NCBI GenBank assembly: GCA_964388455.1
Contig: CAYMAN010000008.1
Span: forward strand, 12,289 to 76,288
DNA from: an uncultured Eubacteriales bacterium
Lineage (GTDB): Bacteria; Actinomycetota; Coriobacteriia; Anaerosomatales; JAAXUF01
Reading direction: 5' to 3'
Length of the DNA stretch: 64,000 nt
The notes under the pieces are model-generated. The model was not told the origin of the DNA. It saw nothing but the letters and a program-made list of their open reading frames with translations, and did not search any database. A program made the position numbers and the translations under genes. Position 1 is the stretch's first letter, and the number at the start of each line of letters is the position of its first letter. Positions 1 through 64,000 of this stretch are shown piece after piece.

Positions 1-828
<828 letters not shown>

Positions 829-838
829 GGAGACACGA

Positions 839-1264
839 ATGGCACGCACGCTCCTCTGCGAGATCGTCACGCCCGAGAGCATCCTCTACACCAATGAGGT
901 GGAGATGGTGGTTGCCTCCACGCCGCAGGGCGAGGTGGGTATCCTGCCGCTCCACATGCCCATGGTCACGTGTTTGGCTCCTGGCGAGGTTCGTCTTCGC
1001 TACGGATCCAACGCGGCGGACTGGGAGTACTTCTCGATCGCGGGCGGCTACCTGCAGGTCCACGAGGACAAGGTCATCATCCTCGCAGACGCTGCGGTAC
1101 CTGTTTCGCAGATCGACGTGACACGTGCGCGCGAGTCGAAGGCGCTCATCGAGGCTCGCATCGCCGAGCTTCCGGCCGACGCCATCGACGAGCGTGAGGA
1201 AGCTATCCGCGACCTCGCGTGGAACGAGATTCAGCTCAAGTGTGGGGAGAAGCGCTGCGGCTAG
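839..1264 (+). CDS. atpC: F1Fo ATP synthase subunit epsilon
   Basis: IVTPE...GEVGILPLH...GGYLQV N-terminal beta domain plus C-terminal helices; GGGAG RBS; directly after atpD. Confidence 0.96.
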   Translation: MARTLLCEIVTPESILYTNEVEMVVASTPQGEVGILPLHMPMVTCLAPGEVRLRYGSNAADWEYFSIAGGYLQVHEDKVIILADAAVPVSQIDVTRARESKALIEARIAELPADAIDEREEAIRDLAWNEIQLKCGEKRCG

Positions 1265-1295
1265 CGCCCTCCATTCACTACGGTTCGCAACGACA

Positions 1296-1331
1296 GAGCG
1301 GGCTCTCCACACGGAGGGCCCGCTCTTCTGT
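1296..1331 (+). terminator. Probable intrinsic terminator of the atp operon
   Basis: Stem GAGCGGGCTCTCC / GGAGGGCCCGCTC around an ACAC loop, followed by TTCTGT. Confidence 0.7.
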
Positions 1332-1367
1332 AGCCGTCCCGTTCACGCGCACACCTCGGAGGTACGG

Positions 1368-1373
1368 TATCCT
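1368..1373 (+). promoter_or_regulatory. Putative -10 element (TATCCT) of a leaderless murA transcript
   Basis: TANNNT hexamer 7 nt before ATG 1381; no properly spaced SD. Confidence 0.45.
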
Positions 1374-1380
1374 GTCACGC

Positions 1381-2640
1381 ATGGAATCAATCACAGTCAC
1401 TGGCGGCCGTCCCATCACCGGAACGGTTCACGTCGGAGGCGCCAAGAACTCGGCGCTCAAACTCATGGCAGCGTCGTTGTTGGCGCCCGGCGTGTCGCAT
1501 ATCACCAACGTCCCGGATATCTCCGACGTCGGCCTCATGACCAAGGTGCTCGAAGGCCTGGGCGCCGTAGTCGTACGCTCCGATCATGAGCTGTCGATCG
1601 ACGCGACCGACATCACCAGTTTCGTCGCTCCATATGAGCTGGTGGCCCAGATGCGTGCATCCATCTCCGTCCTCGGCCCGTTGGTCGCCCGTTATGGCCA
1701 GGCGCACGTGGCGATGCCCGGTGGATGCAACATCGGTTCTCGCAAGATCGACATGCACATCCGCGGGTTGGCGGAGCTTGGCGTTGTGATCGAGATGGGG
1801 CACGGTTTCCTTGACGCCTCAGTCCCGCCCGAGGGGCTCAAGGGCGCACACGTGGTGCTCGACTTCCCGAGCGTCGGTGCCACAGAGAACCTCCTCATGG
1901 CGGCGGTCGTCGCTTCAGATATCACGGTTATCGAGAATGCGGCCCGCGAGCCTGAGATCGTCGATCTCATCGAGTTCCTCAACTCCATGGGCGCGCAGAT
2001 CACGGGTGCTGGCAGTTCGACACTCCAGGTCCTCGGTGTCGAGTCGCTGCATCCCACCACACACCGAGTTGTCGGTGATCGCATCGAAGCGGGCACGTTC
2101 GTCGTCGCCGGCGCGCTTGCCGGCGGACCCGTGACCGTCAGGGGATTCGATCCCATGCATCTCGAGCTCGTGCTCTTGAAGCTGCGCCAAGCTGGATGCG
2201 ACATCGAGCTTCTTGCCGATGGTGTCACTATCCGGCGCACCAAGGCCGTTCGCCCTGTGGACATCCAGACCCTCCCGCACCCCGGATTCCCAACCGACAT
2301 GCAGGCGCAGTTCATGGCCTTGATGTCGATCGCCGAGGGCAACAGCATCATCAGCGAGAACGTCTTCGAGAATCGCTTCATGTTCGCCGGCGAACTTGCC
2401 CGCATGGGCGCCGACATCCGCATAGAAGGTCACCATGCGTTGGTCAAAGGCGTCACGGGGCTCTCCGGAGCGCCGGTACGCAGCACCGACCTGCGCGGTG
2501 GGGCCGCGCTTGTCATCGCCGCACTCGTCGCCGAGGACGACACCCGTATCGGGGACATCTACCACATCGATCGCGGCTACGAGTCCTTTGTCGAGAAGCT
2601 ACGGTCGCTTGGGGCCGATATCGTTCGCTCGGATTCGTGA
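1381..2640 (+). CDS. murA: UDP-N-acetylglucosamine 1-carboxyvinyltransferase
   Basis: [16 protein letters not shown] (catalytic Cys), [15 protein letters not shown] and DLRGGAAL motifs; start reassigned to ATG 1381. Confidence 0.98.
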
Positions 2641-2681
2641 CCTGCCCCGATCGTATCCGCGTCCCACTGAAGGAGACCATC

Positions 2682-3104
2682 ATGCTCGACCGCGCTGCTA
2701 TCGAAGCGATCATTCCGCACCGTCACCCGTTCCTTCTGGTGGACCGGGTGCTCGAACTCGAGACCGGTGTCTCGGCGGTGGGGGAGCTCGACGTCACCTC
2801 TGAGGCGTTCTGGGTACCTGGGCATTTTCCGGAGTACGCGGTTATGCCGGGTGTGCTGATAGTCGAGGCGCTGGCGCAGTGCGGTGCGGTCGCGTTGCTC
2901 TCACTCGAGGAGAACCAGGGCAGACTCGCGTTCTTCGGCGGGATCGACAAGGTGCGCTTCAAGAGGCAGGTCGTGCCGGGCGAGACGCTGCGCCTCGAGT
3001 GTCGAATCACCAAGATGCGCGGTCCCATCGGGTTCGGTGAGGCGAAGGCCTCCGTCAACGGCGAACTCGTATGCTCGGGCGACCTCATGTTTGCGATAAA
3101 ATAG
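2682..3104 (+). CDS. fabZ: 3-hydroxyacyl-ACP dehydratase
   Basis: [13 protein letters not shown] and [20 protein letters not shown] motifs; AGGAG RBS before ATG 2682. Confidence 0.96.
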
Positions 3105-3180
3105 CTGGGTTGTACGCGAGGAAGTCACCGTGGGCGGCATCCCGCTCACGGTAGCCAACGGAAGTGGAGCGGTTCTCAGT

Positions 3181-4476
3181 ATGGGCATCGAACAGCGTTT
3201 ACAGGATGGAAGCGCCGTCTTTGGCGTTGTCGGTCTCGGATACGTGGGTCTGCCGCTCGCCGTCGAGATGGCGAAGGCCGGCCATCGCGTTGTCGGACTC
3301 GAGGTCTCTGAAGGCAAGACCACCGAGGTCAACGCGGGCCGCAGCTACATTCCAGACGTCCCCACAGAGGAACTCGCCGAGCTTGTCTCGGCGGGACTCA
3401 TCTCCGCCACCACTGACTTTTCGCGTGCGGGGGAGTGCGACGCGATCGCCATCTGCGTCCCCACGCCGCTCGACGAGATGAAGGAGCCCGACACCAGTTT
3501 CATGGAGTCGGCAGCCCGCATGATCACGCCGTACCTGCACCCCGACATGCTCATCACGCTTGAGTCCACGACGTACCCGGGCACCACTGAGGAGATCGTG
3601 CAGCCCATCCTCGAGGCGAACGGCCTCAAGGTCGGCACCGACCTCTTCCTCGCGTTCTCGCCTGAGCGCGTCGATCCCGGCAACCCGGTCTACCAGACCT
3701 TCAACACTCCCAAGGTCGTCGGTGGCGTCACCAAGGACTGCACCACGGTCGCCGTGGCGTTCTACCAGCGCTTCATCGAGACCATCGTGCCGGTCTCCTC
3801 GACGCGCGCCGCCGAGATGACCAAGCTGCTCGAGAACATCTTCCGTTGCGTCAACATCGCTCTCATGAACGAGCTCCTGCTGGTCAGCGAGCGCATGGGC
3901 ATCAACATCTGGGAGGTCGTCGACGCGGCCAAGACCAAGCCGTTCGGCTTCATGCCCTTCTACCCGGGTCCCGGTCTCGGCGGTCACTGCATCCCGATCG
4001 ACCCCTTCTACCTCTCGTGGAAGGCGCGTCAGTTCGACATGCACACCGAGTTCATCGAGCTCGCCGGCAAGACCAACGAGGCTATGCCGTACTACGTGGT
4101 CCAGCGCCTCATGAACGCGCTCAACACACATCGCAAGGCGCTCGCCGGTAGCCGCATCCTGATGCTCGGCGTCGCCTACAAGGCAAACATCGACGACATG
4201 CGCGAGTCCCCGGCCATCAAGATCGCCGAGCTCCTCGCCGACAAGCACGCCGACGTCGTGTTCCACGACCCCTACGTAGCAGAGTTCTCGGCAGGCGGGA
4301 GGAGCTTCCCGTCAGTCGAGCTCACCGCCGAGGAACTCGCTGCAGCCGACGCGGTCCTCGTCGTCACCGATCACACCAACGTCGACTACCACCTCGTGGT
4401 TCGCTCGGCGAAGCTGATCCTCGACACACGCAATGCTCTGAAGGCGTTCGACGACAACAAGGTGGTGCGTCTCTAG
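3181..4476 (+). CDS. Nucleotide-sugar dehydrogenase, WbpA-like UDP-GlcNAc 6-dehydrogenase
   Basis: GLGYVGLPLA, CVPTP, ESTTYPGTT, SPERVDPGN, GGHCIPIDP and DMRESP motifs; clustered with WbpB/D/E-like genes. Confidence 0.9.
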   Translation: MGIEQRLQDGSAVFGVVGLGYVGLPLAVEMAKAGHRVVGLEVSEGKTTEVNAGRSYIPDVPTEELAELVSAGLISATTDFSRAGECDAIAICVPTPLDEMKEPDTSFMESAARMITPYLHPDMLITLESTTYPGTTEEIVQPILEANGLKVGTDLFLAFSPERVDPGNPVYQTFNTPKVVGGVTKDCTTVAVAFYQRFIETIVPVSSTRAAEMTKLLENIFRCVNIALMNELLLVSERMGINIWEVVDAAKTKPFGFMPFYPGPGLGGHCIPIDPFYLSWKARQFDMHTEFIELAGKTNEAMPYYVVQRLMNALNTHRKALAGSRILMLGVAYKANIDDMRESPAIKIAELLADKHADVVFHDPYVAEFSAGGRSFPSVELTAEELAAADAVLVVTDHTNVDYHLVVRSAKLILDTRNALKAFDDNKVVRL

Positions 4477-5505
4477 ATGGCGAAGCCTGTCCGTATCGGC
4501 GTGGTGGGCTTTGGATACTGGGGCCCCAACCTCGTTCGCAATCTCGACAAGCTCGCCGACGCCCAGATCGTCGCTGCCTGCGACCTGTCGCAGGCCAACC
4601 TGGACAAGCTCTCGGGACTCTACCCGTACGTCGAGACGACGACCGACCTCGACGAGCTCCTGTCCGAGAAGTACTCGCTGGATGCGGTAGTCGTCGCGAC
4701 CTCGGCGCCGAGTCATTACGCGATCGCCAAGCGCGTCCTCGAGGCGGGCAAGCACTGCTACGTCGAGAAGCCACTGACGCTCAAGAGTGCCGATTCCGAG
4801 GAGCTCGTACGGCTGGCGGATTCCAAGGGACTCGTGCTGTTCGTCGGCCACCTGATGGAGTATCACTCAGCGATCAACTGGATCAAGGAGTACGTGGCCT
4901 CGGGTGACCTCGGCGACGTGCTTTACGTCTACATGCAGCGCCTGAACCTTGGCAAGGTCCGCACCGAGGAGAACGCCTTCTGGTCGCTGGCTCCCCACGA
5001 CGTCTCGATCGCGCTCTACGTGCTGGGCGAGTCGCCGGATTACGTGTCGGCCACGGGCGCGTCGTACGTGACGCCGGGCGTGCAGGACACCGTCTTCGCC
5101 AACCTGCATTTCCCCAGCGGCAAGATGGCCAACATCCACGTGAGCTGGCTCGACCCGCATAAGATGCGCAAGTTCACTGTGGTCGGCACCAAGAAGATGC
5201 TCGTCTTCGACGACATGGAGGCTACCGAGAAGATCGCCATCTACGACCGCGGCGTCGGTGCACCCGACGATGCGATGTCGTATGGCGAGGACCTCACCCT
5301 GCGCTTTGGCGACATCACGATGCCGTGGGTCCCGCTCAAGGAGCCGCTCTCCATCGAGGTCCAGCACTTCCTCGACTGCTGCGACACCGGCGCCACCCCG
5401 CGCAGCGATGGCCGAGACGGACTGCGCGTGGTCCGAGTGCTCGAGGCTGTCGGAGAGTCGATGGCCGCAGGTGGCGCACCGGTGAACACGAGCGTGGAGG
5501 TCTAG
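4477..5505 (+). CDS. Gfo/Idh/MocA oxidoreductase, WbpB/WlbA-like UDP-GlcNAcA 3-dehydrogenase
   Basis: GFGYWG Rossmann motif, VEKPL, HVSWLDPHK; context between the dehydrogenase and the acetyltransferase. Confidence 0.85.
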   Translation: MAKPVRIGVVGFGYWGPNLVRNLDKLADAQIVAACDLSQANLDKLSGLYPYVETTTDLDELLSEKYSLDAVVVATSAPSHYAIAKRVLEAGKHCYVEKPLTLKSADSEELVRLADSKGLVLFVGHLMEYHSAINWIKEYVASGDLGDVLYVYMQRLNLGKVRTEENAFWSLAPHDVSIALYVLGESPDYVSATGASYVTPGVQDTVFANLHFPSGKMANIHVSWLDPHKMRKFTVVGTKKMLVFDDMEATEKIAIYDRGVGAPDDAMSYGEDLTLRFGDITMPWVPLKEPLSIEVQHFLDCCDTGATPRSDGRDGLRVVRVLEAVGESMAAGGAPVNTSVEV

Positions 5506-5507
5506 CT

Positions 5508-6308
5508 ATGAGTGCGTACATTCATCCCACGGCCCTGGTGAACCCTGAGTTCGTCCCCGCGCCGTTCACGGTCATCGATGAAGGCGTCGCCATCTTCAAG
5601 GGCGTCACCATCGGCTCCTTTGTGCACGTGCATGCCGGCGCGAAGCTGCATGAGAACGTCACCATCGGCGATCACGTCACCATCCGCGAGGGCGCTGAGC
5701 TCCACGAGGGTGCGGTCGTCTCGAACTTCGCGATCGTGGGCAAGCGGCCCAAGCTGGGCGCGAACTCCACCGCCAAGGGCGGGGAGCTGCCGGGTGCGGT
5801 CATCGGCGCAGGTACTTCGATCGGCAGCCACACCGTGATCATGGCCGGCACGACCATCGGCGAGAACTGCATCGTCGGCGACAACGCGGGCATCCGCGAG
5901 CGCTGTGTGATCGGCGACAACGTCGTCGTGGGCCGCAGCGTCACGGTCGAGAACGACACCACCATCGGCAGCCGCACCAAGATCCAGAGCGGCGCCTACA
6001 TCACCGCCTACGTGACGCTGGAGGAGGATGTCTTCATCGCCCCCATGGTCGTCACCACCAACGACAACTACATGGGTCGCACCGAGAAGCGCTTCGCCGA
6101 GCTCAAGGGCTGCACGGTTCGCCGAGGAGCCCGCGTCGGCGGCGGCAGTCACATCCTCCCGGGTATCGAGATCGGCGAGGAGGCGTTCATCGCCACCGGC
6201 TCGGTCGTCACGCGCGACGTGCCCGCCAAGATGCTGGTTCTCGGCGTACCCGCAAAACCGGTCCGCGAGGTCTCAAGCGAGGAATTGCTCGAGAACCAGA
6301 AGCGGTAA
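5508..6308 (+). CDS. Hexapeptide-repeat N-acetyltransferase, WbpD/WlbB-like, with an extended left-handed beta helix
   Basis: Many [LIV]Gxxxx repeats; EEDVFIAPMVVTTND and GSVVTRDVP...GVPA motifs. Confidence 0.85.
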   Translation: MSAYIHPTALVNPEFVPAPFTVIDEGVAIFKGVTIGSFVHVHAGAKLHENVTIGDHVTIREGAELHEGAVVSNFAIVGKRPKLGANSTAKGGELPGAVIGAGTSIGSHTVIMAGTTIGENCIVGDNAGIRERCVIGDNVVVGRSVTVENDTTIGSRTKIQSGAYITAYVTLEEDVFIAPMVVTTNDNYMGRTEKRFAELKGCTVRRGARVGGGSHILPGIEIGEEAFIATGSVVTRDVPAKMLVLGVPAKPVREVSSEELLENQKR

Positions 6309-6408
6309 CGAGTTCATCACGAGACGGCGGGCCTGCGGGCTCGTCGTTCACACTATGCCTTGAACCTGAGTAACCGCGCGAAAGCGCCTAACACTAGGAG
6401 CCGACGAC

Positions 6409-7515
6409 ATGGGTATCCCGCTGCTCGACCTCAAAGCCCAGTACCTCGACTTGAAGGAAGAGCTTGACGCCGTCTGGTTCGAGACGATGGGCAATGCGTC
6501 ATTCATCGGCGGACCCAAGGTCAAGGCGCTCGAGGCCCAGATCGCCGAGTACGTCGGCGCCAAGCACTGTGTCGCTTGTGGTAACGGCACCGACGCGCTG
6601 TTCCTGATACTCGCCGGGCTCGGCATCAGCAAGGGCGACGAGATCATCACGACGCCGTTCACCTTCTTCGCCACCGCCGAGTCGATCGCACACCTGGGCG
6701 CCAAGCCCGTGTTCGTCGATATCGAGCCCGGCACCTACAACATCAGCGTCGAGGCCATCAAGGCCGCGATCACGCCCGTGACCAAGGCGATCATGCCCGT
6801 CCACATCTTCGGCCAGTGTGCCGACATGGACGCCATCAACGCACTGGCCGAGGAGCATGGCCTCGTTGTCATCGAGGATGCCTGCCAGGCGATCGGCGCC
6901 ACCTACAAGGGCAAGATGGCGGGCTCGCTGGCCAAGGCCGCCGCATTCTCCTTCTTCCCCAGCAAGAACCTCGGATGCGCCGGCGACGGTGGCTGCATCA
7001 CGACCGACGACGACGAGCTCGCGGCGAAGTGTCGCAAGATCGCCGCGCACGGAACCAGCAAGAAGTACTACCACGACGCGATCGGCGTGAACTCGCGCCT
7101 GGATTCGTTGCAGGCAGCCATCCTGTCGGTCAAGCTGCCGCATCTGGACCGCTGGAACGGCGAGCGTCGTGCCGGCGCCGCGTACTACAACGAGCAGCTG
7201 GCGGGTCTTCCCGGTCTGGAGCTGCCGGTGGAGTTGCCTTATGGCGAGATGGTCTACCACCTCTACATCGTGAAGAGCGATCGCGCTGCAGACATCATGG
7301 CGGCGATGGCCGAGCGGGGAATCGGAACCGCGCTCTACTACCCGCTCGCGCTCCATGAGCAGGAAGCGTTCACGCTTCGCGAAGGTTACGTGAAGCCATC
7401 GCTTCCCGTCGCTGAGTCGTGCGATGGCAAGACGTTTGCACTTCCCTGCTTCCCGGGCATCACTCGCGAGCAGCAGGATGCCGTCGTGGCCGTAGTGAAG
7501 GGCGCTCTTAACTAG
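6409..7515 (+). CDS. DegT/DnrJ/EryC1/StrS PLP aminotransferase, WbpE-like
   Basis: GNGTDAL, TFFATAE, IEDACQA, SFFPSKNLG (PLP Lys) and NSRLDSLQAA motifs. Confidence 0.9.
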   Translation: MGIPLLDLKAQYLDLKEELDAVWFETMGNASFIGGPKVKALEAQIAEYVGAKHCVACGNGTDALFLILAGLGISKGDEIITTPFTFFATAESIAHLGAKPVFVDIEPGTYNISVEAIKAAITPVTKAIMPVHIFGQCADMDAINALAEEHGLVVIEDACQAIGATYKGKMAGSLAKAAAFSFFPSKNLGCAGDGGCITTDDDELAAKCRKIAAHGTSKKYYHDAIGVNSRLDSLQAAILSVKLPHLDRWNGERRAGAAYYNEQLAGLPGLELPVELPYGEMVYHLYIVKSDRAADIMAAMAERGIGTALYYPLALHEQEAFTLREGYVKPSLPVAESCDGKTFALPCFPGITREQQDAVVAVVKGALN

Positions 7516-9048
7516 ATGGGCAAGCATTCAGGTTCAGATAAAGGACGGAGAGTCGTAGGCAGCGGGGAGCACCCGCGGCCTCGTACCGGCTCACGCCGTG
7601 TCCCGGCCGAGCGTCGACGCCTTCCGGGCGAACGCGCGACCGCCGAGACGATGAGGGCGGGCGCCGAGACGTATCGGCTCTCTGACCCCTCGTCGCGCCG
7701 TCGCGGCTCACTTGAGACAGCGCCTGCTCGTCTCAAGATCGAGCGTGACAGGCGTCGCGCGCGTACCAAGCGCGTTGCTGTGCTTATCGCTGGCGCGCTT
7801 GCGGTGCTGACGTGTTTGGCGGCCGGCGGCGTCTTTGCGTACGCGAAGTACATCGAACGCACCATGCAGAGTACCGTCTTGCAGCAAGGCGAACTTGACG
7901 CCGTGCTCACCAAAGCCAAGCCCATGGAGCCGCTCAATATCCTGATTCTGGGCGCGGACTACCGTAAGGGTGACTTGAAGTACCGCACTGACTCGATGAT
8001 CGTTGCGCACGTGGACCCCCAGGCCAAGAAGATATGGTTGATCTCGATTCCGCGTGACACCCGTGTCGAGTACCCGGGACGTGGGGCGATCAAGATCAAC
8101 ACCGCGCACGTGTACGGTGGTGCCGCGGGCGCAGTGAGCGCGGTCGAGGACCTCACCGGCATGAAGATGAACCACTATCTCGAGGTCAACTTCAAGGGCT
8201 TCAAGAGGGCCGTCGACGCGATCGGTGGGGTCTGGATCGACGTCCCGGTCGCCATAGACGACAAACAGGCCGATCAGAGTCCCGGCAAGCGCGCCAGTAA
8301 GATCGACGCGGGCTACCAGCGACTCGACGGCGAGCATGCGCTCACCTTCGTGCGTGCGCGTCATCAGTTCGCCGACCAGGACTTCTCACGAATGAAGAAC
8401 CAGCAGTTGTTCTTCCTCGCGCTCGCGGACCAGATAGGCAAAGTCGGTAATGTCGCGAAGTTGCCGCAGATGGTCTCGGCCGTCGCCCCCTACATTCAGA
8501 CCGATATGTCGCTGGTGGAAATGATCAAGATGGCCCAGGCGTTGCGCGGCTCGGGGCGCGACAACATCTACACAGCCACGCTGAAGGGTGAGTGGAAATC
8601 ACCGTTCATCTACCCGGACACCGTGCTGCTGGCCAAGTTGATGAAGGACGTCAAAGAGGGCCGAAGCTTCGAGGCCACAGGCGCTGCGGATTCGTCAAAG
8701 ACCGTGGATGCCACCACGGCTTCGGTCAAGAAACCGTCACAGATCAAGATCACCGTGCGCAACGGTTCCGGACTGAACGGTGTGGCCAAGCAGGCTGCTT
8801 CGATCCTCAAGGCCAAGACGTTCGCGGTCGGTGAGGTCGGAAACGCCAATCAGAACGTCTACACCAAGACGATGATCATCTACAAAGACGATCTGGCCGC
8901 AGCGCAACTGGTCGCCTCGGCGATGCCGCCGGGAACCAAGATCGTCCAGAGCCGAGGGATGTACAGCTTCGACACCGACATCCTCGTGGTCGTAGGCAAG
9001 GACTGGGACGTCGCGAAGGTTCCTGCGGCGCCGGTCACCTCGCAGTAG
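7516..9048 (+). CDS. LCP (LytR-CpsA-Psr) glycopolymer-peptidoglycan ligase with C-terminal LytR_C domain
   Basis: Arg-rich N-tail, one TM helix, NILILGAD, RTDSM, SIPRDT, KINTA, ALTFVRAR and DFSRMKNQ motifs; C-terminal VRNGSG...DILVVVGKD. Confidence 0.93.
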   Translation: MGKHSGSDKGRRVVGSGEHPRPRTGSRRVPAERRRLPGERATAETMRAGAETYRLSDPSSRRRGSLETAPARLKIERDRRRARTKRVAVLIAGALAVLTCLAAGGVFAYAKYIERTMQSTVLQQGELDAVLTKAKPMEPLNILILGADYRKGDLKYRTDSMIVAHVDPQAKKIWLISIPRDTRVEYPGRGAIKINTAHVYGGAAGAVSAVEDLTGMKMNHYLEVNFKGFKRAVDAIGGVWIDVPVAIDDKQADQSPGKRASKIDAGYQRLDGEHALTFVRARHQFADQDFSRMKNQQLFFLALADQIGKVGNVAKLPQMVSAVAPYIQTDMSLVEMIKMAQALRGSGRDNIYTATLKGEWKSPFIYPDTVLLAKLMKDVKEGRSFEATGAADSSKTVDATTASVKKPSQIKITVRNGSGLNGVAKQAASILKAKTFAVGEVGNANQNVYTKTMIIYKDDLAAAQLVASAMPPGTKIVQSRGMYSFDTDILVVVGKDWDVAKVPAAPVTSQ

Positions 9049-10261
9049 CGTCTGCCGCCGCGCTCAGTACAGTGAGCACCTGCTCCGCGAGGAGATCTCG
9101 TGCGAACACGCGCTCGGCGACGCCTCGCGCGTTGACGCCCATCCGTTTGCGTAGCGCGCGGTCGTCTGCGAGCTTCACGATGGCGTCGCCCAAGGCTTCG
9201 CCGTCCTCGGCGGGCACGTAGATGCCGCACTCGTTGTCCTCGACGATCTCGCGCGTCCAGCCGTCGGAGTTCACGATCATCGGCTTGCCGCTGGCCAATC
9301 CGTCGAAGAGCTTGTTGGGCGAGTTGGTGGCAAGGATCGGTTTGTCGGCGAAGAGGACCATGAGTGTATCCGCGGTGCGCGTCAGAATGGGTACCTCGGC
9401 CTTGGGGACACTCCCGATCAGCTTGACGTTGGGGAGTGTCGCCGTGCGCTCGGTGAGCGCGGGCATCGATTTTCCGTCGCCGGCGACGAGGAACACGATG
9501 TCGTCTCGGCCACGCTCGATCAGGATGCGCGCGGCTTGCGGGACGTTGTCTTCGACGGCGTTGCTGGGGCCGATCGCGCCCGCATAACCCACGACGAACT
9601 TGTGCGCCAGGCCGTGCTTGCTCACGAGCTTCCGGTCGCGCGGCCCGGGCGTGAAGAGGTCGAGGTCGCTGGAGTTGGGAACCATGTGTACGCGCTCGCA
9701 GGGAACTCCCTCGGCGACGACACCGGCCGCCATGCCGGGGGAGAGTGCGATCACGTGAGCTGCTCGGCGATACAGAAACCGTTCCAGCATCTTGGCGACC
9801 GTGCCGAGAAGCCCGTGACGTTTGATGGCGCCCATCTGGATCGCCGCCTCGGGCCACAGGTCGCGGACCTCGAAGACGAACGGCGCACCGGTGATCGCGC
9901 TTGCGAGGTAACCGGGGACTCCGACTGTGAGCGGAGTCGAGGTCGCGAAGACGACGTCGTGCTTGCCCGCAGTGGCCGCGAGCCAGGTCGCGCCGATCAT
10001 GAACGCCACGAAGGAGCCGAGTCTGCGCCCGTAGTCCATGTAGTTGCTGTACGAGACCCGAACGCTCCGGATGTGGATGCCGTCGATGTCGCCGTCCACG
10101 AGCCGCCTGGCCGAGAACTCCTCGGGCAGACGCGACGATGATGTGACGATGGTGACCTGATGCCCCTGCTCCACCCAGCGACGTGCGAACTCATACGAGC
10201 GAATCAGCCCGAGTTCTGACTGTCGTGTCGCGAAGAACTGATGGATGTAGAGGATCCGCAT
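9035..10261 (-). CDS. GT4 family glycosyltransferase (WbuB-like)
   Basis: ATSTPL, FEVRDLWPE and NSPNKLFDGLASGKP motifs. Confidence 0.9.
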   Translation of the reverse strand: MRILYIHQFFATRQSELGLIRSYEFARRWVEQGHQVTIVTSSSRLPEEFSARRLVDGDIDGIHIRSVRVSYSNYMDYGRRLGSFVAFMIGATWLAATAGKHDVVFATSTPLTVGVPGYLASAITGAPFVFEVRDLWPEAAIQMGAIKRHGLLGTVAKMLERFLYRRAAHVIALSPGMAAGVVAEGVPCERVHMVPNSSDLDLFTPGPRDRKLVSKHGLAHKFVVGYAGAIGPSNAVEDNVPQAARILIERGRDDIVFLVAGDGKSMPALTERTATLPNVKLIGSVPKAEVPILTRTADTLMVLFADKPILATNSPNKLFDGLASGKPMIVNSDGWTREIVEDNECGIYVPAEDGEALGDAIVKLADDRALRKRMGVNARGVAERVFARDLLAEQVLTVLSAAADATAR

Positions 10262-10273
10262 AGGCGTTGAAGC

Positions 10274-11578
10274 CTAGGAGGAGCGGTGCGCGCCGTGGCG
10301 CCCGACGCCCATGTACGTCAGGCCTGCCGCCGTGACCGCCGCGGCATCAAGCGCGTTGCGGCCGTCGAACACGATGGCAGGTTCGCTCATCACGCGTCGG
10401 ACGCGTGCCCAATCGAGCTCCAGGAACTCCGGCCACTCGGTCACGAGCACCATGGCCGAGGAGCCCTCGAGCGCCTCCCAGACGTCATCGACGCGGGTCG
10501 AGCCCGGCAGCGTGACTTCTCCGGCGAACGGGTCACACGTGACGACCGAGGCGCCTTCCTCGACGAGAAGCGGCACGATGTCGAGTGCCGGGGATTCGCG
10601 TACGTCGTCGGTGTGCGGCTTGAACGCCAGGCCGAGAATCGCGACCTTGCGCTCCCAGAGGTTGGGGATGGCGCGGGTGAGCTGGATGAGCGGCAGCAGA
10701 CGCTGGCGGTTGTTCACGTCGATGACGGCTTTGAGCAGATCGAACTGGTAGCCGTTCATGGTCGCGATGAAGTCCAGCGCGCGAGTGTCCTTGGGGAAGC
10801 ACGAGCCGCCGTATCCGATGCCCGCCTGCAGGAACGCCGAGCCGATTCGGGAGTCGAGCCCGATGCCGCCGGAGACGGCGTCGATGTCGGCGCCCACTGC
10901 ATCACAGAGGTTGGCGATCTCGTTGATGAAGCTGATCTTGGTGGAGAGGAACGCGTTAGACGCGTACTTGATGGTCTCGGCGCTTGCGACATCGGTGACG
11001 ACGATGGGCGCGTCGAGCGAGACGTACAGCTCGGCGACCTGGTCGATGGCGCGGGCGTCATCTCCGCCGATGACGACGCGGTCGGTGTTGAACCAGTCGT
11101 GGATGGCGTGGCCTTCGCGGAGGAACTCGGGGTTGGACACGTAACCGATTTCCACCGCAGCGCGTGTGAGCTGACGGTCGCGCAGGGCCGAACCGGTCCC
11201 CGGCGGCACAGTCGACTTCATCACCAGTGTGAAGGGCTTGGTCGCCTCAGCCGAGAGGGAGTCGGCGACCGCGCGCACGAACGAGAGATCCGCAGCACCG
11301 TTCTCTGACATCGGCGTACCCACGGCGACGAAGATGACCTCGCCGATCAGGTCGGCCCAGCCGTTCTCCGGCGTCTCGAAGCGGAGGTTGCCTGCGGCGA
11401 TGCCGGCCTCGAGCAGCTCAGCGAGCCCTGGTTCGTGGATGGGCGGCACGCCTGCACGCATGCGTGCGACCTTCTCGGCGTCGATGTCGACACAGGTCAC
11501 GTCGTGGCCGAGCTTGGCCAGACAGACGCCCTGGATGAGTCCGACATAGCCGGTTCCTACGACGGTAACGGTGGTCAT
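10274..11578 (-). CDS. ugd: UDP-glucose/GDP-mannose 6-dehydrogenase
   Basis: GTGYVG, KSTVPPGT, NPEFLREG, GYGGSCFPKD and FKPHTDDVRESP motifs; start set at ATG 11578. Confidence 0.92.
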   Translation of the reverse strand: MTTVTVVGTGYVGLIQGVCLAKLGHDVTCVDIDAEKVARMRAGVPPIHEPGLAELLEAGIAAGNLRFETPENGWADLIGEVIFVAVGTPMSENGAADLSFVRAVADSLSAEATKPFTLVMKSTVPPGTGSALRDRQLTRAAVEIGYVSNPEFLREGHAIHDWFNTDRVVIGGDDARAIDQVAELYVSLDAPIVVTDVASAETIKYASNAFLSTKISFINEIANLCDAVGADIDAVSGGIGLDSRIGSAFLQAGIGYGGSCFPKDTRALDFIATMNGYQFDLLKAVIDVNNRQRLLPLIQLTRAIPNLWERKVAILGLAFKPHTDDVRESPALDIVPLLVEEGASVVTCDPFAGEVTLPGSTRVDDVWEALEGSSAMVLVTEWPEFLELDWARVRRVMSEPAIVFDGRNALDAAAVTAAGLTYMGVGRHGAHRSS

Positions 11579-11712
11579 GAAGATCCCCTCGAGGACGTGT
11601 CTGTGCGGGTCGTTTGGCGCAAGATAACGCCTGCGACAGGGTACCACAGCGTGGCGCCTGTACCGCCTGCGTGATGCGTGTTTCGTCGAGCGTGGAGTGT
11701 GCGGGCGCACGG

Positions 11713-11721
11713 TGATACCAT
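11713..11721 (+). promoter_or_regulatory. Putative extended -10 promoter (TGA-TACCAT)
   Basis: TGn+TANNAT in the divergent intergenic region, about 40 nt before ATG 11763. Confidence 0.4.
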
Positions 11722-11762
11722 CGACGGTGACATGCTGGGTTCTGAGGGGAGTCACGACCGGT

Positions 11763-12518
11763 ATGACCGCTGAACACGAGCACGACAGGCAGGCCCGCGC
11801 GCCGCACACCCCAGAGGACGCGATTCCGTCCATCGTCGACGCACCGACGCCCGATGCCGAGGCGCGGTTCGTCGCCGAGACGGCGGCTCGCTCCCGCCAG
11901 ACGCGTATCGGATGGGAGGTCGCGGTCGGGGTCATCGTGATCGTGCTGATCGGCGCCGGAATCGCCTATGCGCTTCTCGGCCGGGGAACCACATCGGACC
12001 AGCCTGCCGAGCAATCTGCGGCCGCACTGGCTTCCTTGCAGCCTTCCGCATCGGACTCAACGGCGTCCGGGGTCGCGTCACGGACGGTTGTAGACTCGGG
12101 CACGCCCGCGCCCGGTGGTGCGCAGATCAGTCGCGCCGCCAAGCCAACGGAGCGGCTTGCCACAGAGGGGCAGCCCCTGTCGGAGCTGTCGGCTCCGCCC
12201 GCCAAGACGGTCGCGATGCTCGTCGTCCCCAAGGGATTCAAGGCAGCCGCGTTCGACATCGTGTTCCAACCGTACGGGTGGGGCCCGGGTGGTGTGGACG
12301 GGGGCCGGATTCTCGTCCGGATCGACTCCTCGAGGCCCGCCGATGCGGGCGCTAAGGCCCTGGAGAAGGATTTCATGGGGCGCAATGCGGCCGTATGGTG
12401 TTCGCCGGCTGATGCTAAGATCCTCGCGGATGGGGGCACGTACTCCGGGGTCCTCACGGTTCGTCCGCAAGGGAACGTCGGGTCGCTGTACCTGAGCCAG
12501 GTCAAACCGGATAAGTAG
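11763..12518 (+). CDS. Hypothetical single-pass membrane protein
   Basis: GAGGGG RBS; TM segment VAVGVIVIVLIGAGIAYALL; S/A/P-rich linker; compact C-terminal beta-rich domain. Confidence 0.75.
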   Translation: MTAEHEHDRQARAPHTPEDAIPSIVDAPTPDAEARFVAETAARSRQTRIGWEVAVGVIVIVLIGAGIAYALLGRGTTSDQPAEQSAAALASLQPSASDSTASGVASRTVVDSGTPAPGGAQISRAAKPTERLATEGQPLSELSAPPAKTVAMLVVPKGFKAAAFDIVFQPYGWGPGGVDGGRILVRIDSSRPADAGAKALEKDFMGRNAAVWCSPADAKILADGGTYSGVLTVRPQGNVGSLYLSQVKPDK

Positions 12519-12623
12519 GCGGCAGAGTCCGGGTGGGTGCGCGGCGGCGCACGTTTTGCTCCAAGGTGGTCGAGTCGCAGCGCGGCTCGACTGAATGACG
12601 ATGCACGTGAGGGAGATTCGATC

Positions 12624-14471
12624 ATGACTCGTACCATAAGAATGCCGTTCGCTGTTATCGCAGCAACCCTGTTGCTGTTAACCGGAGCGATACTTGCACC
12701 CTCCGTCGCGTCCGCCGTCACTGTCAGCGGTTCAGTGAAGACGACGTCCGGCTCCGCGCCGGTTCACCCGGTCACCGTCGACCTCTACTACTGGGACGGT
12801 GGAGACTGGCAGATGTCGAACTACTCGGCTCAGACGGTCGGCGCAGCGTGGAGCATCAACGTCGCCACGGCCGACGCCTCAAAACAGTACAAGGCCGTGT
12901 TCAGCGACTGGCCGTATAACTGGTACGCGCAGACGGTTCACCCCAACGCCAAGCTGGGCACCAGTGGGGTGCCGTCAAACGGCACGACGATCACGCCGGG
13001 CACAGGCAGCGTTGGTCTGGTGACGACGATGGAGCTGCTCCCGCGCTCGTATTCGGGAACCGTGAAGGACAAGGCCGGAAAGCCACTCTCAGGAATCACG
13101 GTCTCCGCCTACGTGGGGACCGATGCCGAGAATGACTGGGTCGCGTCCACCGAGACACTGGCCAACGGAACCTATGAACTGCACGGTCTCACCGCGTCCA
13201 GTTACCGCATCGGGTTCGACGACTACAACGGTGCTTATGCGCCGACGTTTTACAGCGCCAAGTCCTCGCTCGCGACCGCCCTGCTGGTCAACCGCGGCGC
13301 AACCGGCGTCAATGCGGCGATGGCGCGCTTCGTCGCGGTCGAACGCATCGCGCCCACCTCGGGCAAGTACTGGACGCAGTCGGTGAATGTGGCAAGACGT
13401 ATGTACGTCGATGACATGACCAAGCCGTGGAACGCTACCACCAATCCTGATGCGTGGGATGACGTGACGGACATCGTGATCACGTCCGGCGACAAACGTG
13501 CGCAGTCAGACCCGCTATCCGCAGCCGGGTTGTGTTGGGCGTATCAGGTCAACAGTCCCGACTCGTACAACGCAAACTTCAACGCGCCGCTCCTTCTTGT
13601 GTCGGCATACGCCAAGACGGACCCCTCGGTGCTCGCTCTGATCAAGGAGATCGGCCTCAACAACGCCGGTATGGCCGGATCGAAACGGCGGCTGACGATC
13701 CACATCGTCGGCGGACCGGTCGCGGTCCCCGATGCGAGATTCAATGAAATCAGCGCGGCACTTGTGAGTGTGGGTGCGCAAGCCCCGGTGAAGGACCGCG
13801 TGTTGTCGACCGGTGGACGATACGACCTGGCCGAGAAGATCTCCCAGATCATGAAGTCGCGCGCTGACGCGAGCAAGACCGACGAGCTCGTGCTTGCCGA
13901 TTTCGCGCTGATCGCCAACGGTGCCGACCCGGCGAGCTTCTACGACTCTCTGGCGTTCTCGCCGATCGCCGCATCAGTGGGCGCACCGATTCTGCTCGTT
14001 ACCAAGACGTCGGTACCCAGGCAGACCAGCAGGGCGATCAGCAGACTGAAGGTCGCCCCTACCGGTATCGATCCCGTGAAGTCGCTGTACGTCGGCGGTG
14101 GGACCGCTGCTGTCTCGTCCGGCGTCTTCAGTACCCTGAAGCGCAGCACCGCGAGTACCACGCGCGTCTCGGGGCTTGACCGCTACAAGACGGCCCGGGC
14201 GATCGCGGACAAGGCCGTCGCGATGGGATGGCTGCGCGCGGATTCGAGCGTCGCTCTCGCCTCGACGATCGCCGACGCGCAGCTCGCGGGCGTGCTTGCG
14301 GGTAACGATGCGTCACCGTTGCTTCTCACGGCCCCCACGTCGCTGACGAGTACTTCCAAGTCGTGGCTGTATGGAAAGAAGGCAAGCCTGCTGCGCGTTT
14401 ACCTGGTGGGATCCTCCAGCGCGCTGAGCACCCAGGTCTACAACTCTACGAAAGCGGCTGTCGCCAACTAG
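12624..14471 (+). CDS. Secreted CWB2-repeat protein with carboxypeptidase-regulatory-like beta-sandwich domains (candidate S-layer protein or adhesin)
   Basis: Signal peptide ending ASA; SGTVKDKAGKPLSGITV...TLANGTY Ig-like motif; three CWB2-like repeats (IANGADPASFYDSLAFSPIAASVGAPILL; RVSGLDRYKTA; YLVGSSSALS). Confidence 0.85.
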   Translation: MTRTIRMPFAVIAATLLLLTGAILAPSVASAVTVSGSVKTTSGSAPVHPVTVDLYYWDGGDWQMSNYSAQTVGAAWSINVATADASKQYKAVFSDWPYNWYAQTVHPNAKLGTSGVPSNGTTITPGTGSVGLVTTMELLPRSYSGTVKDKAGKPLSGITVSAYVGTDAENDWVASTETLANGTYELHGLTASSYRIGFDDYNGAYAPTFYSAKSSLATALLVNRGATGVNAAMARFVAVERIAPTSGKYWTQSVNVARRMYVDDMTKPWNATTNPDAWDDVTDIVITSGDKRAQSDPLSAAGLCWAYQVNSPDSYNANFNAPLLLVSAYAKTDPSVLALIKEIGLNNAGMAGSKRRLTIHIVGGPVAVPDARFNEISAALVSVGAQAPVKDRVLSTGGRYDLAEKISQIMKSRADASKTDELVLADFALIANGADPASFYDSLAFSPIAASVGAPILLVTKTSVPRQTSRAISRLKVAPTGIDPVKSLYVGGGTAAVSSGVFSTLKRSTASTTRVSGLDRYKTARAIADKAVAMGWLRADSSVALASTIADAQLAGVLAGNDASPLLLTAPTSLTSTSKSWLYGKKASLLRVYLVGSSSALSTQVYNSTKAAVAN

Positions 14472-14498
14472 CCCGCACTAGTTCAACGAGCATCAAGG

Positions 14499-14532
14499 AA
14501 GGGGTCGACGGAACCACTCGTCGGCCCCTTTG
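14499..14532 (+). terminator. Probable intrinsic terminator
   Basis: AAGGGGTCGACG / CGTCGGCCCCTT stem with an 8-nt loop, ending in TTT. Confidence 0.7.
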
Positions 14533-14542
14533 ACGTGGGCGC

Positions 14543-14551
14543 TGATACAAT
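14543..14551 (+). promoter_or_regulatory. Putative extended -10 promoter (TGA-TACAAT)
   Basis: Near-consensus TGn-TACAAT just after the terminator, upstream of GTG 14640. Confidence 0.5.
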
Positions 14552-14639
14552 GACGACGGTGCCACGCCTCGCGCAGCCCGCGGGTGAGCCCTGATACGTT
14601 GTACGTGTTCTCGGACCGTGAAACGACCAAGGAGTCTCC

Positions 14640-16343
14640 GTGAAGCGCACCTCGCTATTTCTCATTTGCGCAGCGATCATCACCGCGGTCTTTGGCGGCG
14701 CAGCATCCGCTGAGGCGGCCCCTTGGCCGGTCGAAGCGGCGCGTGTCTCGGTGCCTACAGAGCGTGTCGCCGGCGCCAACCGATTTGCCACCGCCGCCGC
14801 CATCGCTGCCGAGTCCTATCCGTCGTGGAGCGGGGTCAGCCACGTCATCGTGGCCTCGGGCGATGATCGCTCGGCGGCCGACCCCTTGTCCTCGGGCAGC
14901 CTGTGTTGGGCCTACGACGCGCCACTGCTGCTCACCAGCAGCACCGGTACGCCGCGTGCGACGCGTGCCGCGCTTGCCGCGATCGTCTCGGCGAACACGA
15001 CAGTCACCGTCCATGTTGTCGGCGGTTCGGCATCGGTGCCGGCTGCGCGGATCAGCGAGCTCAAGCGGATTGTCGGCAAGAAGGGCAAGGTCGAGCAGCC
15101 TTGGCTCAAGGGCGACCGTTACACGACGTCGCGCGGGATCGCGGCTCGGGTGAGACGGGTTGCGGCCGACACCTCGCGAACGGTTCCCGCCGCGGTCTTC
15201 GTCGCCAACGGCGAGCGAAGGAGCGCGTTTTGGGATGTACTGGCGGTCTCGGCGGTGTCTCGCAACACGGGCATCCCGGTACTGCTGACCGCTGGCGACA
15301 ACGTGCCCTCTGCCACCCGTGCAGCACTCGCGTCTGTGCCGGGCGCACGGCGCATCGTCATAGGCGGTAGGAGTGCAGTCTCTGCCGGGGTCTACCGGTC
15401 AGTCGGTGGCAGCGCGCGCTGGTCGGGAGCGACGGCGTACGGGACCGCTGCATCGGTGGCCCGGCGTGCTGCCGCGGAGGGCTGGGCGAGTCCGGCGACC
15501 TTCGGTGTGGCCGTGGCGATGCCGGATGCACTCGCGGGTGCCGGACTCGTGGGCCGGGCCGGCGGGGTGCTGCTGCTGTCGGATAGGGTCCGCATCAGCA
15601 AGCCTACGTGGGACCTTCTCTCGGCACCGAGCGCGCCGCTGACAAAGGGATATCTGCTCGGTGGCGTGAAGGGCGGGAGCGCTGCACTGCTCAAGGAGCT
15701 GAACGGTGCTCCGGCGGTTCCCGCCCTGGGCTCACAGACGCCCGCGAGTTACGGCGGATCCTCGGCCAAGGTGGCGGGCTCGGTGGGCGGCAATACGACC
15801 CAGGTCAAGCTGGTGGTGAACGGTGTGACGAAGTCGACCAAGAGCGTCCTGCCGTGGCAAAAGTTCGACTTTGGCAACGTGTCGGTACCGAGCGCCGGCC
15901 TGAAGATCACGGTGGTCGCCGGTAATCCCGATGGTCGGACGGCTTCCGTCTCGCGAACGGTCAAGCGCCTCAGCTTCCCGTACGCAACCTGCATCATCAT
16001 CGACAAGTCCGACTTCAAACTCTACTGGATCAAGAACAACCAACTGGTGAAGGCCTACCCGATCGCGACCGGGCGTGCGGGCATGGAGACACCGATCGGC
16101 ACGTGGAAGATCCTCGCCAAATACCACACCGATCCGTCGAGCGTCTACGGGCCGAGGAAGATGCGCATGTTCCGCAAGGTGGGCAACAGCTACGTGTTCA
16201 CGGCCTACGCGATCCACGGTACCAACCAGGAATGGGTCATCGGTACCAAGGCGAGTCACGGCTGCATCCGCATGTACAACAAGCAGGTGCTCGAGCTGTT
16301 CCCTCAGGTACCGCTTGGCACCCTGGTCGTCACCAGGCCGTGA
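14640..16343 (+). CDS. Secreted CWB2-repeat L,D-transpeptidase (YkuD domain)
   Basis: Signal peptide AEA; RVAGANRFATA, GDRYTTS, PDALAGA CWB2 repeats; C-terminal TPIGTW...YAIHGT...SHGCIRM catalytic motif. Confidence 0.92.
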   Translation: MKRTSLFLICAAIITAVFGGAASAEAAPWPVEAARVSVPTERVAGANRFATAAAIAAESYPSWSGVSHVIVASGDDRSAADPLSSGSLCWAYDAPLLLTSSTGTPRATRAALAAIVSANTTVTVHVVGGSASVPAARISELKRIVGKKGKVEQPWLKGDRYTTSRGIAARVRRVAADTSRTVPAAVFVANGERRSAFWDVLAVSAVSRNTGIPVLLTAGDNVPSATRAALASVPGARRIVIGGRSAVSAGVYRSVGGSARWSGATAYGTAASVARRAAAEGWASPATFGVAVAMPDALAGAGLVGRAGGVLLLSDRVRISKPTWDLLSAPSAPLTKGYLLGGVKGGSAALLKELNGAPAVPALGSQTPASYGGSSAKVAGSVGGNTTQVKLVVNGVTKSTKSVLPWQKFDFGNVSVPSAGLKITVVAGNPDGRTASVSRTVKRLSFPYATCIIIDKSDFKLYWIKNNQLVKAYPIATGRAGMETPIGTWKILAKYHTDPSSVYGPRKMRMFRKVGNSYVFTAYAIHGTNQEWVIGTKASHGCIRMYNKQVLELFPQVPLGTLVVTRP

Positions 16344-16594
16344 TCGGACGCAACTTCGCGACATTTCGCCTCGGGCGCTCACCGGAAACGGGGGCGCCCG
16401 AGCTGCGTTAAGGCGAGGCCCTGAGCAGCATCTTCAGGTTGATGAATCTGAATCAAAATATGGCATTTAGCTGCGTAAATGCGGCTGACGATGTCTGAAG
16501 AAGCCTGTGCTCCAAAAGCATCAAGTGACGTCTCCGGACGCGCGATAGAGAGGGTATATCGGCAGCCGCCGGTCCTCCTCTGGGGGCGAGTCAC

Positions 16595-17926
16595 TTGGGA
16601 CGTTTCACCACATGCATCGCGCTTGCGCTGGTCATGCTGCTCGGGCCTTTGGGCAGCATCACGAACGCTGCGACGGCTGCGCCGCTTCCCGCGTCGGTCC
16701 CGGCGCTGCGCACCCCGTTCACCCGCCAGATCCCGGCGAAGGGCACCGTTCGCATCCCGGCCATCGTGATCGACTTCGAGGACTCGCGGAACACGATGAG
16801 CGAGACCGACATTGCGAGCACACTGTTCGGTGCGGGCAAAGCCGAGAAGGCCCCCATGGAGAGCCTGAGTGCGTTCTACCGGCGCTCCTCATACGGCGCG
16901 CTCGACCTCACCGGCGAGGTTCTCGGCGTGTATCACGTGCCGACGACCCGTGCCGCAGCCGAGGCATCAGGTCAGACTTCGCTGGTTGAGGACGCGTTGG
17001 CGACGTTCGACGCGCAGGGCACGGACTTTGGACGCTACGACGGCGATGGCGACGGTCGCATCGACTACCTCATCGTCATGTGGACCGGGTCGGCGCGACG
17101 CGGGAGCACGTGGTGGGGGAGTTACACCGTGGGTGGCAGCGACCTTCGCGTGGACGGCACGACGCTGGGTGCCTACGCCTGGGCGCCGGTGCCGACCGAC
17201 TTCTCGGCGAGGACGCTGGTTCACGAGACGGGGCACGCGCTGGGACTTGCAGATCTCTACGACGGCAACCGTGTCATGGGACCCGGCGGTGGCGTGGGCG
17301 CGTTCGACCCGATGGGCGACGGTTCCTGCGACCACAACGCGCTCAGCAAGATCATGCTGGGCTGGATTCAGCCGCGTGTGGTCAGCGCCGGGCTGGAGAA
17401 ACTCAGTCTGCGGCCGACGTCGGTTGCTCCGGATGCCGCCATCGTGATGCCCGGCTTCTCGCTCGACGCACCGTACCGCGAGTTCTACGTGGTGCAGTCG
17501 CGCGTGCGGTCCGGCAACGACGCCGCATGGCCCTATGAGCGCACCGCGGCGCTGCAGGTGTGGCACGTGGACGCGACGCTGGGGAGCAACGGGCGCTATG
17601 CGTATAACAACTCAACGACCGCCCACAAGTTCCTGCGGCTGGTCGAGGCCGATGGCAAGAGAGAGATCGAGAAGCTCGACATGAGCAACACGACGGATCT
17701 GTTCCGCACAGGCGCGACCTTCTCGGCGGCGAGCGCTCCGTCGAGTGTTCTGTACACCGGAGACCGCTCCGGCGTCACGGTCAGCAATATCAGGACCGCG
17801 ACCGGCAGTGTGTCGTTCAGCGCTGCCGCGGGGGCATCAGCGAGCACGGACCGGCTCGCTGATGCCCGCCTGGCTCGCAAGGCCACATTCGCCGCCGCGA
17901 AACGTCTCGCCGCACGTCGTCGCTGA
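16595..17926 (+). CDS. Secreted M6-family (immune inhibitor A-like) zinc metalloprotease
   Basis: Signal peptide; IDFED, FYRRSSYG, DGDGDGRID Ca-binding motif, HETGHALGLADLY, SKIMLGWI and VWHVD motifs. Confidence 0.88.
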   Translation: MGRFTTCIALALVMLLGPLGSITNAATAAPLPASVPALRTPFTRQIPAKGTVRIPAIVIDFEDSRNTMSETDIASTLFGAGKAEKAPMESLSAFYRRSSYGALDLTGEVLGVYHVPTTRAAAEASGQTSLVEDALATFDAQGTDFGRYDGDGDGRIDYLIVMWTGSARRGSTWWGSYTVGGSDLRVDGTTLGAYAWAPVPTDFSARTLVHETGHALGLADLYDGNRVMGPGGGVGAFDPMGDGSCDHNALSKIMLGWIQPRVVSAGLEKLSLRPTSVAPDAAIVMPGFSLDAPYREFYVVQSRVRSGNDAAWPYERTAALQVWHVDATLGSNGRYAYNNSTTAHKFLRLVEADGKREIEKLDMSNTTDLFRTGATFSAASAPSSVLYTGDRSGVTVSNIRTATGSVSFSAAAGASASTDRLADARLARKATFAAAKRLAARRR

Positions 17927-17943
17927 GTGAGGCCGTAGCAGCG

Positions 17944-17952
17944 TGCTATCAT
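17944..17952 (+). promoter_or_regulatory. Putative extended -10 promoter (TGC-TATCAT)
   Basis: TGn+TANNAT in the intergenic region before the amidase. Confidence 0.45.
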
Positions 17953-18026
17953 CGGGACGCGTGCGACGCCCTTCAGTCGGTAGGCGTCGCACCCCGAAAC
18001 CGCCCTCATGCCGACGCGAGGTGCCG

Positions 18027-19700
18027 ATGCAGCCCATTCGTAGACACGGCCCCCTTGTATTCGCTATCCGCGTGCTCGCGCTCGTCGCGCTGATGTTTGG
18101 CGTGCCGCTCGCGGCTCAGGGCGCCCCCATCAAACCTGCCGCGCTTCGTGTCATCGTGGATCCGGGTCATGGTGGAGTCTACTCGGGAGCCACCTACGGC
18201 GGCGTGCAGGAGGCCGACCTCAACCTTGCGATCGCCAAGCGACTCGCGGCCGAACTCAAGCGCCGAGGAATCGACGCCCGCCTCACGCGCTCCGGCGACA
18301 CGCGCGTGTATCGCGGTGGAGCGATGCGCACGTGGCGCTTCCACGAGGCGACCAAGCTGTATCGCTACGCTTATTGGCCGGTAGACGATGCCGAGGACCG
18401 ACTGAGACTCGATCTGCAGGCACGAGTGGATGCTGCAAACGCATCGGGAGCGGACCTGTTCGTCTCGATTCACAACAACGCGGCCGGTGCGAGTGCGCAC
18501 GGCATAGAAGTGTGGCGTGCGCCCAACGATCTGCTCGGACAGCGGTTCGGCCTAGACGTCCAGAGCCATGTCATCCGCACGACCGGGGCAGCCAATCGCG
18601 GTGTGCAGACAGCGAGTTTCTACGTGGTGCGCTGGAGCAACGTTCCGGCCCTGCTCGTCGAGACCGGCTTTGTGAGCAACTCGGCTGAACGTGCGCGACT
18701 CAAGAGCGCCAGCTACCAGAGCAAGTTGGCGCGCGGCATCGCCGACGGCATTCAGACATTCGCGGCGCGCCCGGTCAACGAACCCTACCAGCGGTACTGG
18801 GGTCCAACTCGCTATGACACCGCAGCGTCTGTCTCGGCTGCCGGATGGCCCTCGGGTGTGCCTGCGGTAGTGCTGGCGTCAGGAGCGACGTTCTCAGACG
18901 CGCTGGTCGCGGGCCCGCTCGCAACCAAGCTCGGGGGGCCGATTCTGACGACGTCGGGCTCCGGTCTCGCGCCGTCTGTGGGCCGAGAGCTGCAGCGACT
19001 CGCGCCCCGCCGCATCGTAGTCGTGGGAAACCGCGCGTCGGTTCCGGATGCGGTCGCGAAACAGGCGGCGGCAGTCGCCGGTCTGCGATCCTCTGACATC
19101 GAACGGATCGACGGCGCGGACAGCTATGCGGTCTCACTAGCCGTCGCCCGCAAGGTCGTGACCGCCGAGACGACCAGTGTCGTCGTGGCCTCCGGTACCG
19201 GGTTCGCCGACTCGCTGTCGATCGTCGCGAGCGCGGCCGAGCGCGGTGAGCCGATCCTGCTCGCGAGCCCACAAGGACTCTCCGACGGTGCGCTGCAGCT
19301 CATCCGTGAGCGTCCGGACCGCGCGGTAACGGTAATCGGCGGCACGACCATCATGCCTACCAGCGTCATGCGCGGAGTGCCCTTCACGCGTCTCGCCGGC
19401 AAGGATCGTTACGCAACGAACTGGGTGGTCTTCAACGCGCGCTACGGCACAGCACAGCGCATGAGTCCCGTCCTGGTCTCCGGTGTGCAGTTCGCCGACG
19501 CTCTGGTGGCCGGTCCGTTCGCCGCCGCCGACGGACGCCCGCTGCTGCTCGTGGGCAAGGCGACGGTGTCGCAGGACCTCAGGCCCTGGGTGTACGCCAA
19601 TCGCGATGCGGCACTTGAGTTCGACGTTGTCGGCGGGCCCGCAGTGGTTACCGCCTACGTCTCGGCGATGTTCGACAAGATGGAGATGCGCACGTACTAG
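18027..19700 (+). CDS. Secreted N-acetylmuramoyl-L-alanine amidase (Amidase_3) with three CWB2 repeats
   Basis: DPGHGG, QEADLNL, VSIHNN and LVETGF zinc/catalytic motifs; RYWGPTRYDTA, ASGATFSDAL, ASGTGFADSL, RLAGKDRYAT and FADAL repeats. Confidence 0.92.
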   Translation: MQPIRRHGPLVFAIRVLALVALMFGVPLAAQGAPIKPAALRVIVDPGHGGVYSGATYGGVQEADLNLAIAKRLAAELKRRGIDARLTRSGDTRVYRGGAMRTWRFHEATKLYRYAYWPVDDAEDRLRLDLQARVDAANASGADLFVSIHNNAAGASAHGIEVWRAPNDLLGQRFGLDVQSHVIRTTGAANRGVQTASFYVVRWSNVPALLVETGFVSNSAERARLKSASYQSKLARGIADGIQTFAARPVNEPYQRYWGPTRYDTAASVSAAGWPSGVPAVVLASGATFSDALVAGPLATKLGGPILTTSGSGLAPSVGRELQRLAPRRIVVVGNRASVPDAVAKQAAAVAGLRSSDIERIDGADSYAVSLAVARKVVTAETTSVVVASGTGFADSLSIVASAAERGEPILLASPQGLSDGALQLIRERPDRAVTVIGGTTIMPTSVMRGVPFTRLAGKDRYATNWVVFNARYGTAQRMSPVLVSGVQFADALVAGPFAAADGRPLLLVGKATVSQDLRPWVYANRDAALEFDVVGGPAVVTAYVSAMFDKMEMRTY

Positions 19701-19770
19701 ACGGACGGTCCACACGCTGGGGATGGTCGATTTCTGCTGCGTAGGTGGGCCGTAGGCGCCGATGGCCCTG

Positions 19771-19779
19771 TGCTAGTAT
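19771..19779 (+). promoter_or_regulatory. Putative extended -10 (TGC-TAGTAT) of a leaderless GT transcript
   Basis: Hexamer ends 7 nt before ATG 19787; no SD. Confidence 0.5.
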
Positions 19780-19786
19780 CACCGCC

Positions 19787-21007
19787 ATGAGGATTCTTCA
19801 GATAGGGCCGGTACCGCCAGAACTCGGTGGCCGCAGCACGGGTGGCATCGCTACGCACGTGCAGGGACTGGCCACACATCTCACCATGCTCGGTCACGAG
19901 GTCGGCATTCTGGCCGACAACCGCGACTACGACCCCGCTTCCTGGCCGGCACTCGAATTCGGCATCTCCGTGTTCGGCATCGCAGACTTCGCCGGCCCTG
20001 CTCGGATGCGTGCCCTGGCGTCTCCGCGGGCCGCCTCGCAGATCGTCATCGCACGACGCGTGCTGTCACAGGGATGGTCGCTGCGGTGGTTGGCCTCAAA
20101 GATCGCGGCATACCGCTCGGTGGTCGCAGACTTCAGACCCGATATCGTGCACGTGCACACACTCGAGGCACGCTACGCGCTTGCCCATGCCGTGCTTGGC
20201 GGGACGATCCCGCTTATGGCGACGGCGCATTCGAGCCACTACGTCGAGCTCGTCGACACATCCAGCCGAGCAGCCAACGCGGCATTGGTGGGCCGCAACC
20301 TTGGCGCGGCGCGTGACGTCATCTACGTCAGCGACTTCCTACGACGTCGCTACGCGCAGCTCTTCCCGGAGCAGAGTGCTCATGCGAGCGCGCGGGTCGT
20401 GCACAACCCCATCGACGTTGCGATTCACAGGCCGGTCCCGCGTGCGGAGGCTCGCCGTGCGGTCGGAGTGTCGGGTGAGGGACCGGTGCTGTTGTTCGTG
20501 GGCAACCTCATCGACTGCAAGGACGTCGGCTCGCTCCTTCGCGCGGTCGCGTTGCTCGCAGGCACGGGAACGAAGGCGACCGCGCTGATCGTGGGCGACG
20601 GTGTTGAAGCGGGACGCCTCGCTAAACTCGCCCATTACGAGGGGGTCGCTGATCGCGTCCGCTTCGAGGGTCGCAGACCACAGTCGGAGCTCTCCGCGTA
20701 CTACAGCGCGGCCGATATCTTCGTGTTCCCCAGCGTGATGGAGGGCTTTGGTCTGGTCGCGGTTGAGGCGATGCTCTGTGGCACGCCGGTCGTCGGGACG
20801 CCTGAGGTGTTCAGTGAGGTCGTGCCGGAGTTCGGCGGGAGCGTTGCGCCGGTGTCGGACCCGGTTGCGCTCGCCGAGGCGATCAGCGCCGCGTTGGCGC
20901 GGACGTGGGATCGCGATGCGATTCGAGAGTACGCACTCGGTTTCGATTGGGAGCGTCGAATCGGGGAGTACGAGGCTGTCTATGCTGAGGTGCGTGCGGG
21001 CCGCTAG
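19787..21007 (+). CDS. GT4 family glycosyltransferase
   Basis: GGIATH, FVGNL, ADIFVFPS and EGFGLVAVEAMLCGTPVV motifs. Confidence 0.92.
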   Translation: MRILQIGPVPPELGGRSTGGIATHVQGLATHLTMLGHEVGILADNRDYDPASWPALEFGISVFGIADFAGPARMRALASPRAASQIVIARRVLSQGWSLRWLASKIAAYRSVVADFRPDIVHVHTLEARYALAHAVLGGTIPLMATAHSSHYVELVDTSSRAANAALVGRNLGAARDVIYVSDFLRRRYAQLFPEQSAHASARVVHNPIDVAIHRPVPRAEARRAVGVSGEGPVLLFVGNLIDCKDVGSLLRAVALLAGTGTKATALIVGDGVEAGRLAKLAHYEGVADRVRFEGRRPQSELSAYYSAADIFVFPSVMEGFGLVAVEAMLCGTPVVGTPEVFSEVVPEFGGSVAPVSDPVALAEAISAALARTWDRDAIREYALGFDWERRIGEYEAVYAEVRAGR

Positions 21008-22506
21008 GAGCGATTCGAGAGCTTCAGCCTGCGCTTGGCGGCGCCCCACAGCTCGCCTGTGAACTGCAGCTCATCCGGGCGCAGTCCGCGCAGCGCCCAC
21101 AGTGCGGCGACGTACAGCACGAGCCCCAGCACCGTCTCGACAACCAGCAGCCAGATCGCGGGATCAAACCAGCGGAACGCAAGCGTGAGCATCCCCGCCA
21201 TGATCGCCGCGGCCCCGATGATCCGTGCGAGGTCCAGTGTAGGCAGCTGCCACTCCATATACGGTCTGCTACGCCACCATGCGAGTGTGAGCAGGAACAG
21301 GTACGAGAACAATGTGTTCCATGCGGCCGCCTGGTAGCCGAACCGTGGAATCAGCAGCAGGTTCGCCGCCACCTGAAACGCAGCAGCCATCATCACGTTC
21401 TGCATCGTGATCAGCGTCTTCTTGTGCATCGCAAGCCCGTTGCCGGCAATCTGCGTCATGCCGTAAAGCAGCACTCCGGCGGCGACGATCGGCAGTACCT
21501 TGTAGGCCTCGTGGAAGTCCGGTCCGGTGAAGATCTTCACGAACGGCTGCGCGATCACCGCGAGTCCGGCGACCATCGGCACGGTCACCATCGCGTAGTA
21601 GCGCGTGAGCTGTGTCTGTACCTGCTCGGCGAGCTTCTGGTCGTGCTTCTCGAACGTGCGCACCATTACGGGGCCGATGGCGATGAGCAACGGCAGCGTG
21701 ATGAGGTTCATGATCTTGTCGCCCAGGCCGTACGCGACTCCGTACAGGCCGACCTGCTCGGCGGATTGGCTCAGTCCGATGATGTAGCGGTCCGAGAGGA
21801 TCAGGATCCACGACGAGACGGCGGCGGGGATCATCGGCACGCCGTAGGAGGCGAACTGCCTTGCGATGTCGCCGGAGTAGCTGCGTGGCGACAGGCTTCC
21901 CTCGGTGTACGCGTTGCGAATCGCGAACGGCACGAGCAGCGCATTGCCGAGCACGACACCGGCGAGGACCCCGTACGCACCCCACTTGGTCACGACCACG
22001 AAGAAGACCGAGAACACCGTCGCGAGAATCGCCGAGGCTACCGAGAGAATCGCGTATGCGTTGGCGCGGTTCGCGGCGCGCATCAGCTGCTGGATCACCT
22101 GGATGAACTGGTTGAAGACGAGGCCCGCCAGCGCGATGGGAAGCAGGCGCTGCACGCCGGAAGAGAAGTTGCCCGCGAACAGGACCCCGAGTCCTCCCAC
22201 GACCAGCGCGCCGAGGAAGAGCGACACGATCGCGGACCACACGACGGTCGCCACGTATTCGTCGAGGCGACCCTTGCGCTCCTCGGCCCAGTAGAAGCGG
22301 ACGATGGACGCGGTCAACCATGAGGTGAGCAGGGTGGCGGTCAGCGAGACGGCGGAGTTCACGAGGTAGAAGTCGCCGTAGTCCGCCGGAGAGATCAGGC
22401 GCGTGAAGATCGGCACGGTGATGAATGACGTCAACGCCGGCACCAGCCGCACGGGGAAGTACTTGATCGCGTCGGTTCCCGCGCCCTTGAGGATCGTCTT
22501 CAGCAA
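21004..22506 (-). CDS. Wzx-type oligosaccharide flippase
   Basis: About 14 hydrophobic segments; PIFTRLISPADYG and SDRYII...VGLYG motifs; AGGAG RBS before TTG 22506. Confidence 0.88.
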   Translation of the reverse strand: MLKTILKGAGTDAIKYFPVRLVPALTSFITVPIFTRLISPADYGDFYLVNSAVSLTATLLTSWLTASIVRFYWAEERKGRLDEYVATVVWSAIVSLFLGALVVGGLGVLFAGNFSSGVQRLLPIALAGLVFNQFIQVIQQLMRAANRANAYAILSVASAILATVFSVFFVVVTKWGAYGVLAGVVLGNALLVPFAIRNAYTEGSLSPRSYSGDIARQFASYGVPMIPAAVSSWILILSDRYIIGLSQSAEQVGLYGVAYGLGDKIMNLITLPLLIAIGPVMVRTFEKHDQKLAEQVQTQLTRYYAMVTVPMVAGLAVIAQPFVKIFTGPDFHEAYKVLPIVAAGVLLYGMTQIAGNGLAMHKKTLITMQNVMMAAAFQVAANLLLIPRFGYQAAAWNTLFSYLFLLTLAWWRSRPYMEWQLPTLDLARIIGAAAIMAGMLTLAFRWFDPAIWLLVVETVLGLVLYVAALWALRGLRPDELQFTGELWGAAKRRLKLSNRS

Positions 22507-22588
22507 GCCCTGACTCCTGTCACGTTTCTGCGTGTGGTTCGCCGCACAGCGTACCGCAGACCACAAGGCGGCGACCGTGTCGGCAGGG

Positions 22589-22594
22589 TAGAAT
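22589..22594 (+). promoter_or_regulatory. Putative -10 (TAGAAT) for the pse operon
   Basis: Hexamer in the divergent wzx/pseB intergenic region. Confidence 0.4.
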
Positions 22595-22640
22595 GTCACG
22601 AACACGTTGTCAGCACATGCGTATCCAGGACGGAGTTTGC

Positions 22641-23651
22641 ATGTTGAACGGTAGATCGATTCTCGTCACGGGTGGCACCGGGTCATTTGGTAAGAAGTTC
22701 ATCGCCACGATCCTCGAGCGCTACCCGGAGGTCGAGCGAATCGTCGTGTACTCGCGCGATGAACTCAAGCAGTACGAGATGTCGCAGTGGCTGAGCCCCG
22801 AGCGCTACCCGCAGCTGCGGTTCTTCATCGGCGACGTGCGCGACAAGGATCGCCTGTCGCGCGCTATGGAGGGCATCGACACCGTCATCCACGCAGCCGC
22901 GCTCAAGCACGTGCCAGTCTGCGAGTACAACCCGTTCGAGGCCGTGAAGACCAACATCATCGGCGCCCAGAACGTCATCGAGGCGGCGATCGATCGCGGC
23001 ATCACGCGTGTGGTCGCACTCTCGACCGACAAGGCCGCCGCTCCGATCAACCTCTACGGCGCCACCAAGCTCGCCTCGGACAAGATGTTCGTCGCGGCCA
23101 ACAACTTCAGGGGCGCGCGCGACATCCGCTTCTCGGTTGTGCGCTACGGCAACGTCATGGGTTCGCGTGGCAGCGTCATCCCGTTCTTCCTCGATAAGCG
23201 CGCAAGCGGCGTCCTGCCGATCACCGACCCTCAGATGACGCGCTTCAACATCTCGCTCGAGGACGGCGTCGAGCTGGTGCTGCACGCACTGGAGAACATG
23301 TGGGGCGGAGAGATCTACGTCCCCAAGATTCCCAGCTATCGCATCACCGACGTCGCCGAGGCGGTCGCGCCCGAGTGCCGCACAGAGATCGTGGGCATCC
23401 GCCCCGGCGAGAAGCTCCACGAGGAGATGATCACCGAGACCGACGCGATCATGACCGTCGAGATGGCCGACAAGTTCGTGATCCTGCCGTCTATACCGCT
23501 GTGGGACGTCGATGAGTTCTGCGCCGCGTTCTCGGCGAGCAGGTGTGCGCCGGGCTTCCGGTACAACTCGGGCTCGAACACCGAGTGGCTGGGCGTCGAG
23601 GAGCTGCGTGATCTGATCCGCGAGCACGTCGATCCCGCGTTCGAGGCGTAG
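22641..23651 (+). CDS. pseB: UDP-N-acetylglucosamine 4,6-dehydratase (inverting)
   Basis: TGGTGSFG, YSRDELKQ, ALSTDKA, NLYGATK, RYGNVMGSRGSV and RPGEKLHEEM motifs. Confidence 0.95.
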   Translation: MLNGRSILVTGGTGSFGKKFIATILERYPEVERIVVYSRDELKQYEMSQWLSPERYPQLRFFIGDVRDKDRLSRAMEGIDTVIHAAALKHVPVCEYNPFEAVKTNIIGAQNVIEAAIDRGITRVVALSTDKAAAPINLYGATKLASDKMFVAANNFRGARDIRFSVVRYGNVMGSRGSVIPFFLDKRASGVLPITDPQMTRFNISLEDGVELVLHALENMWGGEIYVPKIPSYRITDVAEAVAPECRTEIVGIRPGEKLHEEMITETDAIMTVEMADKFVILPSIPLWDVDEFCAAFSASRCAPGFRYNSGSNTEWLGVEELRDLIREHVDPAFEA

Positions 23652-23658
23652 GCGCATC

Positions 23659-24822
23659 GTGATTCCTTACGGCAGACAGTCGGTTTCGCAGGCCGACATC
23701 GATGCGGTTGTCGAGGTCTTAGGGAGCGACTTCCTCACGCAGGGGCCCGCGGTGGAGCGCTTCGAGACCGCGCTGGCTTCGTACTGCGGCGCGAAGCATG
23801 CGGTGGCCGTGTCCAACGGCACTGCGGCGCTGCATCTGGCGATGCTCGCGCTGGGGGTCGGGGAGGCCTCGCTGGTCTGGACGTCGCCCAACTCCTTCGT
23901 GGCATCGGCCAACTGCGCTCGCTACTGCGGCGCGGACGTCGACTTCGTGGATATCGATCCCGACACCTTCAACATGGACGTCTCCGCGCTGGCGGCCAAA
24001 CTCGCGTGCGCCGAGTCGGCCGGACGGCTGCCCGACGTCGTGATCCCGGTCCACCACTCCGGGCTACCGTGCGACATGACCGGCATCGCCGCGCTCGCCG
24101 AGCGCTACGGCTTCGCGGTCGTCGAGGACGCCTGCCACGCGCTCGGCGGCAGTTACGACGCCGAGAAGGTCGGCGCGTGCACCCACTCGGCGATGACCGT
24201 GTTCAGCTTCCACCCCGTCAAGACGCTCACCACGGGCGAGGGTGGCGCGGTTCTCACGAACGACGACGCGCTCGCTGTCCGAGTCGCGCTGCTGCGCTCG
24301 CACGGCATCACGCGCGACCCGGCGATGATGGCCGTGCCGGAGACGGCGATGGCTCCCGCGTCCACGACGCCCTGGCACTACGAGATGGTCGAGCTGGGCT
24401 TCAACTACCGCATCACCGACATCCAGTGCGCGCTCGGAGCCAGCCAGCTCACGCGCCTCGACGAGTGGATCGCGCGACGCGGTGAACTCGCGGCGCGCTA
24501 CGACCGGCTGCTCGCCGACCTTCCCGTGCGCGGGCAGCTCGACCCGACCGGACGTGTCTCGGCGCGTCACCTGTACGTGGTGCGCGTGTCGGCCGACCGC
24601 CGCGACGAGGTCGGTCGAGCCATGCGCGACGCGGGAGTGCTCGTGAACCTGCACTACGCTCCCATCCATCTCCAGCCCTACTACCGGGCCCTCGGGTTCA
24701 AGCCGGGCGATTTTCCGCACGCCGAGCTCTACAGCCGAGAAGCACTGACGCTGCCGCTCTACCCGGCGATGAGTGAGGCCGACGTCGATACGGTCGTGGA
24801 CCTGCTCGCGAGCCTGGTATGA
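23659..24822 (+). CDS. pseC: UDP-4-amino-4,6-dideoxy-N-acetyl-beta-L-altrosamine transaminase
   Basis: MIPYGRQ, LTQGP, SFHPVKTLTTGEGG, LRSHGI and GFNYRITDIQCALG motifs. Confidence 0.93.
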   Translation: MIPYGRQSVSQADIDAVVEVLGSDFLTQGPAVERFETALASYCGAKHAVAVSNGTAALHLAMLALGVGEASLVWTSPNSFVASANCARYCGADVDFVDIDPDTFNMDVSALAAKLACAESAGRLPDVVIPVHHSGLPCDMTGIAALAERYGFAVVEDACHALGGSYDAEKVGACTHSAMTVFSFHPVKTLTTGEGGAVLTNDDALAVRVALLRSHGITRDPAMMAVPETAMAPASTTPWHYEMVELGFNYRITDIQCALGASQLTRLDEWIARRGELAARYDRLLADLPVRGQLDPTGRVSARHLYVVRVSADRRDEVGRAMRDAGVLVNLHYAPIHLQPYYRALGFKPGDFPHAELYSREALTLPLYPAMSEADVDTVVDLLASLV

Positions 24823-25871
24823 CGCTGCAGTCGACGTCGGTGCTGATACGGGTCGATGCATCGGCGGAAGTCGGCATGGGGCATCTCGGCCGCTGTCTGA
24901 CACTGGCTGACGCGCTGCGGTCGGGAGGTGCCCGCGTCGCCTTCGCGTGCGGCGGTGACATCGGGTTGTGCCGATCGGCCGTCGCACTCCGCGGCTTCGA
25001 ACTTGTGGCGGAGATGGCTTCGCCCGAGGACGTGCGGCAGTTGATCGACGTCATCGGCGAGCCTCTCGGGTACGACACGGTCGTGGTCGACCACTATGAG
25101 CTCGATGTCGAGTGGGAGCGTGAGCTCGCGCGCGCGGGCGTGACGATCGCGGTCATAGACGATCTCGCTCGGGCGCATGAATCCGCGATCCTGCTCGACC
25201 AGAACCTGTACGCTGGCGCCGAGCACCGTTATCACGGCAAGGTGCCGGGAGACTGCAAGCTGCTGCTCGGGCCCCGCTACGCGTTGCTGCGACCCGAGTT
25301 CGAGCTCGCGAGCCGCAACATCCAACCGCGCACCGGCGAGGTGTACTCAGTGCTCGTTTCCTATGGCGGAAGCGATCCGACCAATGAGACGGCCAAGGCG
25401 ATTACGGCGCTTATCGGCATACCGGGCATCGAGCGTATCGATGTCGTGATCGGCCCTGCCATGCGTGACGCCGAGACCCTCCGTGGCATGGCCGGCGACG
25501 ATCCGCGGTTCACGTTCCACATCGCACCGGACAACATGGCCGAGCTCATGGCCGCGGCGGATGTGGCGCTGGGAGCGGGCGGATCGACCAACTGGGAGCG
25601 GTGTATCCTCGGACTGCCCTCACTGGTCACCACCGTGGCGCTCAATCAGGTCGAAGTCGCCGAGGAGCTCGCTTCTTGCGGTGCGATCCGCCTTCTGGGC
25701 GCCGCCGAGATGGTAGACGAGGATGACGTGCTGGTGGCTGTTCGCGGGCTGGTCGCAGACCCGGATTCGGTTCGAGAGATGAGCGTGGCCGCGCGTGCGC
25801 TGATGGCGGATCACGTGGGAGTGCAACGAGTTGCTCGAGAGATTCTGGAGGCAGGAAATGCCGAGTCGTGA
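24819..25871 (+). CDS. pseG: UDP-2,4-diacetamido-2,4,6-trideoxy-beta-L-altropyranose hydrolase
   Basis: RVDASAEVGMGHLGRCL, VVDHY, LLGPRYALLRPEF, GGSD and AGGSTNWER motifs. Confidence 0.92.
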   Translation: MTLQSTSVLIRVDASAEVGMGHLGRCLTLADALRSGGARVAFACGGDIGLCRSAVALRGFELVAEMASPEDVRQLIDVIGEPLGYDTVVVDHYELDVEWERELARAGVTIAVIDDLARAHESAILLDQNLYAGAEHRYHGKVPGDCKLLLGPRYALLRPEFELASRNIQPRTGEVYSVLVSYGGSDPTNETAKAITALIGIPGIERIDVVIGPAMRDAETLRGMAGDDPRFTFHIAPDNMAELMAAADVALGAGGSTNWERCILGLPSLVTTVALNQVEVAEELASCGAIRLLGAAEMVDEDDVLVAVRGLVADPDSVREMSVAARALMADHVGVQRVAREILEAGNAES

Positions 25872-26409
25872 AGCATATGAGATGAGGCCCATGACGTCGG
25901 GAGACCTAGCGATGGTCCGCGAGTGGCGAAACTCCGACAGCGTGCGGCCGTACATGTACACCACACACGAGATCACGCAGGCCGAACATGAGGCGTGGTG
26001 GGCGCGCGCGTCGGTCGATCCGCGATCGAGGCACTATGTGTTCTGCGTCAACGACGTGCCCGTGGGAGTGGTCAACATCGTCGAGATCGACGAGTACAAC
26101 GGCACCGCCTCGTGGGGCTACTACATCGGCGCCGAGAACGCACCGCCGGGGACCGGTTCTGCAATGGAGTACATCGCGCTCGACATGGTCTTTGGCGAAC
26201 TGGGTATCCGGAAGCTCGTGTGTGAGGTGTTCGCGTTCAACAAGCGGCCGCTCAAGATGCATGCTCGCTTCGGGTTCGTGCAAGAGGGCGTGCGCCGTGC
26301 TCACAAGAAGCACGAGGATGCGTACGAAGACGTCATTGAGCTCGGTGTGTTCGCCGAGGAGTGGGCCCAGGTCAGAGACGGTCTCACACCCGTCGTATTC
26401 AGGGGGTAG
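25858..26409 (+). CDS. pseH: GNAT N-acetyltransferase of the pseudaminic acid pathway
   Basis: WRNSDSVRPYMY, EHEAW, WGYY and CEVFAFN...HARFGF motifs; between pseG and pseI. Confidence 0.9.
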   Translation: MPSREAYEMRPMTSGDLAMVREWRNSDSVRPYMYTTHEITQAEHEAWWARASVDPRSRHYVFCVNDVPVGVVNIVEIDEYNGTASWGYYIGAENAPPGTGSAMEYIALDMVFGELGIRKLVCEVFAFNKRPLKMHARFGFVQEGVRRAHKKHEDAYEDVIELGVFAEEWAQVRDGLTPVVFRG

Positions 26410-26413
26410 AACC

Positions 26414-27466
26414 GTGCGCGACGTCATTATCGCCGGCCGAGCCATCGGCCCGAGCCACCCACCCTTCGTCATCGCCGAGATGAGCGGCAACCACAACCAT
26501 TCGCTTGAGCGCGCTCTCGAGATCGTCGACGCCGCTGCCGATGCCGGCGCGCACGCGATCAAACTGCAGACCTATACCGCCGACACGATCACGCTCGACA
26601 CCGACGCGCCGGGTTTCACCATCGACGACCCCGGCAGCCTCTGGAACGGTCGACGGCTGCACGAGCTCTATGACGACGCCCACACGCCATGGGAGTGGCA
26701 TCAGGCGATCTTCGCGCGCGGCGCCGAGCGTGGGCTGATCGTGTTCTCGACGCCGTTCGACGACACCGCCGTGGACTTCCTCGAGGACCTGGACGCGCCG
26801 TGCCACAAGATCGCCTCGTTCGAGAACATCGACCTGCCGCTCATCCGCCGGATCGCGCGCACCGGCAAGCCAATCATCATGTCGACCGGTATGGCGAGCG
26901 AGGCCGAGATCGCGGAGGCGGTCGATACCATCCGCGCCGAGGGCAACGAGCAGATCGTGCTGCTCAAGTGCACGAGCACGTATCCCGCGCGCCCCGTCGA
27001 CACCAACCTGCGAACGATCCCCGACCTGCGCGAGCGCTTCGGGTGCCAGGTCGGCCTCTCGGACCACACGCTGGGCACGGCTGTCAGCGTCGCCTCGGTG
27101 GCGCTCGGCGCGACCGTCATCGAGAAGCACTTCACGCTCTCGCGTTCCGACGGGGGAGTCGACTCCGCATTCTCGCTCGAACCCGCCGAGTTCACCACGC
27201 TCGTGTCGGACTCGCTCATTGCATGGGAGGCGCTCGGCGAGGTCGCTTACGGCCCCACCGAGAAGGAGCGCGCGTCGCTGCAGTTCCGCCGCTCGCTCTA
27301 CATCGCCGAGGACATCGCGGCGGGCGAGGAGCTGACCGCGCGCAACGTGCGCAGCGTCCGGCCGGGGATGGGCCTGCCGCCAAGGCACTACGACGAGGTT
27401 CTCGGCAGGCGCGCTGCGAAGGACCTGGCCAAGGGGACGCCGCTGTCATGGGACGTGCTGGCGTGA
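26414..27466 (+). CDS. pseI: Pseudaminic acid synthase
   Basis: IAEMSGNHN, KLQTYTADT, HTPWEWH, KIASFE, GLSDHTLG and IEKHF motifs; C-terminal SAF domain RRSLY...RPG. Confidence 0.95.
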   Translation: MRDVIIAGRAIGPSHPPFVIAEMSGNHNHSLERALEIVDAAADAGAHAIKLQTYTADTITLDTDAPGFTIDDPGSLWNGRRLHELYDDAHTPWEWHQAIFARGAERGLIVFSTPFDDTAVDFLEDLDAPCHKIASFENIDLPLIRRIARTGKPIIMSTGMASEAEIAEAVDTIRAEGNEQIVLLKCTSTYPARPVDTNLRTIPDLRERFGCQVGLSDHTLGTAVSVASVALGATVIEKHFTLSRSDGGVDSAFSLEPAEFTTLVSDSLIAWEALGEVAYGPTEKERASLQFRRSLYIAEDIAAGEELTARNVRSVRPGMGLPPRHYDEVLGRRAAKDLAKGTPLSWDVLA

Positions 27467-28215
27467 GCGGGTCGGGTCGTGTCGTGGTCATCGCGCAGGC
27501 CCGCATGGGCTCGACGCGACTGCCCGGCAAGGGGCTGGTGGACCTGGCCGGCAAGCCGCTGGTGGAGCGTGTTCTCGAGCGCGCCGCGCGATCCACACTC
27601 GCCGATGAGGTCGTGCTCGCGACCACGGACCTACCGGCCGACGACGAACTGGCGGCATGCGTCGACGCACTCGGCTTCCGAGTGGTCCGCGGTAGCTCCG
27701 AGGATGTGCTCGCCCGTTACGCCCGTGCCGCCGAGGAGTCCGATGCCGACGTGATCGTGCGCATCACCTGTGACTGCCCGTTTGTGGAGCCGTGGCTGAT
27801 CGATCGAGCCGTGACCGCAGTCGCAGACGACGGATTCGATTACGCAACCAACACGCTGGTCCGCACCTATCCGATAGGTCTTGATGTCGAGGCGCTCACC
27901 CGCCCTGCGCTGGGCCAGGCAGATGCCGAGGCTCACGAGCCGCACGAGCGCGAGCACGTCACGCCGTTCATCTATCAGCACCCGACTCGCTTTCGGTTGA
28001 GTAACCTCACGGCGCCCGGGTGGGCGACGTATCCGGAATGGCGGTTGACCGTCGATACCGCTGAGGATCTGGAGCTGGCGCGCATGCTCTACGCCGGGCT
28101 GCCGGACCGGTTCACGCTCGCGGAAACCGTCGATCTGGTGCTGCGGGACCCCTCGGTTCTCGAAACGAATAGCCGCGTTCCCCATAAGCATGTTGCCAAG
28201 CCGGAGACCTGGTGA
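27463..28215 (+). CDS. SpsF-type cytidylyltransferase (probable CMP-Pse synthetase, PseF role)
   Basis: QARMGSTRLPGK, RGSSEDVLARY, RITCDCP, REHVT and RLTVDT motifs; GTGA overlap with pseI. Confidence 0.85.
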   Translation: MSGSGRVVVIAQARMGSTRLPGKGLVDLAGKPLVERVLERAARSTLADEVVLATTDLPADDELAACVDALGFRVVRGSSEDVLARYARAAEESDADVIVRITCDCPFVEPWLIDRAVTAVADDGFDYATNTLVRTYPIGLDVEALTRPALGQADAEAHEPHEREHVTPFIYQHPTRFRLSNLTAPGWATYPEWRLTVDTAEDLELARMLYAGLPDRFTLAETVDLVLRDPSVLETNSRVPHKHVAKPETW

Positions 28216-28239
28216 CGCGAGAGTGGCGCGAGTCTTGCG

Positions 28240-28248
28240 TGGTATCAT
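28240..28248 (+). promoter_or_regulatory. Putative extended -10 promoter (TGG-TATCAT)
   Basis: TGn+TANNAT upstream of the SpoIID-domain gene. Confidence 0.45.
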
Positions 28249-28333
28249 CTGGACTGTGAGGAACCCGCGCGGACCGCGCTGATTCGCAGGTTCGGTCGCA
28301 GCCGCAGCACACGTCGCAGATGGGAGCTTCCTC

Positions 28334-30472
28334 GTGAACACTACACACCTCGGCATGCACCGAGTGGCAGCATGGGCGGCAGTCGTCGTCACGGCAGCGG
28401 CCGTGCTCATGACCCCCTCGATCGCACACGCAGACGTCACCTACACCATCACCGGTGGCGGTTGGGGTCACGGCATCGGCCTTTCGCAGTGGGGCGCTCA
28501 GGGCTACGCGAAGCAAGGCTGGTCCTACGCCGACATCGTCCGTTGGTACTACGGTGCCGACAAGGACGGATCGAGCAGCGGGGTGCAGGTACCTACGCTC
28601 GCGTCGCTCGGCAAGAACGCCAATCCGTACGTCAACGTCGACCTAGATAAGTCCAAGGCCACGCGGAAGTCGTGGACGCTGCGTGGATGGCAGTCGCGAC
28701 TCAAGGTCAGCGACAACGCGGGTACTACACCGATCTATCTCGCCAAGAACAGCTACAACAAGTTCACCGTCTCCGGCGGCAAGGTGAAGGTGGGGACGTC
28801 GACGTTCTCGGGAACGGTCACCATCCAGTCCGTTGACGCGGCTTCCTCGGGCAATCTTGTCGTCGTCAAGGACAACAGCGGACCTCCGCTGCACAAGAAC
28901 TATCCAAACGGCTACTCGTATCTGCGCTATCGCGGCGTGATTCGGTTGACCGTCGTGGGTGACAAGCTTCGCTGCGTGAACCGTCTGCGGATGGAGCAGT
29001 ATCTGTACGGCGTCGTGCCCCGTGAGAGTCCATCGTCGTTTGATGCAGATGCACTCGGAGCGCAGGCAATAGCGGCCAGGTCGTACGCTTGGGCGAGCAA
29101 CCCGCCCACAGCGGGCACTCCGTCGGCGCTCTCCGGCACCCTGTACTGCACGACGAGCAGCCAGGTGTACGGCGGACACTCGCGCCTGGTCGGCGGCAGC
29201 GACACCAACATCGACCCGCATGAGGCCGCGAGCACCAACGCTGCGGTCGACGCGACTGCGGGCAAAATCGTCTACCACGCTCCGACCAAGGTCGTGGTCA
29301 AGGCGTTCTTCTCGTCATCTTCTGGCGGACACACCGCCAACGTCGAGGATGTCTGGGTCACAGGGGACCCCAAGCCGTACTACAAGGGCGTGGCCGATGC
29401 CGACCAAGGAACCGCCAACTACGCCTGGCCGCCGGTGCAGAAGACAGGGGCGCAGATAGGCGAGGCCCTGCGCGACAAGGACAACGGCTCGAGCAACACC
29501 GCTCCGCTCGACTACTCCGCCCCGTCGCCCGCGACGGTGAGCTCGGTGTCACTGGAGAAGGCGTCATCAGGTTACGTTCGCTACATGACGGTGAAGTGGT
29601 CCAACGGGTCGTCCTATCGGATACAAGGCACCACGTTCCAGAGTGCACTGGGTCTTAAGTCGAGCAAGTTCAACGTCGCGGTTCCGTCGTTTGGGACGCG
29701 TTACGAGCAGACCGACACACGCATCGCGTACGTGGACACGTGGTCGACCTACTCCACCGGCAATATGTCGGGTGGTTCGTACCGGTTTGCTTCGCGTGTC
29801 GGTCCCACCGCGACCATCATGTTCACCGGCACCGGTTTCCGCTGGATCGCGCCGACGGCCGCATCGTACGGTAAGGCCGACGTGTATCTCGACGGCGTGA
29901 AGCAGACGACTGTCTCGCTGTACTCGTCGACCACCAAGTACAAGCAAGAGGTCTGGAGCGTCACGGGTCTGGCGGCGGGTCCCACCCACAAGGTGCAGAT
30001 CGTTCCGCTCGGCACGAAGGAGGCTGCGAGCAAGGGCGTCTACGTTGGCATCGATGCCGTTGAGATTGCAGACGGAGGCCTCAGTAGGGCGCCCAAGACT
30101 CGTTGGGAACAAAACGATTCGGCAATCGGCTCGAGAGGCACATGGACCAACAACGTCAACTCGGTCATGTCCAGCGGCAGCTATGCCTGGAGCACATCGC
30201 CCACGGCGTGGAAGCGCCTGTACTTCACCGGTACCGGCGTGAAGTGGATCACCGCGACCAACTCCACGTACGGCAAGGCGTGGGTGTACGTCGACCAGCG
30301 CGCCCCCGTGCTGGTGGATCTGTACTCGGCCAGCGTACAGCCGCGCGTCGCGGTCTACGATTCAGGGACACTGCCGGCCGGCACGCACGCCATCAGAATC
30401 GTGCCCGCGGGCCAGAAGAACGACGCTTCGACCGGCACGTACGTCGGGGTCGATGCGTTCGATGTTCGCTAG
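28334..30472 (+). CDS. Secreted SpoIID/LytB-domain lytic transglycosylase-like protein with two C-terminal beta-sandwich (CBM-like) repeats
   Basis: Signal peptide AHA; GWGHGIGLSQWGA, EQYLYGVVPRE, AQAIAARSY, QVY and FSSSSGGHT motifs; duplicated FTGTG.(R/K)WI...YGKA.VY.D domains. Confidence 0.88.
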   Translation: MNTTHLGMHRVAAWAAVVVTAAAVLMTPSIAHADVTYTITGGGWGHGIGLSQWGAQGYAKQGWSYADIVRWYYGADKDGSSSGVQVPTLASLGKNANPYVNVDLDKSKATRKSWTLRGWQSRLKVSDNAGTTPIYLAKNSYNKFTVSGGKVKVGTSTFSGTVTIQSVDAASSGNLVVVKDNSGPPLHKNYPNGYSYLRYRGVIRLTVVGDKLRCVNRLRMEQYLYGVVPRESPSSFDADALGAQAIAARSYAWASNPPTAGTPSALSGTLYCTTSSQVYGGHSRLVGGSDTNIDPHEAASTNAAVDATAGKIVYHAPTKVVVKAFFSSSSGGHTANVEDVWVTGDPKPYYKGVADADQGTANYAWPPVQKTGAQIGEALRDKDNGSSNTAPLDYSAPSPATVSSVSLEKASSGYVRYMTVKWSNGSSYRIQGTTFQSALGLKSSKFNVAVPSFGTRYEQTDTRIAYVDTWSTYSTGNMSGGSYRFASRVGPTATIMFTGTGFRWIAPTAASYGKADVYLDGVKQTTVSLYSSTTKYKQEVWSVTGLAAGPTHKVQIVPLGTKEAASKGVYVGIDAVEIADGGLSRAPKTRWEQNDSAIGSRGTWTNNVNSVMSSGSYAWSTSPTAWKRLYFTGTGVKWITATNSTYGKAWVYVDQRAPVLVDLYSASVQPRVAVYDSGTLPAGTHAIRIVPAGQKNDASTGTYVGVDAFDVR
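29696..30469 (+). repeat. Two tandem ~134-aa domain repeats (402-nt period)
   Basis: TRYEQTD...SGGSY...FTGTGFRWI...YGKADVY...YVGIDA at 29696 versus TRWEQND...SSGSY...FTGTGVKWI...YGKAWVY...YVGVDA at 30098. Confidence 0.85.
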
Positions 30473-30517
30473 ATCGCTGACCCGCGCCGAGAGGCACCTG
30501 TCACCTGAAGGGACTTC

Positions 30518-31879
30518 GTGAGCTGCGACGTACTGAGTCTCGAGTGGTCGAGCGCCGGCCGTGACATCGAGATCGTCGAACCGGTCCTGTGCCATCTCGA
30601 GATGACGCAGGGCCTCGTCGTTCGCCGCGAGTCCATTCTCGACGCTCCCGCTGTGATCGCCGAGGCGAAACCCCGCCTGCTGCTGATCTCGAACCAGGGT
30701 GGCGCGACCCCCAACTTCCGTGCGGTGCGATTCGCGTCGCAGCGGGGGGTGCCGGTGGTGACACTCGTGTCCGAGGGGATGTTCCCTGACGACTCTCAGA
30801 CGGTGCAGCGCATGTGGTGGGGCAACAACACCGACGAGGTCGTCTACGAGAATCTGAACCTCCAGTGGTCGCAGCGCTCAGTCGACCTGATCAGAGGTTA
30901 CGTTCCCGGTGCCGAGGAGTTTCCGATCGAAGTCTCCGGTGCAACCGGATTCGATCGCTACCGGCTCTTCACGTGGGCCTCGCGTGAGCAGTTGTTGCAG
31001 CGGCTCCAGCGCCCCGGCTTCTCTCGGATCGTCGGATTCGCAGGATGGACGTTCTGTCACGTGCTCGGCTCGTACTACGAGCGCAATCGTGACGCGGTCG
31101 ACATCGTCGTGGGTGGCCCCGCCGCCGCCGAGAAGCACGCTGCCCAATTGCCCGAGGTGCGGACGGTTCTGCGTCAGGCGGTCGATGCCAATCCGGACGT
31201 GCTGTTCGTTCTCAAGGAGCATCCAGGACTGACCGACGCCGAGTTCTCTGAGTTCTCCGAGCTTGGCGATCGCCCGAATGTGGTCATCGTCGGTCGTGCC
31301 GGCGCTGGTTCCGACATCAACGTCTCCGACCTCATCAGTGCGTCGGACCTGTGGCTCGCCTACGAGTCGACCACTACACTCGAGGCGTGGATGCTTGCGA
31401 CGCCGACCGCGCTCGTCAACCCCCTCGGCGACTTCAAGCGCTCGCGGGTCTCGGGCGGTAGTCCGCTCTACACGACTCTTGCACAGCTGCAATCTGCCAT
31501 CGATGCGATCCGCGACGACCTCCCGATTCCCGGCTTCGACGAGCTCGAAGGCCGCCGCCGTGAGCTCGAGGCCGAGGTCATCGGCTACTCCGACGGGGCC
31601 AACCACGTTCGAGCCGCGCAGTGGGTGCAGAAGGTGCTGGAGGACCCGGGCGCCGCGCACCCCAGCGCGCTCGGCGACGACGCGAGCGCGGAGCTGACGC
31701 GAGCGCGGCGCACTCGGCTGCTCGAGCGGCTGGGGGTCTTGCGCCTGCCGCGGTATCGTCGGCTGCGCGAGGAGCGTGCCCGGATGCGGGCCAAGTACGA
31801 TCCTGCGGAGCGCGAGCAGATCCGAGCGCGCTATACCCGGGCGCTCGCGGAGTTCCATGGCAGCGAGGCGGGCTCATGA
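30518..31879 (+). CDS. Uncharacterised GT-B-fold protein, candidate CMP-nonulosonate (pseudaminyl) transferase
   Basis: GATGFDRY, FVLKEHP and SDLWLAYESTTTLEAWML resemble the KxHP and S-T-x-x-x-E-A motifs of CMP-ulosonate transferases; near the pse operon. Confidence 0.6.
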   Translation: MSCDVLSLEWSSAGRDIEIVEPVLCHLEMTQGLVVRRESILDAPAVIAEAKPRLLLISNQGGATPNFRAVRFASQRGVPVVTLVSEGMFPDDSQTVQRMWWGNNTDEVVYENLNLQWSQRSVDLIRGYVPGAEEFPIEVSGATGFDRYRLFTWASREQLLQRLQRPGFSRIVGFAGWTFCHVLGSYYERNRDAVDIVVGGPAAAEKHAAQLPEVRTVLRQAVDANPDVLFVLKEHPGLTDAEFSEFSELGDRPNVVIVGRAGAGSDINVSDLISASDLWLAYESTTTLEAWMLATPTALVNPLGDFKRSRVSGGSPLYTTLAQLQSAIDAIRDDLPIPGFDELEGRRRELEAEVIGYSDGANHVRAAQWVQKVLEDPGAAHPSALGDDASAELTRARRTRLLERLGVLRLPRYRRLREERARMRAKYDPAEREQIRARYTRALAEFHGSEAGS

Positions 31880-32652
31880 GGATCATCATCCTGTCGGATT
31901 CACTTGGCCGACCTCGGCCACATCTTGCCGCCGAGGAAGCGACGGAGTACGAGCAGACATACGGCTACCTGCTGCGTACCGCGCTGGACGCAGCCGACGA
32001 GGTCGAGATCGCGTACGTGGAGTCGCTCGACTCGATCGAAGCGCGTCACTGGTCGCAGCGCATGGTGGCGTATCGGCGCCCGGACGTCGCCATCTTCCAC
32101 TTTGGCATCAACGACTGCGCGCCACGGCTCTTCAAGAAGGGTAACCGCGCGCTCGCGCTGCGACCGTGGTTCCGCAAGGCGACCGGGGACGTCGTGATGA
32201 AGACGATGAGCCGTTACCGCCGGCACGTGACGCGTCTGCGCCCGATGACCTACACAACGCCCGCCGAGTTCGAGGCGAACCTCCGCCATGTCGTCGAGGA
32301 CGTGCGCACCTACAGCCCGGAAGCCAGCTTCATCGCGATCTCCATCGCGCTCGCACCCGAGCGACTCAACCGCCGCAGCACCGGCATGAACGCGAACGTC
32401 GTCGCCTACAACGCCATCATCGAGCGAGTCTTTGGCGACGGCTACGTCGAGATCAACGAGCTCACGGGCGGCGAATCGGGCCTGCTCTCCGACGGCATCC
32501 ACCTCACCGCCACCAGTCACGAGCGCCTCGCCGAGGAACTCGAGCGCCGGATACGGGCGCTGCCGCACTCGGTGTCGGGCACGAGGCCAGGCGCGGCGCC
32601 GGGCACGCTGCCGGAAGCGGCGCCGGGCGCTCCACTGGAAGCGGCGGAGTAG
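31876..32652 (+). CDS. SGNH/GDSL hydrolase family protein
   Basis: Block I SDSLG, block III FGINDC, block V DGIH; ATGA overlap with the upstream gene. Confidence 0.85.
   Translation: MRIIILSDSLGRPRPHLAAEEATEYEQTYGYLLRTALDAADEVEIAYVESLDSIEARHWSQRMVAYRRPDVAIFHFGINDCAPRLFKKGNRALALRPWFRKATGDVVMKTMSRYRRHVTRLRPMTYTTPAEFEANLRHVVEDVRTYSPEASFIAISIALAPERLNRRSTGMNANVVAYNAIIERVFGDGYVEINELTGGESGLLSDGIHLTATSHERLAEELERRIRALPHSVSGTRPGAAPGTLPEAAPGAPLEAAE
32593..32646 (+). repeat. Short imperfect 24-bp tandem repeat (2.25 copies) encoding the AAPGxxxE tail
   Basis: GCGGCGCCGGGCACGCTGCCGGAA, GCGGCGCCGGGCGCTCCACTGGAA, GCGGCG. Confidence 0.7.
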
Positions 32653-32654
32653 CC

Positions 32655-34505
32655 ATGTGCGGAATCACCGGATTCGTCTCCCTCAATCGGCCGAGAAGCC
32701 TCCACGGCTATTACGACGCGCATCGGCTCATCGCGCACCGCGGACCCGACGACGAGGGCTTCGTCGTCGATGACGGCCGCTCGTGTCGCCCTCTACGTGG
32801 CGATGACTCGATCGCCCACTTCGACGCGCTCGCGCCGCTTGCCAGCATCGCCGATGCCGAGTGCGTCCTCGGCCACAGGCGCCTCGCGATCATCGATCTG
32901 ACGCATCAGGGGCACCAGCCGTTCTCGGACTCGACCGGGCGCTACTGGCTCGCCTACAACGGTGAGCTCTACAACTACCTCGAGCTGCGCGCCGAGCTGG
33001 TCACGCTCGGTCACGAGTTCCACACGGATTCCGATACCGAGGTCGTCTTGCACGCGATCATCGAGTGGGGGAACGAGGCGTACGGACGCTTCAACGGTAT
33101 GTGGTCCACGGCGCTCTGGGACTCGCGGGAACGCACGCTGCAGCTCTGCCGAGACCGCTTTGGCATCAAGCCGCTCTACCTCTCGCGCGCCGATGGTGCC
33201 GTGTGGTTCGCAAGCGAGTTGCGCTTCTTGCTGGCTCTGGCGCCGATAGCCGCGACGCCCGACGCGGTCGCCATCGACGACTACCTGCGCCGCTCCTGGC
33301 TCAGCCACTCGGAACGCACGATGGTCTCCGGCATCGAGGAGCTCCCGCCCGGGCACAGCCTCACCATCACCGCCGACGGCGAGCGGATGCACCGCTACTG
33401 GACCTTCGAGCCGCACCCGGTGCGTCGATCCGCCGAGGAAGCGCTCGACGAGTTCGCGGCCATCTTCGAGGACTCGCTGCGACTGCGGATGCGAGCTGAC
33501 GTCGAGGTCGGCACGCTGCTTTCGGGCGGTCTCGACTCGTCGCTTATCGTGGGCGGGCTGCATCGCCTCGGGCTCATCGGCGAACACGGGTTCAAGGCGT
33601 TCTCGGCGGACTTCGACGATGTGCGGTTCAGTGAGCGTCGCTTCGCCGACCTGGTCGCTGGGCGCGTCGGCGCCGAGCAGCACATCATCAAGCCGAGCTG
33701 GGACGAACTCGCGGGTGGAGGACTCGACGCGCTCATCGACACCATCGAGGAGCCGTTCCGCTCGCTGTCGGTCCACTCGCAGAACCGCATCTACCGTGCC
33801 GTGCGCGCCGAGACCGGCGTGACGGTGCTACTCAACGGCCAGGGCGCCGACGAGCTCTTTGGCGGCTATACGCGGCACTACTGGCAGCACATCGCCGCGC
33901 TGCTGCGGAAGGGCCGCGTGCCGTCGGCGATTCGCGAGGCGCGGGTCTTCTCGGCGGAGCGCGACGTGGCGTCAAAGGCGCTGCTGTCGGGCGTGTGGCG
34001 CAAGTACAAAGAGGCGCTGCGCACGCCCGACTACTTCAACCGCGTGACGTTTGGCGAGGTCACGCACTCGGCGCTGCGCGAGTACTTGCGCTACGACGAC
34101 CGCAACTCGATGGCGTACAGCCTCGAGGCACGCGTGCCGTTCCTTGACTACCGCCTGGTGGAGTTCGCGTTCACGCTCGACGATCGATTCAAGATCGACG
34201 ATCGCGAGAACAAGCTCATCGAACGCCGTTACGCGCGGGGCATAGTGCCTGATGAGGTCGTCGACCGCACGGATAAGATGGGCTTCGTCTCGCCCCAAGA
34301 GGTGTGGCAGCGTACCGTGATGCGCGCCGATCTCGAGGCTGCGCTGCCCGGTATGGAGGCGTCGCCCGTGTTGGGGGCGCTGGCCGGCCGTGACGGCTAC
34401 CTCGACCGCTACCGGTCGTATCTCGCGGGGACCAGCAACGACTGGGCGTTCGCGTGGCGCATGTACTGCCTGTCGCGCTGGGCGACGCTCCGCGGCTTCG
34501 CGTAG
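32655..34505 (+). CDS. asnB: Asparagine synthase (glutamine-hydrolysing)-family amidotransferase
   Basis: MCGI N-terminal nucleophile, HRGPD, HRRLAIIDL, NGELYN, RDRFGIKPL, LSGGLDSS, GQGADE and EARVPFLD motifs. Confidence 0.93.
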   Translation: MCGITGFVSLNRPRSLHGYYDAHRLIAHRGPDDEGFVVDDGRSCRPLRGDDSIAHFDALAPLASIADAECVLGHRRLAIIDLTHQGHQPFSDSTGRYWLAYNGELYNYLELRAELVTLGHEFHTDSDTEVVLHAIIEWGNEAYGRFNGMWSTALWDSRERTLQLCRDRFGIKPLYLSRADGAVWFASELRFLLALAPIAATPDAVAIDDYLRRSWLSHSERTMVSGIEELPPGHSLTITADGERMHRYWTFEPHPVRRSAEEALDEFAAIFEDSLRLRMRADVEVGTLLSGGLDSSLIVGGLHRLGLIGEHGFKAFSADFDDVRFSERRFADLVAGRVGAEQHIIKPSWDELAGGGLDALIDTIEEPFRSLSVHSQNRIYRAVRAETGVTVLLNGQGADELFGGYTRHYWQHIAALLRKGRVPSAIREARVFSAERDVASKALLSGVWRKYKEALRTPDYFNRVTFGEVTHSALREYLRYDDRNSMAYSLEARVPFLDYRLVEFAFTLDDRFKIDDRENKLIERRYARGIVPDEVVDRTDKMGFVSPQEVWQRTVMRADLEAALPGMEASPVLGALAGRDGYLDRYRSYLAGTSNDWAFAWRMYCLSRWATLRGFA

Positions 34506-34577
34506 GACTCGCGGCCGCATGACCGCATCTGCCGCACCAGCCGCACCAGCCGCGCACCCGCGGCGGCGCGGCGCCCC

Positions 34578-35822
34578 TCAGCCGAAGAGCAGAGCCCGAT
34601 ACCGCTCGGCGATCGTTGCGTAGACGTACGCGTCGAGACCCACGGCCTCGCTGATCGCGCTCGGGTCGCGCTGCCACAGCGCGTACACCTCGCGCAGGAC
34701 GCTCCGAATCGACTCCGGGTCCGACGCCTCGGTGTTCCAGCCCAGCCGGTGCTCTTCGACGAACTCCGCCGACGATCCGCCGGAGTTCAAACTGATCACG
34801 GGCCTGCCAGCGTAACCGTACTCGTAGATCTTGGTCGACAGAGCGAATGGAACGTTGCCCGCGTTGAAGTGCAGGCAGGCGAATGCGTCGTCCATGCGCG
34901 CGGCGATCTCCGTGCCGCTGACGCGCGGGTTGACCGCCAACGTCCCGGCCTCGATGAGGTCGGCGAACCGCTCACGCACGTCGCCCGGGAACCCGCCGTA
35001 GCTCACGATGGTCAGCTCGGGCATCTCGGCGCGTAGGTCTCGGACGACTTTCAGGAGCTGGATCAGCGGCTGCTTGCGTCCCAGGAACAGGTTGCCGCCG
35101 TGCAGCAGCGTGAACGGACGCGGGCGGCGCAGCGGCGTGACCGAGAAGTCTTCGGGGTCAAAACCGTTGCGTACCGTGACCACCTCGTGGCCCGGGTGAC
35201 CAGCGGCGACGATCTCGCTCAGAGCCTCAGTGACCGTGACGACCACATCCGCGCCGTCGACGAGCTCGTTCTCGAGTCCAAGGATCCGCTCGCGCGTCTC
35301 GGCGGGGCCATCGATCACCGAGGGGAGGTCGGCCCACGGGTCGCGGAACTCCTGGATGAGTCGGATGTCAGGTCGCTGCGCCTTCAGCCGAGCAGACCAC
35401 ACACACGAGTAGAACGGTGCACCGGTCGCGACCACGGTGGTGAAGCCGTCGTCGATCGCTCGCCTCGCAGCTGGGAGCAGCGTTGTGCCCCAGAAACGCG
35501 CGTCGTCACCCCATCCGCGTGCGTCGACAAAGCCCAGGACCGCGCGCCGGAAGCGCTTGGCGATCTTGCCCGGCACGCTGCTCCGGTAGACGCGCCTGCG
35601 CCAGTGGTGGAATCCACGGCAGGGCACGCGCTCGATCGTGATGTTTTCGCTGACGACGTCGCGCATCAGAGTGTCTGTCTCGGCGCCCCAATCCACGGTG
35701 AGGACGTGCACGTGGACGCCGGAGCGCGCGAGGTACTTCGCGAGCTTGGTCCACCGTTTGGATCCGACTTCCGCGTAGGGCGGAAAGTGGAACGCGATCA
35801 AGAGGAGCTTCTCCTCGGGCAT
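34578..35822 (-). CDS. GT4-like glycosyltransferase
   Basis: IAFHFPP...KRW, FRDPW, RNGFD and STKIYEY motifs. Confidence 0.85.
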   Translation of the reverse strand: MPEEKLLLIAFHFPPYAEVGSKRWTKLAKYLARSGVHVHVLTVDWGAETDTLMRDVVSENITIERVPCRGFHHWRRRVYRSSVPGKIAKRFRRAVLGFVDARGWGDDARFWGTTLLPAARRAIDDGFTTVVATGAPFYSCVWSARLKAQRPDIRLIQEFRDPWADLPSVIDGPAETRERILGLENELVDGADVVVTVTEALSEIVAAGHPGHEVVTVRNGFDPEDFSVTPLRRPRPFTLLHGGNLFLGRKQPLIQLLKVVRDLRAEMPELTIVSYGGFPGDVRERFADLIEAGTLAVNPRVSGTEIAARMDDAFACLHFNAGNVPFALSTKIYEYGYAGRPVISLNSGGSSAEFVEEHRLGWNTEASDPESIRSVLREVYALWQRDPSAISEAVGLDAYVYATIAERYRALLFG

Positions 35823-35971
35823 GCAGGGTCCCCATCGTTCTTTCAATCCGCGGAAAGGTGACGTTAGTGTACCGTGATTCGCTTCCGCGCCATCCTGCGG
35901 TGGTGACCGTGTAGAATCTGCATGTCCCACCAGCGGTACCGAATCCGACGTCTGCTCGAGAGGCATCCTCT

Positions 35972-37783
35972 GTGTCGAAGAACCCGATAACTCGCTACGT
36001 GTCGGCGATCAGCCGCATGTTCACGATGCTCTCGGTCAAGAAGAGTGAGGTCGCCCTCCTCATCGGTCAGGTGTTCCTGCTGGCACTGTTCGAGGGCATC
36101 GGAATCGGCCTGCTCTACCCGGTGCTGTCCTACATCGAGAACCCCGGCGACCTGAGCGGCACCAACTCGGCCATCTGGACCGCGCTGCTCGGGGTCGCGG
36201 CCAAGCTCGGCGTCACCGTGTCGCTCACCAGCCTGCTGATCATGGCGTTCATCCCGATCCTTCTGCGCCAGGTCATCTACTTCTTCAACGCGTGGTACGT
36301 CGCAACCGTGCAGCAGCGCTCGATCACCCGCATGCGCGCCAAGGCGTTCACCGCCATCGTTCACGGCGACATCAGCTTCGTGGTCGCCGAGGGCGAAGGT
36401 AACCTCATCGCAGTGATCGCCACCCAGGTCAGCCGAGCAGGCCAGGCGATTCTGCAGTTCGTGAACCTCATCGCATCGATGGCGATCATCATCATGTACG
36501 TGACGATCCTCTTTGTGCTGCAACCGCAACTCACACTCATCGCGGTGTTCGCCATGGGTGTCATCGCGATCATCATCCGCGGCAACATCGCCCGCTCGCG
36601 CGTGTACGGCAAGGAAGCCGCGCGACTGGGCAGCAAGACCGTCACCGCGATCTCCGAGCGCCTCGCTGCCCTGCGCCTCATCAAGATGCGCGCCCAGGAG
36701 GACAAGGAGGCCGAGAAGGTCACCACCATAGTCCGAGAACTCGAGGTCGCACAGGTCCGGATCGCCGTGGGCCGGGCGCTCGTCGAGATCACCGTCGATC
36801 CCGCGCTGATGCTCGCGGTCTTCGTCATCATCTTCACAGGCGTCACGTACTTCGGCGTTACGCTGGCCAGCCTCGGCATGTTCCTCTTCATACTCCTGCG
36901 CCTCAACGCGGCAACCAAGAGCTTCAACGTCGGCCGCCAGACACTCTGGGCGAACTACGACAGCCTCCTGCTCGTGGTCGATGCCACCAAGCGCGCCGAG
37001 AAGTCGCGCGCGATCCGCAGCGGCGCCACCACCTTCACCGGACTGAAGGACCGCATCTCGCTTGATGCCGTCAGCTTCAGCTACGGGGATCGTGCGGAAT
37101 CCGAGCTGGTGCTGAGGGACGTGTCGCTCGACATCGAGCGCGGTAGTATGACGGCGTTTGTAGGCAGCTCCGGCGCCGGCAAGTCCACACTGGTTGACCT
37201 GATCCCTCGACTCCGAGACGCCACGAGTGGCACCGTCAACTTCGACGGAACCCCGGTCACCGAGTTCGAGCTCCGCAGTCTGCGCCGCAAGATCGGCTTC
37301 ATGACCCAAGACGCGCTGATGTTCGCCGATACCATCCGGACGAACCTGCTCTTCGGCCTTGAGCGCGATGTGACAGAGGCTGAGATCGACGAGGCGCTCG
37401 ACGCGGCCTACTGCGGTTTCGCGCGCGAGCTGCCCGAGGGGCTCGAGACCGACATCGGCGACCGCGGCGTGCGTCTCTCCGGTGGGCAGCGGCAGCGTCT
37501 CGCGTTGGCGCGCGTGCTGCTCGAGGATCCGGACATCCTCATCCTTGATGAGCCGACGTCGGCTTTGGACTCGGAATCCGAGCAGTTCATCCAGAAGGCG
37601 CTACTCAAGCTTCACGGCATCAAGACCGTCATCGTGATCGCGCATCGTCTCTCGACCGTGCAGCACGCCGACCAGGTGCTGGTGCTGGAGAACGGCGTCA
37701 TCGTCGAGCGCGGCTCACACGATGAGCTGCTCGAACTCGACGGTTCGTACCGACGCCTGTTCGAGCTGCAGATCTACGGCTAG
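35972..37783 (+). CDS. ABC transporter permease/ATPase fusion (MsbA/PglK-like glycan flippase candidate)
   Basis: About 6 TM helices; Walker A GSSGAGKST, LSGGQRQR, ILDEPTSALD and IAHRLSTV motifs. Confidence 0.92.
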   Translation: MSKNPITRYVSAISRMFTMLSVKKSEVALLIGQVFLLALFEGIGIGLLYPVLSYIENPGDLSGTNSAIWTALLGVAAKLGVTVSLTSLLIMAFIPILLRQVIYFFNAWYVATVQQRSITRMRAKAFTAIVHGDISFVVAEGEGNLIAVIATQVSRAGQAILQFVNLIASMAIIIMYVTILFVLQPQLTLIAVFAMGVIAIIIRGNIARSRVYGKEAARLGSKTVTAISERLAALRLIKMRAQEDKEAEKVTTIVRELEVAQVRIAVGRALVEITVDPALMLAVFVIIFTGVTYFGVTLASLGMFLFILLRLNAATKSFNVGRQTLWANYDSLLLVVDATKRAEKSRAIRSGATTFTGLKDRISLDAVSFSYGDRAESELVLRDVSLDIERGSMTAFVGSSGAGKSTLVDLIPRLRDATSGTVNFDGTPVTEFELRSLRRKIGFMTQDALMFADTIRTNLLFGLERDVTEAEIDEALDAAYCGFARELPEGLETDIGDRGVRLSGGQRQRLALARVLLEDPDILILDEPTSALDSESEQFIQKALLKLHGIKTVIVIAHRLSTVQHADQVLVLENGVIVERGSHDELLELDGSYRRLFELQIYG

Positions 37784-38964
37784 CTCTTGGCCGAGGCCAG
37801 CTCGTTGTAGAGGCTGACGAGCACCTCTGACTCCATCTCGAGGTTGTACTTGGTGAGCACCGCATCCCTGCCGGACAGGCCGCAGGCGAGCGCGCGGTCG
37901 TAGTCGGCCAGGGCCAGCGCTTTCTCGGCCAGATCAGCGGCATCGCCGGAGACGAAGACGTCGCCGCAGTTGGTCTCGCGCACGATGCGAGCGAGCGGCG
38001 CGCAGTCACTGACAAGCACCGGCCGCGCGAGCGCCATGTACTGGAACAGCTTGTGGGGGACGGTCGCGTCGGTGTGCGGCGAGCGGTCGTGCGGAACCAG
38101 CGCGATCGTGGCCTGCTCGACGTAGGTCATCGCCTCGTCCTTTGAGAGCCAGCCAGGGAACGACACCGAGTCATCCAGTCCGAGCGCCTTCGCCTGCGCC
38201 TTGAGCTGTACCAGCGTGTTGCCGTCACCGACGATGGTCAGCTTCGCATCAGGCCGAGCCGCCAGTATCGCCGGCATCGCCGCGACGGCCACGTGCAGGC
38301 CGCGGTGCTGTGCGACACCACCCACGTACACAAGGTGCATCGGGCCCTCCACGAGCGGCAGAGGCGCATCGCCTGCGAGAGCGACGGGCTCGGCGTTACC
38401 GAACACCACGACGCGTTTGGGATCGGCCCCTAGGCCGATGAGCCGCTCGCGAGCCTCGTCCACGACCACGATGATGCGATCGGCGTTGTGTACGGCCCAC
38501 TTCTCGAGGCGCTCGGCGCGTGATGCCGGGAAGAAGAAGCGGTCGATGGAGCGCCGCTTCCAAAGACGCAGCGCGGCCGGATAGTTCTCATGCAGGTCGA
38601 GCACCACGGGGACGCCCGTCGCGCGACCGGCCTTCACTGCCGAGCGGATGTAGGGCAGGTCGTGCACGTGCACCGCGCCGGCGCCCTTCTCGCGCACCAT
38701 CGACTCAACGGCGCGACGCCACGACGGCGAGTCGAGCGACAGCAGGAACACGAGCGAGTCGATGCGACGCTTCCACGCGTGACCGGGGTGCACTCGGTGA
38801 CGGATCGCGGTGACCGAGCCCACCTTCTCCTCGGCGGCCTGGCCCTTGTCCCGGCTGCAGAGTACGAACGACTCATGGCCACCCATCGCCAGCGCGTCGG
38901 CTTCCTTGTCCACCCGGATGTCGGGAGGGAAGTTGTGGTTGGCGAGCAGCATGCCTATGCGCAT
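37780..38964 (-). CDS. GT4 family glycosyltransferase
   Basis: PPDIRVDKEA, HVHDL, DLHENY and PHKLFQYMALARPV motifs. Confidence 0.9.
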   Translation of the reverse strand: MRIGMLLANHNFPPDIRVDKEADALAMGGHESFVLCSRDKGQAAEEKVGSVTAIRHRVHPGHAWKRRIDSLVFLLSLDSPSWRRAVESMVREKGAGAVHVHDLPYIRSAVKAGRATGVPVVLDLHENYPAALRLWKRRSIDRFFFPASRAERLEKWAVHNADRIIVVVDEARERLIGLGADPKRVVVFGNAEPVALAGDAPLPLVEGPMHLVYVGGVAQHRGLHVAVAAMPAILAARPDAKLTIVGDGNTLVQLKAQAKALGLDDSVSFPGWLSKDEAMTYVEQATIALVPHDRSPHTDATVPHKLFQYMALARPVLVSDCAPLARIVRETNCGDVFVSGDAADLAEKALALADYDRALACGLSGRDAVLTKYNLEMESEVLVSLYNELASAKS

Positions 38965-38983
38965 CGGGTTCTCCTCGGGCGAA

Positions 38984-40246
38984 TCAGGTCGTGGACGTGG
39001 GCTCAGGGGAGGCGACGACCTCGGCCAGAATCTCCATCAGGCTCTCGGCGTTGCGCTTCCACGTGAAGTTCAGGGACTTGGCTCGGGCGGCGGTGCTCAT
39101 GGCGCCCTTCTCGGCGGGGCCGAGGTTGGCGAACCTACGCATGGTAGCAGTCAGCGCCTCGACGTCGCGAGGGGGCACCAGGTAGCCGTCGACTCCCTCC
39201 GAGACGAACGTGGCCGCACCTCCATCGGATGCCGCTATCACCGGCACGCCGCACGCGAGCGCCTCCAGGTAGACGACCCCGAACGCCTCGTCCCAGCTGG
39301 GTAGCGCGAACAGGTCGGATTCGCGAAGCATCGCGGGGAGCTCCTCGTGCCGATACGCGCCGGAGAACGTGACGCGATCGACGAGCCCCAACTCCGCGAC
39401 CAGCGCCTCGAGCGTCGCGCGAAGCGGTCCGTCACCGGCGACGGTGTAGCGGATGTCGAGACCGTCGCCAACCAGCTCGGCCACCGCCCGCAGCACGAAC
39501 TCGTGCGCTTTGCGTGTGACGAGATGGCCGGCGCTCAGCACGCAGAGCGGGGCGGTGACGCCCTCGACGAATTCGGTGCGCTCTGCCGGAACCCGATCGG
39601 CGGGGGTGAAGAGTTCGGTGTCGACGCCGTTGGGAAGCACTTCGACGCGGCGGAGCTCGGGGAACTCGCGGAGCAGTCCGTCGCGTACGACGTCGCTGAC
39701 CGCGATCACGGTGTGTGCGTCATCGAGCACGCTGCGGACCTGTGCGCGTAGCGAGGGCTTCTCGGCCGAGGAGTTCTGGTACAGATCCTCGCCGTGGACA
39801 AAGACAACATACGGCACGCTCTTGCGTCCGGCTATCGACCGCGCGATGACGCCGTCGAGCAGTGCAGTGTGTGCGACGATCACGTCAGCGCGGCCGATAG
39901 CGTCTGAGAGATGACGGTCGTTGACGATGGATGCGATTGCGCTCTTGGCTGACTCGGCGCGCAGCATCTTGCGCGGGAGCGAGAGGTAGCGGGGAAAGCC
40001 CACGGGGACCGCGCCAAAGTCGATGCGTCGGATCTCCGTCTCGGCGTAGCCACGCCACGTGGTGCTCAGGCGGGGAAGCGGCCAGGGAGCACGGGGTACG
40101 GGGACCGCGATGGCGGTGATCTCACAGCCGGAGTCGACCAGTGCCCGAGACTGCTCGTACACGAACACACCGTAAGAGGCGCGGGTGCGGCTCGGGTAGA
40201 GGTGCGAGATCACGGCGACCTGCAGGGGCCGGCGGGTCTCTGACAC
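38984..40246 (-). CDS. GT4 family glycosyltransferase (TuaC-like)
   Basis: SHLYP...GVFV, HGED, PNGVD and EAFGVVYLEALACGVPV motifs. Confidence 0.9.
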   Translation of the reverse strand: MSETRRPLQVAVISHLYPSRTRASYGVFVYEQSRALVDSGCEITAIAVPVPRAPWPLPRLSTTWRGYAETEIRRIDFGAVPVGFPRYLSLPRKMLRAESAKSAIASIVNDRHLSDAIGRADVIVAHTALLDGVIARSIAGRKSVPYVVFVHGEDLYQNSSAEKPSLRAQVRSVLDDAHTVIAVSDVVRDGLLREFPELRRVEVLPNGVDTELFTPADRVPAERTEFVEGVTAPLCVLSAGHLVTRKAHEFVLRAVAELVGDGLDIRYTVAGDGPLRATLEALVAELGLVDRVTFSGAYRHEELPAMLRESDLFALPSWDEAFGVVYLEALACGVPVIAASDGGAATFVSEGVDGYLVPPRDVEALTATMRRFANLGPAEKGAMSTAARAKSLNFTWKRNAESLMEILAEVVASPEPTSTT

Positions 40247-40315
40247 GGTGCGAAGGTCCTTCCGTAGGGGCGCGTCTGGCGCTGAGCCGTAACCACGAAC
40301 AGCGCGAGGTTACGG

Positions 40316-40321
40316 TACCAT
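40316..40321 (+). promoter_or_regulatory. Putative -10 (TACCAT) of a leaderless transcript
   Basis: Hexamer 6 nt before ATG 40328; no SD. Confidence 0.45.
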
Positions 40322-40327
40322 AGCCGA

Positions 40328-41662
40328 ATGCGAAACCTCCTCATCATCGCTCATGAGTTTCCTCCGTCCGCCGGCGGTGGAGTACAGCGAATCTCCAAGA
40401 TGGCGCAGTACCTGCCACAGCACGGCTGGCAGCCGACGATACTGTGCGCCAAGCCGGTTCCGGGCCGCCCGATCGACGATACGCTCCTCGACGAGGTAGC
40501 CGGCCTTGAGGTAGTGCGCCTTCCCGCGCGTGACATCTCAACCGCGGTTGCCCGCGCCTATGCGCCGTTCAAGCGGCTGCGCACCGCGATGCGAGGTTCG
40601 AGAGCCGTCGGCGAAGGCGCGACGGTGACCGGCTCCTACACGCGCACCGCCATGGAGATCCCGATGTCGACGCGCATCGTCAGGCGCTGGTTCTTGGACT
40701 CCGCTGCCATCTGGGGCCGTCAGGTGCCGGCCGAGGCCCTGCGGTTGCACCGGCTCACCCCCTTCGACGCGATCCTCGCCTCCGGGCCGCCTCCCTCGGC
40801 ACTTCTCGCGGGAGCCGCGGCGGCCGAGCTCTGTGGCATTCCGCTCATCGCCGACTTCCGTGACGGCTGGATGACGCGTGCCGACTTCCGCTGGCCCGAG
40901 AACCCCGCCAAGGACGCCAAGTCCCGAGCCGCTGAGCAGTCCGTGCTCGACCGGGCGTCGCTTGCGGTCGCCGTCTCCGAGCCTATCGCCGAGGAACTGC
41001 GCGAGTTCGGCATCAAAGACGTGATGGTCGTGGAGAACGGCTTCGACCCGGCCGACCTTCCTCGGCATGCACCGCACGAAGGCCCGCTGCGCGTCGGATT
41101 CATGGGCCGCTTCTACAACGTCACCGACCCGAGCCCGTTCTTCGACGGCGCGGTCATCGCTCTCAGAGACGAGCCCGCGTGCAGCGACATGCGGATCGAC
41201 GTCGTCGGCCCGCCCTCCCAGATCGCGATGGCGATGGTCGCCGACCGCGGACTCGAAGACGTCGTCACCTTCCACGGCTTCCTGCCGCATGCCGAGGCAC
41301 TCGACGTGATGGCCGGTGCCGACGTCGGCCTCGTCGCCATCGCCGATAACCCCGGTGCCGACGCCAACTACACCGGCAAGCTGTTCGAGTACCTCGGTGT
41401 GGGACTGCCCGTCTTGCTGGTCGGTCCGCCCAACGGGGTTGCAGCTCAACTCATTCGCAGGGCCGCAGCCGGCAAGGTCGCGCCGTACTCCGACCCGCGG
41501 GCTGTTGCCACCGCGCTTGGCGAGTTCGCGCGCGCCAAGCGAGCGGGTGAGCCGGCGGGATCGCCGATCGAGTCGGCGATCGCTCCGTTCGATCGCCGCG
41601 CGCAGGTCGCCGTCCTGGCCGCTGCGTTCAATGACCTCGTCGCGGGGTCCGGTCGTGACTAG
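40328..41662 (+). CDS. GT4-like glycosyltransferase
   Basis: IAHEFPP..GGGVQR, DFRDGW, ENGFD and GKLFEY motifs. Confidence 0.88.
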   Translation: MRNLLIIAHEFPPSAGGGVQRISKMAQYLPQHGWQPTILCAKPVPGRPIDDTLLDEVAGLEVVRLPARDISTAVARAYAPFKRLRTAMRGSRAVGEGATVTGSYTRTAMEIPMSTRIVRRWFLDSAAIWGRQVPAEALRLHRLTPFDAILASGPPPSALLAGAAAAELCGIPLIADFRDGWMTRADFRWPENPAKDAKSRAAEQSVLDRASLAVAVSEPIAEELREFGIKDVMVVENGFDPADLPRHAPHEGPLRVGFMGRFYNVTDPSPFFDGAVIALRDEPACSDMRIDVVGPPSQIAMAMVADRGLEDVVTFHGFLPHAEALDVMAGADVGLVAIADNPGADANYTGKLFEYLGVGLPVLLVGPPNGVAAQLIRRAAAGKVAPYSDPRAVATALGEFARAKRAGEPAGSPIESAIAPFDRRAQVAVLAAAFNDLVAGSGRD

Positions 41663-43034
41663 CGTCACGGCGGGTCGAGTCTCAAACGCGAATCTGGGCT
41701 GGGCCGCCGCTGCGGTGCTACTCGGCGCCGGGGCGGGTCTCCTCGTGGTCACGCTGGGTCTGGCCGGCATCGGCTACCTGCTCGCCGTTCTCGGCCTGCT
41801 GGCGTGGGGGTATGCGGTCGTGCGCTCGCCGATTGCCGCGCTGGCGGTCGCAGTAGCGGCGCTTGCGTTCGACGTGACCGGTCGCATCATCCAGGAGCCG
41901 ATGCCGTTCACCATCTACCAGGTGGCGCTGATCATCGCGCTCGTCTCCTATGGCCTCGCCGTGATGTTCCGGCGCACGCCGATGCCCAAGCCGACCTTCG
42001 TCGACATCGGCATGTTCATGCTCGTGCTGGCCGGCGCATGGTCGCTGCCGTTCTCGGCGGCTCCCTCAGCTACGGTGATCGGGACGATTCGTCTGCTGTT
42101 CGTCTGGGCGTTCGTGTTGCTCATCGAGAACGTCCCTCAGTCCCGCCGAGACCTGCGGATGCTGCTCGGCGTGCTCGCGATGGTCTCAGCGGCACATGCG
42201 CTGCTCGGTGTGGCGCAGGCTGCGATCCCGACCCTCGGCATCGGCAACGTGCACGTGCAGGGACCTCCCACGGATCTGGTCCGACGGCCCAGCGGCTTCT
42301 TCGACGATCCCAACTACTACGCGGGTATGCTGAGCGCCGGTTTCGTCGCCGCAGGGGCGCTCACCACTTACGCTCGTCGCTGGCGCACGGCGATCCTCTG
42401 GGGCAGCGTCGCTCTGGTGTGCGGCGCCGGTATCCTGGTCACTTTCTCGCGGACCGCGTGGGTCGCGGTCGCGGTCTCGCTGGTGGTGTTGGCGATCACC
42501 GCACCGCCCTATCTGCGTAGATGGCTCATCGGTGCGGGCATCGCGTGCGTCATCGCACTGGTGCTTTATGCCCCCGGGCAGATCATCGACAGGCTCACTT
42601 CCTCGGCCGACGTGGACGGCGACAGATCGGTGGCCACGCGCGTCTACATGGCGGAATCGATGGCCGAGATGATCCGCGAGAACCCGGTGTGGGGCACGGG
42701 CCTCGCCGCATTCGAGCGCGTCTACCCGTACTACCGCAAGACCGGCGCCGACCGCACCATAGCCAGACCTCACCAGGTCCCGATGGGCGTGATCGCTGAA
42801 ACCGGCATCGCGGGTCTGCTCGCGCTGGTCGTACTGGTGATCGCTCTGGGCTGGACGTATCTAGCCCCGGGCAGACGCCGACTGTGGATCGGTGAGTCGG
42901 CGGCACTCGCCGGCCTCGCGAGCATGAGTGTTCAAACGTTGTTGCAGTACTATCTCTACTTCGAATACCTGTGGCTGTTCGTCGGACTGTCAGTCGTCGC
43001 CGTACGTCTGGGTCGCACCCAAGAGGAGTTGTGA
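41655..43034 (+). CDS. O-antigen ligase/Wzy_C family polytopic membrane protein
   Basis: About 12 TM helices; RPSGFFDDPN, TFSRTAW, PVWGTG and PHQ...AETGIAG motifs. Confidence 0.88.
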   Translation: MTSVTAGRVSNANLGWAAAAVLLGAGAGLLVVTLGLAGIGYLLAVLGLLAWGYAVVRSPIAALAVAVAALAFDVTGRIIQEPMPFTIYQVALIIALVSYGLAVMFRRTPMPKPTFVDIGMFMLVLAGAWSLPFSAAPSATVIGTIRLLFVWAFVLLIENVPQSRRDLRMLLGVLAMVSAAHALLGVAQAAIPTLGIGNVHVQGPPTDLVRRPSGFFDDPNYYAGMLSAGFVAAGALTTYARRWRTAILWGSVALVCGAGILVTFSRTAWVAVAVSLVVLAITAPPYLRRWLIGAGIACVIALVLYAPGQIIDRLTSSADVDGDRSVATRVYMAESMAEMIRENPVWGTGLAAFERVYPYYRKTGADRTIARPHQVPMGVIAETGIAGLLALVVLVIALGWTYLAPGRRRLWIGESAALAGLASMSVQTLLQYYLYFEYLWLFVGLSVVAVRLGRTQEEL

Positions 43035-43780
43035 TGTCTACATTCACCGAGTCGTATGCGTTCGCCGTGGTCAGGCGCCAGTGGTGGGTCGTGCTTGCGG
43101 TGGTCGTCGCCGCAGTCGCCGTCGCGCTACTCATGTCGTCGCGGGTCGAGCCGACGTACGTGGGGCAGTCGAGCGTCGCACTCGACGCGACCATCCTCTC
43201 CAAGTACACGTCGCTGTTGGTGGGCGACCGAACCGCCACGGCCCTCAAGAGTGGCGAGTTCTATGAGTTCGCCGCCGAGAAGACCGGCACGTCGCCTGCC
43301 GAGGTCAAGTCATCCCTGCGCACCAGCGTTAACGGAAAGTACCTGGACACGGTGCTGATCCGGTTCAGCTCGGGTTCCTCGGCGGATGCGCAGGCGGGGG
43401 CCAAAGAGATGGCTGACGTCATCGTCGCCTACGCCTACGAGGTGGCGGCGCCTGAGATCGCCCGACAGGAAGCTGTTGGTGCGACAAATATCGCGTCCAT
43501 CGCTCGCATCAAGGAGCTCAGCCGGAAGTTCGCTGACAAGCCCTACGAGCTCGCTGACATCGAGACCAGACTGACCGCGCTGGAGCAGACGCAGATCAAC
43601 AATGACTCGATGCTGAAGCTGCTCAAGACCGCGTACACGGCGGCCGATTCCGCCAGTGCTGAGGAGGCGGTCGGCACCAACCGCATCGGGCTTCTCGCGG
43701 GCGCGATCCTCGCCGGCATCGTGGTGGGGCTGCTGCTCGCTGCTGTGCGCGAGGCGCTGTACCTACGCTCGGTCGGCTAG
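43034..43780 (+). CDS. Wzz/CpsC-like polysaccharide co-polymerase
   Basis: RRQWWVV-TM-PTY N-terminus, helical extracellular region, Gly-rich C-terminal TM. Confidence 0.7.
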   Translation: MSTFTESYAFAVVRRQWWVVLAVVVAAVAVALLMSSRVEPTYVGQSSVALDATILSKYTSLLVGDRTATALKSGEFYEFAAEKTGTSPAEVKSSLRTSVNGKYLDTVLIRFSSGSSADAQAGAKEMADVIVAYAYEVAAPEIARQEAVGATNIASIARIKELSRKFADKPYELADIETRLTALEQTQINNDSMLKLLKTAYTAADSASAEEAVGTNRIGLLAGAILAGIVVGLLLAAVREALYLRSVG

Positions 43781-43783
43781 CGC

Positions 43784-44980
43784 ATGGCCGGCGTCGCCAG
43801 TCCGCAGAGCACCCGTCGCAGCGTCGTCATGCTGCTCACCAACGACTTCGTCTCCGACCCGCGTGTCGAGAAGGAGGCGCTGGCGCTTTGCGACGCCGGT
43901 TGGACGGTGACCGTGCTGGCGTGGGACCGTTCGCAGTCGCATCCGGCTGCAGATGCCCGCGGACCGATCCGCATCGAGCGACTGGGGCCCGCGGCTCCCT
44001 ACGGCGGGGGCCCCAAGAGCCTGCTGAAGTTCCGCGAGTTCTGGCGCCGCGCAGCGCTTCGTACGCAGGAGCTCGCGCCTGACGTGGTCCACTGTCACGA
44101 CCTCGACACGGCATCCGCCGCTCTGGAGGTCCGCCGCCGGACCGGCTTACGCGGTCCGCATATCGTGCTCGACTTCCACGAGCTCTATCGCGAGTCCAAG
44201 ATGGTCCCGCAGTCCGGCATCGTCGGCACACTCGCAGGCATCGCGGTCCGCCGAGTGGAGCGCGACGCCATCGCCGCTGCCAGCGTGGTCATCGTCGCTA
44301 ACCCCGGCACCGTGGGCTGCTACGACGACTACTCGGCACGCGACAAGATGGTGCTCGTGGAGAACGCACCCGATCTCGACCGCTTCTCGCCCAAGGCGGC
44401 ATCGCCCGGGCGGGCCCCCACTGCTCCCGCCTCGGCGTTCCGGGTGTGCTTCATCGGGCAGAAGCGCTACACGCAGGGGCTGTACACGCTGATGGAGGCG
44501 GTACAGCGCGACGAGCGGTTGCACGCGCTGCTCGCGGGCGGGGGAGTGGCGGAGGCGGAGATCGCTGACGCGGCCACCCGCTACCAGCGCGTCGAGGTTG
44601 TTGGCCGGCTCCGTATCGAGGAGATCCCGGCGTACTACGAGCAGTGCGACTGCGTGTACGCGGCATACGACGCGAAGCTCGGCAACGTGAGGACGCTGTT
44701 TCCCGTGAAGGTCATGGAGGGGATGGCGTGCGCGGTTCCAGTGGTGGTCTCGCGCGGGACGTGGATCGCGGACTACGTCGAGGCGCACGGTATCGGCCTC
44801 GCCGTCGACGAAGCTGACGTCGACGAGGTCGCGTCCGCCCTTGCGCGGCTTGCATCGGATCCCAAGTTGTGTGAGGACATGGGTCGTCGCGGTAGAAACA
44901 TCGTGGAGGCCGGTCTCAACTGGAAGGCCGCCTCGTCTCGGCTCGTCGCCGCATATGAAGGCCTGACACCGCGAGGCTGA
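43784..44980 (+). CDS. GT4 family glycosyltransferase
   Basis: DPRVEKEA, WDR, HCHDLDT, DFHE and PVKVMEGMACAVPV motifs. Confidence 0.9.
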   Translation: MAGVASPQSTRRSVVMLLTNDFVSDPRVEKEALALCDAGWTVTVLAWDRSQSHPAADARGPIRIERLGPAAPYGGGPKSLLKFREFWRRAALRTQELAPDVVHCHDLDTASAALEVRRRTGLRGPHIVLDFHELYRESKMVPQSGIVGTLAGIAVRRVERDAIAAASVVIVANPGTVGCYDDYSARDKMVLVENAPDLDRFSPKAASPGRAPTAPASAFRVCFIGQKRYTQGLYTLMEAVQRDERLHALLAGGGVAEAEIADAATRYQRVEVVGRLRIEEIPAYYEQCDCVYAAYDAKLGNVRTLFPVKVMEGMACAVPVVVSRGTWIADYVEAHGIGLAVDEADVDEVASALARLASDPKLCEDMGRRGRNIVEAGLNWKAASSRLVAAYEGLTPRG

Positions 44981-45828
44981 TGTACGCGGAATCACCAAGG
45001 AGGCTCGACCGGATGTTTGAACTGACGCGCGACGTTCTGCCCGAGGCGGTCCTGGCGCGAGTTGCGGCTCACCCGCCACGCGTAGCGCTGGTACTCGGCA
45101 GCGGGTTCGGCGGCCTCGCCAACGCGCTCGAGGACCCGCTCGCCGTCCCGTACACCGACATCGCGAGTTTTCCGCGTCCGGCCGCAGGCATCGCCGGCCA
45201 CGCCGGGAAGTTCCTGGTTGGTCGAGTCGCCGGCGTGGATGTCTGCGTGTTCTCAGGTCGCGTTCACGCGTACCAGGGTGTGTCCGCGCTCGACGCCGCC
45301 TACCCGGCAAGGCTCGCTGCCGCAATCGGGTGCGAGACGCTGGTCGTCACCAACGCTGCGGGCGGCGTATCGGAGAACCTTCGTGTGGGCGACGTCGTAC
45401 TCATCGCCGACCACCTCAACCTCACCGGCTCGAGTCCGTTGCTCGGCTGGGCGGGCCCTCCCGGAGGCGTGCCGTTCGTCCCCATGCGCGACGCCTACGA
45501 TCCCGAGCTGCGCGCAATCGCTCGCGAAGCCGCAGCCGAGCAGAGCCTCGAGCTCAAGGACGGCGTGTACGGCGGGCTGCTCGGCCCGGCGTTCGAGACG
45601 CCCGCCGAGGTGCGCTACCTGCGCTCGGTTGGCGCCGATGTCGTCGGCATGTCCACGGTGCCGGAAGTGATCGCGGCGCGCGCGTTGGGGCTGCGGGTTC
45701 TCGGCTTTTCACTGGTCACGAACGCTGCTGCCGGGGAGGGTCTCTCGCATCTCGAGGTCCTCGAGGCGGGTAAGCACGCACAGGAAGCGCTCGCGTCACT
45801 GCTGGTTGCTATACTTCACAGGTTGTAA
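44980..45828 (+). CDS. punA: Purine nucleoside phosphorylase (trimeric type)
   Basis: VLGSG, GHAG, GRVHAYQG, TNAAGG, GPAFETPAE, VGMSTVPE and SLVTN motifs. Confidence 0.92.
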   Translation: MYAESPRRLDRMFELTRDVLPEAVLARVAAHPPRVALVLGSGFGGLANALEDPLAVPYTDIASFPRPAAGIAGHAGKFLVGRVAGVDVCVFSGRVHAYQGVSALDAAYPARLAAAIGCETLVVTNAAGGVSENLRVGDVVLIADHLNLTGSSPLLGWAGPPGGVPFVPMRDAYDPELRAIAREAAAEQSLELKDGVYGGLLGPAFETPAEVRYLRSVGADVVGMSTVPEVIAARALGLRVLGFSLVTNAAAGEGLSHLEVLEAGKHAQEALASLLVAILHRL

Positions 45829-45884
45829 CCGGGCCGGAACCACTCCGCCCGTCGTCTATCGCACCTCTTCCCTAAGGAGTCACC

Positions 45885-47144
45885 GTGAATCACGACGTCA
45901 AAGACCTTTCCCTCGCCGACGCCGGCAAGGCACGCATCGAGTGGGCCGACGCTGACATGCCGGTCCTCGCGACCATCCGCGAGCGTTTCGAGGCCGAGAA
46001 GCCGCTCGACGGCCTCCGCGTCAGCGCCTGCCTGCACGTCACCACTGAGACCGCGAACCTGATGCGCACCCTCAAGGCCGGCGGCGCCGACATCGTCCTG
46101 TGCGCGAGCAACCCTCTGTCGACTCAGGATGACGTCGCCGCGGCGCTCGTCGAGCACTACGGCATCTCCACCTACGCCATCAAGGGCGAGGACACTGAGA
46201 CCTACTACAGCCACATCGACTCGGCCATCGCGCACAAGCCGCAGATGACCATGGACGACGGTGCTGACGTGGTCGGCCGCATCCACGCCGAGCAGCCCGA
46301 GATGCTCGAGTACATCATCGGCGGCACCGAGGAGACCACCACCGGCGTCATCCGCCTGGCCGCCATGGCCGCCGACGGCGCGCTGAAGTACCCGATCATG
46401 GCCGTCAACGAGGCCAAGACCAAGCACCTCTTCGACAACCGCTACGGCACCGGCCAGTCCACGCTCGACGGCATCATCCGCGCCACCAACCGCCTGATCG
46501 CCGGCCGCACGGTCGTCGTCTCCGGCTACGGCTGGTGCGGTCGCGGCATCGCGAGCCGCGCTGTGGGTATGGGCGCGAGCGTCATCGTCCTAGAGGTCGA
46601 TCCGATGAAGGCGCTTGAAGCCGTCATGGAGGGCTACCGCGTCATGCCCGCCGTCGACGCCGCCAAGGAGTGCGACATCTGGATCACCGTCACCGGCGAC
46701 CTCAACGTCATCGACAGCGACTCGTTCGCCGTGATGAAGGACGGCGCCATCATCTGCAACTCCGGCCACTTCAACGCCGAGATCAACATTCCGAGCCTGC
46801 GCGAGATGGCCGTCTCGACCCGCGAGGTGCGCCCGCTGGTCGACGAGTTCACGCTGGCCGACGGCCGTCGCATCTACCTGCTGGCCGAGGGTCGTCTGGT
46901 CAACCTCTCCTGCGCCGAGGGCCACCCCGCCAACGTCATGGACATGAGCTTCGCCAACCAGGCCCTGGCCGCCGAGTATATGGTCGCCAACTGCAAGGAC
47001 ATGGCTCCCGGCGTCTACGACGTCCCCGAGGACATCGACAACGGCATCGCCAAGCTCAAGCTCGAGACCCTCGGCGTCAAGATCGACACCCTCACGCCCG
47101 AGCAGGCCAAGTACCTCGCCAGCTGGAGCGAAGGCACCGTGTAG
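45885..47144 (+). CDS. ahcY: S-adenosylhomocysteine hydrolase
   Basis: [39 protein letters not shown] and GRLVNL..AEGHP motifs; TAAGGAG RBS. Confidence 0.97.
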
Positions 47145-47164
47145 ACATCACGCCCGAGCGACTC

Positions 47165-47200
47165 AAGGGGGGCCAGCCGGATCCGGCTGGCCCCCCTTTC
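47165..47200. terminator. Perfect 34-bp palindrome acting as a probable (bidirectional) terminator
   Basis: AAGGGGGGCCAGCCGGATCCGGCTGGCCCCCCTT (47165-47198) between convergent ahcY and GT genes. Confidence 0.75.
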
Positions 47201-47247
47201 TGTCCCTGTTCAAGCGTTGTCTTTTCAGCGCTGGTCGGTGCAGGAAT

Positions 47248-48339
47248 CTAGACGAGAAGTGACGCGTACAGGGCAACAGTCGCTTCAGTGACGCGATCCC
47301 AGTCGTACTCGTGCGTGACTCTTTGCTGGAGTTCGGCAGTTCGTGTCTTGAGCTCTCGCATTCTCGGCAGGAGTTGCGAGAGTCGCAGGGCGAGGTCGTC
47401 GACGTCTCCCGCGCGGAAGTAGTCACCTTGGTCGCCCAGGACTTCTCGGTTGGGCGTGATGTCGCTCGCGAGTACCGGCGTTCCGTAGGCCAGCGATTCG
47501 AGCAGGACGATGGGCAGTCCCTCCAGAAGAGACGGCAGTACGAACAGGCCTGCATGCCGGAACACCGAGGCGAGCTGCGCCCCGTAGAGGTATCCCGTGA
47601 AGATCACGTCACCGCCCGCGCCATGCAACCCGCGAACGTAGTCGTCCGTGAAGCTCGCACCCCCGACAATGACCAGCTTCTTTGACGTATTGAGACACCG
47701 CCACGCAGCGATGAGGTCGTGAGCGCCCTTTTCCGGGACGAGCCGACCCACATATACCGCGTACTCGCCAGAGTCAACGCCCAGGCTCGCGACGAACCCG
47801 GGGTCATCCTCACGTGTCGTCGCCACTCCGTTCGGGATGTAGTGAACGCTCTGTGCGCCCTCTGCTTTGTAGAAGTCGGAGAGAGTCTTGGAGACGACGA
47901 TGGTCGCATCGGGGGTGTTGAGCGCCATGTTCTCGGCAGTCTGCAATGCGAGTCTGGCAAGCGGGTTCCATTTCGCCCTTCGCCAGTCTTGTCCATGGAC
48001 AGTCGCAACGAGGTGGCGGTCGCGTCGGCGTGCCAGGGGAGCGGTCAGACAGGGGCCGATAGCGTGGTAGTGGACGATATCGAAGGGCTGTCGACGGCTG
48101 TCGAGCGAGCTCAGGAAGCTGTGCGTGATTGCGTCGAGATGCTTGGTGGCAATCGAGGGTCGGCTTCTCAGCTGTATCCCCTTGTAGGCGGAGAGGCCAG
48201 GGTCTGAGTAGCTAGGGCGCGTGTAGACGACAACCTCGTGACCAAGCGCGGCCAATCGTGTGCCGAGCTGCTCCACATGGTGCTCGACGCCGCCGAACGT
48301 AGCGGGAAGACCCTTTTGTCCGATCATTGCTATTCGCAT
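47248..48339 (-). CDS. GT4 family glycosyltransferase
   Basis: MIGQKGLPATFGGVE, HYHAIGP, GRLVPEKG and EGLPIVLLESLAYG motifs. Confidence 0.92.
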   Translation of the reverse strand: MRIAMIGQKGLPATFGGVEHHVEQLGTRLAALGHEVVVYTRPSYSDPGLSAYKGIQLRSRPSIATKHLDAITHSFLSSLDSRRQPFDIVHYHAIGPCLTAPLARRRDRHLVATVHGQDWRRAKWNPLARLALQTAENMALNTPDATIVVSKTLSDFYKAEGAQSVHYIPNGVATTREDDPGFVASLGVDSGEYAVYVGRLVPEKGAHDLIAAWRCLNTSKKLVIVGGASFTDDYVRGLHGAGGDVIFTGYLYGAQLASVFRHAGLFVLPSLLEGLPIVLLESLAYGTPVLASDITPNREVLGDQGDYFRAGDVDDLALRLSQLLPRMRELKTRTAELQQRVTHEYDWDRVTEATVALYASLLV

Positions 48340-48343
48340 TGAC

Positions 48344-49333
48344 CTAGCGCATCCCTGCACAACCGGCAACCGGGTCAAGCGCCCCTGTCAGCTTGGCTTT
48401 TGCCACCCAGCGAATCGGTACCGCAAGATTCTGTTTCATCGCGGGAGCGACCGATCCGATCATCCAGCACTCCTGAGTGCAGGTGCCAACCTGTTCGCGA
48501 ATCGACTTCGCCGCGTCGCTGGTCCATATCTCATCAAACGACGACTCCTTGAGTGACCCCATGGCCGAGCCATCCTCGTGAGCCATTCCGTTGCAGGGCC
48601 TGATGACTCCGAACGGGTCGATGAAGAACATGTCGCTGCCCATCCCACAGGGAAGTGCTCGCGAACCGCCCCGGGCTTTGTTGGCCAGGCCCATGTTGAA
48701 CCACGCCCTAAACCACTTCTTGGGGGAGTTGGAGGCAATCTGCTTCCGTGCGAGTTCCTCGAAGCGAGAGGCAACTCGTTCGGGATCCTGGATCTCGTTG
48801 TCGTCTTTGTGAAAGTAGTAGCTGTTGTGCGTCACGGCCGTGGCCAGCTCGAAGCCCATTGAGTCCGCCAACTCCGCTAGCTCGAGAAGATCGTCGGCGT
48901 TGCGGTCCGACACGGTGATGCCAAATCCGATGTCACGGCATCCGATATGCCTCAGCTGGAGCAGCGTTCTCATGCCGTGATCAAACCCATCCTTCAAGCC
49001 CCGCAGTTCGTCGTTGGCCGCGGGCAGGCCTTCAATGCTGACGCGAAAACCGAGGTTCGGGAATCGGCGAGCCAGCTCCAGCACGCGGTCGGTGTGGTAG
49101 CCGTTGGTGGATACGACGATGCGGTCGGTCTTGGACTGTACGACTTCGATGATCTCGCTGAGGTCGTCGCGCAGGAATGGTTCTCCGCCGGTGATATTCA
49201 CGAACTTGAGGTGGGGGAGAGAGAGGAGGTCGTCTGGAGCAATCTCTTCCGTAGGCGCGGTCGGGTATTGCCATGTGTTGCACATGTAGCATTTCGCATT
49301 GCAGCGGTATGTGACAACGATTGCGGCTTCCAA
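48344..49333 (-). CDS. Radical SAM protein with C-terminal SPASM/twitch-like domain
   Basis: CNAKCYMC (CxxxCxxC), TGGEPF and STNG motifs; PCGMG...IDPFG.IRPC...CTQEC auxiliary cysteines. Confidence 0.92.
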   Translation of the reverse strand: MEAAIVVTYRCNAKCYMCNTWQYPTAPTEEIAPDDLLSLPHLKFVNITGGEPFLRDDLSEIIEVVQSKTDRIVVSTNGYHTDRVLELARRFPNLGFRVSIEGLPAANDELRGLKDGFDHGMRTLLQLRHIGCRDIGFGITVSDRNADDLLELAELADSMGFELATAVTHNSYYFHKDDNEIQDPERVASRFEELARKQIASNSPKKWFRAWFNMGLANKARGGSRALPCGMGSDMFFIDPFGVIRPCNGMAHEDGSAMGSLKESSFDEIWTSDAAKSIREQVGTCTQECWMIGSVAPAMKQNLAVPIRWVAKAKLTGALDPVAGCAGMR

Positions 49334-49630
49334 GATTCAGTCCTCAAGATGGAGTGTCGGCGGTTGCGTGATCATGGTGGCCGATGGTGATCTGCTGCAG
49401 GACGACAGTTCGGATGCGCTAGACGGGGTTCTTTCACCAATCCAAGCCAGCCCAGCAGCGAAGAAATAGTACACCACTTGCGTAGCCGTTCGGGCAGCGA
49501 AGCCATCGCAGTCTGGATTCGGCTCACTCGACAGTTAGGTTCCAAATAACCAGAATCGGATGTTCGGCAGAAATGGGCTATGCTCTCCGACGACATTCTG
49601 ACATTGCCTGATGCATAGGAGCGCGTAGCG

Positions 49631-51241
49631 ATGCCGCCAGAATCCACGTCTGACACTGCTGTGACGGTTCTCGAAAGCGCCACCCCTGAGGTATCGCGCG
49701 GAACTGTCGCGCTGCGGTGGATTTCGGCGCATGCGAGTCGCATTGTTTTGGGCCTTGTTTTGCTGGTCGCTGCAGTCTTGCGATTCTGGGATCTTGGGCG
49801 TCTCGGTCTGTGGTTCGATGAGCTGTTTACGGTAGCTGAGACCTCTCACGGTCCGGTATTCGCAGTCCAGAAGATCATGGCGGACCTGCAGCCTCCTTTG
49901 TACTTCGTTATGCAGTCATTGTTTGTTCCGATTTTCGGTCGGTCAGAGTGGGCCATGCGTGTGCTGCCGGCGATTGCGGGAGTGGCGACGACCGGCGTTC
50001 TATTCTTGCTCGGGAAGAGGATGTTCAGCGAGAGGGCTGGGCTATGGGTCGCCGCGCTCTTCGCTGTGAGTCCGCTCGCGATCAAGTATGCACAGGAGGC
50101 CCGAGGCAATTCGCTTTTGATTCTCATGAGCGCACTCGTGCTACTGGCCTTCATTAATCTGGCGTACAAGCCGGACACGAGGCGAGCGATCATGCTCGGT
50201 GCTGCAATCGCAGGCCTGGCGTATACGCACGTTTACGGCTATCTAGCCGTCCCGCTGCTTCTAGTTGTTGTCCTCGTCCGTCCGAAGTTGCGAATGGAGC
50301 TTGGCCGGCTTGTCGCAATCGCGTACGGCGTGGCCGCCGCTCTCTTCCTTCCTTGGGCCTTCTTCATCCCAGCACAGGTCAGGATCGTCACACGCATGTC
50401 GGCGCGAGGCGGCTGGTGGCTCGATTCCCAGCGTCCTGCGTCGGTCATCCAGTCTCTCCTCGATACCCTCACCGCCTTTTCCTCGCCAGAGCACTTCGCG
50501 GTCGGAATCGGATTCGTGCTGTTGATGGTCGTCGGGGTTGTCGGCGCCTTCGATCTTGGCCTTCCCGGTACCGGATACTCGCCGTCAGCCGCCGAGACGA
50601 CCGAAAACGAGCCGATCAGCGAGGTCGACATCATCTGGGTGCTTGTCGCATTCGCGGTCGTTCCAATCCTGACGGGGCTTCTGATCTCGAAATACGTGGT
50701 CGTCGTCCACAATCTCAGAAGTTGTCTCGGCGCTCTGCCTGCCGTGTTCCTGCTTGTGGTGAGAGGCGGCCAGCGCTTGCCGCGACGCCTCGGCGAGCTG
50801 GCTTTGCTGGCCCTACTGGTTGCGGCTATCGCGGGCATCCCTGGATACTTCCAAGAGACGTTCACCAAGGGCTCGTGGCGGGAAGCTGCGGCAAGAGTGC
50901 TGCAGTATCAGACTCCCCAGACCGCCGTACTCGCCGACGGATACCCACCCGTGGTGGATCTGACGGTATACGCCGATATCCTCGGCCGTGAGGGCGCCAT
51001 CAAGCCGGCGCAGGTAGTCGCTGGCGGATCGGGCGAGACGACGATCGTGGTCCAGGCGTATGGGGCATCTAAGTCGACCGCCCTTGCCCTGTACCTCGCT
51101 CCCTACGACCGTGTCATAGCGGCCTCACTCAAACCGAGCAACGTTGTCTTCGATTACTTGGACGGTCAAGGCGCATGGCATCGCACAGATAGTTGGCTAC
51201 GCGCGGACACCAACGTTGTGACGTGGGAGAAGGACCAGTAG
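49631..51241 (+). CDS. GT-C fold membrane glycosyltransferase (GT39/GT83, PMT_2/ArnT-like)
   Basis: LWFDE loop, QPPLYF, SEWAMR, YAQEAR and YTH motifs; many TM helices plus C-terminal extracellular domain. Confidence 0.85.
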   Translation: MPPESTSDTAVTVLESATPEVSRGTVALRWISAHASRIVLGLVLLVAAVLRFWDLGRLGLWFDELFTVAETSHGPVFAVQKIMADLQPPLYFVMQSLFVPIFGRSEWAMRVLPAIAGVATTGVLFLLGKRMFSERAGLWVAALFAVSPLAIKYAQEARGNSLLILMSALVLLAFINLAYKPDTRRAIMLGAAIAGLAYTHVYGYLAVPLLLVVVLVRPKLRMELGRLVAIAYGVAAALFLPWAFFIPAQVRIVTRMSARGGWWLDSQRPASVIQSLLDTLTAFSSPEHFAVGIGFVLLMVVGVVGAFDLGLPGTGYSPSAAETTENEPISEVDIIWVLVAFAVVPILTGLLISKYVVVVHNLRSCLGALPAVFLLVVRGGQRLPRRLGELALLALLVAAIAGIPGYFQETFTKGSWREAAARVLQYQTPQTAVLADGYPPVVDLTVYADILGREGAIKPAQVVAGGSGETTIVVQAYGASKSTALALYLAPYDRVIAASLKPSNVVFDYLDGQGAWHRTDSWLRADTNVVTWEKDQ

Positions 51242-51298
51242 AGGAGGCGATGCACGGCTCATCCCACGAAGCCGGACAATGGCGCGTGAAACACGTGC

Positions 51299-52030
51299 TC
51301 ATCTGGTGCTAGGGTCCTGTCGCTTCGCCACGACCACGATCCACTCGGGCTTGAACATGCGGCGGGCGACTGAGTCGGCAGCTCGCCATAGGGCCGCAGG
51401 AAGCGACCAGGCAATCGGGAGAAACGGACCCCGAAGCAGAGGGCCACTCCCGAGTCCGAACGTCTGCGGCGTCTCAAAACCGGCGGCCGCAACCATGCCG
51501 CTGAGTGAGTCTGGAGTGAATGAGCGAATGTGGCCGTGCGTGAACACGCTTGTGCCGCAGTGCGGGCAAACGTCGAAAGTCAGGTTCTCATCCCACGGGA
51601 CTGATACCACCAGGGTTCCGCCGGGGCGGACGACCCTAGCAAGCTCGAGCAACGCGGATTCAGGGCTCGCTAGATGCTCCAGCACCTCTGAGCAGACCGC
51701 AGTATCAAATGTGGCAGTCTGCGCGGATAGCTCAGACACGGATTCCTGTCTCAGGGCTGCTGAGGTCCCCGCTTGGCTGATCCGTTCGCCCGCTGTAGCA
51801 ACGCGTTCGGCAGAAATGTCTACTCCGACGCAAGCGAACCCACGCCGAGAGAGTTCCACCACCAGTCCGCCGTCGCCCATTCCGGCGTCCAAGACCGCCC
51901 CGCCGGCTGTCGCATTGCGATAGATGAGTCGCAAGAGCGACTCTGCGCGGCGTTTCTCACGATGTGTGGCGAGCCGGGACAGGCCTGCGTGCACCCGTCT
52001 GGCGTCAAGGTCCCAGTGCTCAGATGACAC
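51299..52030 (-). CDS. Class I SAM-dependent methyltransferase
   Basis: VLDAGMGDG, GVDIS, CSEVLEHL and RVVRPGG motifs; CPHC insert. Confidence 0.88.
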   Translation of the reverse strand: MSSEHWDLDARRVHAGLSRLATHREKRRAESLLRLIYRNATAGGAVLDAGMGDGGLVVELSRRGFACVGVDISAERVATAGERISQAGTSAALRQESVSELSAQTATFDTAVCSEVLEHLASPESALLELARVVRPGGTLVVSVPWDENLTFDVCPHCGTSVFTHGHIRSFTPDSLSGMVAAAGFETPQTFGLGSGPLLRGPFLPIAWSLPAALWRAADSVARRMFKPEWIVVVAKRQDPSTR

Positions 52031-52307
52031 GAGGAGCTCCTTTCGTTCGTCGAAAGTCTACGGATACGAGACTCGACTCCAGCTTGAGGGACGTAGCTTC
52101 GTGCAATATCACTCACTCAAAACACGATTGACGCTATGGGGCCGTGCCTGTCGCGACGTTGCCCCGTTTCCTCTGACGCGCATACCCAACGTTTGGTCTT
52201 GAGCTCGGTCAGGAAGGCGACACAACACTACACCATGTCCGCGCGCATCCACTCAAGTATCGGGCTGCGATGCCAGGGTCTCGCGACGAAGAGGCTTGCG
52301 CGGTGCG

Positions 52308-52316
52308 TGCTATAGT
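52308..52316 (+). promoter_or_regulatory. Putative extended -10 promoter (TGC-TATAGT)
   Basis: Near-consensus element about 40 nt before GTG 52357. Confidence 0.5.
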
Positions 52317-52356
52317 CACTACTCGTTGATGAGAAGCCTGATCCACAGGGGGAATT

Positions 52357-53193
52357 GTGAGACCAAACGAAATTCTTGACGTCCTCAGGGCCAATGAGCG
52401 AACCATAAAGCTAGCAGCCTTGCTCGTGGGTGGATTGGCTCTGCTCGTGAGCCTCATGGTGCCAAAAGTGTACTCTGCTGAGACACAGATCCTTGTCTCC
52501 AGCCGAAACGCGGGGCTGGTTGCTGCGGGGCTTGACGGCGGTGCGCCATCTTCTCAGCCGGAGCGTGATTTGAGTACGCAGGCCGAGATTCTGCGGAGCA
52601 CCCCTGTGCTCGCCAAGGCAATCAAGGAATTTGGCCTGAGCGTCACGCCGAAGGATCTTCAGAAATCCCTCGAGATTTCTCCCGTGGCGCAGACGGACAT
52701 CCTTGTGGTTCGAGCGACGGCTCGCACTCCTGAGGCCGCCGCAAAGACGGCTAACGCGGTCGCGCAGGCATACATCAGGACGTCTGCTTGGCAGGACAAA
52801 GAGAGCATTAGGCGTGCTGGTAATCAGGTGCAAACACGTGTCGAGCTTCTAGATCAGACGATTCAAGGCCTCCGAAGAAAGCTCAAGCCTTCGTCTGTGG
52901 CTACGGCCCCGGGAGATCCCAGATTCATGGAGGCAGTGAGCCGGTTCTCTGAGCTGTCGCGAAAGCTTGATCAAGTTCGAATCAGTCAAGAGACCGCGAC
53001 TGGAGCAGGGGTGGTAATGAGTGCTGCCGTCGCAGACCCCGAGGAGTACGCGCCCAGGCCGATCCTGATTGGCTTGGTTGGCATGCTCGTGGGCGGCCTG
53101 GTCAGCGTTGCAGCTGTTCTGCTGATGTCTCCCGTTATCGAGTCCGATGCACATGAGGCCGGGGAGACCCCGAGCGCGGGGAGCCCGAACTGA
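52357..53193 (+). CDS. Wzz/CpsC-like chain-length determinant
   Basis: TM-PKVYSAETQILV, TQAEILRS, coiled-coil, APRP followed by a Gly-rich TM. Confidence 0.82.
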   Translation: MRPNEILDVLRANERTIKLAALLVGGLALLVSLMVPKVYSAETQILVSSRNAGLVAAGLDGGAPSSQPERDLSTQAEILRSTPVLAKAIKEFGLSVTPKDLQKSLEISPVAQTDILVVRATARTPEAAAKTANAVAQAYIRTSAWQDKESIRRAGNQVQTRVELLDQTIQGLRRKLKPSSVATAPGDPRFMEAVSRFSELSRKLDQVRISQETATGAGVVMSAAVADPEEYAPRPILIGLVGMLVGGLVSVAAVLLMSPVIESDAHEAGETPSAGSPN

Positions 53194-53218
53194 ATGCTGC
53201 CCTGGCAACGCCGGATAG

Positions 53219-54511
53219 ATGCGCGGGATGATGTCTAGACGCCGGATAGGTCAATCGACGGCGGCGATGCTTGTGGCTCAGGTCACCACGGCATTTCTCA
53301 CATTGGCGAGCAGTGTGCTTGTGGCAAGGGTCCTGGGCGCGACAGGTGTCGGGAATCTCACGCTCCTCATCACTACATGTTGGATTGTCTCGGTGCTGCT
53401 GGAGTTGGGGATGAGTTCGACGGCGGCCTACGGTGTTGGTCAGCTTAATGTGCGCCCCGCCGCGATAATGGGATTGTTTGGCGCGTTGAGCCTAGGCGTG
53501 CTGTGCATTGCGGCAATCGTCGCCTTTGGCCCCATGAGTGTGATGGTGACGAGAGCCCTCCACGTGACCGGTGGCGCGGTTGTGGCTTTCAGCGTTGTGA
53601 GCGGAGCGTGCTTGGCCTCAACCAACCTCGTCCGTCAGCTTCTCATGGCCGCCGGACATGAGTCCGTCACCGCTGTGCTCTGGCCCTTGGACCGACTCGT
53701 TTTGATAATCGCTCTCCCGATTCTCTTTGCGAGAGGCGTGGGCATCGACGCGCTGCCGCCCGCATTCTTGGCATCAATCATAGTCAGTCTTGTCGCGCAT
53801 TGGCTGGGTGCGCGCAGGCTCCTCGGTGCGGCCGAATGGGTCAGACTGTCCGACTTGAGTGCGATGGTCCGCGTTGCTAAGGGCGCCTACGGGTCCAGTG
53901 TCATGCAGGTTCTCAACTATCGGCTGGACATGATCCTCGTCAGCGGGTTTGCTGGGGCGGCCGTAGTCGGCGTCTACGGAGTGGCGGTCTCCATTGCCAA
54001 CCTTCTTTGGTACCTGCCCAACGCAATCGCCTTTGTTTGGCTGCCTAGGGTGGCGAGGCTTGGAAACGGCGATGCCGCGACACGCACGGCGGAGGTGTCG
54101 CGGCTGACATTCACGGTACTGTTTGTTGTTGCGATCTTTGTTGCACTTGTGGCACGTCCCATAATCTCGGCAGTCTGGGGTCAGGAGTTCGTCGGTTCAT
54201 ACTACGCACTGCTCGCGCTACTGCCTGGCGTTGTCGTGTTTGCTGTCCCGAAGGTGGTTTCGGCGGATCTTCTTGCGCGAGGCCGAAGCGACATAGCTGC
54301 AGCCGCTGCGGCACTGTCCCTGGTCGTGACGATAGCATTGGGCCTGGCTCTCATTCCCAGAATAGGAGTGATGGGTGCGGCCGTTACTTCGAGCAGCGCA
54401 TACCTGACATTCGCGGTCTACTGCGCCGTGAAGTACTCCAAGCTAACAGGGCTTCAAGTGCGTCGTTTGTTCTACTCGAGACAGGACCTAGCAAATTGGG
54501 GGAGTCGATGA
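53219..54511 (+). CDS. Wzx-type oligosaccharide flippase
   Basis: ARVLGATGVG, NYRLD..LV, VGVYGVA and LIPRIGVMGAA motifs; about 12 TM helices. Confidence 0.88.
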   Translation: MRGMMSRRRIGQSTAAMLVAQVTTAFLTLASSVLVARVLGATGVGNLTLLITTCWIVSVLLELGMSSTAAYGVGQLNVRPAAIMGLFGALSLGVLCIAAIVAFGPMSVMVTRALHVTGGAVVAFSVVSGACLASTNLVRQLLMAAGHESVTAVLWPLDRLVLIIALPILFARGVGIDALPPAFLASIIVSLVAHWLGARRLLGAAEWVRLSDLSAMVRVAKGAYGSSVMQVLNYRLDMILVSGFAGAAVVGVYGVAVSIANLLWYLPNAIAFVWLPRVARLGNGDAATRTAEVSRLTFTVLFVVAIFVALVARPIISAVWGQEFVGSYYALLALLPGVVVFAVPKVVSADLLARGRSDIAAAAAALSLVVTIALGLALIPRIGVMGAAVTSSSAYLTFAVYCAVKYSKLTGLQVRRLFYSRQDLANWGSR

Positions 54512-55914
54512 TGTCGGCCAGGTCTGGTGAAGGACCGATGCTCGTTGTGGCCGGTTGCGCGCTCGTCGGCGTCACAATAGGGTATGCGGGCGTAGCGATT
54601 GCAGCGGCGCTCGCGGTCGCCGCCGTTGTCCTCTTGCTCGCGCGGCTTCTCGGCGCTTGGACGGTCCCAATCGCTGTCTTCTTGGTTGCGGCCGTGCCGA
54701 GCGGGACTTTCGCCGACCCCCATGTGTCGTTAGCAGCGGGTGGAGCATCCGTTCTGGTTACAGAGATCGCGGTGGTGGTGGCGCTAGTAGCTGCGGTCGT
54801 CTCGGTCGGCAGCGGGCGCGCTTCTAGCCGGCCCACAGCGAGGCTACTCTTCTGGTTGTGGGTTGCAGCCGTAGTGGTTGGTTGTGTAACCGGGCTGGTG
54901 CTCGAAAACAGTGCGTCCGCGCTTCTGCAGGACCTTCGGCCCCTGCTTGTCTATTCAGGGTTCCCAATCGCATGGGCTCTGTGCGATGAACGCACGTCCC
55001 AGCGAGTGGAATGGGCGCTCTTGCTAGGTTGCGCCACAGTCTCGGCATTCAGCCTAATCATCGTATCGACCGGCTTCATGGAGTCTACCTTCATGACCGA
55101 TTCGGGTAGGGTCTGGTTCCGCAACGGGGCGCTCTATCCACTCGTGATTCCCCTCGGGTTGCTAATGCTCAGGCGGGCGTCAGGAAGGGCGCAGAACGCC
55201 CTAATCGTCTTCGCATTGGCTCTGTCGTTGGCAGGTTGCGCGGCGTCGGGCACCCGATCGTACTGGGTTTCTACTGGGCTTGCGGTCGCGGTTCTAGTCA
55301 TGCCGCGGTTCGTTCAACTTCGTCGCAGGCATCAGCTTGCGCTAGCTGCAATCCTGGCGGCGGTCGTCGTGGCTGTGGCAATTCCGTCGCTGGCCACAGA
55401 TGTATCGACCCAGCGGAGTCTCGGTGCGACGCGGCTTGGAGCTAGGGTCGCGACGTTCGGAAACCTATCGGCGGATTCATCGCTCGGGACTCGATGGCGG
55501 AATTTCGTCATCACCAACAAGGTTCTGGCGGAGTCTCCGCTGTTCGGCAAAGGAATGGGTTCGAGAGTCGTACTCGTTGGGAGCGGGTGGCGTGTGTACA
55601 GCGCCGCCGGGCAGTATGTCGACAACGTGCCACAGACAGTCGCGTTGAAGACCGGTGCACTCGGCTTGCTGGCGATTGCGGCGCTGTGGTTCTACGCCGT
55701 TCTCAACGGCTGTGGACGGCGGCGGACGGCGGCGTCCGCCACACTGCGAACCGCCCTCATCTATGCGTCTCCGGGTCTCTTCGTGCTAGGGCTCACCTCC
55801 TCCTATCTCATGACATATTCGCCGGTATTCGCCCTTGCCGTGGTTGCCGGAATAGTGACTCGCAACGAGGCTGCGGAGGCAGGGCCCTGCGGAATACCGG
55901 GCGAGCTTTCATGA
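54508..55914 (+). CDS. O-antigen ligase/Wzy polymerase family membrane protein
   Basis: Multi-TM; SGTRSYW, S...RW, SPLFGKGMG and YVDN..KTGALG motifs. Confidence 0.8.
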   Translation: MMSARSGEGPMLVVAGCALVGVTIGYAGVAIAAALAVAAVVLLLARLLGAWTVPIAVFLVAAVPSGTFADPHVSLAAGGASVLVTEIAVVVALVAAVVSVGSGRASSRPTARLLFWLWVAAVVVGCVTGLVLENSASALLQDLRPLLVYSGFPIAWALCDERTSQRVEWALLLGCATVSAFSLIIVSTGFMESTFMTDSGRVWFRNGALYPLVIPLGLLMLRRASGRAQNALIVFALALSLAGCAASGTRSYWVSTGLAVAVLVMPRFVQLRRRHQLALAAILAAVVVAVAIPSLATDVSTQRSLGATRLGARVATFGNLSADSSLGTRWRNFVITNKVLAESPLFGKGMGSRVVLVGSGWRVYSAAGQYVDNVPQTVALKTGALGLLAIAALWFYAVLNGCGRRRTAASATLRTALIYASPGLFVLGLTSSYLMTYSPVFALAVVAGIVTRNEAAEAGPCGIPGELS

Positions 55915-57065
55915 CGCGTGTACTTTACTTGACGACCGGCGAGGGTCTAGGGGATGGTCTAATCGCGAGTCAGGTAGATCGACTACTTGATGCGCGAGCT
56001 CGCTGTGGCGATGAAATCCTGTGGGTCGCGCTGGTTCCTGTCCACAAACTTGTCCGGCAGACTGTGCCGCTTGGTTCCAAAGCCTATCGACGTATCATCA
56101 TTCCGATTCCGTCGCGTAATCTGTGGATCGACGTGAGCACCGTCGAGCGTCACGCCAAGGCCGTGGGACGCCTGATTAGGACTTTGGCTGGCCATAATTG
56201 GGACGTGATTCACTGCCGAAGCTACCCTGCGGGTCTGCTGGGACTTCGAATCCGCGACTGCATGAAGGGCGCACGACTCGTTTTTGACCCCCGCGGCATC
56301 TATCCCGAAGAGGCCGAAATCAGTGGCCCTGGCCGTGTTCGCCCCGAGTTCGTCACAACGTGGTCTGCCGCTGAGGCGGAGTTGTTGAACAGAGCCGATG
56401 GGGTCGTCTGCGTCTCCGATCGGATGCGTTTGCATTTCGAGTCCAAGCACCCAGCCTCAACGGCCCACAAGTGGGTTGTTCCGTGCTCCGGCGGGTCACG
56501 GCACTTTGTACCCCCCAGGGCGAGTGATTCTTCTGGTCCTGTGAGGATTTGCTACTGCGGTTCCATTGGTACTTGGACCGGGGCGTCCGACATTGCTGAC
56601 ATGTTTGCCCCTCTCGCCTCTGTGCTAGGCGACGTGCAGTTGACTGTCATCGGCGACGGTGACCCGAAGGCGCTGTGGGGAGAGATTGAGGCCAGAGGCG
56701 CCAAGGTAGTTGATGTGGTGGTGACCAGGGTGAGCCAGGAGCGCGTGTTCGACCTTCTCTGCAAGCAGACTTTGGGATTGCTGCCACGCAGCGATTCTTT
56801 GGCTAACCGCGTTTCCTGGCCTGCGAAGCTCAGCGAGTATTTGATGGCTGGCCTACCGGTTGCGGCGAACCTCGCCGAGTCGAATATCGCGGAAGTGCTG
56901 ACGCGGCACGAGGCCCTCGTCCTTGTGGAGAATGACCGTCTCTATATCCAAGACGGGGTGTCGTTGGGCAGCGACACCGTCCGGGCTGACCGAGCGATGC
57001 GTGCGGGGCGCTCCATGAGCGTGGATGCCGTCGCCCATGTTATGGGGAGCGTGTGGACATCTTGA
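55911..57065 (+). CDS. GT4-like glycosyltransferase
   Basis: SQV, IHCRSY, FDPRG..PEE, YCGS and PAKLSEYLMAGLPV motifs. Confidence 0.85.
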   Translation: MTRVLYLTTGEGLGDGLIASQVDRLLDARARCGDEILWVALVPVHKLVRQTVPLGSKAYRRIIIPIPSRNLWIDVSTVERHAKAVGRLIRTLAGHNWDVIHCRSYPAGLLGLRIRDCMKGARLVFDPRGIYPEEAEISGPGRVRPEFVTTWSAAEAELLNRADGVVCVSDRMRLHFESKHPASTAHKWVVPCSGGSRHFVPPRASDSSGPVRICYCGSIGTWTGASDIADMFAPLASVLGDVQLTVIGDGDPKALWGEIEARGAKVVDVVVTRVSQERVFDLLCKQTLGLLPRSDSLANRVSWPAKLSEYLMAGLPVAANLAESNIAEVLTRHEALVLVENDRLYIQDGVSLGSDTVRADRAMRAGRSMSVDAVAHVMGSVWTS

Positions 57066-58156
57066 GAGATGGATCGTTGCGTGTGCTAGCGCTGACAACA
57101 GCCGCTCAGAGTGAGCCCTGCAGCAGATTGCGGGTCTATCAGCACGCTGCGGCGCTGGAAGCGGACGGGACGACGTTGACGGTCGCGCCGTTCATGAACG
57201 AGGCACTCTATCACCGCAAGAATCGACGTGGTGCGACGGCCACGATCGTCAAGGCCACTCTTCTCCTCCTGTGCGTCATACGACGACTGGCCATGGTCTT
57301 GGTCATGCATCGCTACGACATACTACTGGTGCAAAAGGAGGCCTTTCCGTGGGGCGGGCCCTGGATTGAGCGACTCGCCAAACGCCGAGGGCTTGGACTG
57401 GTATTCGATATTGATGACGGGGTCTTTCTTCAGCACGCCATGTCGGGGGGATGGAGGCGAATCTGGTGGGACGCCGACCGTGTCCCGACACTTATGTCCA
57501 TGTCGGACCTAGTTGTTGTTGGGAGTGCCGCGCTTGCGGAGTACGCGCGCGAACACAGTGCGAACGTAGTTGTGCTGGGGACTTCGGTCCCCGACCGCTA
57601 CTTCGGTATTGCGGCCAACACCGACCTGTCGGATACGGTTCGCTTGGGCTGGATCGGAACTCAGACAAACCTGCATTATCTGCTGGATTTGTCTGATGTG
57701 TTTCGCCGGGTGTACGCCATGTGCCCATTCGAGCTGTGGGTGGTTGGCGGCCCGAACGTGGCCGACTTGGCGATCGAGGGGGTACCTGTAGTTACACGGT
57801 TATGGAGCGAGCACTCCGAGCGTGAGTGTCTAGACCGGATTGATATCGGACTCATGCCCCTGCCCGATGACGAATGGACCCGATTCAAGTGTGGCTACAA
57901 GTTGATTCAGTACATGGCTGCCGGCAAAGTCGGAGTCGCGTCTCCTGTGGGAGAGAATCAGAACTTGGTTGTCCACGGCGTGACGGGAATGCTGTGCGGC
58001 GGAGAGGATGAGTGGGTTGATTCACTAGTCGAACTGATTCGTGACACTGGACTCCGCAGCCGAATTGGCGCCGCTGGTCGCGCGAGTGTCGAACGTTTCA
58101 GGGCTTCGGCGGTTGGTCGCGAGTTAGCACACGCTATCTCCGGCGCTGTCCAGTAG
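57053..58156 (+). CDS. GT4 family glycosyltransferase
   Basis: SRLRVYQ, FDIDD, GWIG, DIGLMPL and KCGYKLIQYMAAG..VASPVG motifs. Confidence 0.9.
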   Translation: MDILRDGSLRVLALTTAAQSEPCSRLRVYQHAAALEADGTTLTVAPFMNEALYHRKNRRGATATIVKATLLLLCVIRRLAMVLVMHRYDILLVQKEAFPWGGPWIERLAKRRGLGLVFDIDDGVFLQHAMSGGWRRIWWDADRVPTLMSMSDLVVVGSAALAEYAREHSANVVVLGTSVPDRYFGIAANTDLSDTVRLGWIGTQTNLHYLLDLSDVFRRVYAMCPFELWVVGGPNVADLAIEGVPVVTRLWSEHSERECLDRIDIGLMPLPDDEWTRFKCGYKLIQYMAAGKVGVASPVGENQNLVVHGVTGMLCGGEDEWVDSLVELIRDTGLRSRIGAAGRASVERFRASAVGRELAHAISGAVQ

Positions 58157-58325
58157 CACCGTGGGAGATGGGCTGCAAGTGAATTGAGATCAGCTCGTCG
58201 GCCTAATCCGATTAGTGAGCTGCGGTGACGTCTCGGTGGCAGCGCGCGGGTCTCAGCCGTGGTACGCTGCAACGTGATTGCGCGTCCAACAGGCGCCATC
58301 AAGATTCAAGGAAGAGGCGAATCGT

Positions 58326-60995
58326 ATGACAGTGAGGTACGAGGTTTCTGCGGCCACAGCACTACTGTCCGGCGAAGGTACCCGCGTCCGGGTCGTGGCA
58401 GCTCAGCTGAAGTACCGCGCAGCCGTCGTATTGGCGGGCACCCTCCTCATGGCGCTAGTCCTGCCTCTTGCAGCGGCGCAGGCGCTTGTGTCCGGACAGC
58501 CGCTCAGCTCTGGATTCCCGCGACTCGGGGTGCAGTGGCCTGACCCGACTGCTCAGTCCTTGGACGCGATCGCCCAGTACGACTACATCCTGCTCCAGCC
58601 GGTCTTTCGCGGCTATGTGTCGGAGTTGAAGGCAAGGAATCCGGATGCCGTGATCATGACCTCGACCAACCCCTGTGAAATCGGGCTCGATACCTCGACG
58701 AGTCCCTCACCCGGGGCGAATGCGATGATCTCGCGGGTGCCCAACGCCTGGATACAGACGCAGTTGGGATCGAACCTCAGCGCGGCCGTAGACGCGGACG
58801 ACACAGTCTTCGAACTGCCCATGCCGAGCCGATTCCGTGTCAACGACGTGCTCGTCGTGGAGGACGAACTCGCCAAGGTCCTCTCGGTTGGCTCGACTTC
58901 AATCACGGTTCAGCGGGGGCTACTTCCCGCCCGTTCGCCGGCAGCAGTTCATGCGGCGGGTACGCGCGTCGCCCCCGTTGTGGTCTTCTGGCCGGGTTCC
59001 GTCGTGATGGACCTTAGTGACAAGTGCCCCAAGGCTCGGGGCGTAGGCTCCTTCCAAGACGAGACCTGGGGGGAATACAATGCGCGCGTCGGTGCGCAGC
59101 TCTTGGGAACCGCTGATTGGGACGGTGTCTTTATTGACAGGGCCGACGCAACTCCTTCAATGGTTGTCGGCGGACCCTTCGCGCGGTCAATCGACTACAA
59201 GAGGGACAATGCGACTACCCCCAGTGATTACGCGGCGCTCGATGCATCCTGGAAGGCGAATCTATTTACCTACGAATCTTCGATTAGGGGTGCCGCTGGT
59301 TCGAAGATAATCCTTACAAACAACGCGTATCCGAACTTCAGCTTGCTCAACGGGATGATATTTGAGGCGACTCCTCGGTTCTCGTGGAACGCACCCACAT
59401 GGACCGACCGGGTGTTCGGCACGCGGTCATTTGTGGACAGGTCGTATTCAGATTGGACCGCGAGGGCTCAGCAGCCGAATTTCACAACGATCCAGACGTT
59501 TGAGAGCGAGTTGACCCCGGTCAACGGTGGCTCACGTTTCGTCTGGCCTGCGGACGCGAAGCCCAACTATCGGAAGATGAGATTCGGTCTGGGCACGGCG
59601 CTTCTGAAGAACGGGTTTTTCAACTATGGGGCCAGCACCGCTGGTCACGCGGCGGGTGGGCTCTTCTGGTTTGACGAATTCGACAACAACGGGGCAGGCC
59701 GCGGATATCTGGGCGCTCCGACCGGTGTGGCAACTGAGGCTCCGCCACTGACAACGCGCGACTTGGTTTCTGGCGACGGGTCCTTCTCATCTCGCTCGCA
59801 GCTCGACAAGTGGCGCATATACGCTCCATATGGTTACAAGATCTCCAAGGCCACAAGTGGTGGTACGGCCGGCCTCGCGATAACTGCGGCGAGGGGTGGG
59901 ACGGATAACGCGACCTTCTATCACGATGTGTCTGTCAAGGCCGGGCAGGTCTATACCCTCAGCTTCAGGGCCAGGGCAAGCAAGAGCCTCTGGATCCGGG
60001 AGCGGGTTTCGGACAAGGCGTATCCATCGACTACCGTCTCGGACTTCATTCCTCTTAACCTCGGGACGTCATGGAAGCGCTACGAGATGTCTTTCGTCTC
60101 CAAGAAGACATATGATCACGCAGTGCTCGCCTTCGGCATCGGCGAGAAGCCTGCGACAATATGGTTTGATGACGTGAAGCTCCAGAGTGGCGCCCGTCTG
60201 AACGCGTATTCCCGCCAGTTCCAGCACGGCAAGGTTCTCGTGAATGCCAACGTGTATCCGGCGACCATGCCGCTCGGTGGAGTCTACCGGAAGATTAACG
60301 GTGACGAGGACCCGGCTATCAACAACGGTGCGTACGTCTCATCCGTTGTACTCGGAGCCCAAGACGGTCTCGTCCTTCTCAAGACACCCACACTGACCGT
60401 TCCCAGTGATAGCATTCTGGCCTACGGAAGCGGTACCAGCGTCTCAGGTTCGCTCAAGTCGACGGCGGGCGCGATGCTTCCTGGGCGCAAGATCGTGTTG
60501 AGGTCGTCACTCGATGGCAGGACGTGGCGGGATGTCGCGGTGACGACGACAACGGTAAGCGGGACGTATTCCTTCCCTGTGCGGCCGACTCGCAGCACCT
60601 TCTACATGAGCCGGTTCTACGGCGATGGTGTCAATCTCGAGGGCTTTAGCCGCGTGCTGCGCGTGAAGGTCAAGGTTCGTGTAAGCAATCCTTCGGCTGC
60701 GTCCACGATGTCGCGCACCAAGTCATACACTGTTAAGGGAACAATCAGCCCGCGTCACTCGTCGGGCAGCCACCCAGTGCGTATCTACAAGTACCGTCTC
60801 GTATCTGGGCGCTGGAAGAGCTACGGCTACACGACCGCGACCGCCTCCAACTACTCAAGTACCACGACGTCGAAACTCTCGGCTTCCGTGCGGCTTAAGT
60901 ACACCGGTAAGTGGCGGCTTCGCGCGTACCACCCCGAGGACACCTCGCACGCGGCCACGTGGTCGAGTGGCTACGACTACGTCAAGGTGTATTAG
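58326..60995 (+). CDS. Secreted modular putative glycoside hydrolase (GHL15-like barrel, CBM4/9-like insert, C-terminal Ig-like domains)
   Basis: Hydrophobic N-terminal signal; ELKARNPD, WDGVFID, LNGMIFE, MRFGLGTALL, WFDEFD...GYLGAP and RQFQHGKVLVN motifs; YTLSFRARA...WFDDV CBM signature; start codon uncertain. Confidence 0.7.
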   Translation: MTVRYEVSAATALLSGEGTRVRVVAAQLKYRAAVVLAGTLLMALVLPLAAAQALVSGQPLSSGFPRLGVQWPDPTAQSLDAIAQYDYILLQPVFRGYVSELKARNPDAVIMTSTNPCEIGLDTSTSPSPGANAMISRVPNAWIQTQLGSNLSAAVDADDTVFELPMPSRFRVNDVLVVEDELAKVLSVGSTSITVQRGLLPARSPAAVHAAGTRVAPVVVFWPGSVVMDLSDKCPKARGVGSFQDETWGEYNARVGAQLLGTADWDGVFIDRADATPSMVVGGPFARSIDYKRDNATTPSDYAALDASWKANLFTYESSIRGAAGSKIILTNNAYPNFSLLNGMIFEATPRFSWNAPTWTDRVFGTRSFVDRSYSDWTARAQQPNFTTIQTFESELTPVNGGSRFVWPADAKPNYRKMRFGLGTALLKNGFFNYGASTAGHAAGGLFWFDEFDNNGAGRGYLGAPTGVATEAPPLTTRDLVSGDGSFSSRSQLDKWRIYAPYGYKISKATSGGTAGLAITAARGGTDNATFYHDVSVKAGQVYTLSFRARASKSLWIRERVSDKAYPSTTVSDFIPLNLGTSWKRYEMSFVSKKTYDHAVLAFGIGEKPATIWFDDVKLQSGARLNAYSRQFQHGKVLVNANVYPATMPLGGVYRKINGDEDPAINNGAYVSSVVLGAQDGLVLLKTPTLTVPSDSILAYGSGTSVSGSLKSTAGAMLPGRKIVLRSSLDGRTWRDVAVTTTTVSGTYSFPVRPTRSTFYMSRFYGDGVNLEGFSRVLRVKVKVRVSNPSAASTMSRTKSYTVKGTISPRHSSGSHPVRIYKYRLVSGRWKSYGYTTATASNYSSTTTSKLSASVRLKYTGKWRLRAYHPEDTSHAATWSSGYDYVKVY

Positions 60996-61364
60996 AAGCG
61001 AGTCCCTCAGCATCAGGACATCACGCCGCGTATTCGGGCTGAGTTCGTCGCTCTGCGCCGCGTGCTCTGGAGCACGACATGCCGACGTGTCGCTTCCTTA
61101 GCTGACGGAGCTCGTGGTGCAAGAGGCCCCTCAGCATGCGTAGCGAGGTCGAGAACCGCAACCGTATGGCCGCCGAGTCAATGCGGAGTTGCCGGCCGAC
61201 GAGGGCAATGTACTGATGGCGCGCGACCACCAGACCTCCCTGTGCCGCGATGGAGCTAGCTATCGCTTCGATGCGTGGTCCCCGTTCCAAGCGTCGAGGT
61301 CTACCCTGCAGCCTCCGAAGAACAGATACCATAGTGTCCTCGCGACTGACGATTTGGGGGTCTC

Positions 61365-62240
61365 ATGAAGGGCATCATTCTAGCAGGGGGTGCGGGTACA
61401 CGCCTTCACCCAATCACGCACGGCACGTCCAAGCAGCTTCTTCCCATCTACGACAAGCCGATGGTCTACTACCCGCTGTCGATTCTCATGCTCGCCGGTA
61501 TTCGCGAGATTCTTCTGATTTCGACGCCGGTCGATCTCCCGTCCTTCGAACGCATGCTCGGTGACGGCTCTCAGTGGGGGATATCGCTGAGCTATGCCGA
61601 GCAGCCGCGCCCGGAGGGCTTGGCCCAGGCGTTCGTTCTCGGTAAAGAGTTTCTTGCGGGCGGCCCCGGATGCTTGGTGCTCGGTGACAACATCTTCTAC
61701 GGCACAGGTTTGTCCGGGATGCTGCGCGGCGCGCGTGGACAGGCAGAGTCAGGTGGCGCCGTCGTATTCGGCTACAAAGTTAACGATCCCGAACGGTATG
61801 GCGTGATCGAGTTTGACGAGGCGGGGACTGTGCTCTCGATTGAAGAGAAGCCAGCAAGTCCTCGATCTGACTATGCGGTAACCGGACTCTACTTCTACGA
61901 TGAGCGGGTCTGCGATCTAGCTGCGGGAGTCACCCCTTCTGATCGCGGCGAGCTGGAGATCACTGCGCTCAATAATCTCTACCTTGATGACGGATCGTTG
62001 AGCGTTCAGCTCATGGGTCGGGGTATGGCGTGGCTCGACACCGGAACCCCGGAGTCCCTGCTCGAGGCCGGTACGTTTGTGCAGACCATTGAGAAGCGAC
62101 AAGGTCTCAAGGTCGCGTGCCTTGAGGAGGTCGCTTACCGCATGGGATTCATCGGAGCGGAAGAGCTGAAGGCCGCCGCCGAGGGGACTACTTCGCAGTA
62201 CTACCAGTACCTGTTCCAGATACTTGAGGAGTCATCATGA
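61365..62240 (+). CDS. rmlA: Glucose-1-phosphate thymidylyltransferase
   Basis: [41 protein letters not shown] and WLDTGT motifs. Confidence 0.97.
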
Positions 62241-62692
62241 TTGAAGGCGTCAAGCTCAAGAATCTCAAAGTGTTCCCCGACGAGCGCGGTCTGCTCATGG
62301 AGATGTTTCGTAGCGACGACCCTGACTTCCAGAAGTTCGGCCAAGTCTACGTGACCATGGTCTACCCGGGCGTGGTCAAGGCGTGGCACTACCACAAGCT
62401 GCAGATCGACCACTTCGTCTGCGTGGGAGGCATGGCCAAAGTCGTGCTGCACGACACGCGCGAAGGATCGGCCACCAAGGGCGAGACCAACGAGTTCGTC
62501 ATCGGCTGGCAGCGCCAGCGCATGGTAATCATCCCGCCAGGCGTCTACCACGGCTTCACGCCGGTCGGCACGGAACCGGCCTTTATCGTCAACGTGCCAA
62601 CAGAGCTCTACAACTACGACGAGCCCGATGAACACCGCCTGCCCGCCGACGACGCGTCGATCGGCTACGACTGGAGCGTGAAGAACGGATGA
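62237..62692 (+). CDS. rmlC: dTDP-4-dehydrorhamnose 3,5-epimerase family cupin
   Basis: DERG, KAWHYH and IPPGVYHGF motifs; between rmlA and rmlB. Confidence 0.88.
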
Positions 62693-63711
62693 GGCTTCTT
62701 GTCTGCGGCGGTGCCGGGTTCATCGGCAGCGCCTTCGTGCGTCGCATGCTCGATAAGCATCGGGACTGGGAGATGGTCTGTCTCGACAAGCTGACTTACG
62801 CCGGCAACCTCGACAACCTGCTGCCCGTCGCTGAGAACCCGCGCTACAGCTTCGTGCGCGCCGACATCGGCGACCGCGCGGCCGTCGACGCAGCGATCGA
62901 CGCTGCTGGTGGCGTAGATGCGATAGTGAACTTCGCCGCCGAGACGCATGTGGACCGCTCCATCGCGGAGCCCGAGGCGTTCCTGCACACCGACATTCTG
63001 GGTACGCACACGCTGCTCGAGGTGGTGCGCGAACGTGGCATCAGCCGCATGGTGCAGGTCTCGACCGACGAGGTCTACGGCTCCATCGACGAGGGCAGCT
63101 TCTGCGAGACCGACCACGTGCGCCCGTCGAGCCCGTATTCGGCGAGCAAGGCCGGGGGAGACCTGCAGGTGCTGGCGTACTTCACCACCTATGGCACGCC
63201 CGTGATCATCACGCGCGGGTCCAACACATACGGACCCTACCAGTATCCCGAGAAGCTTATCCCGCTGTTCGTGACCAACGCGCTTGAGGGCGGCAACTTG
63301 CCGCTCTACGGTGACGGCCTCAACGTTCGGGACTGGTTGCACGTCGATGACCACGCGGACGGCATAGAAGCCGCGCTCTTGCACGGCACGCCCGGCGAGG
63401 TCTACAACATCGGCGGCGGCAACGAGCGCACCAACCGCGAGATCACCACGATCATCTTGGACGAACTCCACCTGGATTGGGACGCGACCGTCCAGCCCGT
63501 CACCGACCGTCCCGGTCACGACCGCCGCTACTCAATCAGCTGCGCCAAGGCCACCGAGCAGCTGGGTTGGCAGCCGACCGTCGAGTTCGAGGCCGGCCTG
63601 CGCCAGACAATCGCCTGGTATCGCGACAACGAGTGGTGGTGGGGCAAGATCAAGCACCACACCGAGGAGTTCGCCGACTGGACGAAGCGCTGGTATGACG
63701 AGCGAGCCTAG
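62689..63711 (+). CDS. rmlB: dTDP-glucose 4,6-dehydratase
   Basis: GGAGFIG, DKLTYAGN, AAETHVDRSI, STDEVYG, YSASKA and DRPGHDRRY motifs. Confidence 0.97.
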   Translation: MRLLVCGGAGFIGSAFVRRMLDKHRDWEMVCLDKLTYAGNLDNLLPVAENPRYSFVRADIGDRAAVDAAIDAAGGVDAIVNFAAETHVDRSIAEPEAFLHTDILGTHTLLEVVRERGISRMVQVSTDEVYGSIDEGSFCETDHVRPSSPYSASKAGGDLQVLAYFTTYGTPVIITRGSNTYGPYQYPEKLIPLFVTNALEGGNLPLYGDGLNVRDWLHVDDHADGIEAALLHGTPGEVYNIGGGNERTNREITTIILDELHLDWDATVQPVTDRPGHDRRYSISCAKATEQLGWQPTVEFEAGLRQTIAWYRDNEWWWGKIKHHTEEFADWTKRWYDERA

Positions 63712-64000
63712 CGCGTCTGCAGCGCCCGAGGTCCGACCGACCGCGTATCTCATCGCCGGCGCCGGCGGCATGCTGGGCACCGCGCTGCAGCGTGTGATGC
63801 GCGAGCGCGGCCTGCGCTTCGAGGCACCCGCGGAGCGCGAGCTCGACATCACCGACCCCGTCGCTGTCAGCTCGTGCGTCTCGGCGTTCGCGGCCTCGCT
63901 GGCGCCCGCCGAGCATGGCGTGCTCATCAACGCTGCCGCCTACACGAACGTCGAGGCCGCCGAGGAGCATGAGGACCTCGCTTTCCTGGTCAACGCTCAG
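63695..64000 (+). CDS. rmlD: dTDP-4-dehydrorhamnose reductase (3' end outside window; absent from the ORF track)
   Basis: Manual translation from ATG 63695: ...YLIAGAGGMLGTAL...ELDITD...INAAAYTNVEAAE...AFLVN. Confidence 0.9.
   Translation, partial: MTSEPSASAAPEVRPTAYLIAGAGGMLGTALQRVMRERGLRFEAPAERELDITDPVAVSSCVSAFAASLAPAEHGVLINAAAYTNVEAAEEHEDLAFLVNAQ

Follow-up and report, generated by a model that had tools for sequence, protein, structure and literature searches.

CWB2 surface proteins in a conserved LCP-linked acidic-sugar locus of a Coriobacteriia-like genome

In the genome studied here, an acidic-sugar locus linked to an LCP gene also contains genes for secreted triple-CWB2 proteins, as the first-pass annotation had proposed, and we found that this linkage recurs across the order. 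The pseudaminic acid (Pse) genes in the same interval, which that annotation had made part of the CWB2 anchor, did not follow: they are absent at the site in 21/21 relatives, and among the genomes compared only this one carries the cassette here; it is not a shared anchor. Our preferred reading, held with moderate confidence, is of a Cwp-like system carried by a uronic-acid polymer that the LCP enzyme attaches, with the Pse cassette as an accessory. Named homologues of proteins encoded in the window (the whole stretch of 64,000 nucleotides analysed) were Coriobacteriia, including Anaerosoma tenue, and Bacillota were absent among the names of the homologues found, which bears out the suggested Coriobacteriia-like, non-Bacillota placement; judged from these sequences, the closest named relative is Anaerosoma tenue, order Anaerosomatales (OPB41). 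Gene occurrence was compared between 67 genomes sampled from the order and 83 elsewhere in the class, and locus organization among 21 relatives chosen for usable contigs, a non-random set in which kin are non-independent.

Polymer locus and its conservation

The region at about 3.1-45 kb would be the main secondary-cell-wall-polymer locus, at a fixed chromosomal site from atp/murA/fabZ to pnp/ahcY. Apart from the CWB2 and Pse regions listed further below, it comprises:

3130..4476, +, WbpA/WecC-like NDP-N-acetylhexosamine 6-dehydrogenase (TIGR03026, 426.6 bits; cut-off 189.8)
4477..5505, +, WbpB-like GFO/IDH/MocA oxidoreductase, 3-dehydrogenase step of the 2,3-diacetamido pathway (NF040723, 146.9 bits, below the cut-off of 450; family level only)
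5502..6308 (start approximate, ORF from 5325), +, WbpD-like hexapeptide N-acetyltransferase (Hexapep 132 bits; NeuD/PglB/VioB 117.8, below the cut-off of 160.8)
6409..7515, +, WbpE-like DegT-family sugar aminotransferase (PF01041, 413 bits)
7516..9048, +, LCP glycopolymer-to-peptidoglycan ligase with C-terminal LytR_C (PF03816, 146 bits; PF13399, 57.9 bits)
9035..10261, -, glycosyltransferase GT4a (Pfam)
10274..11572 (start approximate, ORF to 11935), -, UDP-glucose 6-dehydrogenase, TuaD/Ugd-like, giving UDP-GlcA (TuaD 469.6 bits, below the cut-off of 700; TIGR03026 418.8)
19745..21007, +, glycosyltransferase GT4b, 44 nt 3' of the amidase gene and co-oriented with it
21004..22605, -, Wzx-type polysaccharide flippase (profile matches)
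28334..30472, +, SpoIID/LytB-domain protein with two tandem CE2_N-like beta-sandwich modules of ~125 aa
37780..44980, mixed strands, core segment: GT4d (-), GT4e (-), GT4f, Wzy_C polymerase/ligase (about 41700-43034), membrane ORF (42971-43780), GT4g
44980..47144, +, PNP-family phosphorylase and AhcY, the right-hand border

As shown at the level of sequence families, the encoded enzyme classes lead to UDP-2,3-diacetamido-2,3-dideoxy-hexuronic acid (WbpA/B/D/E-like) and UDP-GlcA (Ugd); their specificities, namely a Glc or Man configuration and the succession of oxidation and amination, are suggested by family-level scores. The gene order atp-murA-fabZ-WbpABDE-LCP-GT4-Ugd-Wzx/Wzy_C-GTs-SpoIID-pnp-ahcY recurs across the order. 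An LCP orthologue (36-66% identity) occupies the same site in 21/21 relatives, eight of which carry the complete WbpABDE-LCP-GT4a-Ugd run (65-83% identity; LCP 43-53%), while PNP and AhcY were both found in 20, the 40 kb stretch of the other (G083) stopping short of them. GT4a is at the locus in 13/21 (61-75% identity), beside Ugd in 11 of those 13, and the Wzx flippase in 11/21 (41-64%), with a further 27% match in G042; GT4a and Ugd are missing at the locus in five CWB2-bearing relatives (G099, G109, G101, G133 and G061). Orthologues of the WbpD-like and WbpE-like proteins in relatives showed 62-76% and 69-77% identity, and core orthologues in order genomes 60-67% (GT4d), 42-55% (GT4f), 33-47% (Wzy_C) and 47-55% (GT4g). 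The WbpA-like dehydrogenase was present in 64/67 order genomes (61 full-length at 69-83% identity, 3 partial at contig ends), including 16 of the 19 CWB2-poor ones. A WbpB orthologue (at least 65% identity) was found in 47/67, including 33/42 CWB2-rich and 11/19 CWB2-poor genomes, and was not found in 9/42 CWB2-rich ones. The diacetamido-uronate genes are conserved order-wide and do not separate the two groups, and none of the tested sugar genes tracked CWB2 abundance among order genomes.

All 15 relatives with at least 11 repeats have CWB2 genes within the LCP-to-ahcY interval, where 31 ORFs over 205.6 kb (one for about every 6.6 kb) amount to a density ~20x that of this genome overall (16 in 2.38 Mb). 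The first-pass annotation had suggested checking the co-localisation of CWB2, LCP and pse/wbp genes; CWB2 and LCP genes keep company across the order, and pse genes are found at the locus in 0/21 relatives. In L039, PD40 and CAP CWB2 proteins lie between WbpEDB and Ugd, and the CWB2 gene found in the interval of nearly every CWB2-bearing relative comes after the SpoIID match, a position that may be mere clustering of wall-remodelling genes. The only orthologue of the SpoIID protein checked (G003) has SpoIID plus three CWB2 repeats, the triplet standing where the protein described here has its CE2_N-like modules.

CWB2 proteins in the window and the genome

Three secreted triple-CWB2 proteins had been placed between the LCP/diacetamido-uronate genes and the flippase/Pse genes, and both Pfam searches and translations confirmed this:

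12624..14471, +, CWB2 protein A: leader, two beta-sandwich domains (CarboxypepD_reg/pilin/SdrD-B-like), C-terminal type II CWB2 triplet
14640..16343, +, CWB2-Ldt protein: N-terminal type II CWB2 triplet and YkuD L,D-transpeptidase domain
16595..17926, +, secreted M6/InhA-like metalloprotease with a basic C-terminal tail, without CWB2 (TIGR03296, 125 bits; cut-off 110.8)
18027..19700, +, CWB2 amidase: Amidase_3 N-acetylmuramoyl-L-alanine amidase and C-terminal type I CWB2 triplet

PF04122 (CW_binding_2) matched in all three ORFs, namely 12537/12624-14471 (E 1.2e-26, two repeats scored and the third visible from the fold), 14640-16343 (E 7.7e-30, three repeats, with YkuD at 7.3e-24) and 17943/18027-19700 (E 8.2e-44, three repeats, with Amidase_3 at 9.1e-47), and translations read by eye showed N-terminal hydrophobic leaders ending Ala-x-Ala at starts 12624, 14640 and 18027. 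That the repeats are true CWB2 is further supported by the AF2 model of protein A (pLDDT 87.3), whose top PDB match was Cwp6 (5j72, E 8.4e-20) and which resembled SlpA-HMW (7acy_B/7acx; TM 0.71-0.72 on target, rmsd 3.9-4.0), and by the amidase, a Cwp6 homologue by sequence (5j72_A, E 5.1e-44) with its domain order reversed relative to the C. difficile protein. The PILL motif P[ILV][ILV][ILVT] is present in 3/3 repeats of protein A and of the amidase and in 2/3 of the Ldt protein; Willing 2015 reports that changing the whole motif to AAAA in any single repeat abolished anchoring and that the proline alone was dispensable (PMC4973711). Orthologues of the Ldt protein (50-83% identity) adjoin LCP or protein A in relatives, and C. 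difficile Cwp22, going by its title, is a comparable cross-linking enzyme. For the metalloprotease, an orthologue was not found at the locus in the relatives examined. Protein A evolves fast and is a candidate major surface protein: its exposed N-terminal half was more divergent than its anchor in 19/19 homologues, comparable to the faster divergence of the exposed half described for SlpA (bioRxiv 10.1101/2025.04.02.646754), and on contigs paired by equal recorded length AhcY was 99% identical where protein A was only 72% or 81%. The SlpA equivalog model scored 45-51 bits, far under its cut-off of 650.

Genome-wide, 47 CWB2 repeats make up 16 triplet proteins, whose other domains include Amidase_3, YkuD, NlpC/P60, two S8, M28, reprolysin-like, BNR, GDSL, InlB-B and beta-sandwich domains. 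The 16 modules fall into two clades of 8 and are all basic (pI 8.95-11.3, net charge +3 to +20), and the remainder of the protein has a pI of at most 7.1 in 10/16. PF04122 occurs in 58/67 order genomes, often with dozens of repeats per genome, versus 9/83 elsewhere in the class, and SLH shows the opposite distribution (0/68 versus 13/83). According to Desvaux 2018 (PMC5817068), CWB2 had already been catalogued in Actinobacteria; at the level of a domain census, its presence beyond Clostridia was known before.

Pse cassette and its neighbours

The genes for CMP-pseudaminic acid and those that follow them are:

22593..28215, +, Pse cassette: PseB, C, G, H, I and a cytidylyltransferase
22593-23651, +, PseB (528.9 bits; cut-off 407.75)
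23659-24822, +, PseC (524.6 bits; cut-off 423.5)
24819-25871, +, PseG (256.5 bits; cut-off 153.55)
25831-26409, +, PseH (128.7 bits; cut-off 93.1)
about 26450-27466, +, PseI (507.4 bits; cut-off 340.25)
about 27463-28215, +, cytidylyltransferase (PseF model 34.9 bits, below the cut-off of 205.7; Pfam CTP_transf_3, 111 bits)
30518..31879, +, BFO_1060/Tanf_01245-family glycosyltransferase (NF046086, 325.5 bits; cut-off 200)
31900..32652 (start approximate), +, GDSL/SGNH hydrolase or acyltransferase (PF13472, 36.7 bits)
32652..34505 (start approximate), +, AsnB-type glutamine amidotransferase (TIGR01536, 408 bits), with its stop at 34505
34578-35966, -, GT4c, genome-specific cassette
35972-37783, +, fused ABC exporter of MsbA/PglK/HepA type, genome-specific cassette

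The pathway had been described as full, and because the cytidylyltransferase falls below the PseF cut-off, this now means five of six equivalogs over cut-off plus a CMP-sugar synthetase at family level only. The BFO_1060-family enzyme is a candidate Pse transferase, as the T. forsythia family is described as adding Pse or Leg derivatives onto ManNAcA (PMC5420450); the GDSL/SGNH protein is possibly an enzyme of glycan O-acetyl handling, and the AsnB-type protein a candidate uronamide- or acetamidino-forming enzyme. PseI exceeded its cut-off in 7/67 order genomes, among them G107, which is without CWB2. Only five of the seven belong to the 42 CWB2-rich genomes, and Pse is therefore not a general CWB2 ligand. 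NulO synthases of any kind were found in 14/19 CWB2-poor versus 10/42 CWB2-rich order genomes. In the three relatives having both on one contig, PseI and the WbpA-like dehydrogenase are 95-103 kb apart, and orthologues of protein A and Ldt are paired without Pse genes in L029, as they are in L028 on a contig of only 3.4 kb. Since flagellin was not found in the genome and cultured members of the order are described as non-motile (PMC9686372), flagellin is not the Pse target.

Proposed and alternative explanations

In the reading that we prefer, a phosphate-poor, carboxylate-rich (teichuronic-type) polymer would be built on undecaprenyl phosphate, its synthesis begun by the product of the WecA/TagO-family gene found upstream of the atp operon (C8:5689-6156), and the glycan would be flipped, polymerised and then joined to peptidoglycan by the LCP enzyme. 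CWB2 trimers, all basic, would bind without a covalent bond to this polymer or to a different anionic polymer of the wall, a step modelled on the binding of C. difficile Cwp proteins to PS-II, which would put amidase, L,D-transpeptidase, proteases and adhesin-like proteins into the wall. The CMP-Pse cassette, with the T. forsythia-type nonulosonate transferase, amidotransferase, GDSL enzyme, GT4 and ABC exporter, would be an accessory insertion in the lineage, and its most likely role, to which we give slightly better than an even chance, would be to add a cap or branch to that lipid-linked glycan, with a HexNAc-uronate as acceptor; surface chemistry would then be varied, and CWB2 would recognise something other than Pse.

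There is a small chance that the linkage is incidental, with CWB2 binding peptidoglycan or some polymer not linked to the locus, for instance a lipoteichoic-type one or that of the genome's second LCP gene (contig C59), and its position reflecting the clustering of amidase, Ldt and SpoIID with murA and LCP. Two of the three CWB2 proteins in the window are indeed peptidoglycan enzymes, the CWB2 gene conserved in relatives is the SpoIID-linked one, 13/16 CWB2 genes lie dispersed outside the window's polymer locus, and CWB2 number does not co-vary with the tested sugar genes, but the uniformly basic modules, the ~20-fold density and the non-enzymatic CWB2 proteins of the interval (protein A; PD40 and CAP in L039) argue otherwise, as does the finding that C. 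difficile Cwp2 and SlpA no longer bind HF-stripped peptidoglycan (PMC4973711). We regard as improbable an S-layer formed or served by the CWB2 proteins, with a ligand polymer of Pse, GlcNAc3NAcA and GlcA and the Pse pathway functionally coupled to the anchor: the rarity of PseI in CWB2-rich genomes and its presence in CWB2-free G107, the Pse-free locus of all 21 relatives examined, the distance of PseI from the dehydrogenase, the protein A-Ldt pairs without Pse genes, the low SlpA equivalog scores and the single SecA found in the genome all weigh against it, although the adjacency of CWB2 and Pse genes in the window, the HexNAc-uronate acceptor of the Pse transferase family, the basic modules and the SlpA-like divergence of protein A would fit.

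A modest chance remains that the Pse glycan is O-linked to protein, as in T. forsythia on the S-layer and further surface proteins, and is not a wall polymer; undecaprenyl phosphate would serve as its carrier during assembly, the PglK-like ABC or Wzx would flip it, and the Wzy_C protein would transfer it as oligosaccharyltransferase to surface proteins, possibly the CWB2 proteins. The Wzy_C family of Pfam covers polymerases and also O-antigen ligases and O-oligosaccharyltransferases, and the cassette comes with a fused ABC exporter of its own, similar to PglK, MsbA and HepA; an ABC of 47% identity to it stands beside the NulO genes of G099, distant from the LCP locus of that genome. The BFO_1060-family transferase, as described in PMC5420450, is known solely from a general protein O-glycosylation system. 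However, Wzy_C belongs to the conserved core and is present in Pse-negative relatives as well, and so does not serve the Pse glycan exclusively; moreover, the locus-defining enzyme is an LCP ligase, and nonulosonate wall polymers, the teichulosonic acids, are reported as established in Actinomycetota (PMC11481543).

CWB2 proteins of the window and of the genome

An ORF listing combined with Pfam and NCBIfam profile scans yielded the map below, on a window background of 64% G+C. Because this map shows three CWB2 genes standing between LCP and acidic-sugar genes on one side and flippase and pseudaminic acid (Pse) genes on the other, the gene order described in the first-pass annotation was read correctly.

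Features of the window, by window position (strand stated where minus)
16-3104, atpD, atpC, murA and fabZ
3130-4476, NDP-N-acetylhexosamine 6-dehydrogenase (WbpA-like)
4477-5505, WbpB-like oxidoreductase
about 5502-6308, hexapeptide acetyltransferase (WbpD-like)
6409-7515, DegT aminotransferase
7516-9048, LCP ligase with LytR_C
9035-10261, minus strand, GT4a
10274 to about 11572, minus strand, Ugd
12624-14471, CWB2 protein A
14640-16343, CWB2-YkuD protein (Ldt)
16595-17926, secreted M6/InhA-like metalloprotease without CWB2, C-terminal tail strongly basic
18027-19700, Amidase_3-CWB2 protein
19745-21007, GT4b
21004-22605, minus strand, Wzx flippase
22593-28215, PseB, PseC, PseG, PseH, PseI and a cytidylyltransferase
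28334-30472, SpoIID/LytB-domain protein
30518-31879, BFO_1060-family glycosyltransferase
about 31900-34505, GDSL enzyme and AsnB-type amidotransferase
34578-37783, GT4c (minus strand) and a fused ABC exporter
37780-44980, four further GT4 genes, a Wzy_C protein and a small membrane ORF
44980-47144, pnp and ahcY
47248-63711, second glycan cluster (Wzz/Wzx/Wzy/Rml), G+C 59-62%, below the window background

A promoter and terminator scan of 11400-23000 found no promoter-like site, and its 7 terminator-like sites compare with 5.1 ± 2.0 in shuffles. The host had been taken to be Coriobacteriia-like and not a member of the Bacillota, and the named homologues of AhcY and of protein A agree on this. 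Among the best 120 AhcY homologues, most of them nameless, those with organism names were Coriobacteriia MAGs (91, 89, 82 and 82% identity), 'Actinobacteria bacterium HGW-Actinobacteria-7' (86%) and Anaerosoma tenue (82%), with no Bacillota among the names. Named homologues of protein A comprised eight '[Coriobacteriia bacterium]' MAGs, two '[Actinomycetota bacterium]' entries and one Microcella, and the Atlas clusters nearest to it were labelled Actinomycetota. The LCP-LytR_C architecture is likewise described as typical of Actinomycetota in the available text of PMC11481543.

The repeats called CWB2 in the first-pass annotation matched PF04122 in all three window ORFs (E-values 1e-26 to 8e-44), with three repeats scored in the Ldt protein, three in the amidase protein and two in protein A, whose third repeat carried no Pfam score and was revealed by an AlphaFold2 model built from an alignment of 20 homologues (pLDDT 87.3, pTM 0.75). 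The predicted trimer fold was also borne out: searched against the PDB with Foldseek, this model matched Cwp6 (5j72_A, E 8.4e-20), SlpA-HMW and Cwp8 at the top, all from C. difficile, and it aligned with SlpA-HMW (7acy_B/7acx) at a TM-score of 0.71-0.72 on the target and an rmsd of 3.9-4.0. The fold comparison covers protein A by model and the amidase protein by sequence alone, the latter matching Cwp6 (5j72_A) at E 5.1e-44 and over its CWB2 stretch at an i-Evalue of 1e-27, with its two domains, unlike those of Cwp6, in the opposite order. The motif P[ILV][ILV][LV] was present in 3/3 repeats of protein A, 3/3 of the amidase protein and 2/3 of the Ldt protein, where GVLLL stands at that site in the third repeat; several paralogues of the same module clade retain one strict match. 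En bloc mutation of the PILL-type motif showed its necessity for Cwp66 anchoring (Willing 2015, as given in the available part of PMC4973711). All three translations also carry, on a by-eye reading, a hydrophobic leader and an AxA site. Judged by profile and modelled fold, the window repeats are true CWB2.

Genome-wide, PF04122 matched 47 repeats in 16 proteins of three repeats each, and the 13 proteins outside the window each scored three. The enzymatic partner domains were Amidase_3, YkuD, NlpC/P60, two S8 subtilases, M28, a reprolysin-like protease and GDSL, alongside BNR, InlB-B repeats, beta-sandwich arrays and a Met/Pro-rich segment, and the family thus composed probably holds enzymes in the wall of these bacteria. 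A tree of the 16 triplet modules resolved two clades of eight each (bootstrap/aLRT 98/96), type I with the amidase protein and type II with protein A and the Ldt protein together. All 16 modules are basic (pI 8.95-11.3, net charge +3 to +20), and the remaining, non-CWB2 part has a pI of 7.1 or less in 10/16 proteins. Five type II modules (three on contig C21, in a row, and those at C3:7973 and C5:46099) are closely alike, at 291-515 bits pairwise, a similarity that suggests recent duplication or shuffling. One type I triplet belongs to a Met/Pro-repeat wall protein (G000:C2:42134-43531). The genome further carries one sortase, one SecA and two LCP genes, and a PF00395 search for SLH found none in it.

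Whether protein A forms an S-layer was examined from its similarity to SlpA and from its rate of change. The SlpA equivalog NF033435 reached 45.2 and 50.7 bits (cut-off 650), over CWB2 stretches alone, so that protein A does not look SlpA-like beyond its CWB2 module. Its N-terminal half was modelled as two beta-sandwich domains of the pilin/SdrD-B kind (Foldseek). The exposed half diverged faster than the anchor in 19/19 homologues (61% versus 83% identity, for example), and in pairs inferred to share a contig AhcY was 99% identical against 72% or 81% for protein A, a pattern that fits an exposed major surface protein but goes no further than that. For cultured members of the order (Anaerosomatales, OPB41), the available text of PMC9686372 describes a Gram-positive wall and pili-like appendages, and the word 'S-layer' does not occur in that text.

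The predicted wall-polymer locus in Anaerosomatales

The ligase at 7516-9048 scored 146 bits with PF03816 (cut-off 24.6), 137.3 with TIGR00350 (62.3) and 57.9 with LytR_C (22.2). Enzyme classes of the WbpA/B/D/E type are all four adjacent in the window, in a block conserved in the order; the dehydrogenase alone passed a curated cut-off, that of a subfamily model, while the WbpB-like and WbpD-like proteins scored 146.9 bits against 450 and 117.8 against 160.8, and no model scored was Wbp-specific. A WbpI-type 2-epimerase, the enzyme that would set the gluco or manno configuration, was not seen among the scanned window ORFs. About 6 kb before the window start, upstream of the atp operon and with murA downstream, lies a WecA/TagO-family (PF00953) gene (G000:C8:5689-6156), which is likely to encode the initiating transferase for the polymer locus; Mycobacterium has a similar wecA-atp-murA order.

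Synteny was followed from murA onward in 21 relatives, namely five genomes of the same family and 16 of the wider order that were picked for contigs with room and deliberately included four CWB2-poor ones. The murA-fabZ, LCP and pnp-ahcY genes occupied the same site in 21/21, except that the 40 kb stretch of one relative (G083) ends before ahcY. The series WbpA-WbpB-WbpD-WbpE-LCP-GT4a-Ugd, the last two on the minus strand, was complete in 8/21, with identities of 65-83% for the sugar enzymes and 43-53% for LCP; two more relatives have WbpB at the locus, and most of these relatives also carry Wzx, GT4d, GT4f, Wzy_C, the small membrane ORF, GT4e and GT4g. Because these genes recur at the locus in wider order genomes, the diacetamido-uronate genes and most window glycosyltransferases are ancestral to the order and were lost in the sister genera of the family. 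The five same-family genomes had made WbpB, WbpE and most glycosyltransferases look like insertions specific to the genome under study, an interpretation overturned by the 16 wider genomes.

A profile of the 16 triplets found CWB2 ORFs in the LCP-ahcY interval of 15/15 relatives with at least 11 repeats and of 0/6 with three or fewer; these intervals hold 31 CWB2 ORFs in 205.6 kb, against 16 in the 2.38 Mb of the whole genome under study, and the rest of the fetched relative DNA holds two further ones only. Several relatives carry orthologues of the Ldt-CWB2 (50-58% identity) and amidase-CWB2 (53-57%) proteins. Protein A and the Ldt protein are adjacent in two metagenome loci (L028, 74/83%; L029, 50/69%), a third (L035) holds a trio of A-like, Ldt and amidase CWB2 genes, and locus L039 has two CWB2 genes between WbpEDB and Ugd and a third after a Ugd-adjacent nucleotidyltransferase gene. 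The metagenome-contig scan found no relative with protein A as single query and 31 loci with an alignment of homologues, most on short contigs; a genome-contig scan with the amidase-CWB2 query gave 170 pattern matches, of which one was confirmed, a Myxococcales amidase at 28% identity. Of the co-localisation of CWB2, LCP and pse/wbp genes that the first-pass annotation proposed as a check, the link between CWB2 and the LCP locus thus held in 15/15 CWB2-bearing relatives and the link to Pse in 0/21.

A CWB2 match lies directly 3' of the SpoIID match in nearly all CWB2-bearing relatives, and in the single such gene scanned, from genome G003 (L060:3964-6201), the SpoIID orthologue ends in a CWB2 triplet. 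The SpoIID protein of the window, encoded immediately 3' of the Pse cassette, ends in two tandem CE2_N-like beta-sandwich modules of ~125 aa (Pfam CE2_N 22.6 bits, below the 27.9 cut-off; Atlas 0.87, a lead). Since the two orthologues differ in this way, this wall enzyme seems to have exchanged one anchor domain for another. A degenerate CWB2 module as the source of this C-terminus was rejected, since hmmsearch E-values with the 16-triplet profile ranged from 0.06 to 1.5 and the best blastp E-value was 0.33. The M6 protease has no orthologue at the polymer locus in the relatives examined; a putative role in processing surface proteins is conceivable.

Class-wide distribution and the place of pseudaminic acid

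The sample comprised 150 further genomes of the class, of which 67 share the order and 83 belong to different ones. PF04122 was matched in 58/67 same-order genomes versus 9/83 elsewhere, there mostly as single weak matches, and SLH (PF00395) in 0/68 genomes of the order, the one under study included, versus 13/83 elsewhere, some genera having dozens of repeats. CWB2 and SLH are therefore partitioned within this sample of Coriobacteriia. Outside the order, CWB2 was matched in one family only (f18, 9/24), at least one genome of which (G062) matched both CWB2 and SLH; in another family (f22, SLH in 9/30 genomes), some genera use SLH heavily.

The 67 order genomes were grouped by repeats scored into rich (at least 18, n = 42), middle (6-11, n = 6) and poor (0-3, n = 19), a limit of 35 scored candidates per genome making the repeat counts lower bounds, with first-look candidates up to 153. 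PseI exceeded its cut-off in 7/67 (5/42 rich, 1/6 middle, 1/19 poor), and any NeuB-family match at E ≤ 1e-40 occurred in 27/67 (10/42, 3/6 and 14/19). The WbpA-like dehydrogenase was found in 64/67 (41/42, 6/6 and 17/19; full-length matches at 69-83% identity, and three partial ones at contig ends), and a WbpB orthologue at ≥65% identity in 47/67 (33/42, 3/6 and 11/19), with three more genomes holding WbpB paralogues only (44-46%). These are plain counts, to which no statistics were attached because the sampled genomes are related to one another. None of PseI, NeuB, WbpA-like or WbpB tracked CWB2 abundance, and nonulosonate synthesis, if anything, ran opposite to it; that NeuB is commoner in CWB2-poor genomes hints, from counts among kin genomes, at alternative surface chemistries.

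The full Pse pathway reported by the first-pass annotation stood for five of its six steps. The equivalogs exceeded their cut-offs for PseB (528.9 bits versus 407.75), PseC (524.6 versus 423.5), PseH (128.7 versus 93.1), PseG (256.5 versus 153.55) and PseI (507.4 versus 340.25), and the PseF equivalog TIGR03584 fell below it (34.9 versus 205.7); the gene directly after PseI encodes a family-level CMP-sugar synthetase (CTP_transf_3, 111 bits versus 22.6). The idea that Pse belongs to the CWB2 ligand is not supported, with PseI in 5/42 CWB2-rich genomes and Pse genes at the site in 0/21 relatives. At the locus, PseBCGHI with the cytidylyltransferase, the BFO_1060-family transferase, the GDSL enzyme, the AsnB-type amidotransferase, GT4c, the ABC exporter, the M6 protease and the SpoIID variant with CE2_N-like modules are all specific to the genome under study. 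Other NeuB-like genes occupy the site in two CWB2-poor relatives, G147 and G042, and PseI lies 95-103 kb from the dehydrogenase in the three PseI-positive relatives that have both on one contig. A ligand read from adjacency in one genome would have named pseudaminic acid wrongly. The nonulosonate clusters of two relatives from sister genera (G109 and G099; L024-L027) form a separate locus ~100 kb from the LCP site, and that of G099 includes an ABC exporter sharing 47% identity with the one in the window.

As to where the Pse product goes, we lean slightly towards its ending on the wall polymer through LCP, because the cassette is inserted within the LCP locus and because actinomycetes are already known to have nonulosonate wall polymers (PMC11481543, available text). 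The transferase that follows the cassette belongs to the BFO_1060/Tanf_01245 family (NF046086, 325.5 bits versus 200, over model positions 1-365 of 365), and a HexNAc-uronate acceptor from the polymer locus would, by analogy, fit it. The glycan of T. forsythia contains uronamide. There, family members (Tanf_01245 / TFUB4_00887) place terminal Pse or Leg derivatives in general O-glycosylation, transferring them onto ManNAcA (Tomek 2017, PMC5420450, in the part available). The likeness to that system lies in a CMP-Pse locus followed by an NF046086-family transferase, with a HexNAc-uronate acceptor available and an amidotransferase nearby. T. forsythia is a Gram-negative member of the Bacteroidota that makes a protein-linked oligosaccharide, whereas the cassette studied here belongs to a monoderm and lies within its LCP-linked wall-polymer locus. 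A protein O-glycan as the product is, in our estimate, unlikely. Flagellin glycosylation was dismissed, a Flagellin_N search of the 96.7% complete genome having returned no match.

Relation to characterised anchoring systems

To our knowledge, CWB2 anchoring has been worked out in C. difficile only, with one ligand, PS-II, a phosphodiester-linked hexasaccharide. In that species CWB2 triplets of the Cwp family dock on PS-II, whose locus contains LcpA/LcpB and adjoins slpA/cwp (Willing 2015, PMC4973711; Chu 2016, PMC5065235; and PMC10100865, each in part). The genome under study resembles it in having triple CWB2 modules, N- or C-terminal, on many secreted proteins, with the same predicted fold (5j72, 7acy) and, in most window repeats, a PILL-type motif; in paralogues that include a Cwp6-homologous amidase, proteases and an L,D-transpeptidase (comparable, going by a paper title, to Cwp22); and in CWB2 genes that adjoin a polymer locus holding flippase and LCP. 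By this analogy the system may work like the Cwp/PS-II/Lcp arrangement, with a putative ligand. The apparent differences are the phylum and class (Actinomycetota, Coriobacteriia), a predicted uronic and diacetamido-uronic chemistry by a Wzx/Wzy_C route, two divergent module clades within a single genome, one SecA with no SecA2 found, and no SlpA-like LMW/HMW protein identified.

For the predicted chemistry the closest counterpart is Geobacillus stearothermophilus, where wild-type S-layer proteins bind a non-pyruvylated SCWP with 2,3-diacetamido-2,3-dideoxymannuronic acid (Sleytr 2014, PMC4232325, available text). A diacetamido-uronate wall polymer as negatively charged ligand for non-covalent anchoring in a Gram-positive wall would be shared, both structure and ligand role being inferred in our case; anchoring there goes, in the same text, through a conserved stretch at the N-terminus that has neither SLH nor CWB2, and the organism belongs to the Bacillota. 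Some actinomycetes have Pse-containing polymers. The phosphate-free acidic wall polymers of Actinomycetota described in the available part of PMC11481543 carry the nonulosonate Kdn rather than Pse, and no docking of CWB2 proteins on these teichulosonic/teichuronic acids is described in that part; Streptomyces CglA there (LCP-LytR_C) has the same architecture as the ligase at 7516-9048.

In Peptostreptococcaceae, SLH and CWB2 anchoring systems are swappable together with cognate SCWP enzymes (bioRxiv 10.1101/2025.04.02.646754, in part). Coriobacteriia are alike in that whole systems are present or absent by lineage, a single order having CWB2 and families elsewhere SLH, and in the SpoIID protein with CWB2 in G003 and CE2_N-like modules here. 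In Peptostreptococcaceae, comparing gene-family content with anchor distribution singled out CD2777 and TagA; no single co-distributing SCWP enzyme was found in the order sample studied here. The SLH/CWB2 partition thus recurs inside Actinomycetota; the words 'Actinobacteria', 'Actinomycetota' and 'Coriobacteri' are absent from the main text of this Firmicutes study as far as it was available. CWB2 in Actinobacteria is already in print as a domain census (PMC5817068, available text), the only item found on CWB2 with Coriobacteriia, and 23 papers mentioning PF04122 or CW_binding_2 include no title on an actinobacterial CWB2 system.

CWB2 dominates an entire order of Coriobacteriia, with its genes in a conserved wall-polymer locus of a predicted chemistry quite different from PS-II, and the order has cultured members (Anaerosoma tenue, Parvivirga hydrogeniphila), so that CWB2 recognition, by charge pattern or by specific sugar, becomes directly testable. 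A broader reading, possible yet doubtful in our estimate, is that the whole surface of Anaerosomatales/OPB41-type Coriobacteriia is built on CWB2, docked on an LCP-attached diacetamido-uronate/glucuronate teichuronic polymer. Each 2-Mb genome would then encode dozens of CWB2 proteins docking on an order-specific polymer, the product of the conserved murA-to-ahcY locus; the two clades (8 + 8) might read two polymers or states, such as core and Pse-capped, and the fast-evolving protein A would form a lattice or serve as a major coat protein. If true, a CWB2/ligand pair would be known for the first time from outside the Bacillota, and its ligand would be of a different chemistry. Members of the order are subsurface hydrogen- and iron-respiring bacteria, and the CWB2 system may position partners of extracellular electron-transfer machinery.

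Beyond ahcY, the cluster at 47248-63711 holds GT4s, a radical-SAM/SPASM gene, a PMT_2 GT-C enzyme, Wzz, a flippase, Wzy, a GHL15/CBM protein and RmlA/C/B, and most likely represents a variable locus for exopolysaccharide or capsule; G109 has counterparts of some of these genes beyond its own ahcY, with identities of 71-78% for GT4h and the radical-SAM gene and 36% for GHL15.
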